A stretch of DNA of 64,000 nt from Raja brachyura. Lineage: Eukaryota. The translations under genes were made by a program, and so were the position numbers. Below, piece after piece: positions 1 through 64,000 of the stretch. Within the stretch, counting starts at the first letter, position 1. The number at the start of each line of letters is the position of its first letter. The stretch lies in assembly GCA_963514005.1 (NCBI GenBank), contig OY740807.1, positions 14,384,001 through 14,448,000 of the forward strand, in the 5' to 3' direction. A model generated the notes under the pieces. The model made no database searches and had not been told where the DNA came from. It saw only the letters and a program-made list of their open reading frames with translations.

Positions 1-69
1 CAAAGATGCTGCCTGACCCACTGAGTTATTCCAGCGTTTTTTATCTATGGAAAATGAGGGAGCAGGTTG

Positions 70-625
70 AGAAAATTGTTGTATCTGATTGTGGAATTTA
101 TTACCAGAGATAAAGAGAATGAACATTATAAATACTGGTTTGGCCACAACTAAGTGCAGTGCTTAGTTCTGGTTGCCACACATTAGGGAAATAAACAAGG
201 CTTTGGAGAAGGTGCAGAAGAGATTGAGTAAAATAATTCCAGGATTCAGGGAGCTTTGTTCTATAGATAGACTGCAGAAAAGGAGCCTGTTCTCCTTGGA
301 CTAGAAGAGGCTGTGCAGTGATCTAATATTTAAACTCATGAAGGATGCAGCCAAAGTTTCTTCACTTGAGCAGACTGGTCCAAAATGGGGGACATAGATC
401 ACCCAGAGAGTTGTGAATCTGTGGAATTCTCTGCCACAGAAGGCAGTGGAGGTCAATTCACTGGATGTTTTCAAGAGAGAGTTAAGAGCTCTAAGGGCTA
501 AAGGAATCAAAGGATATGGGGGGAAAGCAGGAACGGGGTACTGATGTTGGATGACCAGCCATGATCATATTGAATAGCTGGCTCAAAGGGCCCAATGGCC
601 TACTCCTGCATCTATTTTCTACGTA
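70..625 (+). mobile_element. CR1/HER1-type LINE 3' fragment(s)
   Basis: Decayed RT C-terminus (…LEKVQKR…, QRVVNLWNSLPQKAVE…) followed by the CR1 3' UTR (gccatgatcatattgaat…ggcctactcctgc). Confidence 0.85.
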
Positions 626-1019
626 AGAAACTGGCAAAAGAGCTACAAGTGACATGACGGTTTCTTATATGCAGTGCATTGCTATCACCTGTAATGCTCG
701 GCAGCAGTAGTGATAAATTAAGATTCAATTTTGGTATTTAAGAGGGAGATAGGTAAGTATTCAAAAGGAAATAATTTGAAGGGATGAGAGTGAGGTTGGT
801 GGAATGATTGATTGGTTACTTGGTCAATGGCTGACCGGCATCTTTTCATGCTGTATCGACTCTGTGATTATGTGTCTTGTATTTAACTTTATTTCACGAT
901 CTATGTGAGGGTGGGTTCACCTATACTAGACTGCCTAGGGCTGACTACCATCTAGACTCATCTGTTGTTCATTATTGTTACTGAATTAAATTTTTATTTG
1001 GTAATGACATCATGAGAAT

Positions 1020-1365
1020 CATTGGATGTGGAGAGGATGTTTCCACTAGTGGGAGAGTGTAGGACCAGAGATTACAGCCTCAGAATTAAAGGACGTTATT
1101 TTAGGAAGGAAATGAGGAGGAATTTCTGTAGTCAGATTGTTGTGAATCTGTGGAATTGTTTGCCACAGAGGGATGTGGAGGTAAAGTCAGTGGATATATT
1201 TAAGGCAGATAGATAGATTCTTGATTAGTACGGGTGTCAGAAGTTACGGGGAGAAGGCAGGAGAATGGGTTTAGGAGGGAGAGATAGATCAGCTATGATT
1301 GAATGGCTGAGTAGACTTGATTTGCCGAACGGACTAATTCTATTTCTATCACATGATCTTATGAT
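1020..1365 (+). mobile_element. CR1 LINE 3' end
   Basis: ORF 1022-1216 DVERMFPLVGECRTRDYSLRIKGRYFRKEMRRNF…WNCLPQ is the CR1 ORF2 C-terminus, followed by its 3' UTR. Confidence 0.9.
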
Positions 1366-2399
1366 GAGAAGAACTGGTTAAGTAAGATCTCTATGACGGC
1401 AGTGGAAGGGGGCATGACTGAAGCTGTGAAAGGTTCTGGGTCTATAGCATGGGCTGCTAAATGACTCCATCATCTAATCCTTGACCTTCTCAGTGAAGGA
1501 TCCAGCGGTGCAAGGGGAAAAAAGCTTGGTCATGGTCAACTAATGCTGCCCAACAGAACGCAACTCTCTGGAGAAAATGTGTGCTCAACAAAAAATGGAC
1601 TTATTTATGTTCAATTTTAGTGGTACATCAAGATTATAATCTATTGCATATAGTTTTAATCCCTTCATTGAAGAAGGATATCTTGACACTGGAGGCAGCC
1701 CAGAAGACATTCAGTCGCCTCGTTCCTGGGGTAAGAACGAATGGCTAAACAAGGTTAGGTCTATATTCATTGGAGTTTAGAAAAAACAGGAGTGAACTTA
1801 TTGAAACATTTCAGATCCTAGCACCGTTTCTTTCTACAAAAATGGATAACTTCACATTTTACCACACTTCCCACGTTGATGCCCAATCACTTAACATGTC
1901 TATATGTCCTTGAGACGTCTCTGCCACCTTGTCACATTACCACTTAGCTTCACTCCTTGCAGCATCCCTCTAATTGCACCCTGCTAACCAGAGAGGTATT
2001 CTCATTCTTTAACCAACTCTCAACTGTGCTAACGAATCATTCCCAATGTAATGTGCTCTAACATTGTTCACCATATTTATGTATGAGACCTCATGCAAGA
2101 GTGCTGAAAATCCGCATTTATCCCATCCACCTGTTCCCCTTCATCTACTCAGATACATCTTCAAAAAACTTCAATATATTAGTCAAACATTTAAAATTCC
2201 ATGAGACTCCCATGTCTTTAGAAGGGTCCCGACCTGGAATGTCACCGGTCTATTCTCTCCCCAGATGCTGCCTGATTACTCAAGCACTTTGTGTTTTGAT
2301 CAAGATTCCAGCATCTGCAGTTCCTTGTGTCACCAATTAAAAATACAGCTTGACTCTGCTTAATGATATTATCAAGGGGCTATCTCACATGGGCACTGA

Positions 2400-3040
2400 A
2401 TCACAATGGATGAGTTGGGCTGAAGCTTCCATTTCCATGCTGTATTACTCTAAGACCGTGATTTTCGAAACTTCTTAATATCACATCCTTTATTACAGAT
2501 TCCAGTGTTCTCTCTACTACTAAATGCCAGACCAACAGATCGTAGTTATCTGTTTTCTTTCTCCATTCTTGCTTCAAAGGTTGCATTACATTTCTCCTTT
2601 CCAATCTGCAGAAACCACTGCAGTGTGCATAACATTTTTGGAAGATGATAACCAGAGTGTCTACTATCTCTAAATCCACCTCTTTCAAACTCTGGAATGT
2701 AGATCATCAGGTCCTTGGGACTTATCAGTTTGTAGACTCATTAACTTCTATCGTACTTTTACATACTACTTAATTTTGTACCCTGACTTGCATCAGATCT
2801 TTTGTTCTCCAGTATTTCTGGCAGGAATTTTGTGTCCTCTTCCGTGAAACGCAGGTTTAATACCCCTGCCATTTCCAAATTTGGATTGTTTTCCCTAGAA
2901 TGCCAGAGGTTTAGATAGAGACCAGAAGAATATGAAATTATAGAAGCCTAGACAGAGTAGATAGTCAGAAGCTTTTGCCCAGGGTGGAAATGTCAAAGGC
3001 TGTAGGGCATAGCTTTAATGTGAGATAGATAAAGTGTAAA
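2400..3040. mobile_element. Degraded CR1 ORF2 fragments (2400-2870 minus; 2880-3040 plus)
   Basis: KEVDLEIVDTLVIIFQ…LESVIKDVI is a CR1 RT N-terminal-like stretch. The second piece resembles the LFSLE…RG…LFPRVE region. Confidence 0.7.
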
Positions 3041-3044
3041 GGAA

Positions 3045-3140
3045 GATAGACACCAAGCTGGAGTAACTCAGCGGGACAGGCAGCATCTCTGGAGAGAAAG
3101 AATGGGTGACATTTCGGGCCGAGACCCTTCTTTAGACTAG
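3045..3140 (-). mobile_element. Penelope-derived short terminal-repeat unit (degenerate hammerhead core)
   Basis: gatagacaccaagctggagtaactcagcgggacaggcagcatctctggagag…gacatttcgggccgagacccttctttagac; same family as 63660-63755. Confidence 0.75.
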
Positions 3141-3304
3141 TTAGGGATAAGGGAAACAAGAGATATATAAATTGCATTCAACATCTCCTGTTAATTCAAG
3201 GCCATTGTAGTAATATATATTTAAAATTATACAGTGATTTGTGTTGCAGTGTCAAAAATGTAATGAGGTAAATATAAAGCTAAGAGATGGATCAGATTTT
3301 AATT

Positions 3305-3690
3305 AACAACAGCCTGCCAACTCATACCCTGGTTATTGCCTCTTCTTCCTTCTCCTATTGGGTAGAAGGTATAAAAGCTTGAAAGCAGGTACCATCAAAC
3401 TCAGGGATAACTTCTTCCCCTCCACTATCAGGCTTCTGAATGGTCCTCACATAGCCAGGGTATAGTCATGATCTTCCAACCTACCTCATTATAAACCTTG
3501 GACATTTTCTCTGGAACTGTTATGCTACAATTCTGCAAAACTATATTCTGCGCTCTTGGTATTTTTCTCTTTGCTCTACTTTCTATGGTTTGACTGTGCT
3601 CATGTATAGTATTATCTGATTTAATTGTATAGCACGTAAGCAAAAGCGTTTCACTGTATCTCGGTACTTGTGACTATGATATACCAACAC
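3305..3690 (+). mobile_element. Rex1/Babar LINE 3' end
   Basis: Encodes …PGYCLFFLLLLGRRYKSLKAGTIKLRDNFFPSTIRLLN (Rex1/Babar C-terminal motif). The tail ends tttcactgtatctcggtacttgtgac. Confidence 0.8.
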
Positions 3691-6065
3691 CAATACCCGT
3701 GACGTTATGAAGTCCAAACTGCTTTATATCAGTTCTACCATGTGATGAAGCAGCCAGCAAATCAGGGTGGTAGGATGATGCTGAGATCTGCAGATGAAGG
3801 TCCTTTCAGTAGGGGATGTCATTAAGTCAACACACCATGTCCCTCATGGGGCCAGTGAAGAAGCCCATCACACCAAGCCCCTGCTAGCATCCAGCAATCG
3901 TGAAGAGACCTCCCTGCTTTGTCAAGTAGCTCTCCTTTTGCCTGCCACTCTCCAGCAAATTGTTCTTCAGAACAATTTGCCGTGAGGACTGAATTCATTC
4001 TCCCCAGAAGTGACAGAGTGGCAGGATGCATAAACGATACAATGACATCCCGTCCTGATGGATCAGTGAAGGGGAGGCTGGGGCCGCTCTGAATAGAAGA
4101 GATTCTTCCTCATCATCTCATACTGTCACTGTGAATTACAGTCAGGTCCTGGGTAATGAAAGCAGCATCCTCAAATCAATGGGACACAATTCTCCCCATG
4201 GAGTTCAGAAAAATGCAGCCCACTTTTCACACACTGGCCTTTCTTGCAAATTGCCTGCTATTCAAAGTCCAAGCTTAATGCTTGCTCCTTCCTTTTTCTA
4301 TCTTTAGAGTCTCTTAAGTAGTCACTGCAGCATCTAAGAGCAGACAGCTGGCCCGAGGCTTCATGCAAGCACAGAATCGACAATTAATTCCAATAAAAAG
4401 AAGAGAAACCTGGATTAGCTCCTTGTCCTTGAGCCTCTCTGATGTGGAATGTGTCATCACAGTTACAAGCTAAGTGTTGGAGAAATCAGACTGGGGCAAG
4501 AGTGGTAATTAAAAAAAAAGACTGCTCTCTCCCACTACCATAGACACATTGGATTAAAACCAGGGCGTCTTCTCCCCATTTTCATACAATAGGGCAACGA
4601 GGCCTCAGGTCTAAGCACCAGTCAGCAGCTAAGTTTGGGCTACACGAGAGGATGTAATATTAACTGGCAGGTGATGTCCAGCTGATCCATCAAACCTGCC
4701 CCACGCTCCTGGTGGCCAAATGATCATGCCTGAGCAGTTTTCTAGCTTTCTCCCCCTCCTCATTTCTTCCGTCATTCCCTGCACAGCGATGGGAGACTTC
4801 CCAAAAAAGGAAAAATCCATAGGATCAATGAGGTGGGAAAATCACTGACAGAAAACTTGGCGACTTTTCCAGGGGATCAAAAGCACAAATCAGGCCAAGG
4901 GTTACTTGCGAAGATTTGATATAATTTCTGCAGCGCAGATGCAAGGAGGCAGTGAGCAGTCATGACAGGTGAGAACGGACATCGGCAAGGGTGGAGCTGA
5001 GCAGAGACGATGGGTGAGGAAAGGGAGAGGGTAAGGAGAGTTCTCGGATAGAGACACGGTCTGGAAAGGTGAGGTGCTGTGTCAGCAGGGACAGAGACAA
5101 GGTAATGGATGTGGAAGAGACAAGCCAGGGATGCAGGCCGAGTGAAAGGTCAGGGCAGAGCAGGGCAGAGAGGCTGGGCAAGGCAGGGTCATGGGGCAGG
5201 AACTGTGGGGTTAATTACAACATCTGACACAATAATCATCCTCTCCATCTGTTGAAACAAAGACTCATCCACTCTATCATTCCTGAAAATCCCAAATTGG
5301 TGAAATTCCTTACTTGGTTTTCTCTGCATCCTACAATTGACAGACTTCTAAAAGCTAAAATTAATGGCGCCAAATCATTAATTCTTGCTTTACCTCATCT
5401 TCACTCTTGCTCTTTTCAACCTTCATGTGTCCTACACCGTGCATTTTGTCCCGTTACTTTCCATTTCAATAAACTTCAAGATCTTTGGCCCAAGTAAAAG
5501 CTAAGATAATCTGTTGTGCAGGCGGATGAGTTAAATATCAGTCAGAAAATTGCACATATTCTCACATATGCACCATGAGCAACGAGGAAGAAAGAAGATG
5601 TATGTTGTCAAATAAAGAAAATTTAGAGAATCGCCTTCTGAACATCTGCCTGTTGTGCTGCCTGGTTTCCATCCTGAATAAGCCCTGATGTGAGAGTGCA
5701 GCAGAGTCCCCACACCAACCACTCCCCACCACACTAACACCCCTCTCAACCCTTAAATTTAGACTGATCTAAGAGGTAATGGCAGCACTTGTACCTTAAA
5801 TAACAGCCCGCCACTGCAATTGGAAAAGGCAGGACAAAGTTCTGGTCGCCAGTCCTCATCAGAGACCAAATGAGAGGATAAAAACTGGAACCATTTCTCC
5901 CACAAGAGGTTGTGCTCACTTTTTAAAAAGAAAACCCGCACGTTGTGTATCTGAGAAATCCCATGCAGTGTTTTTGTATTAGTTGTGTGAGGGAAAGGGC
6001 AGGGAAGGACAGTGTGTCTTCATTAGGGAAATAGAAACTGAAATTTGTGATACAACTGCATGTAT

Positions 6066-6150
6066 AAAGAGAGAGAGGGAGGGAAGGAGGGAGATCGAGA
6101 GAGAATGAGAGGGAGGGAGGAAGAGACTGAGAGAGAAAGGGAGAGAGAAG
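6066..6150. repeat. GA-rich polypurine tract
   Basis: agagagagagggagggaaggagggag… low-complexity sequence. Confidence 0.85.
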
Positions 6151-6799
6151 ACATGGATGAGTGTACAGATTAGTCCTTGTGGTAAGGTCTGATAGTACCA
6201 TGGTAGTCAAACACTCTTGCTCAAGGGATTGTTGAAGAAGATTATACCTTTGTTAATCAAGTCAGCTGCAAGTGCAGTTGGTTTCCTGCTGAATGCTGCA
6301 TTTAACAATGTTTCGGACCAATAATCTAACATCGCGGCTCTCAGGCCATCTTTCGTTCCGCTTCATGTGCAGTCTTGCTACCTAATTAAGTTTACACACA
6401 GCTAGATTATCTCTGCACATAATGTGCCAGGGATCCTTCTCGTTTGAAAGGCTAAGTCTGACTACATTAACGTAGTTCTGAGAATTTCCTAATAATTTCC
6501 AAATAAAAAGACACAAAATTGCTGGAAATGCTCAACAGGTCAGGCAGCATATGTGGAGAAAGAAAGAGTTAATACCTCAGGCCAATGATCTTCAAATATT
6601 CTCAATAGATTCAGCCATGCTCACTCAATCCATCTAACAGATTTGTTAGATGGACAAATCTTTGTAGTTAATTCTGTTCTACTTTGATTTATCATTTCTC
6701 TCAAGGGAAACTCAGAGGGAAAAACTAAAATCAGCGAGCAGGGAAAGGTTTAGTAAATGCAGTACAATGTGGGAAAATTGTCCATTTAAAGAAAAAGAC

Positions 6800-7080
6800 A
6801 GCTGTCTCACACGCTAGATATCCAGGTTCCAGTCTGACCTCGGGTGCTGTCTGTGTGGAGCTTGCTCTGACCGTGTGGGTTTCCTCTGGGTGCTCCAGTT
6901 TCCTCCTACCACCCAGAGACGTGCTGGTCATTGTAGGTTAGTTGGCCTTGGTAAAATGCCTCTTTTGTGTCGAAAGAGGATGTGAAAGTTGGATAACATA
7001 GAATAAATGTGAATGAATGATTGACGGTCAGCACGGACTCGATGGACTGAAGGGACTGTTTCCACGCTGTATCTATTTAA
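6800..7080 (+). mobile_element. HE1-type V-SINE
   Basis: ccaggttccagtctgacctcgggtgctgtctgtgtggag…gggtttcctctgggtgctccagtttcctcc…gaagggactgtttccacgctgtatct. Confidence 0.85.
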
Positions 7081-7129
7081 TCAATGGTCTCATTACTAAT
7101 TTCTAAGATGCTAATCTCAGTATACTTCA

Positions 7130-7700
7130 GTTTCTCCATAACTCTGTTGCCCTGTTCACCTATTACGTGATTCATATTAGCTCTGGTTTGGCCCGGCCTT
7201 GAATTCCCACGTCTTTAAATCCCCCCATCTCTCACTTGTGCCCACCTCTGTTTGTGACCTCTCACTTTAACACAACTTTGAGTTCTTGACATTCCTACAA
7301 TGCTAGCTTCCTCTGCAACGCTGAATTCCTTTGTTTGCCATTAGTGACTGCCTTCAGTAGCTGGGACAAAAGGCAGATTACCTTTCCAGGATACAGAACA
7401 CAGGACATTTCAGCATGGAAACAGGCCCACCATGTCAGTGCCGAACATGATACCGAATTAATCTTCCCTGCCTGCACGTGCTCCATATCCCTCCATTCCC
7501 TGCATATCCATATTTCTGCCTGGAATCTTGTCACTAAACTTCATATCATCCTTTGCCCCCTGAAATCAAACTCTTTGACCAAGCTTTAGGTTTGACTGTG
7601 TGGCTCGGTGGCAAACTTTGACTGAAAAACGTCCTTCTAAAGTGTGTCTTGCGACAGTTTTTCATGCTGATGGAGCTGCATAAATGCAAATTATTGTTGC
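7130..7700 (+). mobile_element. Old L2-type LINE 3' end with a nested minus-strand CR1 tail (~7390-7515)
   Basis: gccttcagtagctggg…ctggaatc…ctctttgaccaagcttt…ataaatgcaaattattgttg is an L2-like tail. Confidence 0.55.
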
Positions 7701-8484
7701 GAGTCAAATAGGTGCAACAGACAGGAACTGAAATTGGCCGGTTCCCTTGGGCCAAGAGTTTTGAGAGGTCTCCTACCCATCCTGTGTCTGCTAGGTGGGC
7801 AGATAGCCAAACCAGATGGACATTTCAGCACTGATTACTGTTTTTGAGTAGTCATGTACATGAGGGGGTTAAAACCACAGCCGGAATGGTAGATTATAAA
7901 CACTTGCTGCATGAAAAATGGTCCATCGGATCAGCACAGGATGTGTGTCCTTCTGACCGGATGCCTGGAAGCTGTCACTGATTTCAATAAATGAATCTCT
8001 TTGTAACAAGACCGACACTGGGTCATCCACAACAGCTTGAAAAAAAAAGACCATGTTGAAAATGAACTGTTAAACCATTAGAGAGATTTTATTCTTGTTC
8101 CACCCAAATTTTTAGCCATACTCCTGTTTACCAAATTTACCATTCGTGGTGACTTAACCCTTTGCTACTCTGGGTGTTTCTGTGCGGGCTGAGAGCACTT
8201 CTGCCGACCGACAAGCAACTCCCACACACTCTCCGAGGTTTCCAGCACGCTCCAGCCTCACCAAGTCAGTCACTCCACTCATGTACTTTGATGGGAAAAC
8301 AAGATTATGTGCGAGCTTGCTGATAGACATGTTTCCTGCATTACAAAGCTGACTGCACTTTCAAAATCTTTCACAGGCCGCAAAGCTATTTTAGGACCTC
8401 ACAGAGCATTGAAAGTGAAAGAATAGCTGGGCAGTGTACTGAAAATCCAATGGCTGTAACTTGCCTGGGCTCAGAAATATCTTA

Positions 8485-8572
8485 GACACAAAAAGCTGGA
8501 GCAACTCAGCGGGACAGGCAGCATCAGAGAGAAGGAAAGGGTAACGTTTCAGGTCGAGACCCTTCTTCAGAA
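8485..8572 (-). mobile_element. Penelope-derived short unit with a hammerhead core
   Basis: Reverse complement reads CTGAAGA-AGGGTCTCGACCT-GAAACGTT followed by the family tail. Confidence 0.8.
8543..8570 (-). ncRNA. Putative minimal hammerhead ribozyme core (PLE type)
   Basis: CUGAAGA box, stem II GGUC/GACC hairpin, GAAA box and palindromic ACGU stem III, as described for Penelope-like-element minimal HHRs. Stem I is very short. Confidence 0.55.
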
Positions 8573-8869
8573 CTATCTAGGTGTGCTTCATATCTTCGAA
8601 TGTATTTCATCTCTTCTTTATGCAAGATGCCCAGACCATCTGTAAATAATTTCAAGCATGCCTGCATGGCTCATGCCTCATGGGATCTCTCGATGCATCT
8701 GAGCTTCTTGTTAAGAATGTTTTCTCTGATCACATGAAAGACAAAATGTACAGAAATACGTGCCTCCCCTCGTCGGTTTCCTCCGCCCCTGCAGCAATTA
8801 TTTTAAATCCAGCCATAGAAATGTAATCACAACTTCTTGTAGCTGGTTGCTTCGCAGAAATTCCAGCTT

Positions 8870-9370
8870 CTTGTAGCTGGTGCAGAAATTCCAACACACA
8901 GGAACGCAAGAGGCTGCACGCTGTGGTGGACTGAGTCTGGTCCACCATGGGGACTGACTTCCCCACCATTGAAGCATCTGCTTGAGGCATCACCTCATGA
9001 AGACGACATCTGTCTTCAAGGATACCAACCATCCAAGCCTTGCCCTCTTCTCACTGTGACTATGAAGCTTCAAGTCACACACCACCAGGGCCAGGAATGT
9101 TACTTTCCAATAACGAACAGGTTATTGAACCAACCTGCACAGCCCTAATCCCACCTCGGCAACAGAATATTCCAGACCACCTCTGGTGTACCATGGGCTT
9201 GTCTTGCACTGATATCATGTTTTTTTGCAGTCTTTTTCTTTTCAATTGATGCGCAATTTATGTTTTTGTTTGTCGCAGAGCCTATGTGCCTGAGATGCGG
9301 CTGCAAGCAAAATTTTCAATGTAGCTGTAGCTCACTGTACTTGTGCCTACGACAATAAACTAAATGTGAC
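8870..9370 (+). mobile_element. Rex1/Babar LINE 3' end (degraded)
   Basis: NSNTQERKRLHAVVD…MGTDFPTIE…KSHTTR…FQ…RLLN-like decayed frames; tail …gtgcctacgacaataaac. Confidence 0.75.
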
Positions 9371-9695
9371 TGACTTGGAATCTAGAAGAAATTATGCATG
9401 AAAAATAGGTTCAAATAACATCCTCAGCCAAAATGGCAGTACAGACAGATAACAGACCTGTAAAAGAGACCTGCAATATACTGCATAACATGCTCATTCC
9501 GGGATGGAGCAAGAGTATACTTGTAATTTCCTGAACCGTGTACACAGAGTGGAAAAGAGCGTTTGACATTCCCTCCCTATGAAGATCAACAGAGGCTTAG
9601 GAGCATCTTGACTACTATATCTGCCTGGTTTGGCCTAAACATACCTGTGATTGCTCTTCAATGGCCAGTGAAGAGAAAAGTTAACTAGTGAAGAT

Positions 9696-9883
9696 AGACA
9701 CAAAAAACTGGAGTAACTCAGCGGGTCAGACAGCAATAGATGACGTGTCTTTTCGGAAGAAGGGTCTCGACCCAAAATGTCACCGATTCCTTGTCTCCAG
9801 AGATGCTGTTTGACCCGCTGAGTTACTCCAGCTTTTTGTGTCTATCTTCAGTTTAAACCAGCTTCTGCAGTACTGTTCTACAC
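9696..9883. mobile_element. Fold-back Penelope-derived short element with a TSD-like flank
   Basis: An inverted partial unit is followed by a direct unit (ggaagaagggtctcgacccaaaatgtcacc…). Flanks agtt(aa/gg)ctagtgaagat at 9679-9695 and 9884-9900. Confidence 0.8.
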
Positions 9884-9989
9884 AGTTGGCTAGTGAAGAT
9901 CTGAGCGTACTGGGTGCACTAATGGGGTCAGGGTCTATCACACTTTCCTCTTGCTTACATTACCCGAGTAAAGAAGAATAAAGAACCGC

Positions 9990-10340
9990 AGTTACATAAT
10001 CTCTTCACAATCGCAGGATGACCCAAATGTTTTACCGTACCTTTGAAATGTAATGACTGTTGTAATGTGGGTAAGACAACAGCGGACGGTAAACTCTCAC
10101 CAACTACATGATAGTGACAAGGAGCTGCATTAGTAACATTGATAAATATTGACCACCAAAACACTAGAGAGTAATCGGATATCACAGGATGGTTTGCATC
10201 CATCTAGGAGCGTAGTTAGTCCTTTGTTCAACGTTTGGTCTGTAAGACTGTACTTTGAACAGTGAGGACCGTTCAATAGCACACTGACAGGCTTGACCTA
10301 GGATCCGGACCCATGTCTTTGAGCAAGGCTAAACAACACT
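9990..10340 (-). mobile_element. SacSINE1/Deu-domain SINE (old)
   Basis: Reverse complement resembles the Deu domain (…tttgaaatgtaatgactgttgtaatgtggg…gataaatattgacc…). Confidence 0.55.
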
Positions 10341-12294
10341 CACCAATGTGTGACCTGCTCTATAGATATCTCCCTGTCTTCATTATTGGTAGAATTGCAG
10401 AAAGAGGGCTCTAAATCTTTAAACTTTGAACCAGAAATAAAATTACTAGCAAGTCTTCAAAGGTTCAAAGTCCAAAACGCTTTTTAATCTGTTTTCCTGA
10501 AAGTTCCAATCAGAAACAATGATGAGTGTGGAGTGTTTGCCCAGGAACTGGACAGATATGAATAAATCTCACTCATTGATTTGACCCTGTAGGTCCCTTA
10601 TCTGCAATTCCAGGGTTAAAATATCCTGGTAACGCTCAGTCATCACCACCTCAGGCATGCTACGTTGCGATAAATCACGCCTTTCTTGAACTCTTGGGGT
10701 TAATGTCTTCGGATTGATGGTTTTGCCCTCTAGCTTTTCCTCATCCTATCTCAAGTGGCTGGGGTCTGGTCCTATGGATGCTGACAGCTTGCTAGTACCT
10801 CATCCAAAGGGTCAATCTTTGTGTGCAAAACAAATCCAAGAACTTTGCTAACCAAAGGCTGTCAATATTTACCGGGTTCTCTGAGTGTGCCTGCTTTCAT
10901 AACAAGATCCTTGGACCATCTCAACATTTCCTTCGGTGCCACAATATTTTGAAAGTAGTTTTCTTTGTATGAAAAAAGAATGAAAATAATTCCGTTTTCA
11001 ACTTGTTTGTTGTTGAACAAAACATTTGAATATAGAAAATGTTTGCAGGGGTAGGCTGCATGGCCTCGCAAGCTTTCTCAATCACGTTAACAAGTCACAC
11101 TCATTCTAATGTCAATTTGCCTGGTTCTTACATCCAGCAATCTCCTTCAAATCCAACAAAAAATCATCACCGAACATACACCACAACTGTGCCTCCACTG
11201 CCCTTGGCTAGAGGGTTTGGCTACTCTCTCGCTCCCCTTTGCATCCTGTTGTCTCCCCTTCTCCCCTTCCCCCTTGATCACTTTCTACTTCCTTCCTTGA
11301 GCACGCCCTTCATTGTTCACCTTCCTCTCTGTCATTCTTCCCTCTACCTCTCCTTAGATTTATGGGTTAATTGGCTTTTGTAATTTGCCCCTAGTTGTGG
11401 GGAATGGATACAAAAGTGAGATAAAATAAAACTGGTGTGAATGCGGGATCGATGGTTGGCATGGACCCGTGGGGCCGAAGGGCCAGTTTTGATGCTGTAA
11501 GTTTTAGTTGCATTCAATTCACACAGGGTGTGTGGCTGCTTACCATAACCACTGTAAGTCCCGTGCAGTTATGTGCATTTTCAACACTCCTTCAAAGCTT
11601 TAAGTGCAATATATCAAATATCATGCATCATGTAATGTATTATTAACTATAATGTGTACACATTGAAATTGAATTTCTTCTCCAAATGTGAATTTTGACA
11701 AAGAATTACTGCCCTGAGTACTTGTTCGGTCCAGGGTTACACTATTTTTCCTCTGAAATAATCAAGTTATCACAGCAATGGTTTGGAACGGTGCAAGCTG
11801 TAACCCATGGCAACAGTGCCTGTGCATTTGCAGGACCCGCGATGGAGAAACGTTCTGGAGAACCAGCAGGCTTCAGATGGAGGACTATAGTGGCATCTCT
11901 CCATCCTCCGGCAGCGAGCCCCATAGGAAGGAAGCGACCTCCCAATGGAGAAGAGAGCGAGGATCAGTCAGTCAGCACATCCTCACTGCACTCTCGTCCA
12001 TTCATTGACCAGAAGCACATGTGGATGAATTGGGAATCCAGATGTGACTAATTGCATGCACCTTAAATTAGCAAATTAAAAAATTAATATTAGACACCAA
12101 TGCTAGTCATGTAATCGTCACATCCTATCAAAGCAGTAGATTTATTTTGAATTGTTGACAAAATGGTCGTGATGATATTTATTAAAAAATATGATGCATT
12201 TTTGTCTGTGCTGTGTGCAAATAAGAAGTGTTTTCTACTAAAATGAATGCAAATGAATGAATGTTCGAGTTTAGAGTTTAGAAGTAACTTGGCT

Positions 12295-12590
12295 TCCATT
12301 TCTTGGCCCACCGAGTCCACGCCAACTATCGATCACCCATTCACACTAGTTCTATTTTAACGCACTTTCTCATTCACTCACTATACATTAGGGGCAAATT
12401 TATAGATGCCAATTAACCTCCAACCTCGCATGTCTTTGGGATGTGGGAGGAAACCCAAGCACCTGGAGGAAACCATGCAGTCACAGAGGGAATGTGCAAA
12501 CTCCACACCGACAGCCACCCAAGTTCAGGATCGAACTTGGAATCTCCGGTGCTGTGTGGCAGCAACTCTATCAGCTGTGCCATTGTGCTG
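12295..12590 (-). mobile_element. HE1-type V-SINE
   Basis: ggcccaccgagtccacgcc…tgtgggaggaaacccaagcacctggaggaaacc…gtgcaaactccacac…ctctatcagctgtgcc. Confidence 0.85.
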
Positions 12591-12799
12591 TCCTTTGATC
12601 AAAATTCAACTGAAGCAGACATGTAAACACTTTCACAGTAAGACCAAGTTACAAGCTGGAGATTTGGTGATGAGTGACTTACCTGAAATGTTGACTTGAT
12701 TTCCCGTCTCACATATGCTGCCTGACCTGCTGATTATTCCAAGCTTTTTCTAATTCAAACCTCCAGTATCTAGTGCCAGACCAGCTAGAAAATACTCAA

Positions 12800-13095
12800 A
12801 TTACTCACGGCTTCAACCGCACCTTCCAAACCCGAGACCATTACCACCAAGACGGACAGGGAAGTAAGCGCAAGGAAACACCGCCAACTGCAGGCTCCCC
12901 TCCAGAATACACACCAATCAAATACGTTTCCAAATAAATCACCAACCCTTCATTGTCGCTGGCTCTAAATCCTGGCACCAGAAGGTCTACAGCAGTTCAA
13001 GAAGCTGACTCCCTTACCATCTTCTCAAAGACAATTAGGGATGGGCACTTAATGCTGAAATGTTCATGTCTCAAATAATGAATAATAAAAAAAAG
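12800..13095 (+). mobile_element. CR1/L2-superfamily LINE 3' end with A-rich tail
   Basis: HLPNPRPLPPRRTG…FIVAGSKSW…QQFKK…HLLKDN-like frames. A related piece lies at ~24440-24580. Confidence 0.6.
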
Positions 13096-15486
13096 CCTTA
13101 CTTGTAAGTTATCAATTGCTTGTAAACTCAGCCACAGCAGACCTAACCTTTATAAAAATAAATAAGGTAACATTGGTTAGAATATCCTGCTCTTAAACCT
13201 CCCGGAATAGCATCAACCTGGGGCAGTGTTCTTGTGCGTTCTATATTGGTGCTGGGACTTAAACTCGAGATTAATGAGGAGAAGTATCTGGAGAAGCTGA
13301 AGAGAGCGTGTGTGTAACCGGCACAGAAGAGAAGAGAATTTGAGGCCTGGAGGAAGTCAGCCCTGGCGGGGTGGTTTTGAGGGGCCAAGTGGCCTATTCC
13401 TGCTCTACTAAATGTGTTTGTAAATTAAACAATTAGGTGCCACTGTGCCGCATTCAAATATTCCACAACGTTATTGTGTTTTTTAAAAAACTTTCAGGAC
13501 TCCAATCCCAGAGCCAATGATTCCAGGTATTCTTATTTCTGGACAGAGCCTCTGTAATTCTTTGTGTAATTTTATGCCCAAGACTGATCAACTTAACATA
13601 TGCGAATGGTAGTATCATTGATTTCCAATCCCAGGTCATCCCTGTGGGAATCTTCCTTCACAAACACCTGCTGAGATAAATGAGTGTTTGGTCACCAGCA
13701 CGAAACACACACGATAATATCAGGTACCATTATGCTGCTCTTCACTTCCTTGACTTCAGTGGAACCAAATATGCCAAAGTGAATCCTGGGATATCTTTGC
13801 GCCCATTTAATACTGGCAACCTGGAATCTCAGCACCCGGTTGCAGGAGCTTCCTGACCTGTAATCATTAAAGGGAGATTCTACCCTGTTATCAAATGGAC
13901 AGCTGCTCGGTAGAATTCACAAACTCAGGTAAAGCTGTTACTTTATGCTAGATCTCTTTTGTTAAATTACTGTTAACTCCATAGATCCACAGAGGAAAGT
14001 TATGCAACGAGTAAGACATTAAAGTCTTAAAATCATCATGTTGACTTCCCTCTATGGCCATACCAACTTCTTCACTGTGATTTAATAATGAGGATTGGAG
14101 GATTTAATTTATTTCAGAGGTTGTAGAGGAGAAGGGATATAGAAATGATGGAGGTATTTGAACATAGGAATGAGAGTTTTAATTGCAAATATTAATACCC
14201 AGTTAAAATGTGCATTGCATTTCACTGTGGCTTGAATGTGCAGGAGGACTTTGTTGGCAATGTCAAATGAGTATGAGGCACGTTTGACATCACCTCGTGT
14301 GCTTAGAGCCCACTGTGCAAACACGGAAGTACTAACAATAATTTTGGACCCTGGTCTTCTGTCCTGACTTGCAGATAGCCCTGAGGCATCTTTGCCATGG
14401 CTGCTTCTTTGTTTTAGTCCAGCTGATGGTGTTATCCTGACTGCCGCTCCACAAAGGGTTAAAACAATGTTCTTGCGCAAAGCAGAACTTGAGGTGGTGG
14501 GAGAGAGATGGCGGACGGGGTCGAGAGGGGTAGTCTAGGGAGATGGTGGGGGATGGTCTTGGTGCTGGTGCTGTGGGATTGCTCAATGTGGTCAGTAATG
14601 AATTTTATGTTACATTAAAGCCACATAAATGGTCGGCCCAGCACAGACAACAAGTGGCCAGGCACCAGGGGCTAATCTAATGATGTAAAAATAGAGACAG
14701 TACCAATTATATGGCAGCCCATACCACACTGCTGCAGGGACTCCCAATGAATAGCTACAAATCAAATTACAGGCTAATAGACGCACTACAAGAGGGGGCA
14801 GTCAATGCTAACTGCATTACTGCCTTGTGACCTTTCTGCTCTGAGCTGCACGGTCCAGACTCAGACTTGCACCCTCTGGAATATGAAAGAGCCTGTTGTT
14901 AGGAAAAGCAGTGGAACAAGGCAGTGTCCCTAAATGAGTTAAACACTAAGCTGTCAAAGTTTCCCTTTGTTTATGTGTCACTCTCTTGCTACCCAGCACA
15001 ACCCCTCCATCGAAAGCACGACAATGGTAAACACATCGAACCTTTGGCTATTTTGTTTGCCCACAGCTCTATGGCCCTGGGAACTCTCTGCTCCTCTGTA
15101 GCCTCTTGAACGTCTCTGAGATCCAGCACCTCATCACTGGATGCCATGGCTTCTGCTACCAAGGCCTGGAATTCCCTCCTTGCGCCACCCAACCTCTTTA
15201 CCTTCCTCTCATCATTTAATCTCTTCCACTTAGGCTGATTCAGCAACAAGTTTTGTGGGCTTTGAGATAGCTAGTGAGTGCTATATAGGATTACAGACTC
15301 TACCACAGGTGGTGGTGGGTGATATTCCACTAGGCAATGGATGTGCTGTTTGCTCCTTTCCTTTGTTTACACTTGGGCCTTGCATGAGGATGTTATATAT
15401 TTTAAAGGAGATTTTGAGAATCTCCTCTTTCCTCCTGGAAATCTCTTTTCATGACAAGGCCAAACGTGCTTGTTTCAGTAAAATGG

Positions 15487-16060
15487 GGACGCAAGAGACT
15501 GCAGATGATGGAATAGTGAGCAAAACACAAAGTGCTGGAGGAACTCAGCGGGTCAGGAAGCATCTGTGGTGGGAATGGACAGGCGATGTTTCAGTTTGCG
15601 ACCCTTCTTCAGACTGGGTGGAAGAGGTTGGAGAAAGCTGATAAAAGGAGGCGGGGGTGGGACAATTCCTGGCAAGTGATTGGTGAATACCACCATTCAT
15701 CTCCCCCCCACATCAGTTCCCCTGCTCCATCCCCCTCCTTTATGCACTCATCTCCCATCCCCAAGTCCCCCATTTCCATTTCCCCCTCCTTTTCCCTTCC
15801 CATTATCCCCTTGCATACACGTCCTTTCCTCCAGCTTTACATTTCACTCCTCCTCTCCTCATCTGACACCCTTCTGTCTCCTTTTCACCTCTAGACTTTG
15901 TCACTTACTTCACCCATCTGCCAATTAAACCCCTCTCACCAGTGCAGCTATCACTTGTCAAGTTTTTTCCAGCTTTCTTCCCAATTCCAATCAGTCTGAA
16001 GAGTCCCAACCCAAAACTTCATGACTCCATTGCTGCTTGACCCCACTGCGTTCCTCCAGT
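15487..16060. mobile_element. Penelope-like pseudo-LTR in inverted (fold-back) arrangement
   Basis: Minus-oriented unit ~15487-15690, then a pyrimidine-rich plus-oriented pLTR ending atcagtctgaagagtcccaaccc…. Confidence 0.7.
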
Positions 16061-16074
16061 ACGTCGTGCCCTAC

Positions 16075-16480
16075 TTGTTCCGGAAGCCTAATGCCGGGCA
16101 TGTGGCCAATGTGCTCTGTACGCCAGAGCTGATTGAACATGATCAAAGCCTCCATGCCTGGGGTATCAGTTTAGGAGAGGATACTGACATTGGTTTGCCC
16201 ATTCTGCCAACAAATATGGAATATTTTCTCGAGACAGTGTTGGTGGCATTTTTGGGCACCTGTTATAGGATGCCCTTGTCTCCAAACCACTGATCATTGC
16301 TGCACCCTGAGATCAAGAGCTCAGCTTAAGGTTCAAGGTCTTGGTCTGTCACTCAGTCTGCCAGAATGTGCTGGCTCGATGTGGGCAGTGGTGGATTTTG
16401 TCATGAATTTTTGTCTTTGCTGAGAGGTGGCTCCCGGCAGACAGAAAGTGATCCACACGTTTCAGGATCTTGTTTATGGG
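16075..16480 (-). mobile_element. RTE-clade LINE fragment (RT C-terminal region, decayed)
   Basis: Minus strand: ILKRVDHFLSAGSHLSAKTKIHDKIHHC…RAS…; HQHCLEKIFHICWQNGQTNVSILS*TDTPGMEALIMFNQLWRTEHIGHMPGIRLPEQ. This matches the RTE pattern HQRCLRRIL.I.WQD…N.EVL…SIEA…QLRW.GH..RM…RLPKQ. Confidence 0.8.
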
Positions 16481-17939
16481 CCGTTTACTTCCATTCAGTG
16501 CAAGGCACATCCTCTCAGTACAAGAATCAAAAAATGGAGCTCATCCTCCTGGCGTGTGGAAGCGTTCTGTGTGAAGTGTAACTCCGTGATGGTTTGGTTT
16601 TGGTTTGGTTTATTATATTCTCACGTGTACCGAGATATACGTTGTTTTGCATGCTATCCAGGTAAATCGTACCATGCGTGAGTGAAGGAATCCCTGCGAG
16701 CCACACGTGGCACCCACCTGGGGAACAAGTGGAGGGAGAGGGACAAACGGTTCGCCAGACGATCGGGATGGATGCGTCGGCTGCAACGGGCCTTTGTGGC
16801 CGGCTGCAGATGGAACTGTAAAATGGTGCCTAAATGGAGCCTTTTGCATATAATCTCAGTGGGATGTTCTGTACATTCTGGATTAACCGGGGGATTGTGC
16901 TTATTGTTGCTGAGCTGCATGCTTAAAACATGTTTCACTGTACCCTGGTACACCTGATAATGGAAAAGAGAAAATAAACAGCTTGCCGGATGGAGTAATC
17001 TTAGTTCTGGAGTGTAGACTCACCTGCCTCTTTGGCCAAGCTACTGGTCATCTGTCCTGGCATCTTTCCGGCTACCTTCAAATCACATTCCTTTGAATAT
17101 TTGATGTGTTAAAAGCACTATATAAACTTGATTTGTTATTGTTCTTTGGAAGTTTCAGAGAAGCTGATATTTCCTCTAAGCTACCCCCATGACTCACTCC
17201 CACCCAGCACTAAGTCATGGGGCTGAGAAGCCAGCAATGAAATGCAGATAAGGCACTTGAACCGGAAGGGCAACAGGGAAACAAGGCTTTGAAGTGCTGC
17301 TCCAGACACTGTGGGCTTGGCTCTGACCTTCCTTCCATGGACAGCCAATTTGCTGGCACTCACACCCAGACTAGGCTGAGTTGCCACAAGGTGGAATTCC
17401 AGCCTCCTGTACTCACTGGCTAACGGAGAAGAGGAAAGTGAGATGAGAGTCCCTGAAGTATCAATGTCTGGCCATTCAATTGAGGTGCTATTTCTCCCTA
17501 CAGATGGGTTACTATTTACGACGCTCCAGGATTATCCAGGAAGCTTCCAGGCATCAAGTACTGAGTTCCAACACACTCTCACAATCATCAACCAGCAGAA
17601 TAACCAATGGAGATGTTACTTTGAACACTTTTCCTCACCAATTCTAAAACTACTGACTGAGAGCCACTTATCATATCTTTGGGTAACAGTCTGCGGATGT
17701 GAGCATGGATAGGTTGAGCGACAGAGAATAGGTTCAGGGCATTTGGAAGCAGATGAAATCTCTGGGTCTATATCAGTTTGCAGGTACAATTGCAGCAGTG
17801 GGAACCCAGTCATAGTTTTGATGACAGCAGTTTGTTGAAAAGGGCAGGGTGAGAAATTGGCTAACCACTTCACTGGTTGACTCAACAGCTATTCTGGCTA
17901 AGGCTATGGAGCGAGACACACAGAAGTAAACATGAGGCA

Positions 17940-18410
17940 GAATAAATGTGTAATTACAAGAAATGATGTGGAGGCTTTGGGGAGGTTTACCAGAATGCTG
18001 TCTGGGTTAGAGGGTATTGGCTACAAGGCAAGATTGGGACAAGCTTGGATTTTTTTCTCTGGAATGCCGGAGGGTGAGGAGAGACTTGATGGAAGTGTAT
18101 GAAATGATGAGAGGCATAAATAGGATAGAAGGTGGGAAGGGGGAGAGTTTAAAGGAGATGTGAGGGGCAAGTTATACAGATGGTGGTGGTTGCCAGGAAT
18201 GTGCTACCAGGGTTGGTGCTTGAGGCAGGTACTATAGTGGCATTTGAGAGGCTTTTAGATGGGCACACTAATTTGTAGGGAATGGAGGGTTATGGATCAC
18301 ATGCAGGCAGAGGAGATTAGTTTAACTCATGTAGATTAGTTTAACTAATTAGTTTAAACCAACATTGTTGGTTGAAAGGCGTTTTCCTGTGCTGTAATGT
18401 TCTATGTTAA
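17940..18410 (+). mobile_element. CR1 LINE 3' end
   Basis: YKKxCGGF…FTRMLSGLEG…RGDLMEVYEMMRGI-like frames; tail ctgtgctgtaatgttctatgtt. Confidence 0.85.
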
Positions 18411-19101
18411 TTGGAACTGAATATCACCTGCACATGACCCCAGCCACAGATCAAGCTGCACTAAGGGTTCTGTTCTGAATGTGTCAAATAAGGTGGCCGT
18501 GCGCTGACCATGCCGTTTGTGGGGGAAGGGATGTTGTGCAGGGTCAGAGAGTCGCATGATAAGATACAGCCGGCCTGCCCCGGCCTATCTCTGCAGTTCT
18601 TACACTAAAAATGGATTAATGGATGTCAGACTGCAAGCATGTCAGCACATTCTTGAGTGTTTTTCATGAAGTTATTATTTGTCAGGAATCTAATGGGCTG
18701 AATACCTCCTTCACTGGGAACAGTAAACAACCTGTGAGCCAATGAGCCAGATCAGCCTCAATTTTTACTTCCTGCCCCCATCTTCCATATCCTCTGCTCC
18801 CCCACCCAAAATTCCAATATTTAACTGGCAGCATAGGTTGACTGTGGGTCGGTGCGGGCAAGTTGGGCTGAAGGGCCTGTTTCCACACTGTATGACTCCA
18901 AGACTGTCAGAAATCTACTCAACCCAGTAAGTATGAATACTCAGTGCCAGGAGTTCCACTGAAGGCTGCTGGGTTTCTTTGGGATGTAAGGCAGAACATC
19001 AGAAGGTTGAGCTAGAAGGTCAAAGTGGCTAACTTCACACCCAGACAGAAGGGCAAGGGTAGGACCATTGGGAGTGGGATCAAAGTCTCGGTTTGATGGA
19101 A

Positions 19102-19255
19102 ACACGAGGAACACCAGATGCTGGAATCTTGAGCAAAACACAACGAAGGGTCTGAAGTCTGAAAGAAGAGTCCCGACCCAAAACATCTTTTATCCATTCC
19201 CACAGATCCTGTCCTGACCTGCTGAGTTCCTCCGCCATTTTATGTTTTGCTCAAG
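19102..19255. mobile_element. Fold-back Penelope-derived short element
   Basis: acacgaggaacaccagatgctggaatcttgagc then gtctgaaagaagagtcccgacccaaaacatc…gctcaag. Confidence 0.65.
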
Positions 19256-20509
19256 GCTTTGATGGTGGCTTTGCTCTGAATAAAGAAATGTCAGTAATGT
19301 GACAGCCTCAATGCTGAGGCACGGTAAGGTGCAGCCACTTCTGTAATTGGTCCGCTTTGGAGAACTTTCTGTGAAGTTTGCTCTTCAATGATGATCCAAT
19401 CCAATGGCATCTACTAGGACCACCCAATCCAGTAACTGCGTCATATGGACTTATTCTAACTGTGAATGTCTCAGGTCTTGAGGTTGTCACAGCATGAGGG
19501 GGGGAGGGGAGGGCTGTTGCAACCTGAAGCAAATACTGGAGTCAGGCCACACATCAAAGTGCGTACATCGGATGTGCTCAAACCAGATCAGCTCAAAGTG
19601 ACCGTGTTACAACTTGAGAGCAGAGGGAATTTCTCTGCTGCATTTCACCAGGCTCTGCCGGGCTATTTGATGTGTGCTGGTTTCCAACCTATGGCACACC
19701 TCAACTGGGCTCTTTTATAAGCGGTCTAATTGGCAAGACGCTGAGTGTCCCTGGATGCAAGTTGCACAATCAGGGCATAATTTCAGCCCACAGCACTCAG
19801 AGGGAAATAGACTAAATCAGGGTGCATGTGATACAGCACCTCCAGTGACCCACTTCAATTCTGACCGTGGATACTGCCTGTGCAAAGTTTACAAGCACTC
19901 CTTATGGGCTTTCCCAGTGTGCCCCAGTTCCTTGCCATATCCAGAAGATGTGCAGGCTGTTCAGTTCATTGGCCACTGTAAATTGACTTGCATGCAGATG
20001 GATGGTAGGTAGATCAGTGGCAGGTGTTAATGGGCATATGCCAGACAATAGACTGCAGGGAAATATAGGAGGGAGGGGATTGATGGGATTGTTAACACAA
20101 ATAATGGGCTGAAGGATCTCCTTCTGTGTTGTAGGTAAATATGAAACGTTGTCATCAGTTTTGGCACCTGTTTAGCAAGTTGACCAATGGGTCATGGGGA
20201 TAATGTCTGGTCTGGTTAGGTTATCATAAACTCAGATACGGCTGAAACCTCAGATAATTTAGTGCTTGTGCCTTGAAAATGTAAGGATAGATTTTTTTGC
20301 ACAGTGGCTCGTGAAGATGACCAAAGTGTCTTGAAAACTAATAAAGGGAATGGGAATACATTTTTTATTTAAGTTTTTAAATGCCAATTTTAAGACTTCT
20401 GAAACCTACCGATATTGATAGGAGATTGCTTTTATTGTAGGGTGGTCATGATTCGTTGTCCAGGTAAGAGTCTCTCCAAGTTGTTATCTCAGTTTCTCTA
20501 CAAGGTTTA

Positions 20510-20848
<339 letters not shown>

Positions 20849-22289
20849 TTATTCAGTGGCCCATTTACGAGTAGACAATGGGACATTGCATGTGATAGGT
20901 GCGGTACAGTTTGGAGGTAAATCTTTTGCATGTTTGGTGTCTAAAGAGCTCTGTTGTTGGGTGACCTGTGCCTAGGTGTGCTGTGGACGCGCTGATAGAG
21001 ATGGACTGCTGGTGGACACCAATTTAGAGGGATCTTGCTCAATTCCATACCACACATTAGAGTGTATGGCATGAGTTTATCTACCCTTTGGACAGTCGCT
21101 GAATCTAAATGTATGGTGTCATGAGTGGACAGGCAAACATGATGCTTCCAAAGGGGTCAATTTATAATCCCAGATTGGTTTCACCCCTCCTATAAACCCC
21201 CCCCCCCCCCCGGTAGGTTAATTCCAATTTTCATCAAGGTTCAGACAGCAGTGGAGGAACTCTGATTGGAATTCCTCTCCTTGTATAGTGCAGTGTCCTG
21301 TTCACATGCTTCCTTCTGCAGCCCTGAGGGAAAAGGGCAGCACTGGGTTGTGGTTGTGCCCAAGAATTGCCTGGTCAGGACGGTGATCAATGAATGAACA
21401 GAGCATTAGTCAACCGAACTAGCGGCCTTCTGGTTGCAGAAGAGTAAGGAACTAGTAGATGATTACATATACCATGAAGCATCGTATAATCACGCAACGC
21501 TGGAAGCCATGTGCCAGCCCTTTGAAAGATCTATTCTGTGTTCCTTGTATTACAAGATGACTCCTGTATCTTGGCATTGTCCTGTGTTATTTTCCTATTC
21601 GCTTACTTTCTTTGGACAGTTACAATTGAATCTGCTAACACCACTCTCTCTAATGCCATGTTCCAGATCATTTAATTCACAATGAACCATCATTCGTTTA
21701 CTTTGTTCCAGTAACTCTAAATCTGCCTTCTCTGCCCCAGTCTCCTTCCATTAGAAACAATATCTCCTTATTTATCTTATCAAAACTTTCATGATATTTG
21801 AATACTTCTAATAATTCTCTCCTTAACCTTCTCGGCTTGGAGAACAAAGCTGTCAACTGTTTGTCATGCGAGATTATTCCTGACTGCATTGATCCAGTTT
21901 TTCTAGCTGCACTGTTTGCCCTGTGCAGGAAGTGTGCGTGTGCAGCGATAAAGCTGGGAGATGATTAAGTGCTCAGTGTTCTAAGGATAGAGTTCTTGGC
22001 TGTCACAGCCCTTGAGTGAGGCTGTGCAGTCTCACAACACACTGATGGCTACTGACAGATGCTAAGAGTCAGGGCAGACTGGGGTGGACGAGGGTGTGGG
22101 TGCCGCAGGAGGGTGAGCCCATCTTGAGGACTCTGACCCGTAAGAGCACGATGCCAACGCGACGGGCGAACCCTTAGGGCACTGACTCTGTGACCTGTTG
22201 GCAAAGTGGTTCGGATTTGACATGCTGCTTTAATGACAGGATGAAGGGGGAACTAACTGGGATCTGGCCTCCATGGCCACCTGCCGACA

Positions 22290-22560
22290 TTGCAGTACAC
22301 AGCACATGGCGCAGAACAGCGCAGGAACTGGGCTCTTCAGCTGTCCGTATCAGGCATGAAGTCAAGTTAAACGATTCTTCCTCTGCCTGCAGATGATCCA
22401 TATCCCTCCATTCCTTGCATATCCATGTGCCTATTTAAAGCCTCTTAAATGCCTCTATTGTATCTTCTAAAAGCCTCTTAAATGTCTCTATCATATATTT
22501 TAAAAGCCTCTTTAATTACGCCATTGTATCTTCTAAATGTCTTGTAAATCACCCAATCAT
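22290..22560 (-). repeat. CR1 tail fragment ending in ~4 degenerate tandem copies of a ~33-bp unit
   Basis: aaagcctcttaaatgcctctattgtatcttcta repeated from ~22437. Confidence 0.7.
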
Positions 22561-23784
22561 ATCTAACTCCAAGTAAAAGTCTGTCGTGCAAGGCTGTGGG
22601 GAGCAAGCAAGTGTGATTTAGTTGGGAGAAAGTGATGGTGTTTCATGTTGAACGGTGAACATCGTCCGCAGGTGGGAACCTAACTCTGATCTCAGGCACA
22701 GAGAAGTGTGCGTTAGCACCACAGAAATGGGGCAATGGAAGCAGATTTTTCCCAAAGCTGCAGCCAGAAACTTCCACCTATAGCTATCACATCTCCACTC
22801 CCTTGCTGGATAACACCTTTTGTGACTTAACAAAAAAAAGTAGTGCTCCCTCAGCACTGCATTGATCAACCGAGTTTCTCTGGTGAAATCTTTGAACAGG
22901 GACCTAAACTCAAAGCCGCTTGAGTTGTTATCCAATTGGCCCATTACAGACCAGTCCTATTTGCCAGAGAGGTAGTGCATGCAGACCCTGAGCCCCAGGT
23001 TCAAAGCAGAGGCTGCTCTGTGTAACACTGTTGTCACTGCCTATTATGCACAAAACACAAGCACCAAGATCACTCACAGAAAAAGAGGTGCATGCAGGGA
23101 TGAGGTACAAAACTCAGACACTTATGGTTTTCTCTGCTTGCCCATACACCTTGACAGAATCACACACAAAGTGCACATGCATACAAGTGCACATATCCAG
23201 TGAGCCACTTGGACATTCAATTGATTTCAGACCCACACTTTAATGAGATTTTCCTAGTGCTATTTTTATTCTGTCTTGTCTCTCCACCTGCCAGAGTCAC
23301 TGCAGGTTCAGACTCCAACCTCCACATGACCTGATGTTTCACCAGTGAGGAATTACTTTGAATGGCTTGCTTTCCTCTCACATTCCATTGAGGAACAGAG
23401 GCTCCCTGTGGAGTTGAGAGCAAAAGGGGAAAGAGTGCCAGTGTAATCCCCCTCTAATTATAAAAGCAGACATAGAACATATAACCTAGTACAGCACAGG
23501 AAAAGGCTCTTTGGCCCACAATGTCTGTACCGAACATGATGCCAGGTTAAACCAATTTCCTCTGCCTACGTGTCATCTATGTCCCTCTCTACAAATCCAC
23601 ATGCCTATCTAAAAGCTTCTTAAATGCCCTCTTGTTTCTCCATCTACCCCATCTACAACAGGGCCTACGCTTCAAAGATATATTTAATTAACTGTAAAAT
23701 GCTATGAAAAATGCTGAGGCAGTTTAAGGGGTTAACAAAGTTGCGGCTCCTTTTCTTCATCAGTGATCTCTCACTGGTTGTGAT

Positions 23785-23957
23785 TAGAAACATAGAAACA
23801 TAGAAAATAGGTGCAGCAAGAGGCCATTCGGCCCTTCGAGCCAGCACCGCCATTCATTGTGATCATGGCTGATTGTCCCTTATCAATAACCCGTGCCTGC
23901 CTTCTCCCCATATCTTTTGATTCCACTAGCCCCAGAGCGCTATCTAACCCTCTCTTA
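23785..23957 (-). mobile_element. Young CR1 3' end with (CATAGAAA)n tail
   Basis: agaaacatagaaacatagaaaataggtgcag…ggccattcggcccttcgagccagcaccgccattc; near-identical to the 61066 region. Confidence 0.9.
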
Positions 23958-26139
23958 GTTCCTTGAGTTTAGTTTATTTTAGCTTAGGGATACAGCGTGG
24001 AAGCAGGTGTGCATCAACTATAGGCCTGTGCTGGCCACACAATTGATACACAGCTCCTACACTGGGTCTCTGCTTGCTGCCGAGGTTCATATTCAGCTTC
24101 TGACATTAGACCATGGTATCTCTGCGCCTTCTCAACCCTTACTTTAATTAGGTTGAGAATCAACAGGGAATTTGCACAAAGCACTGCCAGAGTCCAAACT
24201 TGGGTTGTCAATTCTCCAGGACGGTCTGATTGCTTGTAATTTATTTTGTTTATCTCACAAAAATATTGGAGATGAGGCAGAAAGGTTGTTCAACTGGTAA
24301 TCAGGGCTATAAATATTCAGCAACGTACCATTTGCCAGTGTTCTTTCAACGCTTAAAGGATAAGGGCAGCTGGCATGCAATTAGTTGCACGTTTCCCTCA
24401 TATGGACACAAACCACACTGACTTCAAAGTATGTTGTTATTCCCTCATTCTGGGCCAAACCCTTGGAATTTCTGAACCAATGTTACTGTAGAATTATTTT
24501 CACCACATAGATTCCAGCAAATCAAGAAGGTGACTCACCCCCATCTTCACAAGGGCAGTAAATCCTGGCCTTGCCAACCTCGTTGGCTGTGAGTAGAGGG
24601 GTCATGGTGTGGTGAAGGTGCCATACAGCTAATAGCAGAGCGGGTGCCAGGATACCGAAAGGTCTTATGATGATAGCTCGTGGAAATGATTGGACAGAGC
24701 TGTTTATCCCAGTATACCAATCATTCTTTAGCTTGAATTATGAGACAATACTAGCACTGTTAAAATGGCTACCTCGCCACCCAGGACGCCTGGAATCTCT
24801 CACCTCTAAAATCAAACCTGTGTCAGCGCAGGCATTTACCCTCAATCCCTTTGGTCAATTCCCTGCCTAACAGACTTTCCTTTGAATCCTCCGATAGAAT
24901 TAGCATGAAACATGCTCTGATGGATTTGAAAAATACAGCATGGAAACTCGGCCCACCGAGTCTATGCCGACCATCAGTCACCTGTTCACATTAGTTCATA
25001 AGGGCATACAGTAAGTGATAGGAGCAGAATTAGGCCAACTGGTCCACTCCGCCATTCAATCAGTTCTACGTTATCGCACTTTCACATCCACTCCCTACAT
25101 ACGAGGGGCAATTTATAGAGCCAATTAACATGCAAACCTGCAATCAACAAATTTATAGCACAGAAATGCACAAATATATTTCTCCATAACTTGGACACTT
25201 TCCTTTATAATTCATTGCGACTCAAGCCTGTCAATTTAACTAGAGTTGTTTTTCCTTTCTCCCCCTTTCTCCTGCAACTGGAGATCTGTATTTTCTCAAG
25301 AAAGCTAATCCTGTCTCGGTTTCCCTTTTAACAGTGTGAGTCCTCCTGCACAATGGCCTGTGGCCTTCTAGCAGCTTCTGCAAGGATGGCCAGGCTGCCT
25401 GAAGGTATCTCCTCAATTCAGGGGCAAGGTCCTGCCCTTGTCAGTTGTATTATACAGCAGACAATTGGTGTCTAAATGGGGCAGGCGATACTTGCAGGTG
25501 GGATGATAGAATGAAGAAATTATTAAACCTGACATGGCCCTGCCCAAGGCTTTAGACCTTTCTATGTCTCTTTCAGTTTCTAAACTGAGTCCTGGCATTA
25601 ATACAGTGAGCTTACTGCCCTCTCTGGAAAACCTAGGTGATAAATTACTGTATGGAGTTAAAGTCAGAGAGATTTTATGTGGAAACAGGCCCTTTGGCCT
25701 GATGTCAATAGTGGGCAAGTTGTTGGAGGGGATTACTAGGGTCAGGATCTGCCACTATTTGGATAGGCATGGACTGGTTAGGGATAATCAGCGTGGCCTT
25801 GTGCATGGGATATCATGACTTACAAATCTGATAGAATGAAAAAATTGTCCTGTTGTGTTAAAATCTTTCCCCTCTCACCTTAAACCTATGGCCTCTCGTT
25901 CTTGATTCCACTACATAGTACCCAGGGGCAAACCATGCAGTCACCGGGAGAATGTGCAAACTCCACAGAGAGAGCATCAGAGATCAGGATTGGACATAGG
26001 TCACTGGAGCTGTGAGGCTATAGTTCAGCAAACTGGGTCACTGTGCTGAGTATGCCAGACTATGGAGTCTCGGTATGGAATTGCTCAGTAGCTTTGGCTC
26101 CATCAGTGGCATTCTGATTCAGGAGGTCTAGGCGTTCAA

Positions 26140-26500
26140 GTATTTTCGAGATTAGAGGACAAAACGTTGCCTGATTTCTGAAGTGGAGCTCTAGGAATGC
26201 TGTACTGCCAGAGACGTTGTCTTTCAGGGTGGAGACACGGTCTGTTAACCAAAAAGATCTCACGGCACTATCCAGAGGGGTGTCCCTGTATTCCTGGCCA
26301 ACAATTTGGCCTTCACTGTAAGAGTCAATGGCTCATAATCTGGTGTTGTTTGTGAGATTTTGTTTGTGCACTAATTACATTCTGCATTCCTCACTGCAAT
26401 AACTGCAATGACCGTGCTTCATGATTATTTTTACATTTGTGAGGAGCTAAGGGATGTCCTGAGATGGTGCAAGGTCTTTTATTAACAAAGGGTCTTTCCC
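26140..26500 (+). mobile_element. SacSINE1/Deu-domain SINE
   Basis: aaaagatctcacggcactat…cctggccaacaattt…gttgtttgtgagattttg…gggatgtcctgagatggtgcaagg. Confidence 0.65.
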
Positions 26501-26554
26501 TTGCATTTTTTGAGCAGGTTGGTCCTACTTTCTGGAATTGGGACCAGCGGAATT

Positions 26555-26872
26555 GGTGGCGCTGCGGTAGGGCTGCTGCCTTACAACGCCAAGGAACTGG
26601 GTTCGATCCTGACCACGCACGCTGTCTGTACAGAGTTTGTACGTTCTCCTGTGACCTGCGTGGGCTTTCTCCGGGTGCTCCGGTTACGTCCCGCGCTCCA
26701 AAAGCGTACAGGTTTGTAGGTTAATTGGCTTTGGTAACATTGTAAATTGTTGTTAGTGTGTATAGGACAGATAGTGTAAGTGTGAGTATGCGGAACTCGC
26801 TGGTCGGCGTGGTCTTGGTGGGGCGAAGGGCCTGACTCTGTGCAGTATCTCTAAACTAAAAAACTAAAACTA
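26555..26872 (+). mobile_element. Near full-length HE1 V-SINE
   Basis: tRNA-like head (ggtggcgctgcggtag…gggttcgatcctgac, A/B boxes), V-domain, CR1-shared tail gaagggcctg…tatctctaaactaaa. Confidence 0.92.
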
Positions 26873-28680
26873 GGAACCTTATCAGCCAGCTTGTCTCACT
26901 ATCCACTGTGAAATATATATTTACCATTTAAAAAATCGTAGCATGAATGAAAGTTTTAATGGACGGGCCACAGATTCTTTCTTCTAATCCATTTGGGATT
27001 TCAAGGACCTCACAGTGGACTCTTCAGTAATCATGTTACAAGTTTTACCGCACAAACGACTGGGCCAGGAAACAGTCTTGCATTGTCAATGTCCATGAGT
27101 TTCCAGTCTGATAGATTTACTGAAACAAAAGCTCCTACGATACAGCAGAGGTTGGAGAGAGGAACAAGGAGACGATGGCACAGAATGAGCACCAGGTGGA
27201 ATTATTTGTCCCAGTGCCACCTGCCTTGATCCAAGAGGTGACGGACAGACATTGGATTATTAATTTGCTTCCACCAAGTTATTCATTTTTAATAACGTGA
27301 ACTAATACGGATTGCTGCAGGCAGGCAAGGAAGGCTGGCGAGATGAAATATCAGTGCTGTGTACGTGGTCTCAAACCCCTTTGTATCCACTTCATCTGCA
27401 TAACCTTCTTATTACAGGAAGTGAAGAATCTGGTGTCAGCAGCCAAGACAACCCGAGTGATAAACTTCCTTTAGGAAACAAACTTCTCAATGAGGCAACT
27501 TTCTCATGAAAACTGTCGAGACACAGGGACAGTGCTAGGTCGAAGAAAGTGATCAGACCAGTTAGGGGGATGGGGGAAAGTAATAGTAAGACAGCAGAGA
27601 TTATGCGCTTTGCTAATTAAAATTAAAACTTTAAAGTTGGGTTAACGCTGAACAGCGATGTGTGCAGTGACATCTGGGCCTGTAATCAGCGGCATGGCTT
27701 TTAACCACTGCCAACTAAAATATCCAAATATAAAATCCACTTTACAGATCATCGCAGCAGTTCAGGGTCTGCCAAAGCAAACAGTCAAAGTCTGAAGTTT
27801 GCTTTACAAACCTGTGATCAGGGAGTTGAGAGGGCAGGCTTCCAGAAAAGCAATTGCAGCAAGCTTCAGATCCGAACCCAGACGTAAATCTATCACCCTG
27901 CCCAAATAGGTCCACAACACTAGGAACTAACGACACAGTAGTAGTCCGGAACCTGAACACACACCTACCCAAGGTGGCCAGAAAAGACGTCAGTCAGAGT
28001 TAAATGATCTACATTAGTCCAGTTTTCTTCTGAAAGTATACATTGGGAGGTACACATCCCTAAGAGTCTAAATAGAGTCATAGAGTTATACAGCATGGAA
28101 ACAGGCTCTTCGGCCTAACTTGCCCGTGTCCAAATCTTCAAGGCACTATGTCCGAGGGCATATTCAGCATCCGTGGTCAATAAGTACCATTTTATGAAGG
28201 ACTACACATGCATCAGCTATCATTGGGCATGGGCAGCAGGGGCACTGTCATTGCAACATGCACAGCATGTGTGTACAAGGGACTGAATGCATTCATGCTG
28301 GGTTATGGATTCCGTGTGCTGAATCTCACCATAAAATAGGTCAATATGTGTCAATTCTTGTTGAACTACAGTTTCTATGGGCACTGAGAGGCTTTCAATA
28401 AGTAATCCAGTCATTCCTGATGTGCAAACTTAGACACAAACAAGATAACCAATTAAGGGAGGTGTCACAAACAAGTCTAATTTTGTTTTTCACATCTAAG
28501 CAAATGCTCCTTTCAGTGACAAGGTGGGAACTGTTTTATCTTCTTCATCTATAACTTAAGGCTAATTTTGGCCTCAGCTGACGGCTTCACTAGACTCAGC
28601 TGTCAGCCCAAGGATCGAACCTGATAATTTCCCAGTCCTGGTGCAGACACTCACAACCACACACCTAAAAAACATTGTTA

Positions 28681-28986
28681 AGGGCCTGTCCCACTGTACG
28701 AGGTAATTCAAGAGCTCTCCAAAATCAACCTCATGGTAAGCACGTAGAATGTACGTAGCTGGTACGTCGGTGCTCAGGACGTCTCTTAGCGACTCGTAAC
28801 GTTAACGGCAGGTACTCGGGAAACGCGATAAGCTCGTGAAGACTTGTAAAGATTTTCAACATGTTGAAAAATGTCCACAAGAGCCCCGAGTACCTACGAG
28901 CGGCTATTAACGTAATTCTCCGAGTTCGAATCAGGGGAAACACGGGAGAATTCTCTTGAATTAGCTCGTACAGTGGGATAGGCCCT
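28681..28986. mobile_element. PIF/Harbinger-type MITE (306 bp)
   Basis: ~34-bp TIRs AGGGCCTGTCCCACTGTACGAGGTAATTCAAGAG…; TTA TSD on both sides (28678-28680, 28987-28989). Confidence 0.9.
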
Positions 28987-29224
28987 TTACAGGACACACC
29001 AAGAGTGGCTAAGTCCAACATTTCAAGTTAGTAATCCACTGTAGTTATTTATCCATAAAGGATTCCCTTAAACTGTGAAATATCGGATTTTCCATCCAGT
29101 ATTTTACCAAAAACAATTACCAAAAAGAGAGGCACCCTTGAGGCAGAGTCAAACAAATTCTGTTTTTATTTATGATTTAAGTCCAATAAATACTTCCCAA
29201 AACACCTCAATTATTTGGTTACAC

Positions 29225-29710
29225 TGAGACACAAGAAACTGCAGATGGTGGAATCTTGAGCAAAAACACAAACGTTTTGTGGAGGTGAGTCAGGCAGCAT
29301 CTGTGGAGGGAATGGGTAGACAATGTTTCAGGTTGGGCCCCTTCTTCACACTGGTTGAGTACGGAGGAGAAAGCTGGAAAAGAGAGACGGGGCAAAGCCT
29401 AAACCTAGCAAGTGATAGGTGGATACAGTTGGGGGTGGGAGGGGGGGAATGACTGGCAGATGGCTGGAGTAAATTACACAGTATTGAGATGAAAAGGAGA
29501 CAAAGGGGTGCCAGTTAAGGAAAACAGCGGAGGAGTGAATCTATGCCACACTCCCCTCTCATTCCCCTCCCCCCACCGCATCCTCCTACCGGCGCAACAC
29601 ATCTCTCCCACGTCATCATGCTTCTTTCCCCTTTATACGCTCCTCCTATCCCTGAGTCGCATATTCCTTTTTTATCCCCAACTTTCTCTCCTCTCTCCCC
29701 CTTATACAGC
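29225..29710. mobile_element. Penelope-like pLTR, fold-back, interrupted by the GC-rich element (resumes ~30573-30612)
   Basis: gagacacaagaaactgcagatggtggaatcttgagc…gggcccttcttcacac, then a pyrimidine-rich pLTR segment. Confidence 0.65.
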
Positions 29711-29714
29711 AGTC

Positions 29715-30572
29715 TTACCCGTGTCGTCGGGGGCGCCGGCCTGTACGGGTATGGCTGCCCAGCCTGCAGCTGTCCGTTTTTTCTCTCTTTTTTTAATTTT
29801 TAGTTAGTTGAGTTTTTCTGTTTCTCGGAGTCCTAGCCTTTTTTATGTGGGGGTGGGGGAGGGGAAGGGGGAAACTGCTTTCTAGGGTCCCTACCTGGTC
29901 GGAGAGGCAGCTTTCTCGGGGCTGCACCGTCGACCCGTCCTCGCGGCCTACCAGTGGGCCTGGAGCGGCGTTTCCTGGGGTGACCGCCCAGAACCACGGC
30001 TTCGGAATCGGCGCAGCGCTGGAGCGCCATCGCGGAGCGGAGCGGGTAATGCCTTGCCTGGGTCGCCGTGCTGGAGCTCCGGTGAGCTGAAGACCGCAGG
30101 AGAACATCGCGAGCTGTGGGAAGGCCAGCCGCGGGGCGGCGGCACTGAACTTTAACATCACGGAGCCTGGGATCTCTCGGCGAGATCGCCAGTTGTGGAG
30201 CTCCATCCAGCGCGGCCTGTTGGCGTTGGAAACCACGGTCTCTGGCAAGGAGGCGGCCGTTACAGGCACCCCGAGCCGCTGAGAGGGTTCTCCCGTTGCC
30301 GGAGCACCATCACCCGGCGAAGAAGGGCCTGGAACATCGGCCCTGATAACGGCGACTGTGGAGGCCTCAATAGGCCCGACTATGGGTGAACTGGGGATGG
30401 GGTCTGGACTTCGTGCCTCCCCTCATAATGGGAACCATTGTGGTGGGGATGTTTTTTTTATGTTTTAGTTCAATTCTTTAATGTTGTGTCTTGTCTTTGT
30501 CTGTGTGCTGCATGGCAAGACAAATTTCACTGCACCAATTGGTGTATGTGACAATACATGTCCTTTGTCCTT
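29715..30572 (+). mobile_element. CpG-rich non-coding retroposon with Rex1/Babar-like 3' tail
   Basis: Abrupt GC/CpG-rich island. Ends aatttcactgcaccaattggtgtatgtgacaatacatgtcctttgtcctt, similar to the Rex/Babar tails at 3650-3690 and 9315-9360. Confidence 0.65.
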
Positions 30573-30669
30573 CCACCCATATCCATCTCTTTGCCTTTAC
30601 ATTTCACTCCGCAAATAAAAGTGGTTTGTGACCATTGTCTATTTCATGATCACAATGATTTTGAAAGAT

Positions 30670-30965
30670 GGTTTAGACTTTAAAGCGAGAAATACAACAA
30701 GGAAACAGGAACTTCAGCCGACCAAGCCTCCGCCCACCAGTGATCACCCTGTACACTACCACTATCCTGCACACTGGGAAAAACGTACAATTTTGCCCAA
30801 GCCATTTAACCTACGCATTTTGTATGTCTTTAGAGCGTGGAAAGTAACTGGAGAAAACCAACACAGTCACAAGGAGAACGTACAGACTTTGTATAGACAG
30901 CACGCTTAGTCAGGATCAAACCCGGGACTCTGGTGCTGTATGGCAGCTGCGCCACTGTGCTACCC
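30670..30965 (-). mobile_element. HE1 V-SINE
   Basis: tttagactttaaagcgagaaatacaac…ggagaacgtacagactttgtatagacagcac…caggatcaaacccgggactctggtgctg. Confidence 0.85.
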
Positions 30966-31759
30966 TTGGTTAATGGAGGATGGGGCAAGAAATAGCCTGA
31001 ATTCATCGCCAAATGTTACAACTGTTTTGCAGCAACATTACTAAGCAAACATTTGACGCCAATCTACATTATGCAGGTAGATGTGTATACGATTAACCAC
31101 AGAAGGGGATTTTAAGAAATATCTTGGAGATGTTAGACAGAGAGATTGAGAATGGGAAGTCCAAGGCTGGAGAAATCGGTGAAAGGTTCCAGTGATCTGC
31201 AATGCAATGTTGCTGCTGCAAACTTGCCTGATCCCACTCCCATCCAGCCCCTGCTGTGCTAATTTGTTCAATTAGCCATGGCCCTCAGGTTGGAATTCAC
31301 TGAAAAAAGCTGCCTGCTCTGTCAACAGATTAACTAACAATAAACTACATTTTACAGACACACTGCTTACAGGACTATCAGTGGCAGACAAAGGACCGCC
31401 CTTGTCAAGCGTGGGGGCAGGAAACTTTCTTTACAGCTCTCTGGATAAGCCAGTGGCTGGAGGGATTGGCACAATCACAGCAAGGTCAGCACTAAAGTTC
31501 ACACCTCGAGTAGCGGTGTCTAACAACACTGACCCTTTCTGGCGACATAAATCTTCCAGAGAAACCAAGGGATTATCTGGCTAAGTGCGTTACCCATGTC
31601 GTGTGAGGTGACTGGGCCAGCCACAGTGGAACGTAAGAGTTGTACAGAATGATAAACAAATGACTTGTGCTGTACTTCCTCTGGGCAGTGGCTTACACAT
31701 TTCCCCACTTCTGCATTAGCCGATAAAAGATCCACTAACCTACTTAAATATATCCCCAT

Positions 31760-32190
31760 GCTCAACTTCAAGTTACACCCCTCAACCCCTCTTTGTTTCC
31801 CATGCCCCCACCCGCACCCTGGTGCGCCCCCATTTCTCCCACCAACTCCTACCCCTCCTGGTCACCTTGTTCCTTTCCCCTCCTTTATCCCCTCATCTCC
31901 CATCCCCGATTCCCCCCTTTTCTTCCCACTCTGTCCACTCCCTTGTTAACACTTCCACCCACATCCCTCCCTCAAGCTTTACGTTTCATTCCCCCTCTCC
32001 TCTCTTTATCGGACAGTCTTTTGTCTCATATTCATCTCTAGCCTTTGTTACTTACTCCACCGGCCCCCCTCCTACCAGCTTTCACCCACCAACTACAATC
32101 AGTCTGAAGAAAGGTGCCTGAAACCTCGCCTGCCCATTACCTCCACAGATGCTGCCTTACCCTCTGGGTTCCTCCGCCATTTTAAGTTCC
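31760..32190 (+). mobile_element. Penelope-like element 3' pLTR
   Basis: caacttcaagt…pyrimidine tract…actacaatcagtctgaagaaaggtgcctgaaacctcgcc…gatgctgcc. Confidence 0.7.
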
Positions 32191-32569
32191 GCCCTGAACG
32201 AATGTTCTTCCTGAGGTTTTCATGTGGCATTCCCTGCCAAATGGCTATTCTTCCCACATGTAATATTTTTCCATAGAACATACAAAGGTACAGCAACGGG
32301 ACAGGCCCTTCAGCCCATAATGTCTGTGCCCAAGATAAACTATTCTCCTCTGCATTTCTGTAACAGCCTTCCCAACCCCAGATTGTTCCAAAGCTCTGTA
32401 CAATAATTATTTTGAAATGTACTTGCTACTGTCATGTAGGAAATACGACAGCTAATTTAGAAATGCAAACTCCCACCAACAACAATGCCACCATCAGTTT
32501 AGTGATGATGGTTAAGGTATGTATTAATCAGAGTACCTGGAGAATATCTTTGCCCTGTTTAGGATATTT

Positions 32570-32866
32570 AGTTTTTTGTTTTAGAGATACAGAGCAGAAA
32601 CAGGCCCTTTGTCCCACCGAGTCCGCACCGACCTGCATATTAACACTATTTTACACATACTAGGGAAAATGTTTACATTTTCCAAGCCAATTTATCTACA
32701 TACCCCTAGGTCTTTTAGAGTGTGGGAGGAAACCGAAGATCTAGGAGAAAACCTGGGTGGTCATGGAGAGAATGTATAAACACCGTACAGACAACACCCG
32801 TAGTCAGAATCAAACCCGAGTCTCGAGTGCTGTAAGGCAGCAACTCTACCGCTGCGCCATCATGCC
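32570..32866 (-). mobile_element. HE1 V-SINE
   Basis: tttagagatacagagcagaaacaggccc…gctgtaaggcagcaactctaccgctgcgcc. Confidence 0.9.
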
Positions 32867-32944
32867 GGCCTTTGTTTGGGATCTATCACTTCCATCTGAT
32901 GGGCTTTGGTTTTCCATATGGTTTGAAACATGGACTGCTCTGAC

Positions 32945-33605
32945 ATAGAATCTAGAACACAGGAATACTCCCTTTGGCATTCAATGTTTGTGCTTAACAT
33001 GATGTCACGATTAACTAATCTCATATACCTGCACGTGATCATTGTCCCTCCATTACCTACATATCCATGTGCCTCTGTAAAAGCCTCTTAAATAACACTA
33101 TTGTATCTCCCTCCATCACCACCCCTGTCAGCACGTTTCAGGCACCCACCAACTCTGAACAAAACAATTACCCCACGCATCTCCTTTAAACTTTCCCCGT
33201 TTCACCTTAAAGCTATGCCTCTAATGCCTCTAATGTTTGACATTTCCACCAGGTTCAGTCTGTCTACCCCATCTATGCCTCTCTATAATTTTCTGTACTT
33301 CTATCAGGTTTCCCTTTTACCACCAGCGTTCCAGCAAAAAGAATCCAAATTTATCCCACCAATCCTTATAGTTAATACCCTCTAATCAAGGCAGCATTCT
33401 GGTAAACCTCTTCTGCACCCTCTCCAAAGCCTCTACATCCTTCCTGTAATGGGCAGATCTGAACTGCATGCAATACTCCAAAGGCATCCTAACCAAAGTT
33501 CTATAAAGCTGCAACAAGACTTCCTGACTCTTATTCTCAATGCCCCGATCACTGAAGGCGAGCATACCATATACCTTCTTTACCATTCTATCTACTTGTG
33601 TGCCA
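32945..33605 (-). mobile_element. CR1 LINE 3' fragment
   Basis: ORF 33386-33586 VKKVYGMLAFSDRGIENKSQEVLLQLYRTLVRMPLEYCMQFRSAHYRKDVEALERVQKRFTRMLP is a CR1 RT C-terminus. Confidence 0.9.
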
Positions 33606-34539
33606 ATGCAGAAGTTCCTCCATACCAGGCTGAGAGTTTCAGCCTGGATTATGCGCTAAATCTCTTTGGAATAGGCTTAAAATCGACAAGCTTCTGACCC
33701 ATAGGGGGAGAGACATGGCAACTAACTGAATCACGGTTGCCGGTCGACTGAACAGCGAACAAGGTTCCCTTATCCAAGTATCCACACAGTGGAATATTGT
33801 CCTTGTCTGTATTCATCTAGAGGGCAAATCCTCGTAAACCTGCCACTATTGCATTTGGAAGGAAAAGAGATTACTGAGGAATCACTCTGTGGGATTTAGA
33901 ACAGTTAAGGATTTTAACCAATTTAATCTCACCTAAAACACAATCAGATCAAGACACTGTGTTTGGAAATTCAATGCACAGACTGGAATCGGTCTTTTTA
34001 GGTCAAACTTCCCTAAGCTTATTACTCCAAAAGCAGATCTGGGCCTGCCATGTTTTGTCACCGTGTTGCCAAGCAGGCCAATATTTTATCTATCTGGGAG
34101 TCTGACCTTGAGTGGTTGCAATTACATTCCATGGTCTTGGGACACTCAGGGAAAAATGATATACTGTCTAGCACAAACCACCAGCAGAATAGCCCAGGGC
34201 TGGAGTAACTAAGCAGGGAGGTGTGAACTGGGAGGGAGGTAGGGTGGAGGTGCTACTAAAGAGAGGTGGCGGAGATGATGTGTACCGTGCGGATGAAGAT
34301 GCTAAGCATAGTCAAAAGGGCGAAGATTTTGATCATGGAGATACTTGTCGGAGACGATGTAGGCTCCACCACAGAAACCGCTCTTTAATTGGGACCTGGT
34401 GGGAGCTGATACATGACCTACACAGCACTAGGTCAGCCAGAGGGTGCATGCGCCACAACCTACCTGGTTTGAATGGTTTAATGAGATCATGGGAGGTGTA
34501 TTTCCTGAATAATCCATTGGGAGGAGCTCCATAAATAAA

Positions 34540-35000
34540 ATATATATATATTTTTTTTTAATGTTTAATTGCATTATGTGTATTGAGAATAATTCCCAGA
34601 ACCATGGTGCTGATTGCTGATTCCTTGCTGCTTCTCTATAAATTCACTACAAATAGACACTTGTCTCTAACCCTGGCTTGATTAAATTATTTTTTCTTTG
34701 GTTTCAAAATCTGAGCGTCTGATCTCTTCATCTATAATCTCACATGGTCTGCTGTCAGAGCAGGTTAGCAGCCGTGTCACTGGTTGTCCGGTCGAGAAGG
34801 AAAAATTGGATTTTTTTTTTGATGAAAACAGTATCTGATACTGTCTGACTCAAAGGAGCACATCTGAACCTTGGAGGGCTGTAATATGAGGAGAATTAGA
34901 AGCCGACCGCTGCGGAAATTATTGACAACATCACTGAAAATAATTTATCACAGATACATTTCCTTACTCTCGGCTGTAATCTAATCCACCATGGGTTTAG
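34540..35000. promoter_or_regulatory. Candidate conserved non-coding element (enhancer)
   Basis: Repeat-free and AT-rich, with dense TAAT/ATTA, TGATTAAAT, TGTCA/TGACA and TAATCT/TAATCC motifs. Lies in the large BCAS3 intron. Conservation is inferred, not tested. Confidence 0.45.
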
Positions 35001-36289
35001 GCCCAGGGTTGAGATGAAGAGGCTGTTAATCAGTCCTTATATTCAACAAAAGCAAAAAAACCTCTCTGCTCAACTCCTGCATTGAACACACACACACGTA
35101 TAGCGACTGAAGGAAGCATTTACTTATGGGTTGCAGCAAAAAGGAATTGACAAAACTGAGAAGGGAACTGGGAAAGTTCATCTGCACAAACAGCTCATAT
35201 CCCTGGGGACACAATCAGGATGTTTGCAGCGAGAAGCAAAATAGTGAGAGGCTCTCTTCATCGTTTTTCCTCTTCAATCCTCTTGGGAGAATCCTGCCCC
35301 CCTCCCCCCCCCCCCCCCCCGGGGGCAGTTTGGGGGCATGCACCTGTAGCTCAGCTGAGAGAGCAGTCATTGTGTGTGAAGCTAGATAGCCCACGCAACA
35401 GGCTATTAACCCTGGGAAGGGTGCACCTAAGCTGGCTCACCATCGCACGCAATGCCCACACAGTCCGCGGGGGGACTGAGTGGACACTGAGCAGGATAAC
35501 TAACCCTAGGTTGTAATCCACTCCCTAAGTTCAAGGGCCTCGAAGCTAAGGGGCGCCGGTGCTACCTCTCGCCTTGCTGACATCAGCAAAATCCGAGCAC
35601 GTCTTGGATCGCACCTGGCACTTTCGTGCTGCGTCCAGTCAAGCTGCTTTACATTGTGCTTTGAAGAAAGAACAAAATAACAGACTCCAGAAGTTGTGCG
35701 GATTTAAGAGTATTCTTTGACAAAGCTTTGGCAAAATACTGAAATATAGCAGTCCTCACTCAGGTGAGAATACCACTTTAAGAACATGAGGGTTTTGTTC
35801 TCAACTTGCTTTGTGCTCTGCTGCCAAGCACCTCGGTGATCAAGGTGACTCTTGACCCTTATATTTCACTGGTGAATTCTTGACAGTCACTTCGGGCCAG
35901 GATAATACGTGAACTCTGACCTCCTGAGGTGGTAGCTGAAAACGTTACAACCTTAAACCATCAGCAGAACAACCGAGGCACCTCATTACTCACCACTAAC
36001 GCACTCTTTTTACAAGTTTACCAATACTGTTTTAATCACCACGATCAGATGATATATGAAGTGGCGACGACTCATGGACACCCCTTTCGATATTTCACAC
36101 ACATTCACACATGCACAAGCCCCTTAAAAGAAATTCAATCACAAACTGTCAGGACTGTCAATGGTTTTAAGAATACTGGTTGGCAAAAGTCGACTTTTCC
36201 CCCCCTCTACTCGTCTGGTTACTGACTCCTTGCTGGGTTGTGGCTCCACTGAAGCCAAGCACACATTAAGCTGCGAGCATCTAGAAGCA

Positions 36290-36620
36290 TTTACAGCATA
36301 GATCCAGCAACCTGGGTTCAATCCTGACCTCCAGCGCTGTCTGTGGGAAGCTTGCATATTTTCCCTGTGATTTTCTATGTTTCCCCTGGGTGCTACTGTT
36401 TTCTCCCACACCGTTAAGACATTTGGGTTAGTAGGTTAATTGGTTGCTGAAAATTGCCCTGAGTGTGTAGGTGAGTGGGAAAATCATGCAAATGGGTGGA
36501 CGGGGTATGTGATGGGAATGTGGAGGATCAGAAATGGGTTTTTGTGTAGGATTAGTATAAATGGTCGGCTCGGATTCAGTGGGTCGAAGGGCCTGCTCTA
36601 TCTCCTATGATTCTACAACT
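36290..36620 (+). mobile_element. HE1-type V-SINE
   Basis: cctgggttcaatcctgacctccagcgctgtctgtgg…gtaggttaattgg…gggtcgaagggcctg. Confidence 0.8.
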
Positions 36621-36654
36621 CTGATCGACAGTACCAAGCAAGCTATTTAATCAG

Positions 36655-36882
36655 AGATACAGTGAACTGCAATTGCTGGAATCGTGAGAAAATCATAAAA
36701 GTGCTGGAGGAACTCAGTGGGTCAGGCAGCAACTGTGGAGGGAATGGACAGGCGACATTTTGGATCAGGACTCTTCATCACACTCCGGGTCTGAAGATGG
36801 GTCAAAACATCGCCTGTCCATTCACTCCACAGATGCTGTCCGACCAGCTAAGTACCTCCAGCACTTTGCGTTTTGTTCAAGT
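36655..36882. mobile_element. Fold-back Penelope-derived short element
   Basis: aaagtgctggaggaactcagtgggtcaggcagc…ctcttcatca / gtctgaagatgggtcaaaacatcgcctgtcc…cctccagcactttg form inverted arms. Confidence 0.75.
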
Positions 36883-37924
36883 TATTTAACTAAGGAGGTA
36901 TCCGTTGTCATCCAACAATCTTACTTCTAAGCACACACTTTGCATGAGGAGTTCGTGATCATAAGCAAGGGGACTGGCTGTTTTCCCTTGCCTAAGGGTT
37001 ACTGAAATACATTTTAACCTCAGCCAGCACAATCACCACCTCAGATAAGGTATCTAAGTCAGCAATGGATCGTGGTCTGCATGGCCTGTTTAAGTTTCTA
37101 ACTATAGAGGGAGCCGTTGATTATTTTCAGCAGCCTCTGTCTGACTCGGCAAAACCCTGAGTGCCAGTTGACCTCAGTACCACCATCAAAAGAAAACCCA
37201 AACAGAGTCCAAGTTTGATGTCCTAACGACACGGCAATCCGTGGCATCAAGTACAGGAGATTATCAAACCTGTTTTATGTAAAGAAGAGTAAACAGCAGA
37301 TGGTGAGCAGATGGTTGGGGGGGGGGGGGGGGGGGGGAGGTGGTGGGGGTGGGGGACGAAGAACTGAGGACACAATTAGAGAAAAAAGGTTTTTAATAGC
37401 TAAGAGTGAGATGGCAACATTGACGGTTTGATGAGAGGAACGCAGAGGTACTTTGTTTGTGGCTGACTATACTTCATGGCACGGACTAGGGCTGTATTCT
37501 TTCCAGTGTAGATTAAAGATGATCCAATTGAGTTGTTTAAGACGATAACATGATTTTCGGTTTACTAGTGAAAGAGTACTGCATTGTCAGAGGTGCTGCT
37601 TGCCCTGTTGCCCTCGCTGATATGGCTTTCTGAACCAGCACTATAATCAGATTACCCTTATATTCACCACCAAGCTGTTTGTGGGATCACACAATGTATA
37701 AATTGGACACTGTATAAAGTGATTTGTGAATGGTAAGCTTGTGAACAGAACAACTTAACTTTCGATTTTTCTAGCATCTGCAGTTCCTTCGTAAAAACTT
37801 CCAATGTCTAGTATCAGGTGTCTATCTGTCAGGCAAGGCATTGGGGTTTGGGATAGGGGCAACCGGGACAAATCCTTTATTACATCTGAGCTCAATCCTA
37901 TCCACACACAATACGCGCAGTTAT

Positions 37925-38260
37925 ATAGACACACTACGAGGAAACAGGCCCTCTGGCCCAATGGGACTGCACTGACCGTCAAGCACACATTTTTACACTA
38001 ATCCCATTATATTCTCCCTATATTTTCATCAACATCCATAAAGTGTACAATTTTCCTACTTGGACACCAGGATCAATGCATAGCTGTCTCCTAACCTACC
38101 AACCAACGCACCTTTAAGATGAGGGAGGAAACAGGAGCACTCAGGAGAACCTTGGAGATCACAGGGAGAACATGTAAACTCCACAGAGACATCACTGGAG
38201 GTTGGGATTGAACGCGGGTCTTTTGCACTGTGGGGCAACGGCTCGACCAGCTTCCCCACT
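37925..38260 (-). mobile_element. HE1-type V-SINE
   Basis: ggaaacaggccctctggccc…gggaggaaacaggagcac…gtaaactccacagagac…gggattgaacgcgggtc. Confidence 0.8.
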
Positions 38261-40119
38261 CTCTGTCCGATCTCTACCGCACGTGCATCATTTTCAGGAG
38301 TTGGTTGTAACAGCCAGGAATGAGAAGTCTGAGTGTTTTATTTGCACCCTCTCCAACACTCACTACATTTACTGAAGTGACCCAGTCAATGCTAACTGCA
38401 CACCTTCAGGAGTTAGAGTTACAAGCAAGTTCAATATGACATCAGATGGTGCACTCTTACACCAAACCACCAGGAAAGGGATAATTGAGATCTTCCCAAA
38501 TCTCCTTTGGAAAGATGCAGCATGCCCACACATCAGTTGAAGTGGGAACAGAGGATGTGGCTGCAAGCTCGTACCACACCCTGAGGTGAGGACGTCCCAA
38601 GCAGACTGCTGTTCTTTGAATCTACAACTGCTGGATCGTCCTACAGTTCTCAATCTTAATTACAGAAGCACTTCACAGACAGACTCCAAACAACACTCAC
38701 GCTGAAAGCCACTCTGAGGGAGGCACTGCAAAAACAACCTTCAGTAGTTACAAGCTGCTCCTTTTAGCGACAGGCCGTGCTGGGCATAAGCAAACACTTG
38801 CAGCTGACGATGTGTCAGATATACGACTTGTTTGGTTATCTGGGCGGCTTGTTTGCTGTCTCGGACTCCTGGAGCCAGAGGTTAACCCAACTCCTCCTCC
38901 ACAAATGCTCACTTTGATTTGATAACTGCTCTGTTTCTTTCCCCCTCCCCATGATCCTAGTCTTGCTCTGCCCATCATGAAATTATTCACTCAGGTGGAA
39001 AATGCATCTCCCCCAGTTCCAGAATGAATCCAGTCATTGTGCTGCGATTCAGAAAAATCACAACACAATCGTGTCTCTGGAATGTTATGTGTTCTGTGCA
39101 TACATTGACCTGCCAGTTGGTTAATCCACATATAAAAACACTGATTTCAGCAAACCCCACACCGGTTTCCTTGGGAGATGCACCATTGATGTGACTCATT
39201 TGCTGCTGAAACCATCAACCATGCCTTGGAACCTTCCTACCTCACTATTCATCAGAGGAAGGATCTCATAAGGTCATAAGTGATAGGTATAGAATTAGGC
39301 CACTCGGCCCATCAAGTCTACTCCGCCATTCAATCATGGCTGTTCTGTAATTGGCACCCGTTCTTGACCCGAAACATCACCCATTCCTTCATTCCCAGAG
39401 ATGCTGCCTGTCTCGCTGAGTTACTCCGGCATTTTGTCTCTATCTTTGGTGTAAACCAGCGTCTGCAGTTCCTTCCTACACTGTTCATCATCCACGCTCA
39501 TTTCATTTCGACTGATGTAAATCTCTGTTAATCCTGGTGTTCACTTGCACCATTCACGCAAAATTGCCATTCACCCAAAATTGATTTGTTTGCTGATCTT
39601 CATTTGTTCCCATCCAACAATCCTTCCATTATAATACTGTCATCCTTGTTTTCAAATCCTTATGTACTCTTAACATTTTCTCTGTAACTATCTGTAGCTC
39701 TGCAATTTCCTGCAGTGCATTTCCAGTCCTGGCCCTTTACAGATCGTTGATTTTCATCAACTAACGGTCATGTTTGTAGCTTCTTTGGCCAAAGCTTTGG
39801 AATTTCTTTGGTCTCTTTGATGTCGTAATAGCTCCTTATATTGTGCAATCTCATGATGCTCCTGTGAAGTATCTTGGGATTCATTACGGTGAAGGTGTCA
39901 TTGGCGGTGTTGCCAGTGGTGCCGGGAGACAGACCTTTGCTCACACCCACACGATGCCAGCATGGTAGGTTTAACACTTAGTGGTGACATTGCTGTCATC
40001 GTTATATCAGAAAGACGACTAAATTAAGCATCTTCAACAATTATCAAGGAAGCAGTTTCTCTCCCAGTACTCGGCAAGGTAATGAGCCAGGATTCCCATC
40101 ACTATTTCCAACAGACTTT

Positions 40120-40900
40120 GAGACAGAGAAGAAAAAAGTGATGGAGTGACTCAGCAGGTCAGGCAGCATCTCTGGAGAACATGGATAGGTGACGTTGGAC
40201 CCGTTTTCTGACTGTGGTGGACGAAAGAAACCTGGAAGTAAGGGCATGTCAAAGCCTGGCAAGTAATAGCTGGATACAGATGCAGGGTGGCCGGGGGGGT
40301 TGATAGGCAGATGGTTGGACAAAGGCCTGAGATGAAAAGACTAAAGGTGTGAGAGAAAGGGATTGAAAATTTGCATATTGTGAAGCTAGAGGAATGAATG
40401 TAGGCGGAAGGGGAAGGTGCATGGAGAAATGGGTATGAGTCCAGGTGGGAGATGGGGGAGGGTGGGCTATTGATATCTAAAATTGGAGAATTCAATTCAT
40501 ACTGTTGGCTATCCAAGCAGAATATGAAGTGCTGCTCCTCCAGTTTGCGTGTTGCCTCACTCTGGCAAAGGACGAGGCTCAGGACAAAAAGGTCAGTATG
40601 GGAATGGGAAGAGAAGTTAAAATGGTTAGCAACTGGGATGTCCAGTAGGCCTTGACGGACCGAGCACAGGTATTCGGCGAAATTATAACCGAATCATAAC
40701 CGGTTCATAACATTACCGAAATGATAAATGATAACCGATTCTATGCTTTGTTTTACCAATGAACAGGAGACCACATCATCTACATGCAGTGGATGAGGTG
40801 AGATGAGTTGCATGTGAACCTCTGTCTCACCTGAAATGACTCTGAGGTCCCTGGATGCAGGTGAAGGAGGTATTGGGTCATGCACAGACATCTTCAATCC
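40120..40900 (-). mobile_element. Penelope-like retroelement 3' part (GIY-YIG endonuclease relic plus pLTR)
   Basis: Minus strand: IQGPQSHF…VRQRFTCNSSHLIHC…CGLLFIGKTKHRIG…; FAEYLCSVRQGLLDIPVANHFNFSSHSHTDLFVLSLVLCQSEATRKLEEQHFIFCL, a PLE GIY-YIG pattern. Confidence 0.85.
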
Positions 40901-41206
40901 TCCATAGGACCGCTTGGGCAGCCCCTACAGAATCAAAGTCGGACTATGATCCAGGAATTCAGATACTTTGAAACCGACGTCTTCCTCAGGCTGAAACAGC
41001 TCAATGGGCAAATTGGTGGAAACACTTTCTTCAAGACTCAGCAACTTTCCTTGTGAGGAAAGGGAATGTCTCTTGACTGCAACATTGAATGAGCACACAA
41101 TGATCATCAGTGATAAATAATAAGCTTGGAAGCTGCAGATATGGCCGAGGCAAACTTCTTCCCCAGCTTTGAAAATCCCCTGGTTCACATCCCGGAGGGA
41201 GACAAA

Positions 41207-41953
41207 TGCCCCTGTCCCACTAAGGAAACCTGAACGGAATCCTCTGGTGACCACCCAAGGTTTCCATGAGTTGCCAGAGGTATTGGTCACTCGCCTGGAA
41301 AGCCTCGACCGAAGCGTGAGCTGCATCAACTGACCAAAGATCCTACAGGATCTTTGCTACCGACCGCGCACACACACACACACAAACACATCGCAAAGGT
41401 GGGGGCCAGGGACAGCGGAGGAGCGCTGTCTGCGCGATGAAGAGGAAGGTAAACGGCTGCCACAGAGCACGTTAAGTCCTTTAGAGAGCGTGGGAGGGAG
41501 GGAGAGAAGGGGAGAGAAGGGGAGAGAGAAGGGGAGAGGGAAGGGGGAGAGAAGGGGGGGGAAGAAGAAGTGGAGACTGTTTTAAGAAGTTTAATAAAGT
41601 TAGCAGGCATTTTACCTTTCGGCGGATCATCTAGGTCCTGAAAACCAAAGATCCTGTAGCATCTTTGCCGAAAACTCCAATGAGCCAATCAAAATGGCCG
41701 GTCAGCGAAGGAGATTGCCTTCGACTGCCTGTAAGTAAATAGCAACGCCACTGGCTTCGACCAAACGGCAACCTATTTTTAGTCGAGGCCGGTTTTGATT
41801 TTGTTGAAATAATCGCAGGAACGTAGAAGAAGCCTCGACTACGCGGAAATCACTTTCGACCGTTAGGGAGAGTGACCAAAACCTCCGGGAACCTCACGGA
41901 AACCTTGGGTCACCAGAGGTTTCCATTCAGGTTTCCTAAGTGGGACAGGGGCA
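41207..41953. mobile_element. PIF/Harbinger-type non-autonomous DNA transposon (747 bp)
   Basis: Long TIRs TGCCCCTGTCCCACT(A/T)AGGAAACCTGAA(C/T)GGAA…CTCTGGTGACC; 3-bp AAA flanks on both sides; internal (CA)n and GGAGAGAAGG repeats. Confidence 0.88.
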
Positions 41954-41999
41954 AAACTGATAATGCTGGGTTTGCAACAGATGCAATCCTCTGATAAGT

Positions 42000-42093
42000 C
42001 CTCAGTCCGGGTCTCGACCCGAAACGTCGCCTATCTCCTTCGCTCTTTAGATGCTGCTGCACCCGCTGAGTTTCTCCAGCTTTTTGTGTAACC
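42000..42093 (+). mobile_element. 94-bp 5'-truncated Penelope-derived unit with 14-bp TSD
   Basis: gggtctcgacccgaaacgtcgcc…tttttgtgtaacc, flanked by atcctctgataagt at 41986-41999 and 42094-42107. Confidence 0.85.
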
Positions 42094-42259
42094 ATCCTCT
42101 GATAAGTGGTTGGAGAGGAAGGAACATGGGTCTTCTGCTGACAGTAATCTATGACTGCGGACTTGTTAGAACCGATACTTTGTTTCTCAGTTTCCCAGAA
42201 AGACAATCCCAAGACCTAAAGGCAATACCACACTGTCCTGGCACATATTAGATTATCTT

Positions 42260-42386
42260 GACACAAAGAACTTCAGATGCAGGAATCTTGTGCGGAACAC
42301 AAAGTGCTGGAGTAACTCAGTGGATCAGCGAGCAGCTCTGGAGGACCTGGATGGGTGACGTTTCGGGTCGGGACCCTTTTTCAGAT
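42260..42386 (-). mobile_element. Penelope-derived short unit
   Basis: gacacaaagaacttcagatgcagg…ggtgacgtttcgggtcgggacccttttttcag. Confidence 0.75.
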
Positions 42387-44183
42387 GATGTCACGGTATA
42401 GGCAAGGGACTGCAAAGATGTGCCCATCACCCGGTAAGTGGCAGAGACTGATGCTGGTGGGAGTGGCCTCGGCCTAATTATCATGTCAGCCTCGTGTCAA
42501 ACAACAGTGGCAAGGGAAGCACTGCTGCAAGAAAATCAATTATGATGCTCTCGGCACCCTGCATGGAAAAGAAGCTCTCTGTCGACAGCAACGCACTGAC
42601 AACTTTCCAAAAAATGGACACATATATACATTTTTATTTCCAAAAACAGATTCCGTCACCTTCCTTCTCTCCTCCCTCCTCTCCACCCCCACTGTTTACT
42701 CTCAAACCAACTGGCTGATTGAATTGTTCACTGACCTTTGACCCATCACAGTCTGCAGCCTTCAAGCCACCCTGCCATGCAGTGATTGGATCTCCTGTAG
42801 TTTTATGAAGTTGTTCTTTGCTAATAAAACACTAACTGCTGGGCTTAAGTGCTTCTTCATGACCCCCTGGTTACCACCTAGTGATGACCTCATGACCCTA
42901 CTTTGGGCCCAGTCAATTTTGACCGTATTTCTGCTGTAGTTCTGTGCTCAGCTTAGAAGCAAATGCAACGTTTTCTGTGCTGAAGCTAGGAGAGGAAGGC
43001 AAGGGTTTGTACAGAGACCCTGCTATCATTCTTGGACCCCCAGAGTCTGCTAGTGGGTCCAGAACACGTTCCTGCCAATAACACCTCGGTATTCCAGCTG
43101 TGAGACAAAGCAAATGCGCTTTTTGGGTTGAATTCAAAAAATTCATTGGTAGCTCTAGAAAAATTAAAATGGCCTGGAAGCAACAACCTTCCACCCCAAT
43201 AAAGTCGTCTCTTCTCGCGAATACGTCGAAATATCCTGGACAGGGTCGCCAATCCTGGAGATTGAGGCCAATTCACCAGGACATGTGGCAATCAGTATTC
43301 AAGAGAACGGAAATCAAAGGTTATTTGAAAAAAAGATGTATTTTCATTTCCTTTACTTATTTTTTGTTTTCTCATTCTAAATCTATTGGAGATGGGGGAG
43401 GGGGTTGTTGGGGGTGAGGAACAAATGTTTAATTGGGTGGGCAATGGGTCAGGTGATGTCACCTCCAGGAGTCTGACCAACTTGATTTGGAAAACCCTCA
43501 TCTCAAGCCAAGGCCTCCCGGATGCCGGATGTTTTCTGTGTATGCAGCTGTCAACGGCAAACAAATTCAAGAGGGAGATTTACGAGTAAAAAGAGTGAGA
43601 CCGATTGCAAATCCACTTAAACACACGTGTTTACTGTTAAAGTCGGGATTGCCAGTGTCCTGAGAGGCGGGTTCACTGGAGAGGCATCGGTATCCTGCCA
43701 ATGGGGCTTGCCTTTTGGAAGTGGTCAAAGTGCAGACTGGCTGGCTTTACTCTTGTGCCAGAAAAGATTCATAGATTCCCGTTCCCTTGGAAACCTGATG
43801 CTATAAGGAACAATGCTGTATTCGTTGTGGTGGATAAGACGTCGACAAATGGTTTTCCTGCTCACAACCCCTCACAATATCACCGCTCGCAGCTCCAATG
43901 ATACTATTCAAGCGCTTGTCCCAGATACCAGTGGCACTGGTGGGGTTCTTTCTCAGGACTACCATGCAGACTTTAGCAATTTAAACATTAAATTTCAAGA
44001 CACTCTCACTGGCATTAAAAAAATTGGAAAAAATATTTCCAAAAAAATGTCCTTGGGCTTTAAGGCTGACAGCTCAGAATGAGAAAAAAAAAGTACATGC
44101 ATAAGAGAGAGGAGCAGTCCACTCGGCCCCTCAAACCAACTCTGCCCTTCAATAAAGTTTGTGGCCTGAACATCACTTTTCTT

Positions 44184-44704
44184 GTTTTTGTTAATATTTT
44201 TATTAGAAGCAATGCATATTGCCAACAATATAACAGTTTTTCAAATACACATTTAACTTGTTTCAAAAATTATACAAATATTACGAAATGATTTATGTAA
44301 GCTTCTGTTTTTTTTTGGAAAGTAAAGAAGTGAAAGAATAGATCTATAATCAATAGAGATAGTGATTAAATAATAATGATTATGATTATATAAGAAAAAT
44401 AAAAAATGAAAAAAAACAAATAAAAAAAATAAAAAATAATAAAAGAAAATAATTATTATATAATTTTAAAAAATGAAGTATACATCTTAACAATGAATGG
44501 AACAATTTCACATAACAATATCTATAGAGACGTGTATACAAATTCCAGAATAGATCTTTTCATCTAATCCTACAACTGGGTACTTATGGAGTTACAATGC
44601 TGAGCTCAGCTACCAAATAGTCAGTGAATGGAGACCATATTTGTTCAAAAAGTTCATATTTGTCCATCAGGACAAACCTGATTCTCTCCAAATGCAACGT
44701 CTTA
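44184..44704 (-). mobile_element. L1/Tx1-clade LINE 3' end nested in a CR1 tail, 15-bp TSD
   Basis: Minus strand TLHLERIRFVLMDKYELFEQIWSPFTDYL (L1 ORF2 C-terminal W.PF motif), T-rich 3' UTR and AATAAA. TSD aacatcacttttctt at 44169-44183 and 44705-44719. Confidence 0.85.
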
Positions 44705-44719
44705 AACATCACTTTTCTT

Positions 44720-45790
44720 ACTCACTCGCCATATCCCTTGATTCCTTGTAGTTTTAAATGCTTTTTGACCTCTGCCTTAAATACTTTCAATGTTCTCCAC
44801 CTTCACAGTCCTCTAGGATAAAGAATTCCAGAGATTTATGGCCCTTTGGGGGAAAAGAAAATCCTCCTCGTCTTCATCTGTATAGTTGAACCCTTATTCT
44901 GTAACTCGGGGAATTATCCTCTCAGCAACCACTTGTCAATCCTCCACAGAATCTTATATAGGTTCAGTTCACATTCTTCTGTTCTCCAACAGGTTTAGGC
45001 TCAGCCTGCTTAACATTTCCTTTTACAGGTTAACTCACTTCATTCTAGAGATTAACATAGTGAATCTACGCAGCACTCTCTCCATTTCAAGACCATCCTT
45101 CTTTAAATAAGGACAGCAAAACAGCATGCAATATTCCAGGTGCCATCTCGGCAGTGCCCTGGAAAGTTGCTTCAATAGTTCCCTTCTTTGATACTCCTAT
45201 CCTTTTGCAATAAAGTCTAATACTCCACTATTCTTTTCAAGTACCTGCTGCGTGCCGATCTGTTGTCTCTCTCACACTAAGACCCTTATTTAATTCTGTT
45301 CTGCATCATGTTGTCGTCTCACTGGGTTTGAATAAAGACTTGCTTTTCACTTTTCATCCTAATTGGATAATCTCACATTTTGCACATTATCTTCCACGTT
45401 ACCGAGTAACTTCCAAGTTATATCCTCTTGCACACTCTTTGTGCCCTCATCATAACTTGCAGAGCCATCTCTTCTTGTACCATCAGCTTTTATGGCTCCA
45501 ATATAAATGGTCCCTTCATCCAATTGACTAACATAGATTATAAATACATGAGGCCCCAGTACTGATCCCTGTGGCAGCCAATAGTTATTGTTGTTATTTG
45601 AAACATGATCCATTTATCCCAAGTCTCTGTTTTCTGTTAGTTAGCAATGTCTTGATTAGTACAGCTGTCAGAGGTTATGGTGAGAAATGGGGTTAGGAGG
45701 GAGAGATAGATCAGCCATGATTGAATGGCAGAGTAGACCTGATGGGCCGAAAGGCCTAATCCTACTCCTATCACATATGACCTTATGCTC
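44720..45790. mobile_element. Old minus-strand CR1 (44720-45640) plus a plus-strand CR1 3' tail (45645-45790)
   Basis: LPQGSVLGPHVFIIY RT motif (ORF 45359-45613); tail gagagatagatcagccatgattgaatggc. Confidence 0.8.
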
Positions 45791-47669
45791 TTATGCTCTT
45801 TATTAATGCCTTCTGGAAATGCAAATAATCTACATGCCCTTCATTCACTCTGTTAAGGACGTCCTCAAAGTACTCGAACAAGTTTGGTTTCATAAATGGA
45901 ACACTTGAATTGTCAAGGCACATAAGGTTGCAGACCAAGGGCTATTAATAGGTGGCTGATGGTCATTATTGATATTATGGGCTGAAGGGCCTGTTTCTGT
46001 CCTGTGTGGCCCGATGACTCTAAAACCATTCAATGGTTTAGAAATTCACTTGTCTTCCATAGTGAGGTAACCAAGAGAAGAAAGTTAATCACAGCCCCAG
46101 AAAAAAATCCTTGCAGCTTCTCATAAAACATAATTGGTCCGAACATGGCACCAATTTAGCTTTCCGTTCCAAGGAGACCATTCCCTGAGTGAACCTGTTC
46201 TGACCTTGAGGAGAAACTGGTACCAGAATGACTTGCCACCCAGCGTTAGATCAATCATTCATCAAATCTGTGTGTATTAGTATCCACTGGCTGGGATATC
46301 TGTAAAATTACAACAACATGTACCTCTGGGATGTACCCATGGTCACTGCTTCTCTGGACTGTGGTACCTGCAGACTCGGGATGGTAACAGCAGGACAGAG
46401 CAAGAGGCAATGTACTTTCAAAGAGCCAGTCTATAACCGGCGAAAATAAATTGAGCACATAGATGAAATTGTACAGTTCCTTATGAATCATGCAGTGTTT
46501 GGATGATTCGGTGACCATGCAGGACTGATGCAGGCCGGATATGAAACTAATGATGAGTGATCACTCTCTGAGGACTGTGCTTGTACAGCACTCTAAGACA
46601 TGATGATTAAAGATCTTATTAATATACAAAGCAGGAGGCCCTGGGTTCAAATCCCCAGTCTACGCAGAGCTAGCTGATCTCCACAAAGGTAATAGGTCTA
46701 CATTGGCCCCTAATTCCCTGGGGCAGGGCGAAATGGGGGTATCAACCTGCCTCTTACTCCTGACGGCAGTCAGTCATTCATGACAATGAAGATTCCCCTG
46801 TGTTGAATAGCCACTATTTAAAACTATATATCGCACAAACTATTATGGGAAATGCTGGAGATGTCCCCAGATCTGTGTACAAATGCCTTTAACATAAGAG
46901 GAAAGCTTATGTAACACATATTGAGATTTTGGGAGTGCTGTAAACCTAAAATGACACATTATTGTTTATGTGCAATACATTTGCAGTTAAAAGAAGATCC
47001 TGGTTTAACTTTACATGATAGTGAACGTGAAGAATTAGAGGTTCTCAAAATCAGAAGTGACTTTATTGGATAAATACTGGTTTAAGTCCATGGTATCTGT
47101 AGCTACACAACTGCCTGCAGAATCCGAGCACTCCAGGTCAGATGATCAGCTTGGAGGTTCTCCAATGTAAATAATCAGCCAACAACATGCATTTATGGGG
47201 CATCTTTGGAGTAACATTTCCCCGACATGTCACAGGAGAGTCTTTAGGCAAAATCTGACAGTGAGCCATTAAAGGAGAGCATTCTCTCAGTGAGCCGCCA
47301 ACCTAGAGGGGAAGCCAGTACCAGGATTAACTGCTTCCTACTGTTAATGGCAGAGATATTAGAGCACAGCAGCCGGCTCTTTATACAGCCTTTCTTCAGT
47401 CACATGTCCCTATGTTCTTTCTCCACAATCATCCAAATTGTTAACTTTCAATATTATCCAATTCCTTTTCGAAAGCTGCAATGGAATCTATGTCTTCCAC
47501 ATCTTCGGGTAGTGCATTCCAAGTCATAGCAATCTCTCCTCATGGTCTTTCCATACATTGGTTGAAGAGAAAGCATCCCATTTGCCTGTTGAATAGACTT
47601 ATTGGCCTACCATGCTATCTTTACGGATCTGTGAATATATATGCACTCCAAGTCCTTGAGTTCCCTCAT

Positions 47670-48130
47670 GTCATAGAATATGATCATGGCTGATCATCCA
47701 ACTCAGTATCCTGTACCTGCCTTCTCTCCATACCCCCTGATCCCTTTAGCCACAAGGGCCACATCTAGCTCCCTCTTAAATATAGCCAATGAACTGGCCT
47801 CAACTACCTTCTGTGGCAGAGAATTCCACAGACTCACCACTCTCTGTGTGAAAAAAGATCTTCTCATCTCGGTCCTAAAAGACTTCCCCCTTATCCTTAA
47901 ACTGTGACCCCTTGTTCTGGAGTTCCCCAACATCGGGAACAATCTTCCTGCATCTAGCCTGTCCAACCCCTTAAGAATTTTGTAAGCCTCTATAAGATCC
48001 CCCCTCAATCTCCTAAATTCCAGAAGTACAAGCCGAGTCTATCCAGTCTTTATTCATATGGAAGTCCTGCCATCCCAGGAATCAGTCTGGTGAACCTTCT
48101 CTGTACTCCCTCTATGGCAATGCATTCTCC
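47670..48130 (-). mobile_element. Young CR1 3' end
   Basis: ORF 47703-48008 RGDLIEAYKILKGLDRLDAGRLFPMLGNSRTRGHSLRIRGKSFRTEMRRSFFTQRVVSLWNSLPQ… is an intact C-terminus. Confidence 0.95.
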
Positions 48131-48139
48131 TCTTGTTGA

Positions 48140-49000
48140 ATACACCCCTGCACTGCTGCATGTCCTCAAATGCATTACCGCACACTTCTCTAGATTAAAA
48201 TTAATTTGCCATTTTTCTGCCCAACTAATCAGACGAGCTTTGTGGTCTATCTGTGGTCGATGTTTCCTCCTCACTGTCAATCACATGGCCAATTTTTGTA
48301 ATTGTAAATTTCTTTATCATGCTCCCATACTTTAGTCTAAATTAACATATTTCAAAAATCAAGGGATCAAGTTCTAAGCCACGTTGAACCCAGTGGCAGC
48401 TATCTGCTAATCACAAAAAATCCTGTAAATTATTACCTTCGAGCTCTGCCACTGAGCCAGCATCAGATCATTCTGCCACTCTCTCTTGGATCCCAACATT
48501 TTTATTCAGTTTACCACATGGGATCTTGCCAAAGTTCATTTAGATTAAATTACATTGGCCTCTTCGCTCACTCCTGTTACTTTCTCCAAAAAAAATCATA
48601 CATGATAGTCAGATTTGACCTCCCAACGGAACCATACTGAATGTCCTCAAATCTTAATGAAGGTTTATACTCTCCCTCAGGATTGACTCCTATAATTTGT
48701 CCAATGCCAAAATTAAGAAAACTAGTCTATATTGCTTTTTATTCTTTTCTGCGCTTTCGAATCAGCAACACAATGTTGGCAGTCCTCCAGTTTTCTGGCT
48801 TCACTCCTATAGCCAGAAAGGATTGAAAAATTATGGTCAGAATGTTTGCAATTTCCTCCTTTACCTCTTTTAACAGCCTGGGTTATATTTATCCAGCCCT
48901 GGTGGTTTGTCCACTTTCAAAAATGCAGAATTCCCCCAAATGTTGTCCCTTCTCCATGTTTATGGCAGCTAGTATTCGTACCCTGCGTCCTTCACTACAT
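48140..49000 (-). mobile_element. Old CR1 RT fragment
   Basis: LISWAEKWQINFNLEKCAVMHL, a CR1 RT motif. Confidence 0.7.
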
Positions 49001-49819
49001 CATTAATATTGTTTCCAAAGCCAATTTCTCATCCATGCTACCTTTTATTCTAGTCACCATGGATTAAAACAGTCAGTGTTAGCAACGATATTTTTAATAA
49101 TCGGCCTTTTATATGGGACTTTATTAAACACCTTGAAAATGCACATAAATAACATCAACTTCATTAACTTCATTTATCAATAATATCACCTCAAAAATAT
49201 TCAGTCGGGTTAGTTGAACACAACGTTTGCTTTTAACAAGCTGGCTCCCCTGTATTAATTCAGACTCCCCCTTTAATTTGCTTTGCATATTCTTGTTCCT
49301 AATGGCTCTCCTGACTTCTTCTTTAAACATAGCCATTGTTCCATTCCCATTTCCATATCAATTTCCACGTATTTTATTATTTTTACTACCTTCCCTTTTG
49401 GCAAGAATTTGGCAACTTCCTTCCCTTTAGTAAGTACAGACACAAAACATTCTATAGGTATTTTGACCAAACATTTTTGATTCTACATTTATTCAGTTTA
49501 TCAGCTTTAGGTTAGTTATGATATTGTGAGCAGAGGGCAAACAATTAAAACAAATGTAAACATGATTATTCCAAAAATAATAAGCACAAGGTCCATGAGA
49601 AAAAAAAAATCATATGTTGCCCTTAAATTTAATAAACATCACAAAATGCCTTTACAAAGGTATGGGGATAAAATTGATATGGGGCCTAACGCATTAGAAG
49701 TTGCTCACCAAAAGCTTCTTATTCTCCAGAGAACTGCTGAGTACAACTTCATTTAGGCTGCGTAGGCATGAGAGTAAAATCGGTGCAAGGGGCTCGGAAG
49801 GATGGAGATTAGATTTTCA

Positions 49820-50612
49820 GTTTTAGTTTAATTTCAAAGATGCAGCATGGAAACAGGCCCTTTGGTCCATCGAGTCCATGCGGACCATTGATCAGTCTTT
49901 CACACTGATACAGTCATAAAACATGGAAACAGGGCCTTTGGCCCAAATTTCCCATGCCGACCAAAATGCCCCATTTATGCTAGTCCCACCAGCCTGGGTT
50001 TAGCCCATATCCTTCTAAACCTTTCCTATTCATGTACCCGTCCAAATATCTTTTAAATGTTGTTATACTACCTGCTTAAAGTACCTCCTCTGGCAGCTCT
50101 TTCCATCTACCCAACACCCTCTGTATTAAAAAGTTGCTCTCAGGCTCCTACTAAATCTGTCCATTCTCACAAACCTATCTCCTCGAGTTCTTGATTCCCC
50201 TGCGCTCTCGGGAAAAAAACTGTGCCCTCTGTTCACCCTCTCTGTTGCCCTCATTATTTTATATATCTCTATAAGATACCCCCTCAACCTTCAGTGCCCC
50301 AAGGGATAAATTCCTAGCCTGCTTAACCTCTCCCTCCAATTCAGGCCCTCAGGTCCTGGCATCATCTTCATTCCATCTTATCCCACTTTATCATCCACTC
50401 CCTACATATTAATGGCAATTTTACAGAGGCCAATTATCATAAAAATCCTCACATCTTTGGGATGTGGGAGACAACCGGAGCACCCGGAGGTAACCTAAAC
50501 GGTCACAGGGAGAAAGTACAAACTCCACAGAGATGGCACCAGAGGTCAGGGTCTAACGTGGATCTTTTGAGCTGTGGGCAGCAGCTCTACCAGCTGCGCC
50601 ACTGTGCCGCTA
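49820..50612 (-). mobile_element. HE1 V-SINE interrupted by a CR1 3' fragment (~49910-50370)
   Basis: SINE tail at 49820-49905 and head at 50375-50610 (…gcagctctaccagctgcgccactgtgccgc), with CR1 sequence between. Confidence 0.8.
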
Positions 50613-51391
50613 AGATGTTGATGAAACATCTCTGTCAATGATTCACCTGAACATAAGAATTTTTCGTCGAATTTCCAAGGATATGTTAGCAAATGGAATC
50701 CATTCTGTGCTGACATTTTATGTCTAAGGTTTCAGATGAAACAGTAACCAGAAATCATATTTGCCCTATTGCATAGTTGTAAAAATCTAATTTTTCCTGA
50801 AAGCTAATGATTTCTCTGAAGTGCCCAGGTCAACATTTATCCCCCAACCAAAATCACCAAAAACAATATTATATTGCTCTCAGTGGAACTTGCTGTGTAC
50901 AGGATCATGCTCACTTTCCTATCCTACTGCAGTAAATGGTTGTGAAGTACTTCGGGGAATGAATGCCGATATATCTTTCAAAAGATGTGAAAGATAAAGG
51001 GCAGCTTAGGTAAGAAATGTGGAGGAAATTAAATACAAAAATAGTATTAAACTTGAGGTGTTGAGGGTGAATGAACAGAGGTATTTTTACCTTGAGCACA
51101 GGGAAATCAAGAACTAGAAGAGATAGGTTTACGGTGGGAGTGAAAAGATTTAATGCGAGCCTGAGAGCAACCTTTTCATACATAGGGTGGTGGGTATATG
51201 GAACGAGCTGCCAGAGCAGTATTTACAGTATACAACTTATATTTATACATTTATACATTGGTACAAGGGTACCATTGGTACAAACAAAATACTGATGTTG
51301 ACATTCAGGGAGGATTGATGCTGGCAGGTTGGTGAGGGCAGCAGTAGAGTATCCACATATCGTCTGGGGATTTCTGTAACAAAGAGAGTTA

Positions 51392-51951
51392 AGGGCCTGT
51401 CCCACTTACGCTACTTTTTAGGCGACTAGGCTGTCGCCACATGGTCGCCAGGGTGTCGTCTGCATGGTCGTGAGTAGTCTCCTCAGTTGCCGAAAGAGTC
51501 ATAACGTCTTTCTGGTCGCCGCTGAATTTTGGAATTTCAGTCGCCGCGACAGTGGGTTGATGCCAATGAGTGTAGCTTGACTTCCCCTGATGTAGGTGTT
51601 GTCGTAGGTTGTCGCCAGGTGACGTAGGTTGCCGCCGGTGCTGATTTTGGTGAATTCCATTGGCGACTACTACGTCAACCTACGTCCACCGGCGACAGGT
51701 ACCGGCGACTGAATTGTCTTCAGTTGGCTTCAGTTGTCGCCGACAGGGTTGTAGCTTGTGGACGTAGGTTGACTTCGGTTGTCGTAGGTTGTCACCTGTG
51801 TGGTCATAGGTTGTCGTAGGTGATAGGTTGTTGTCGCTTGTCGTAGACATTGTCGTAGGGGGCGGTTCAGTCGCCGGTTTTTCGGCAACCTGCTACGACT
51901 ATGACAGTCACCGGCAGTCGCCTAATAAATCGCCGAAGTGTGACAGGCCCT
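51392..51951. mobile_element. PIF/Harbinger-type MITE (560 bp) with internal GTCGCC/GTCGTAGGTT arrays
   Basis: TIR AGGGCCTGTC(C/A)CACTT…; TTA TSD at 51389-51391 and 51952-51954. Confidence 0.9.
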
Positions 51952-51964
51952 TTAGGTTACATAT

Positions 51965-52290
51965 TAAGTTGAGAAGAATGAGGGGGGACCTCATTGAAAC
52001 GTACCAAATAGTGAATGGCTTTGATAGAGTGGATGTGGAAAGGATGTTTCCGCTAGAGGTAGAATCTAGGACTAGAGGTCATAGCCTCAGAATTAAAGGA
52101 TGTTCCTTTAGGAAGGAGATGAGGAGGAGTTTCTTTAGTCAGAGGATGATGAATCAATGGAATTTTTTGCCACAGAAGACTGTGGAGGCCGTCAATGGAT
52201 ATTTTAAAGTAGAGATAGCTAGGTTCTTGATTGGTATGGGTGTCAGGGGTTATGGGGAGAAGGTAGGAGAATGAGGTTAGGCGGGAGAGA
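51965..52290 (+). mobile_element. CR1 3' end
   Basis: LRRMRGDLIETYQIVNGFDRVDVERMFPLEVESRTRGHSLRIKG…. Confidence 0.92.
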
Positions 52291-53759
52291 TTGAAGAGAG
52301 TTAGGCTCAGGCAGACCTAGAGGCAGGAAATGTTAGGGAGATGAATGCATGCAACTTTTGTGAAGGAGAGAATATTGGATATGTTTGGGACTAAATGAGT
52401 TGGTGAAGATCTGGATTTGGCTAAGACACTGGTCAAGAAAAAGAAATCCTTGGTCAAGTTATGAAATACATAAATAGAAACAGGGCAACGGGTTCAGTTT
52501 ACCCAAATTAACGAGGGAAATTATAATTTATACACAATTGAAAATCCAAAAGCGCATGGTGAGATAATTGGAAGTGGAGGGAAATGTCTTTGGTGTACCT
52601 GCAGATGCCCCCCCCTTAGATGATAGATATCTTCATATTGTCCCCTAATGATGGTTTGAAGTAGCCTTACACCAGTGCACTCAGATTCATCCCAGCAGTG
52701 CTCATTAACTCCTTTTGCTTGCATTTGCGTGCACTTGGTGGATGAACTCGAAGCGATCATCAACTCATTAACTGAGGCAATGCTTTACACACCACCCTGT
52801 GGCACTGAATACTGAGACCTTCATCTAAAGAAGCCCAAATTGATCACTGATTGAGCAGAAGAAAATAATCAACCAGGAATCCTGACACCACAAATCACAA
52901 GGACAGGATTTATCTCATTACTGATAGCTACCAGTATCAACCAGCAACTATAGCCTGGACCTATACATGAAAGTAAGACTATTTAGCGAGTTAGTGGAAA
53001 GCCGATAGCAGCCTGACACCATTAACCTTGATGTTTAAGGTGGAGGGCAAGGTGGGAGGAGAGATGATGGAATCTCCCGTTCGACCCTAACCTGAATACA
53101 AATACGTTTTTTCCCCCCATCAAATTTCAAAGGAGACTTTAATAAATGAGAATGGCTCTGTCCTGACATTACACAGTGCAGCTCAATCTCAAGCTGACTG
53201 CGAGGACTCTCTAATCTCTTGTGATTTATGGTGGGCTCTTCCTGCATCCCTGTGTTTCGGGAGGGCTGCATGTGTTCAGAGACTGGCTGGCGTCCGCACT
53301 CACTCTGGCAGCTCCTGCTGCTCTACCTCCACATTGATTTACTTAACTCCTAGCGAGGTTGGATCTTAAAAATAACGTACAGTTAAATTGCATTAAAACA
53401 TCATTATTTTTTTGGAAACATTCTCATCTGGTATTAATGTTACTCTTCTTAATTGCATACACAAAGAATATTCAAAATGTTGGGCTTCAAATCCCGACCC
53501 AGAGTCAATGTTTGGAAACAAGTTTGGAGACCCCCCCTGCCACTTTCCCTCCTCTCACCTCCTCCCCCAAATACTCTAACCTCACTGTCCTCTGTCCTCC
53601 ACCTGTGCTGTTTATTTTTTAAAAATGATTATAAAACTGGGAATTATCAGACATGTGCCGTGATGGGATTTATGGAACACAAGCATACAGAAACCTGGCT
53701 CCATGCAAGCACAAACACATAGTGTGAGCGCACACATAACAATTTCTACGGTCCAGATC

Positions 53760-54005
53760 TGACATTAAATGGAAGCCCCGTTTGCCCCCTCATGTGGCAC
53801 CACTTCAAAGAACAGCTGGGAGTTCTCCTCGATGTCCTGCTCCGATATTTATTTCTGAACATTAATAAATACATTATCTGATCACTGTCGCTGTTCAAAG
53901 CTTGTGTGAAAAGTGGTCCCACTTTATAGTAATGGTTACGCTGAAAAAAGTCCCATAGGTCATTTTGAGGTTGCAGAAGGCGCTGTGTAAATGCATCTTT
54001 CCTTC
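53760..54005 (+). mobile_element. SacSINE1/Deu-domain SINE
   Basis: gccccgtttgcccc…ggcaccacttcaaagaacagctgggagttctcctcgatgtcctg…aaggcgctgtgtaaatgcatcttt. Confidence 0.7.
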
Positions 54006-56359
54006 TTGTGCCTCGACACAAACAGTTTGTTTTTAGATCATTTACGCTTCGCACTTGGGGGGGGGGGGGGGGGGCTTCAGGTTGGGGTTGTGTTGTTTCT
54101 ACAGCCTCTCTCTCCAAGGTGGTCAGTCACTTGGCTATCGTCCCATTGAAGGGGAGGAGTTGAACTTGTCCTGTTACCTTTTTCCATTCTAAGTGCACGC
54201 ACATGCACATTTGACGGCAGAAGCCACAGGACGCTGATCAACAGCAGGACCGCTGGCATATTTTCTCCTCCCCCTCACTCATGGTTGCCGAGACTAGCTG
54301 TGACACTCAAGTGGTGGGCTTCTGGGATTAGCTGACACAGTACAGATCGGAGCAACCCTGGTGCCATGAGTTTTGTTTTATTGCTTAGATCTGTCATTTA
54401 TCTAGATGTCTTTTAAAGTCCTTCAATAAAGTGCCACATAATAGATTAATGAACAGGGTCAGAGTGTACAGAGTTACAGGAGAAGCAGCAGAATGCTCAG
54501 CTGGTGACTTCAAAACAAAAAGTGCAGAGATGAAAATTGGGAGCCCACATAGATCTCACCTGAGAACACCATAGTTTCAGTTTGTATTAACAAGTTAGAT
54601 TTAGTAACCAATAACACAATTTATTTATTTGAGCATGATACCAAATTGGGAGAAACTATCATATAGTATATTATGATAAACTATATGGAGACATCAATAA
54701 ACTTCCAGAATGAGCAAATGAATTTCAATCAGCCAAATATGAAGAATTACATTTTAGCAATGAAAGCAAGGAGGCCACATATAACTTGGCACATGGAATT
54801 AAAATGGGAACAGTCTTTAAAATTTCCACGTGAGAAAAAGAAAAAAAAAATAGTGATAACAAGATATGGATCGGAATGGTTTAGAGGTTTATGAGTCAAA
54901 TGCGGAAAAATGTGACTAACGTTGATCGGCATCTTGGCTAACATGAATGAGTTGTGTCGAAGGGCATGTTTTTGTGCTGTATGACTCTATACCAGATCAA
55001 GTCGGAAAGGCCGAGCGTTGTGAAAACATGGCATCCCACAGGGAATGCTTGGGGCAAATACTGTACCTACAGTTATCCACTCTCTGAGGATTGATAAATA
55101 TGTGAAAGATGGAAAAGAGAGTTATGCTGATATGGATCAGGAGGCTCAAGTAATGCATGATTGTCAGCACGGACAAGTTGGAGTGAACGGCCTGTCTGTC
55201 TGCTGCATATTCCATGTAATTCAATCCCAGGTAGACACAGATCAAAATTTGGCTTATTTGAAGGAACAGATGAAAGAGACTAGAAGGTTTGCAATTCCAT
55301 AATTAAATAAGAGGCGCAGTATTCAATGCTGCTAAACCGAATGGAAACTCTGAGATCCAACAGCCTAACTACAGTCAATTTACAAATACTTGACCTCTGT
55401 ACACAAAATTGTAGAGAACCTTTCCTTTTTGGGGGAATAAGACAATAAGAAACAGATGTTGCCTGATTAAAGACATGCAGATAGTGAGTGGACTAGTGCT
55501 TATATCAGTTTACATATTGTTTTTTAGTGAGCAGCTTTCTCGCTCTCAGTTACACTGACAATCCATATATTAAGTCATAACATGCCCCTCCCTAGGGAGC
55601 TGTTATAGACCTGCATCTTACATTCAATCAACTACACTAATAGTGACAAGCCAGTCAGCAGATGGGCTATCTACTGGTGAAGGCTATGTAAACGTTGGAG
55701 CGATAAGAAACAGAAGCAGAAGTGCGCCATTCAGCCCTTTGTGCCTCGTTTGCCATTCATTAAAATTAAGGCCAACCTCTTCGCCACTTTCCTGCACTAA
55801 CCCCATATCTCTTAATTCTCTTCATATCTAAACATCTATTGCTCTTTGTTTGAACATACGCAACGACAAAGCATCCACAGCCCCCACGGGTAGAGAATTC
55901 CGAAGATTTATTGCCCTCTCTTGTGAGGAAATTTCCTCTCATCCCTGACTTGAATGGCTTTGGTTGTAAAGTGCTTTAAAACATCCTGGAGTCACTTTGG
56001 AAATACAAGTTCCGTCATTATATTCTTCCCCCAATAATGGCTTGAGTGGCTTTTTACGTGGAATGTTCTAAAATGTGTTCATCACGGGGAGGGACAGATG
56101 GAATCATCGCTACTTTAAAAAATCGTTTTCGGGAAAGTGTTCTTCTTCCACTGCCTCCCTCTTCTAAAATGTTCCTTCCATTTGATCAGTTTAAGAAATT
56201 TGGGGAGAGCTGCTGTCTGTTCCTTGGGTGGACATGTAACATGCAACGGCACTATGGTGAAGAGGAACGAGGGAGTTCCTTCAATATACAGCTTCAAAGA
56301 AAAAAAATCATCAGGTTATTTATCTCTCTCCACAGATGTTGGCTGCCCCACTGAGTATC

Positions 56360-56730
56360 TAGAGTCATACAGCACAAAAAAAAAGGTGCTTGGGTTCACT
56401 GAGTTCACGGCAACCATCGGCACCCGTTTTCATTAATCCCACATTCAGCCCATTTTCATTCTCGATCCAGATTTTGCCCATCACCTCCACATGAGGGACA
56501 ATTTACAGTGGCCAATATACAGAACATGCCATATAGAGAACAGTGGTCAATTGCACTACTATCCTGCACTCCTTTGGAATGTGGGAGGATACCGGAGCAC
56601 CCAGGGGAAACCCACACTGTCTTCGGGAGAATGTGCAAACTCCACACAGACAGCACCGGAGGGCGGGATTGTACCTGGTACTCTGGCACTGTGACGGAGT
56701 GGCTCTTTTGGCTGCACCACTGTGCCACTC
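56360..56730 (-). mobile_element. HE1-type V-SINE
   Basis: tttggaatgtgggaggataccggagcacccaggggaaaccc…gtgcaaactccacacagacagcacc…gctgcaccactgtgcc. Confidence 0.85.
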
Positions 56731-56978
56731 CATTCACCAATGTGCCTTCTGTTTTATTTCATTGGGATTTGCAGGATCTTGTTGTGGTTAAATGACTGCC
56801 ACATTTCCTACATTACGTCAACATCTGCAAAATGTTTTTAAAGTGACTCCTTTAACGTTATATGGTTAGCTACGACACATGGGCTTAACAGTGCATTCAA
56901 CATCCCAAAATCAGTGGAGAAATACAAGTTTCCTCTTTACATTCTTATTCCAATAAAAGCTAGAGTGGTTCTCTCCCT

Positions 56979-57179
56979 GTGTAGGAAGGAACTGCAGATG
57001 CTGGTTTACACCAAAGATAGACACAAAATACTGGATTAGCTCAGCGGGAGAGGCATCATCTCTGGAGAGAAGGAATGGGTGACGTTTCAGGTCGAGACCC
57101 TTCTACAGACTGAAGAAGGGTTTCGACCCGAAATGTCACCTATTCCTTCCCGACAGAGATGCTGCCTGTCCCGCTGAGT
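56979..57179. mobile_element. Fold-back Penelope-derived element, two hammerhead-core units back to back
   Basis: …gacgtttcaggtcgagacccttctacagac|tgaagaagggtttcgacccgaaatgtcacc…; arms of ~70 bp are near-complementary. Confidence 0.85.
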
Positions 57180-57551
57180 GGTTCTCTACCTGACATGTCT
57201 GCACATTAACACGTTGAGCACAGAAACAGGGCCTTTGGCCCAACTCATCCATACCAACCAAGATCCCCATCAAAGCCTGTCCCATATGCCTGGCTCTGCC
57301 TCATGTCCCTCTGAACCTTTCCTATTCATGTACATGTCCAAGTGTCTTTTAAATGTTTCATTATCTGTCTCAACTACCACCTCTGACAACTCGTTCCATA
57401 TACCCACCACCCTCTGAATGAAAAAATCTCCCCTCAGATTTTTATTAAATCCTCCCTCTCACCTTAAATTTATGTCCCTCTGGTTCTTGATGCCCCAATT
57501 CTGGGTAAAAGACTGTGCATTCACCCTATGTATTTCTCTCATTATTTTATA

Positions 57552-57848
57552 TCTCATCTTGTATGAATGTATGTTCCCGAAATACAGCCAAACGGTACAC
57601 GAAAGCGCAACTATTTTAGTTGCCTTACTCACCATTCGCCTGCAGTGTGCAGTATTAAGTTTTGTTATATATTTAAAAGTAAATCACTTTAAAGACTTTA
57701 ATTAACTTTATACTCTGAACGGGACGAGTTTCAAAGCGGCAGTCGTGCCTGCGCCGTTCAGGGAGGTTTGTCAGGCCTGGCGCCATTTTCAGATCGCCAT
57801 TTTGATTAACATGACTGGCGTCACAACGGGGAACCAACGGCCGTCTAC
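57552..57848 (+). mobile_element. Probable non-autonomous Helitron inserted into a minus-strand CR1 fragment (57215-58010)
   Basis: Inserted between A and T, starts TC, ends gtctac (CTRR-like). Removing it restores the CR1 sequence ttttata|tatctc, as seen at ~50257. CpG-rich relative to the flanks. Confidence 0.55.
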
Positions 57849-58059
57849 TATCTCATAAATCCATCCCTCAGCACCTTGCAGTACAACAAATAAAGTTCTA
57901 TCCTGCCAGCCTCTTACTATAGCTGTGGCCCTTGAGTCCAGGCAACAGCCTCGTGAATCCTCTCTGCACTCTTTCCAGCTTAATGACATCCTTCTTATTG
58001 CAGGGTAACATGCCATTGGAGCTACTGGAATGGGTAGCTGGGGAAAGGTCAGCAATACG

Positions 58060-58302
58060 CCGACCATCAAGCAGCCATTCACAAGAGTTCTATGTTATCC
58101 CACTTCCTCATCCACTCCCTACACACAACGGGCAATTTACAGAGGCCAAGGAATCTACAAACCCGCACATCTTTGGGATGTAGGAGGAAACTGGTGGAAA
58201 CCCACATCGTCACAGGGAGCACATACAAACTGCATACAGACAGCACCCAAGGGCAGGATTGAACTTGAGTCCGTGTCACTGGGAGGCAGCAATTCTACCA
58301 GC
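58060..58302 (-). mobile_element. HE1-type V-SINE
   Basis: ccgaccatcaagcagccattcacaagagttctatgttatccc…ggattgaacttgagtcc…ggcagcaattctaccagc. Confidence 0.8.
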
Positions 58303-59094
58303 TAGGCCCTTCTGCCGTTTCTAGTCAGAGGCGTGGCACTGCCATCAAAACTATGATGTTGAGAAATGGAGCACTGTGTGGTGTACAGTACATGGGCAAC
58401 TACTGAATAATAGAAGCTGAGCTTCTTCTTTACAATGTGCCAGAAGGAAGCTTGGCTTGAAACATAACAACGATAATACACGCTTCCATCTGCTGACCTA
58501 AGATCACAGCAGATAGATAACATACGACATTCACGATTTCAGTTGTTTTCACGACTAAGAATTAGCTCGACAAGAAGTGATTGAATTTAGCAGGAGATGC
58601 TCAGCTTTCTTTTTACACTTCCTACAGGCAGGGTGCACACTTGTGCCATCCAATTCCCCATTCACAAGCTTCATTTGTTTTTGATGCAAAGTGTTTGGTC
58701 ACCAGTCCTCGGTCCCTCCAAGTGGCTTTGTGTCAAATTTTGTTTGACACTGCTCCTGTAAAATGCCTTGGGATGCTTTACTATATTAAATGTGCTATCT
58801 AAATGCAAATTGAAGCTGAATTGTCAAATAGAAGGGACAGAGAGAAATCCCGAGCACTAACAGAACATATCAAAGAGAAAATTCAGAGCGGCAGATACCC
58901 TAAGGCATATTTGTGCATTTCTTGGTCAACGCCAGTGTCCCTTGTTTGGATAACAGTCAATAATGCAAGGTATGAAGGAAAATGAAACACATAAAAATAG
59001 AAAGGTTTCTGCAATTGGGTTGGGAGCACAATTATAAATGGTGCTGCTTTTAATGCTTCGTATGGGAGTACATTCAATTAGTGTTTGTAATCTC

Positions 59095-59218
59095 TGCTGC
59101 GAGCATGTGTCTAAGCACGCGTGTGCACATGGGTTTGCATGCATGCACGCATGCTGTGCCTGTGTCCATGCATGCATTAGGTGCATGTGAAAATGCACGC
59201 ATGAATACCATATATGCA
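59095..59218. repeat. Alternating purine-pyrimidine (TGCA/CATG/CACG) low-complexity tract
   Basis: gcacgcgtgtgcacatg…gcatgcatgcacgcatgc…catgcatgca. Confidence 0.75.
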
Positions 59219-60303
59219 AGATAAAATAAATCAGGCACAAGAACAACAGTTGTTATGGCTGGAAGCACAATTGACACAGATTCGGCAGATCGGGGTGTCT
59301 ATTTGGAATACTTCAGGATGCCCAGCAGCCTGTGTACCACAGCAGAAGAGAGCATTGCTTTGAGACTTGAAGCGAATATAAGCCTTGAATACAAGGAGAG
59401 AAAGTACTGTCCGCCCACACTAGTTTAAACAAGCACAAGAGACTTTCAGCATCTACCACTTCCTCTCACACCACGGCCTGGCCTTTCCCTGACACCAACA
59501 CATTTGCTCTCTCTGAGAAATTCCAAACAGCATTTCCTCAAAAAAGATCAAACCGTGGGATAAATTTCTCTGGGAATCCTCATCCTCCCCACAGCCCATG
59601 ACTGCAGGTACTAAGAATAAACTAAATTCCAGGAAGTCTTTGGACTTATAATGCTGCTCTGGGAAAACGTTTGGTAAACCTTAACACGAGTGATCTCCAG
59701 GGTCAAAGACAAAAAAGTCATCGTGCTCGACACATCAGCTCCCTGTCTGCATTAAATGCCAATGCACTGGGTGTCAACGCCACTCACACTTCTTCTCTAT
59801 TTCATATATTGAGATTGCGTGGGAGTTGCAATCAACCCTTTTTATCCAGCACTTACTATCCAACAAAAGTACATGTGAGGACCACATTGTTACTTTGCGT
59901 GGGCCTTCATTAGAATAGGAAGGGGGTGAGGGAGGATCCTGCAGGCAACCTGAATCTGGATGATACCTGTAGGTCATCAATATTTCTTGTCAGCAAATGT
60001 ACAGGAATGGCTGTGTGGCCTGACATGGATTATATCGGTGTTACTGTGAGGGATTTATCAGAGGGCGTTTAGTCATGGTGTTTAAGAGACTTTTAGATCA
60101 CCACATGGATATGTAGGGAATGGTGGGATGCGGATCAAATGCAGGGAAGTGAGATTAGTTTAATTTGACATCATGTTGGGCAGACATTGTGGGTTGAAGG
60201 GCCTGTTCTTGTGCTGTACTGTTTAATGTTCTACGTTACAGTGAGTAGTGTGGCCGTCACAGTATGGGTTCGAGTATACCAGAGAGGGGAAAAGTGAGAG
60301 TTA

Positions 60304-60503
60304 NNNNNNNNNNNNNNNNNNNNNNNNNNNNNNNNNNNNNNNNNNNNNNNNNNNNNNNNNNNNNNNNNNNNNNNNNNNNNNNNNNNNNNNNNNNNNNNNN
60401 NNNNNNNNNNNNNNNNNNNNNNNNNNNNNNNNNNNNNNNNNNNNNNNNNNNNNNNNNNNNNNNNNNNNNNNNNNNNNNNNNNNNNNNNNNNNNNNNNNNN
60501 NNN
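60304..60503. other. Assembly gap (200 N)
   Basis: Run of N. Confidence 1.
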
Positions 60504-60529
60504 GGCCAGTTCAGTATAAAATACTCCAA

Positions 60530-60940
60530 AGTATTTAGAAGAATGAGGGGGGGGGGGGGGGCTCATTGAAACACACAGAATAGTGAAAGGCTTGGATATT
60601 GTGGATGTGGAAAGGATGTTTCCACTAGTGGGAGAGTCCAGGACTAGCGGTCATAACCTCAGAATTAAAGGGTGTTCTTTTAGGAAGGTGATGAAGAGAA
60701 TTTCTTTAGTCAGAGGGTGATGAATCTGTGGAAATCTTTGCCACCAAAGGCTGTAGAGGTCAAGTCAGTGGATATTTTTAAGGCAGAGCTAGATAGATTT
60801 TTGATTAGTATAGGTGTCAGAGGTTATGGGGAGAAGGCAGGAGAATGTGGTTTGGAGGGAGAGATAGATCAGCCATGATTGAATTGGCGGAGTAAACTTG
60901 ATGGGCCGAATGGCCTATTTCTACTCCTATCACTTATGAC
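60530..60940 (+). mobile_element. CR1 3' end
   Basis: FRRMRG…LIETHRIVKGLDIVDVERMFPLVGESRTSGHNLRIKG… plus 3' UTR. Confidence 0.9.
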
Positions 60941-61046
60941 ATCCGCACTTTGTGATGGAAGGAAGGTCATTGGTGAAGCAGCTGTACCTAGGTCACTGCC
61001 CTGAAGAAGTCCTACACTGTTATCTGCGGTTGGGACGATTGACTGT

Positions 61047-61550
61047 CAATAGACAATAGACAATAGGTGCAGGAGTAGGCCATTCGGCCCTTCGAGCCAG
61101 CACCGCCATTCAATGTGATCATGGCTGATCATCCTCAATCAGTACCCCGTTCCTGCCTTCTCCCCATATCCCCTGACTCCGCTATTTTTAAGAGCCCTAT
61201 CTAGTTCTCTCTTGAAAGCATCCCGAGAACCCGCCTCCACTGCCCTCTGAGGCAGAGAATTCTGCAGACTCAACACTCTCTGTGAGAAAAAGTGTTTCCT
61301 CTCCGTTCTAAATGGCTTACTCCTTATTCTTAAACTGTGGCCCCTGGTTCTGGACTCCCCCAACATCGGGAACATGTTTCCTGCCTGTCGTGTGTCCAAA
61401 CCCTTAACAATCTTATATGTTTCAATGAGATCCCCTCTCATCCTTCTAAACTCCAGAGTGTACAAGCCCAGCCGCTCCATTCTCTCAGCATATGACAGTC
61501 CCACCATCCCGGGAATTAATCTTGTAAACTTATGCTGCACTCCCTCAACA
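61047..61550 (-). mobile_element. Young CR1 3' end with (CAATAGA)n tail
   Basis: ORF 61139-61561 VEGVQHKFTRLIPGMVGLSYAERMERLGLYTLEFRRMRGDLIETYKIVKGLD… is intact. Confidence 0.95.
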
Positions 61551-61889
61551 ACCATAAGCATCTTCCTTCATGCAAGGTATAACTCCAACTATTGGCAGTG
61601 TTTTCTTCTCGACATCCAAGTTTTATCAAAAGCTATCTGAAATCTCCAACAGGCAGTGTAAAGCCACAATGGACACAAGGTCCGGCTGCTGTGTAATCGT
61701 TGATCCCTGCAGGGTCCGAGGCTGCGTTCAGCATCTGGGTGAACACACTGAATAATTTACATGGTCAAAATGCTTTAACATTTTGCCAGATCGAAAAAAG
61801 GTTATGCGGCTCATCTGCTGAATATATCACAGGTTTTTACATATGTTACAAGTAAAAACTTTAAACTACAAAAACAGACAGAGCCCTAT

Positions 61890-62170
61890 GTCTGTGGACT
61901 ATTAGAAAGTAATTTGTTTAAGTAACTTAATTAGCATCCGTCCTGTTTAATAAATGACCTGGCTTCCCCATCCCTAAACACAAATGGTGCTCCCAAAAAG
62001 GTCAGTTGATTACATAATTAATTAAAGGTGGCGGAACAGTGTGCTGGGGCACTGATGCCTCGTGCCATTTAACCAGGAAATGTGCCTTAGTGCACTTAAA
62101 GTCATGCATGCTTTTAGGTTGTCAAATCTCCAGAATTGTTCCAAGAATTAATGATTAAACTTCGAGACAG
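61890..62170. promoter_or_regulatory. Candidate conserved non-coding element
   Basis: Repeat-free island with TAATTAG, TTTAATAAA, TGATTACATAATTAATTAAA, AAGGTCA and TAATGATTAAA motifs. Inference only. Confidence 0.4.
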
Positions 62171-62569
62171 CAACACCTCAAGGGAAAAAAAAACAATTTA
62201 GCATTAAAAAAAAGTGCCCAATAAAATTATTTTTTTTAGCCTTCTTCTGTAAAAGCATGTTTAACTGAGAGTCAAAATATTTGTAATTGAGTTTACAAAG
62301 AGGCCATTTGTTTTTCAATTGGATATGGTTAGGTAGGGGGTATGGAGAGAAGGAATGGGTGACGTTTCGGGTCCTGGATGATTGATGCACATGGTGGCCA
62401 ATGGTCGGGGTATGGAGTTTGAATCCAGCCTTTATATACTTATTGTGTGGAAAACTGGGAGACACATTGATAGGTGGCAGTCATGTAACTAAACTATATT
62501 CATCCAGAGTTGACAATCCTACCAGGATCATATTCTCTCTTACTTTGCCAAAATAACCTGCACTGTTAA

Positions 62570-62763
62570 AACAGAAAAGGCTGAAAACATTCAACAGGTT
62601 AGGCAGCTTCCGTGGAAAGGGAAGATATTGGTCTGAAGAAGGGTCTCGACATTAAATGTCACCTATTCCTTCTCTCCAGAGATGCTGACTGTCCTGCTGA
62701 GTTACTCCAGCATTTTGCGTCTATCTTCGATTTAAACCAACATCTGCAGTTTTTTCCTGCACA
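62570..62763. mobile_element. Fold-back Penelope-derived short element
   Basis: gtctgaagaagggtctcgacattaaatgtcacc…catctgcagtttttcctgcaca, preceded by an inverted partial arm. Confidence 0.75.
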
Positions 62764-63299
62764 TATCAGTATTGGTATTGGTTTATTATTGTCACATGTC
62801 CTAAGATGCAGTGAAAAACAATGCTTATGTTGCTATCCAGGTAAATCAGACCATTCATTAGAACGATACAATGATATGATACATTAGTACAATACTGATG
62901 GTCGAGCAAATGAACCATCCCCTACCAGAGAGCAGTCCTGAGCTACCATGTATCTCATTGGAGACCCTCAGACAATCTTTAATTGGACTTTTCTGAACTT
63001 TATCGTGCACTAAATGTAATTCTCTTTATCCTGTAGCTGTACATTGTGGCGGCTTGATTGTAATCATGTATAGTCTTTCCGCTGACTGGATTGCGCACCA
63101 CAAAAACGATTTTAACTGTAGCTCGTTATACGTGACAATTCAGCTAAACCAATCTAAACTAAGACTACAGCACGTAGAGTGAAAAAAGGAAAAAAGAGTG
63201 CAGAATATAGTGTTACAACTACATTAAAAGTGCAGATAATTATAAGTGCAAAGGATGCAATAAAGTAGATTGTGAGATCGGAAACACATCCTTAGCATA

Positions 63300-63755
63300 G
63301 TTTCCAGTATATCGGCGAGACTGAGAGCAGGATCAGCGATCGTTTCGCTGAGCACCCACGCTCAGTCCTACCTGATCTCCCAGTTGCTCAACATTTTAAC
63401 TCCCCCTCCCATTCCCACACTGAGCTCCCTGTCCTCGGCCTCCTCTATTGTCATGAGTGTGGCCCACCGCAAATTGGAGGAACAATTGCGCCAGATTTAG
63501 CTTGGGCAGCTTACACCCCAGCGAAATGAACATTGACTTCTCTAACTTCAGGTAGCCCTTGCTTTCCCTCTTTCCCCATCCCCTCCACCTTCCCAGTTCT
63601 CCTACCAGTCTTACAGTCTCCGACTAGATTTTATCTCTGTACCGCCCACTCCCTGACATCAGTCTGAAGAAGGGTCTCTAACCGAAACGTCGCCCTTTCC
63701 TTCTCTCCAGAGATGCTGCCTGTCCCGCTGATTTATTCCTGCATTTTGTGTCTAT
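63300..63755 (+). mobile_element. Penelope-like element 3' end (GIY-YIG relic plus hammerhead-bearing pLTR), 9-bp TSD
   Basis: QYIGETESRISDRFAEHPRSVLPDLPVAQHFNSPSHSHTELPVLGLLYC…; SLGSLHPSEMNIDFSNFR*. TSD cttagcata at 63291-63299 and 63756-63764. Confidence 0.9.
63664..63691 (+). ncRNA. Putative minimal hammerhead ribozyme core
   Basis: CUGAAGA-AGGGUCUCUAACC-GAAA-CGUC with a GUC cleavage triplet. Stem II is partly mutated. Confidence 0.5.
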
Positions 63756-64000
63756 CTTAGCATATGTGAGGTTCATTCAAGAGTCTAAGAACAGCGGGGA
63801 CGAAGCTGTTCTTGAATCTAGCAACATGTGCTTTGAAGCTTTTGTATCTTCTTCCTGATGAGTGAATAGAAAATGACTGTGCAGTGACTGTTTTTTGATT
63901 ACATTCGTTGCTTTCTTGAGGCAGTGTGAAGTGGAGTTGGAGTAAATGGGGGAGTGGTAGGGGAGAAGCTGGTTTGGATGATTGTCTGGTCTGCGCCCAC

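Follow-up and report, generated by a model that had tools for sequence, protein, structure and literature searches.

The short hammerhead-bearing repeats scattered through this 64-kb stretch of DNA (hereafter the window) are probably by-products of a parent element's copying and not a separate ribozyme family, because most begin at one fixed point, likely the capped start of the parent's RNA. Judging by sequence, the unit they share corresponds to the end module (pLTR) of a Neptune-type Penelope-like element (PLE), which comprises the hammerhead and a tail. The short copies are true separate insertions with target-site duplications (TSDs) of 8-17 bp, rather than random truncations. Nor are they retrozymes, since short and long copies have the same majority sequence, units seldom follow one another in direct tandem, and starts at the cut site are few.

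A profile search of the window returned 27 unit matches at E < 1e-3, including matches at the positions cited by the initial annotation. The best profile match in the reversed window was no better than E 3.5, and 800 kb of reversed random DNA contained no unit matches. Abundance was estimated from a genome sample of 136 evenly placed 10-kb stretches (1.36 Mb), which held 511 unit matches versus 56 GIY-YIG and 8 reverse transcriptase (RT) matches. The resulting estimate of ~1.0 million units genome-wide bears out the very high copy number first proposed. In four RNA runs (X1-X4) represented by contigs only, possibly derived from DNA and so given no weight as evidence, the unit was far deeper than the ORF and no starts or ends of the unit were visible. 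Counts of young units and of a 66-bp repeat were obtained with exact patterns.

The proposed Penelope origin is supported by locus L132, where the same module (3452-3583) lies 35 nt before the ATG of an intact 1191-aa frame. This single ORF carries an RT (RVT_1 at E 5e-4, below the cut-off, with YIDD at 838), a CX4CXXC linker and also a GIY-YIG at its C-terminal end (22.9 bits, over the cut-off, on the C-terminal part), as in endonuclease-bearing (EN+) PLEs. Searching PDB sequences with the intact ORF gave no match. The linker motif, CNRKRCYTC at 1058, fits the CX2-5CxxC motif between RT and EN by which Neptune is defined in the accessible text of PMC8557442, and is our sole basis for the putative clade assignment. 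L141 and L137 have the same 5' layout as L132, and the layouts of these three and of L131 between them show the pLTR-forming partial tandem, inverted copies and 30-40-bp tail of EN+ PLEs. Units have two 3' ends ~35 nt apart.

As shown in Table 1, two window copies form the 3' end of a GIY-YIG-encoding element, as initially annotated. Some copies described as standalone are indeed solo, but those at 15487, 29225, 32100 and 3045 have Penelope 3'-UTR upstream. Those at 9696, 19102, 36655, 56979 and 62570, described as single units, are each a back-to-back inverted pair. A consensus unit with a hammerhead had also been reported at 42000, 39355 and 6508; these copies start 8, 11 and 39 nt into the unit and have no CUGANGA box. 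Both TSDs cited earlier were right (41986-41999/42094-42107, 14/14; 9679-9695/9884-9900, 15/17), and five further candidates were found, although the TSD score was 7 or less in 9 of the 16 window insertions tested. Pfam gave no match to two short window frames.

Table 1. Unit-derived copies in the window. Paired numbers with a slash give the start positions of further candidate TSDs and their matching bases.
Feature	Span	Strand	Details
5'-truncated Penelope-like element	63291..63764	+	GIY-YIG remnant 63308-63549, 3'-UTR, tail-less unit 63660-63758, 9-bp TSD (63291/63756, 9/9)
Older-subfamily truncated element	40126..40866	-	GIY-YIG remnant 40866-40508, 3'-UTR, decayed unit 40215-40127
Youngest-subfamily stub 42009-42093	41986..42107	+	98% to subfamily; perfect 14-bp TSD; begins at stem II
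Back-to-back pair	9679..9900	.	tail-less arm 9735-9690 (-), tailed arm 9753-9884 (+), 17-bp TSD, 2 mismatches
Back-to-back pair	56963..57192	.	tailed arm 57113-56978 (-), shorter arm 57106-57179 (+), 17-bp TSD, 1 mismatch (56963/57176, 16/17); arms join at CAG-T-CTG micro-palindrome
Back-to-back pair	36639..36889	.	tailed arm 36784-36655 (-), tail-less arm 36789-36877 (+), 12-bp TSD, 1 mismatch (36639/36878, 11/12)
Back-to-back pair	62569..62763	.	partial tail-less arm 62616-62575 (-), tailed arm 62631-62763 (+); TSD sought, none convincing
Back-to-back pair	19092..19265	.	tail fragment 19143-19107 (-), tail-less arm 19156-19248 (+), possible 8-bp TSD (19092/19258, 8/8)
Long-armed inverted pair	15486..16077	.	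minus-strand arm: tailed unit 15616-15488, 3'-UTR reaching ~15914; plus-strand arm: tail-less unit 15988-16068, ~140 nt UTR
Solo tail-less stub 8571-8483	8472..8578	-	5' end 1 nt before CUGAAGA; 11-bp TSD, 1 mismatch (8472/8568, 10/11); both boxes retained, cut site GUU
Solo tailed stub, older subfamily, decayed core	2214..2334	+	
Tail-less unit 3138-3042	3041..3173	-	32 nt Penelope 3'-UTR upstream
Tailed unit	29224..29540	-	~190 nt 3'-UTR upstream
Tail-less unit	31865..32196	+	~230 nt 3'-UTR upstream
Tailed stub	39362..39483	+	begins 11 nt into unit
Tailed unit, decayed core	42257..42400	-	~13 nt upstream match
Hammerhead-less unit fragment	6502..6560	-	begins 39 nt into unit
Unit 3' part, cut by window edge	1..47	+	
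31-nt unit fragment	62343..62373	-	
Very decayed unit	12668..12770	+	

Across the genome sample, short-copy 5' ends cluster 0-6 nt before CUGAAGA and are spread over ~7 nt; for the 495 of 511 units aligned over at least 35 nt, their rate per nt of 0.099 at -6..0 is ~19 times the background (0.005 at +31..+60). A preferred 5' boundary therefore exists, and the result that the initial annotation had set against its own proposal, random 5' truncation without such a boundary, was not what we found. Less than 20 nt of upstream element sequence accompanies 242 of the 309 units that cover the 5' box. Among the first 30 youngest-family matches on one contig, some of which are arms of single insertions, 22 had 0-8 nt upstream, 8 had at least 608 nt, and none fell between. 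Genome-wide, 8,567 of 29,497 exact 38-mers extend 12 nt into the master UTR. The 3' ends of short and long copies fall at the same two fixed sites. That short copies have TSDs of their own, as first suggested, is supported by 17 of 100 young solos having a TSD score of at least 9, versus 0.1% of shuffled pairs. An extra G was also apparent at the 5' end. At the one position tested genome-wide, G precedes AGT 2,039 times and A 1,075 times, a ratio 2.45 times that of the background. Random-sample counts of the extra G were 11/21 before AGT (significant, p = 0.015) and 9/22 before GT (not significant, p = 0.20). It could alternatively reflect cap-independent terminal addition or fold-back.

Among 100 back-to-back pairs examined, 23 were unclassifiable and 64 of the remaining 77 combined a long and a short arm, where 38 were expected (p = 3e-9). 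We consider it likely that the short copies are TSD-flanked insertions of a 90-135-nt end module, generated when RT starts internally and runs off an uncut 5' end. The observed parts of this explanation are the module's identity before an intact ORF, the fixed 3' and 5' ends, the TSDs, the extra G and the long/short pairs. RT would likely have two alternative starting points in the element RNA, ~95 and ~130 nt in, priming internally as an anole element does in vitro, and would run off the uncut, probably capped RNA end just before CUGAAGA. The short-copy 5' end would then be the transcription start; we take its TCAGT to resemble an initiator. Long copies may result when a read-through RNA is primed in its second module, and back-to-back pairs when both target strands prime synthesis, each at a different one of the two sites. 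After insertion, stubs would decay neutrally, likely neither cleaving nor moving again.

The fixed ends and dispersed, TSD-flanked insertions are equally those of a SINE-like non-autonomous family, whose inserted stubs would be transcribed from a retained internal promoter and recopied by the Penelope protein. The excess over ORF-bearing copies agrees with such a family, the D. virilis promoter is internal and its 3' pLTR can drive transcription (PMC2377424), and non-autonomous PLEs such as MRC1 exist, according to the accessible text of PMC8557442. However, the initial annotation's retrozyme/SINE-like family with its own lineage did not emerge: in the two best-sampled subfamilies, k1 (64 short v 18 long copies) and k2 (47 v 16), short and long majority sequences were identical, and no position differed at p < 0.02. 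In k4 (13 v 11) a single CpG site distinguished them, and long copies of k5 numbered only 2. A tree of copies mixed the two labels (33 changes vs 36.5, P = 0.11), although 92 nt give it, and any verdict on a source lineage apart from the autonomous partner, low power. Moreover, RNA extending to +172, ~55 nt beyond the start sites, is required by the anole protein in the accessible part of PMC11167929, and by analogy the stubs would lack the matching stretch. We therefore regard SINE-like amplification as unlikely. About equally unlikely is that the 5' boundary arises inside a longer RNA through blocking or processing, whether by a stop at a folded or protein-bound hammerhead, by fold-back of the cDNA at CAG-T-CTG or by use of a CAG/T splice acceptor. 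Many inverted junctions do fall in the CAG-T-CTG palindrome, and a pyrimidine tract plus CAG precedes the box, like the D. virilis intron end. Yet a hairpin would halt the enzyme on its 3' side, whereas copies include stem II; solos share no common upstream exon (all-against-all comparison, 35-nt threshold); in 15/25 no more than 6 nt separate the end of the left TSD from the box; and none of the variants predicts the G excess.

A retrozyme cycle, in which tandem hammerheads cut the RNA and the resulting circles are reverse-transcribed, would account for the invariant master core and for slightly more cut-site starts than expected (17 vs 7 at +28..+30, p = 0.001, in a range picked after viewing the data and with several such starts in inverted pairs). 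This excess suggests that some templates are cleaved. Against the cycle, only 8 direct-tandem adjacencies occur among 511 units, most with a partial unit instead of successive complete hammerheads; most copies retain the part 5' of the cut site; and both ends are fixed, not permuted, with 171 starts at -6..0 versus 19 at +26..+30 rather than a monomer bounded by cleavage sites. We consider it very improbable. Ordinary random 5' truncation with a sharp edge produced by detection deserves just as little credence. Upstream UTRs are pyrimidine-rich and differ among subfamilies, and ~200 of 511 units begin inside the unit, but flanks are 48% pyrimidine in solos versus 77% in long copies, the edge is still there among units of ≥ 93% identity and within the youngest family, TSDs abut it, and upstream lengths fall into two classes (0-8 vs ≥ 608 nt).

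The master carries a minimal hammerhead with the ACGU palindrome, as initially annotated, comprising core boxes, stem II, palindromic stem III and a helix I of only 2 bp, and has 29,497 exact copies. No window copy retains this full set or a master-type hammerhead. Five window units keep both boxes, and 2 of the 17 covering the 5' box passed a relaxed hammerhead descriptor, neither with the 2-bp stem I; Rfam gave no matches at gathering score in the window. Genome-wide, we estimate ~100,000 descriptor-intact copies (52 in 1.36 Mb). The suggestion of many self-cleavage sites in host pre-mRNA is not supported, because the window copies are decayed monomers or opposite-strand pairs and the catalytic G12, a CpG, decays like other CpG G's (37/143 v 68/281, p = 0.72). 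As to extra conservation of the boxes, core A's in k1 differ in 14/572 cells versus 38/422 for non-core A's, but G12 shows no such gap and neither does the youngest family (7/259 v 66/2122). We take the k1 gap to reflect diversity of source elements rather than selection on copies. The master core is invariant across subfamilies; in six clusters of at least 13 copies stem II is invariant and stem I varies only between U-A and U-G. Predicted folding of the monomer does not favour the hammerhead (-4.2 v -7.6 kcal/mol), and whole-unit z-scores (-1.55 to +1.58) were not significant. For minimal hammerheads, there is also the dimer result of Lunse et al. 2017 (via the accessible part of PMC6765202). 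A tail helix sequestering the CUGAAGA box was present in two subfamilies only and was dropped from consideration.

Placement of the window inside BCAS3 is unconfirmed. The nearest BCAS3 WD40 exons are on the same contig, minus strand, 296 kb away, and a search for PF12490 (the BCAS3 C-terminal domain) gave no match and was uninformative on location. The copies in the window are of minor importance as host-gene ribozymes. Separately, we observed a hammerhead-less 66-bp tandem derivative with 30,919 exact junctions, which may spread on its own.

In vitro tests of PLE transcription start, RT priming and inverted-copy formation have so far been on one element. If internal starts and run-off are correct, the stubs predict, for a young vertebrate element with intact ORFs, an in vivo start at -3/-2, priming at ~+95 and ~+130 with one site per strand, and an uncut template. 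Unit-derived stubs, ~3.7% of the genome, would then be the run-off waste of one element group. A more ambitious possibility, which we hold to be doubtful, is that they record past Penelope transposition at base resolution, with a capped start where the hammerhead begins, a template left uncut, and a pair of RNAs of which each is primed at its own site on one of the two target strands. They would be joined by an independent 66-nt hammerhead-less parasite that keeps the cut-site strand, is produced as multimers by copying a circle, and inserts into old stubs by homing in register.

We found no report of fixed-ended pLTR stubs in cartilaginous fish in the literature covered, which excludes most subscription papers, Repbase and Dfam, nor of the 66-bp repeat in these fish, with the supplementary chondrichthyan retrozyme tables of one preprint lying outside the search. 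The following comparisons refer to the accessible parts of each source. The minimal type I hammerheads (min-HHRs) of Cervera and De la Pena 2014 (PMC4209133), mostly single motifs in metazoan PLE pLTRs "probably related to truncated PLEs", share with the unit CUGANGA, an extra base before stem II, G10.1-C11.1, GAAA, a palindromic stem III and opposite-strand pairs 100-700 bp apart. Here, stem I has only 2 bp, like that of D. virilis, while stem II has 4-5 bp, and our ~100,000 descriptor-intact copies compare with 4,000-9,000 in coelacanth and Xenopus, obtained by another method. The fixed 5' edge is not described in that text. Like the Neptune PLEs of Craig et al. 2021 (PMC8557442), the parent has an RT, a CX2-5CxxC linker, a C-terminal GIY-YIG, partial tandems, an inverted 5' copy and a 30-40-bp tail often at one end only; here, however, most copies are ORF-less with a fixed rather than variable 5' end, and long and short pairing is quantified. 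The start proposed here differs from that of D. virilis, where an intron adjoins the hammerhead by its 3' end and transcription begins upstream of this intron (PMC2377424, PMC4209133). The Anolis Poseidon element PAc (Frangieh et al. 2024, PMC11167929) has, as we propose here, two internal RT starts bounding the tail, with both DNA strands cleaved and extended and an uncut RNA template. Its starts lie inside the ORF, whereas in the present element 35 nt separate the end of the tail from the first ATG, and that text does not describe run-off products as forming a major class in the genome. Non-LTR retrozymes (PMC7761336; bioRxiv 10.64898/2026.07.22.740005), present in the one chondrichthyan sampled by Li, Clavereau and Pollet 2026 (same preprint), are likewise non-coding, derived from PLE pLTRs and equipped with a type I hammerhead. 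They form direct tandems with a hammerhead per unit, whereas the stubs described here occur singly or in inverted arrangement and retain what lies 5' of the cut site.

A profile made from natural unit copies gave 27 matches in the window and 25 in a later pass (13 on the plus and 12 on the minus strand), and reversed-sequence controls were empty. Both GIY-YIG-linked copies and both TSDs reported in the initial annotation were real, and candidate TSDs of 8-17 bp were present at five further insertions. Its description of the other copies as standalone held only in part: in several, 3'-UTR of the Penelope-like element (PLE) precedes the unit, while five prove to be inverted pairs set back to back. 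Both hammerhead boxes are kept in five window units, while a relaxed hammerhead descriptor was met by 2 of 17, and by none with stem I as well. The window possibly lies inside a BCAS3 intron.

Across 136 evenly placed 10-kb stretches of the genome (1.36 Mb) there were 511 unit, 56 GIY-YIG, and 8 RT matches, which by extrapolation puts the genome-wide total at 1.0 million units (0.89-1.15 million), or 3.7% of bases. The hammerhead descriptor was passed by 52 copies in this sample, and genome-wide the youngest family accounts for 29,497 exact 38-nt hammerheads. About 40% of units sit in back-to-back pairs, which could yield double-stranded RNA in large amounts.

Coordinates of features in the window, on the BCAS3 contig (G000:C29), and at sampled genomic loci (L-numbers)
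Feature	Location	Strand	Remark
BCAS3 WD40 exons	G000:C29:14743792-15071621	minus	same contig, at least 296 kb from window
Back-to-back unit pairs	window 56970-57185, 36645-36885, 9685-9890		predicted long RNA hairpins, -101 to -124 kcal/mol
Repeat family D2	window 12457-58284		abundant; 99 nt, 7 copies
Three frames resembling LINE C-termini	window 47703-48038, 51810-52274, 61139-61567		abundant repeat, presumably CR1-type
Assembly gap	window ~60300-60500		200 N
Parent element locus	L132:1-7786		cut and complete copies in tandem, 98% alike; inverted unit pair within the 3'-UTR after each
Helix of unit body with tail	L132:3504-3567		8 bp; invariant in six larger subfamily clusters
66-bp tandem derivative	L277-L296, L146:9205-9891, L147:9532-10000, L139:8697-8872, L046:173-325		

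Stepping upstream through the genome recovered intact PLE elements. The parent appears to be Neptune-type, judging by its linker motif and the definition in PMC8557442. In the intact parent element the same module, a hammerhead followed by ~65 nt and then a tail of ~35 nt, lies just upstream of the 1191-aa RT/GIY-YIG ORF. The closest named proteins are from skate, ray, and shark. Two skate/ray proteins annotated as kinases (P0001 and P0010) match the RT region, and their naming likely reflects mis-annotation or exonization. The helix joining unit body and tail showed no covariation among the six clusters and no significant fold z-scores; it may form part of the protein's RNA site.

Unit ends are fixed. 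Counting from the C of the CUGAAGA box, 3' ends fall at ~90-100 and 125-131 nt, whether copies are solo, inverted, or long. The 5' box is spanned by 309 units (142 solo, 100 inverted, and 67 with at least 20 nt of extension). Over the 495 of 511 units that align across at least 35 nt, the rate of 5' ends was 0.099 per nt at -6 to 0 versus 0.005 at +31 to +60. Few 5' ends fell at the cut site (17 versus 7 expected). Solos keep T(-1), G(-2), and A(-3); C(-4) is not kept. Of 30 young copies, 22 have 0-8 nt upstream and 8 have at least 608 nt, and 12 nt of the master UTR are kept in 8,567 of the 29,497 youngest-family copies. The base before AGT is G 2,039 times and A 1,075 times, a G-to-A ratio 2.45 times that of the background. 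An untemplated 5'-end G in full-length L1 and SVA has been read as a copied cap (PMC4859970).

The initial annotation had proposed an independent, retrozyme-like family, a reading that was not borne out. Short and long copies have the same majority sequences with no site differing at p<0.02, in a comparison of copies with at least 88% identity and at least 80 aligned nt whose subfamily assignment relied on long-copy references. Short and long labels were mixed on a 186-copy tree of low power (33 changes versus a shuffled mean of 36.5, P=0.11), and G12 decays neutrally, at the CpG rate. The units also differ from retrozymes in that they seldom form direct tandems and seldom begin at the cut site. 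The units are real and high-copy, and probably by-products rather than a separate ribozyme family. We consider it fairly likely that short copies originate as run-off stubs from capped PLE RNA. The parent RNA would start, capped, at the first bases of the hammerhead, and the enzyme would have two alternative internal priming sites. A cDNA primed within the first module would run off after 95-135 nt to leave a stub; one primed within the second, on read-through RNA, would become a long copy.

TSD scores of at least 9 occurred in 17 of 100 young solos versus 0.1% in shuffles, mostly at 12-14 bp. Back-to-back pairs numbered 100 versus 8 direct tandems, and 64 of 77 classifiable pairs combined a tailed arm with one lacking the tail (38 expected, p=3e-9). 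The anole Poseidon PAc protein cleaves and extends both DNA strands (PMC11167929), which by analogy may offer a route to long-plus-short pairs, each strand using one start site.

One derivative of the unit, a 66-bp tandem repeat, is without CUGANGA and stem II. Its copies have one new junction in common, with 30,919 exact matches genome-wide and none in the window. Twenty arrays at the start of one contig hold 1.9-14 units with varying start and end phases and no clear TSD, the best flank repeat being 11 nt at one array. Sixty-one inner units match their majority at 98.8%, and identity between arrays is 97.3%, while the hammerhead heads that precede six of the arrays are only 80-88% like the subfamily; several arrays lie in register inside older stubs. 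Near-identical units after diverged heads suggest that the arrays share one young source, which either inserts into old stubs or converts them, by way of a putative circular template and homing. Spread as a minisatellite through recombination or gene conversion is an equally probable account.

Dispersed single and opposite-strand minimal hammerheads linked to truncated PLEs have been published (PMC4209133), as have PLE tails and inverted copies (PMC8557442). Our literature search found no report of the fixed 5' edge, the extra G, or the long-plus-short rule. Two RT starts bound the tail of the anole element (PMC11167929), and the two skate 3' ends resemble them. An internal promoter has been demonstrated in the D. 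virilis pLTR; the proposed skate start differs from that system, where transcription begins upstream of an intron (PMC2377424).
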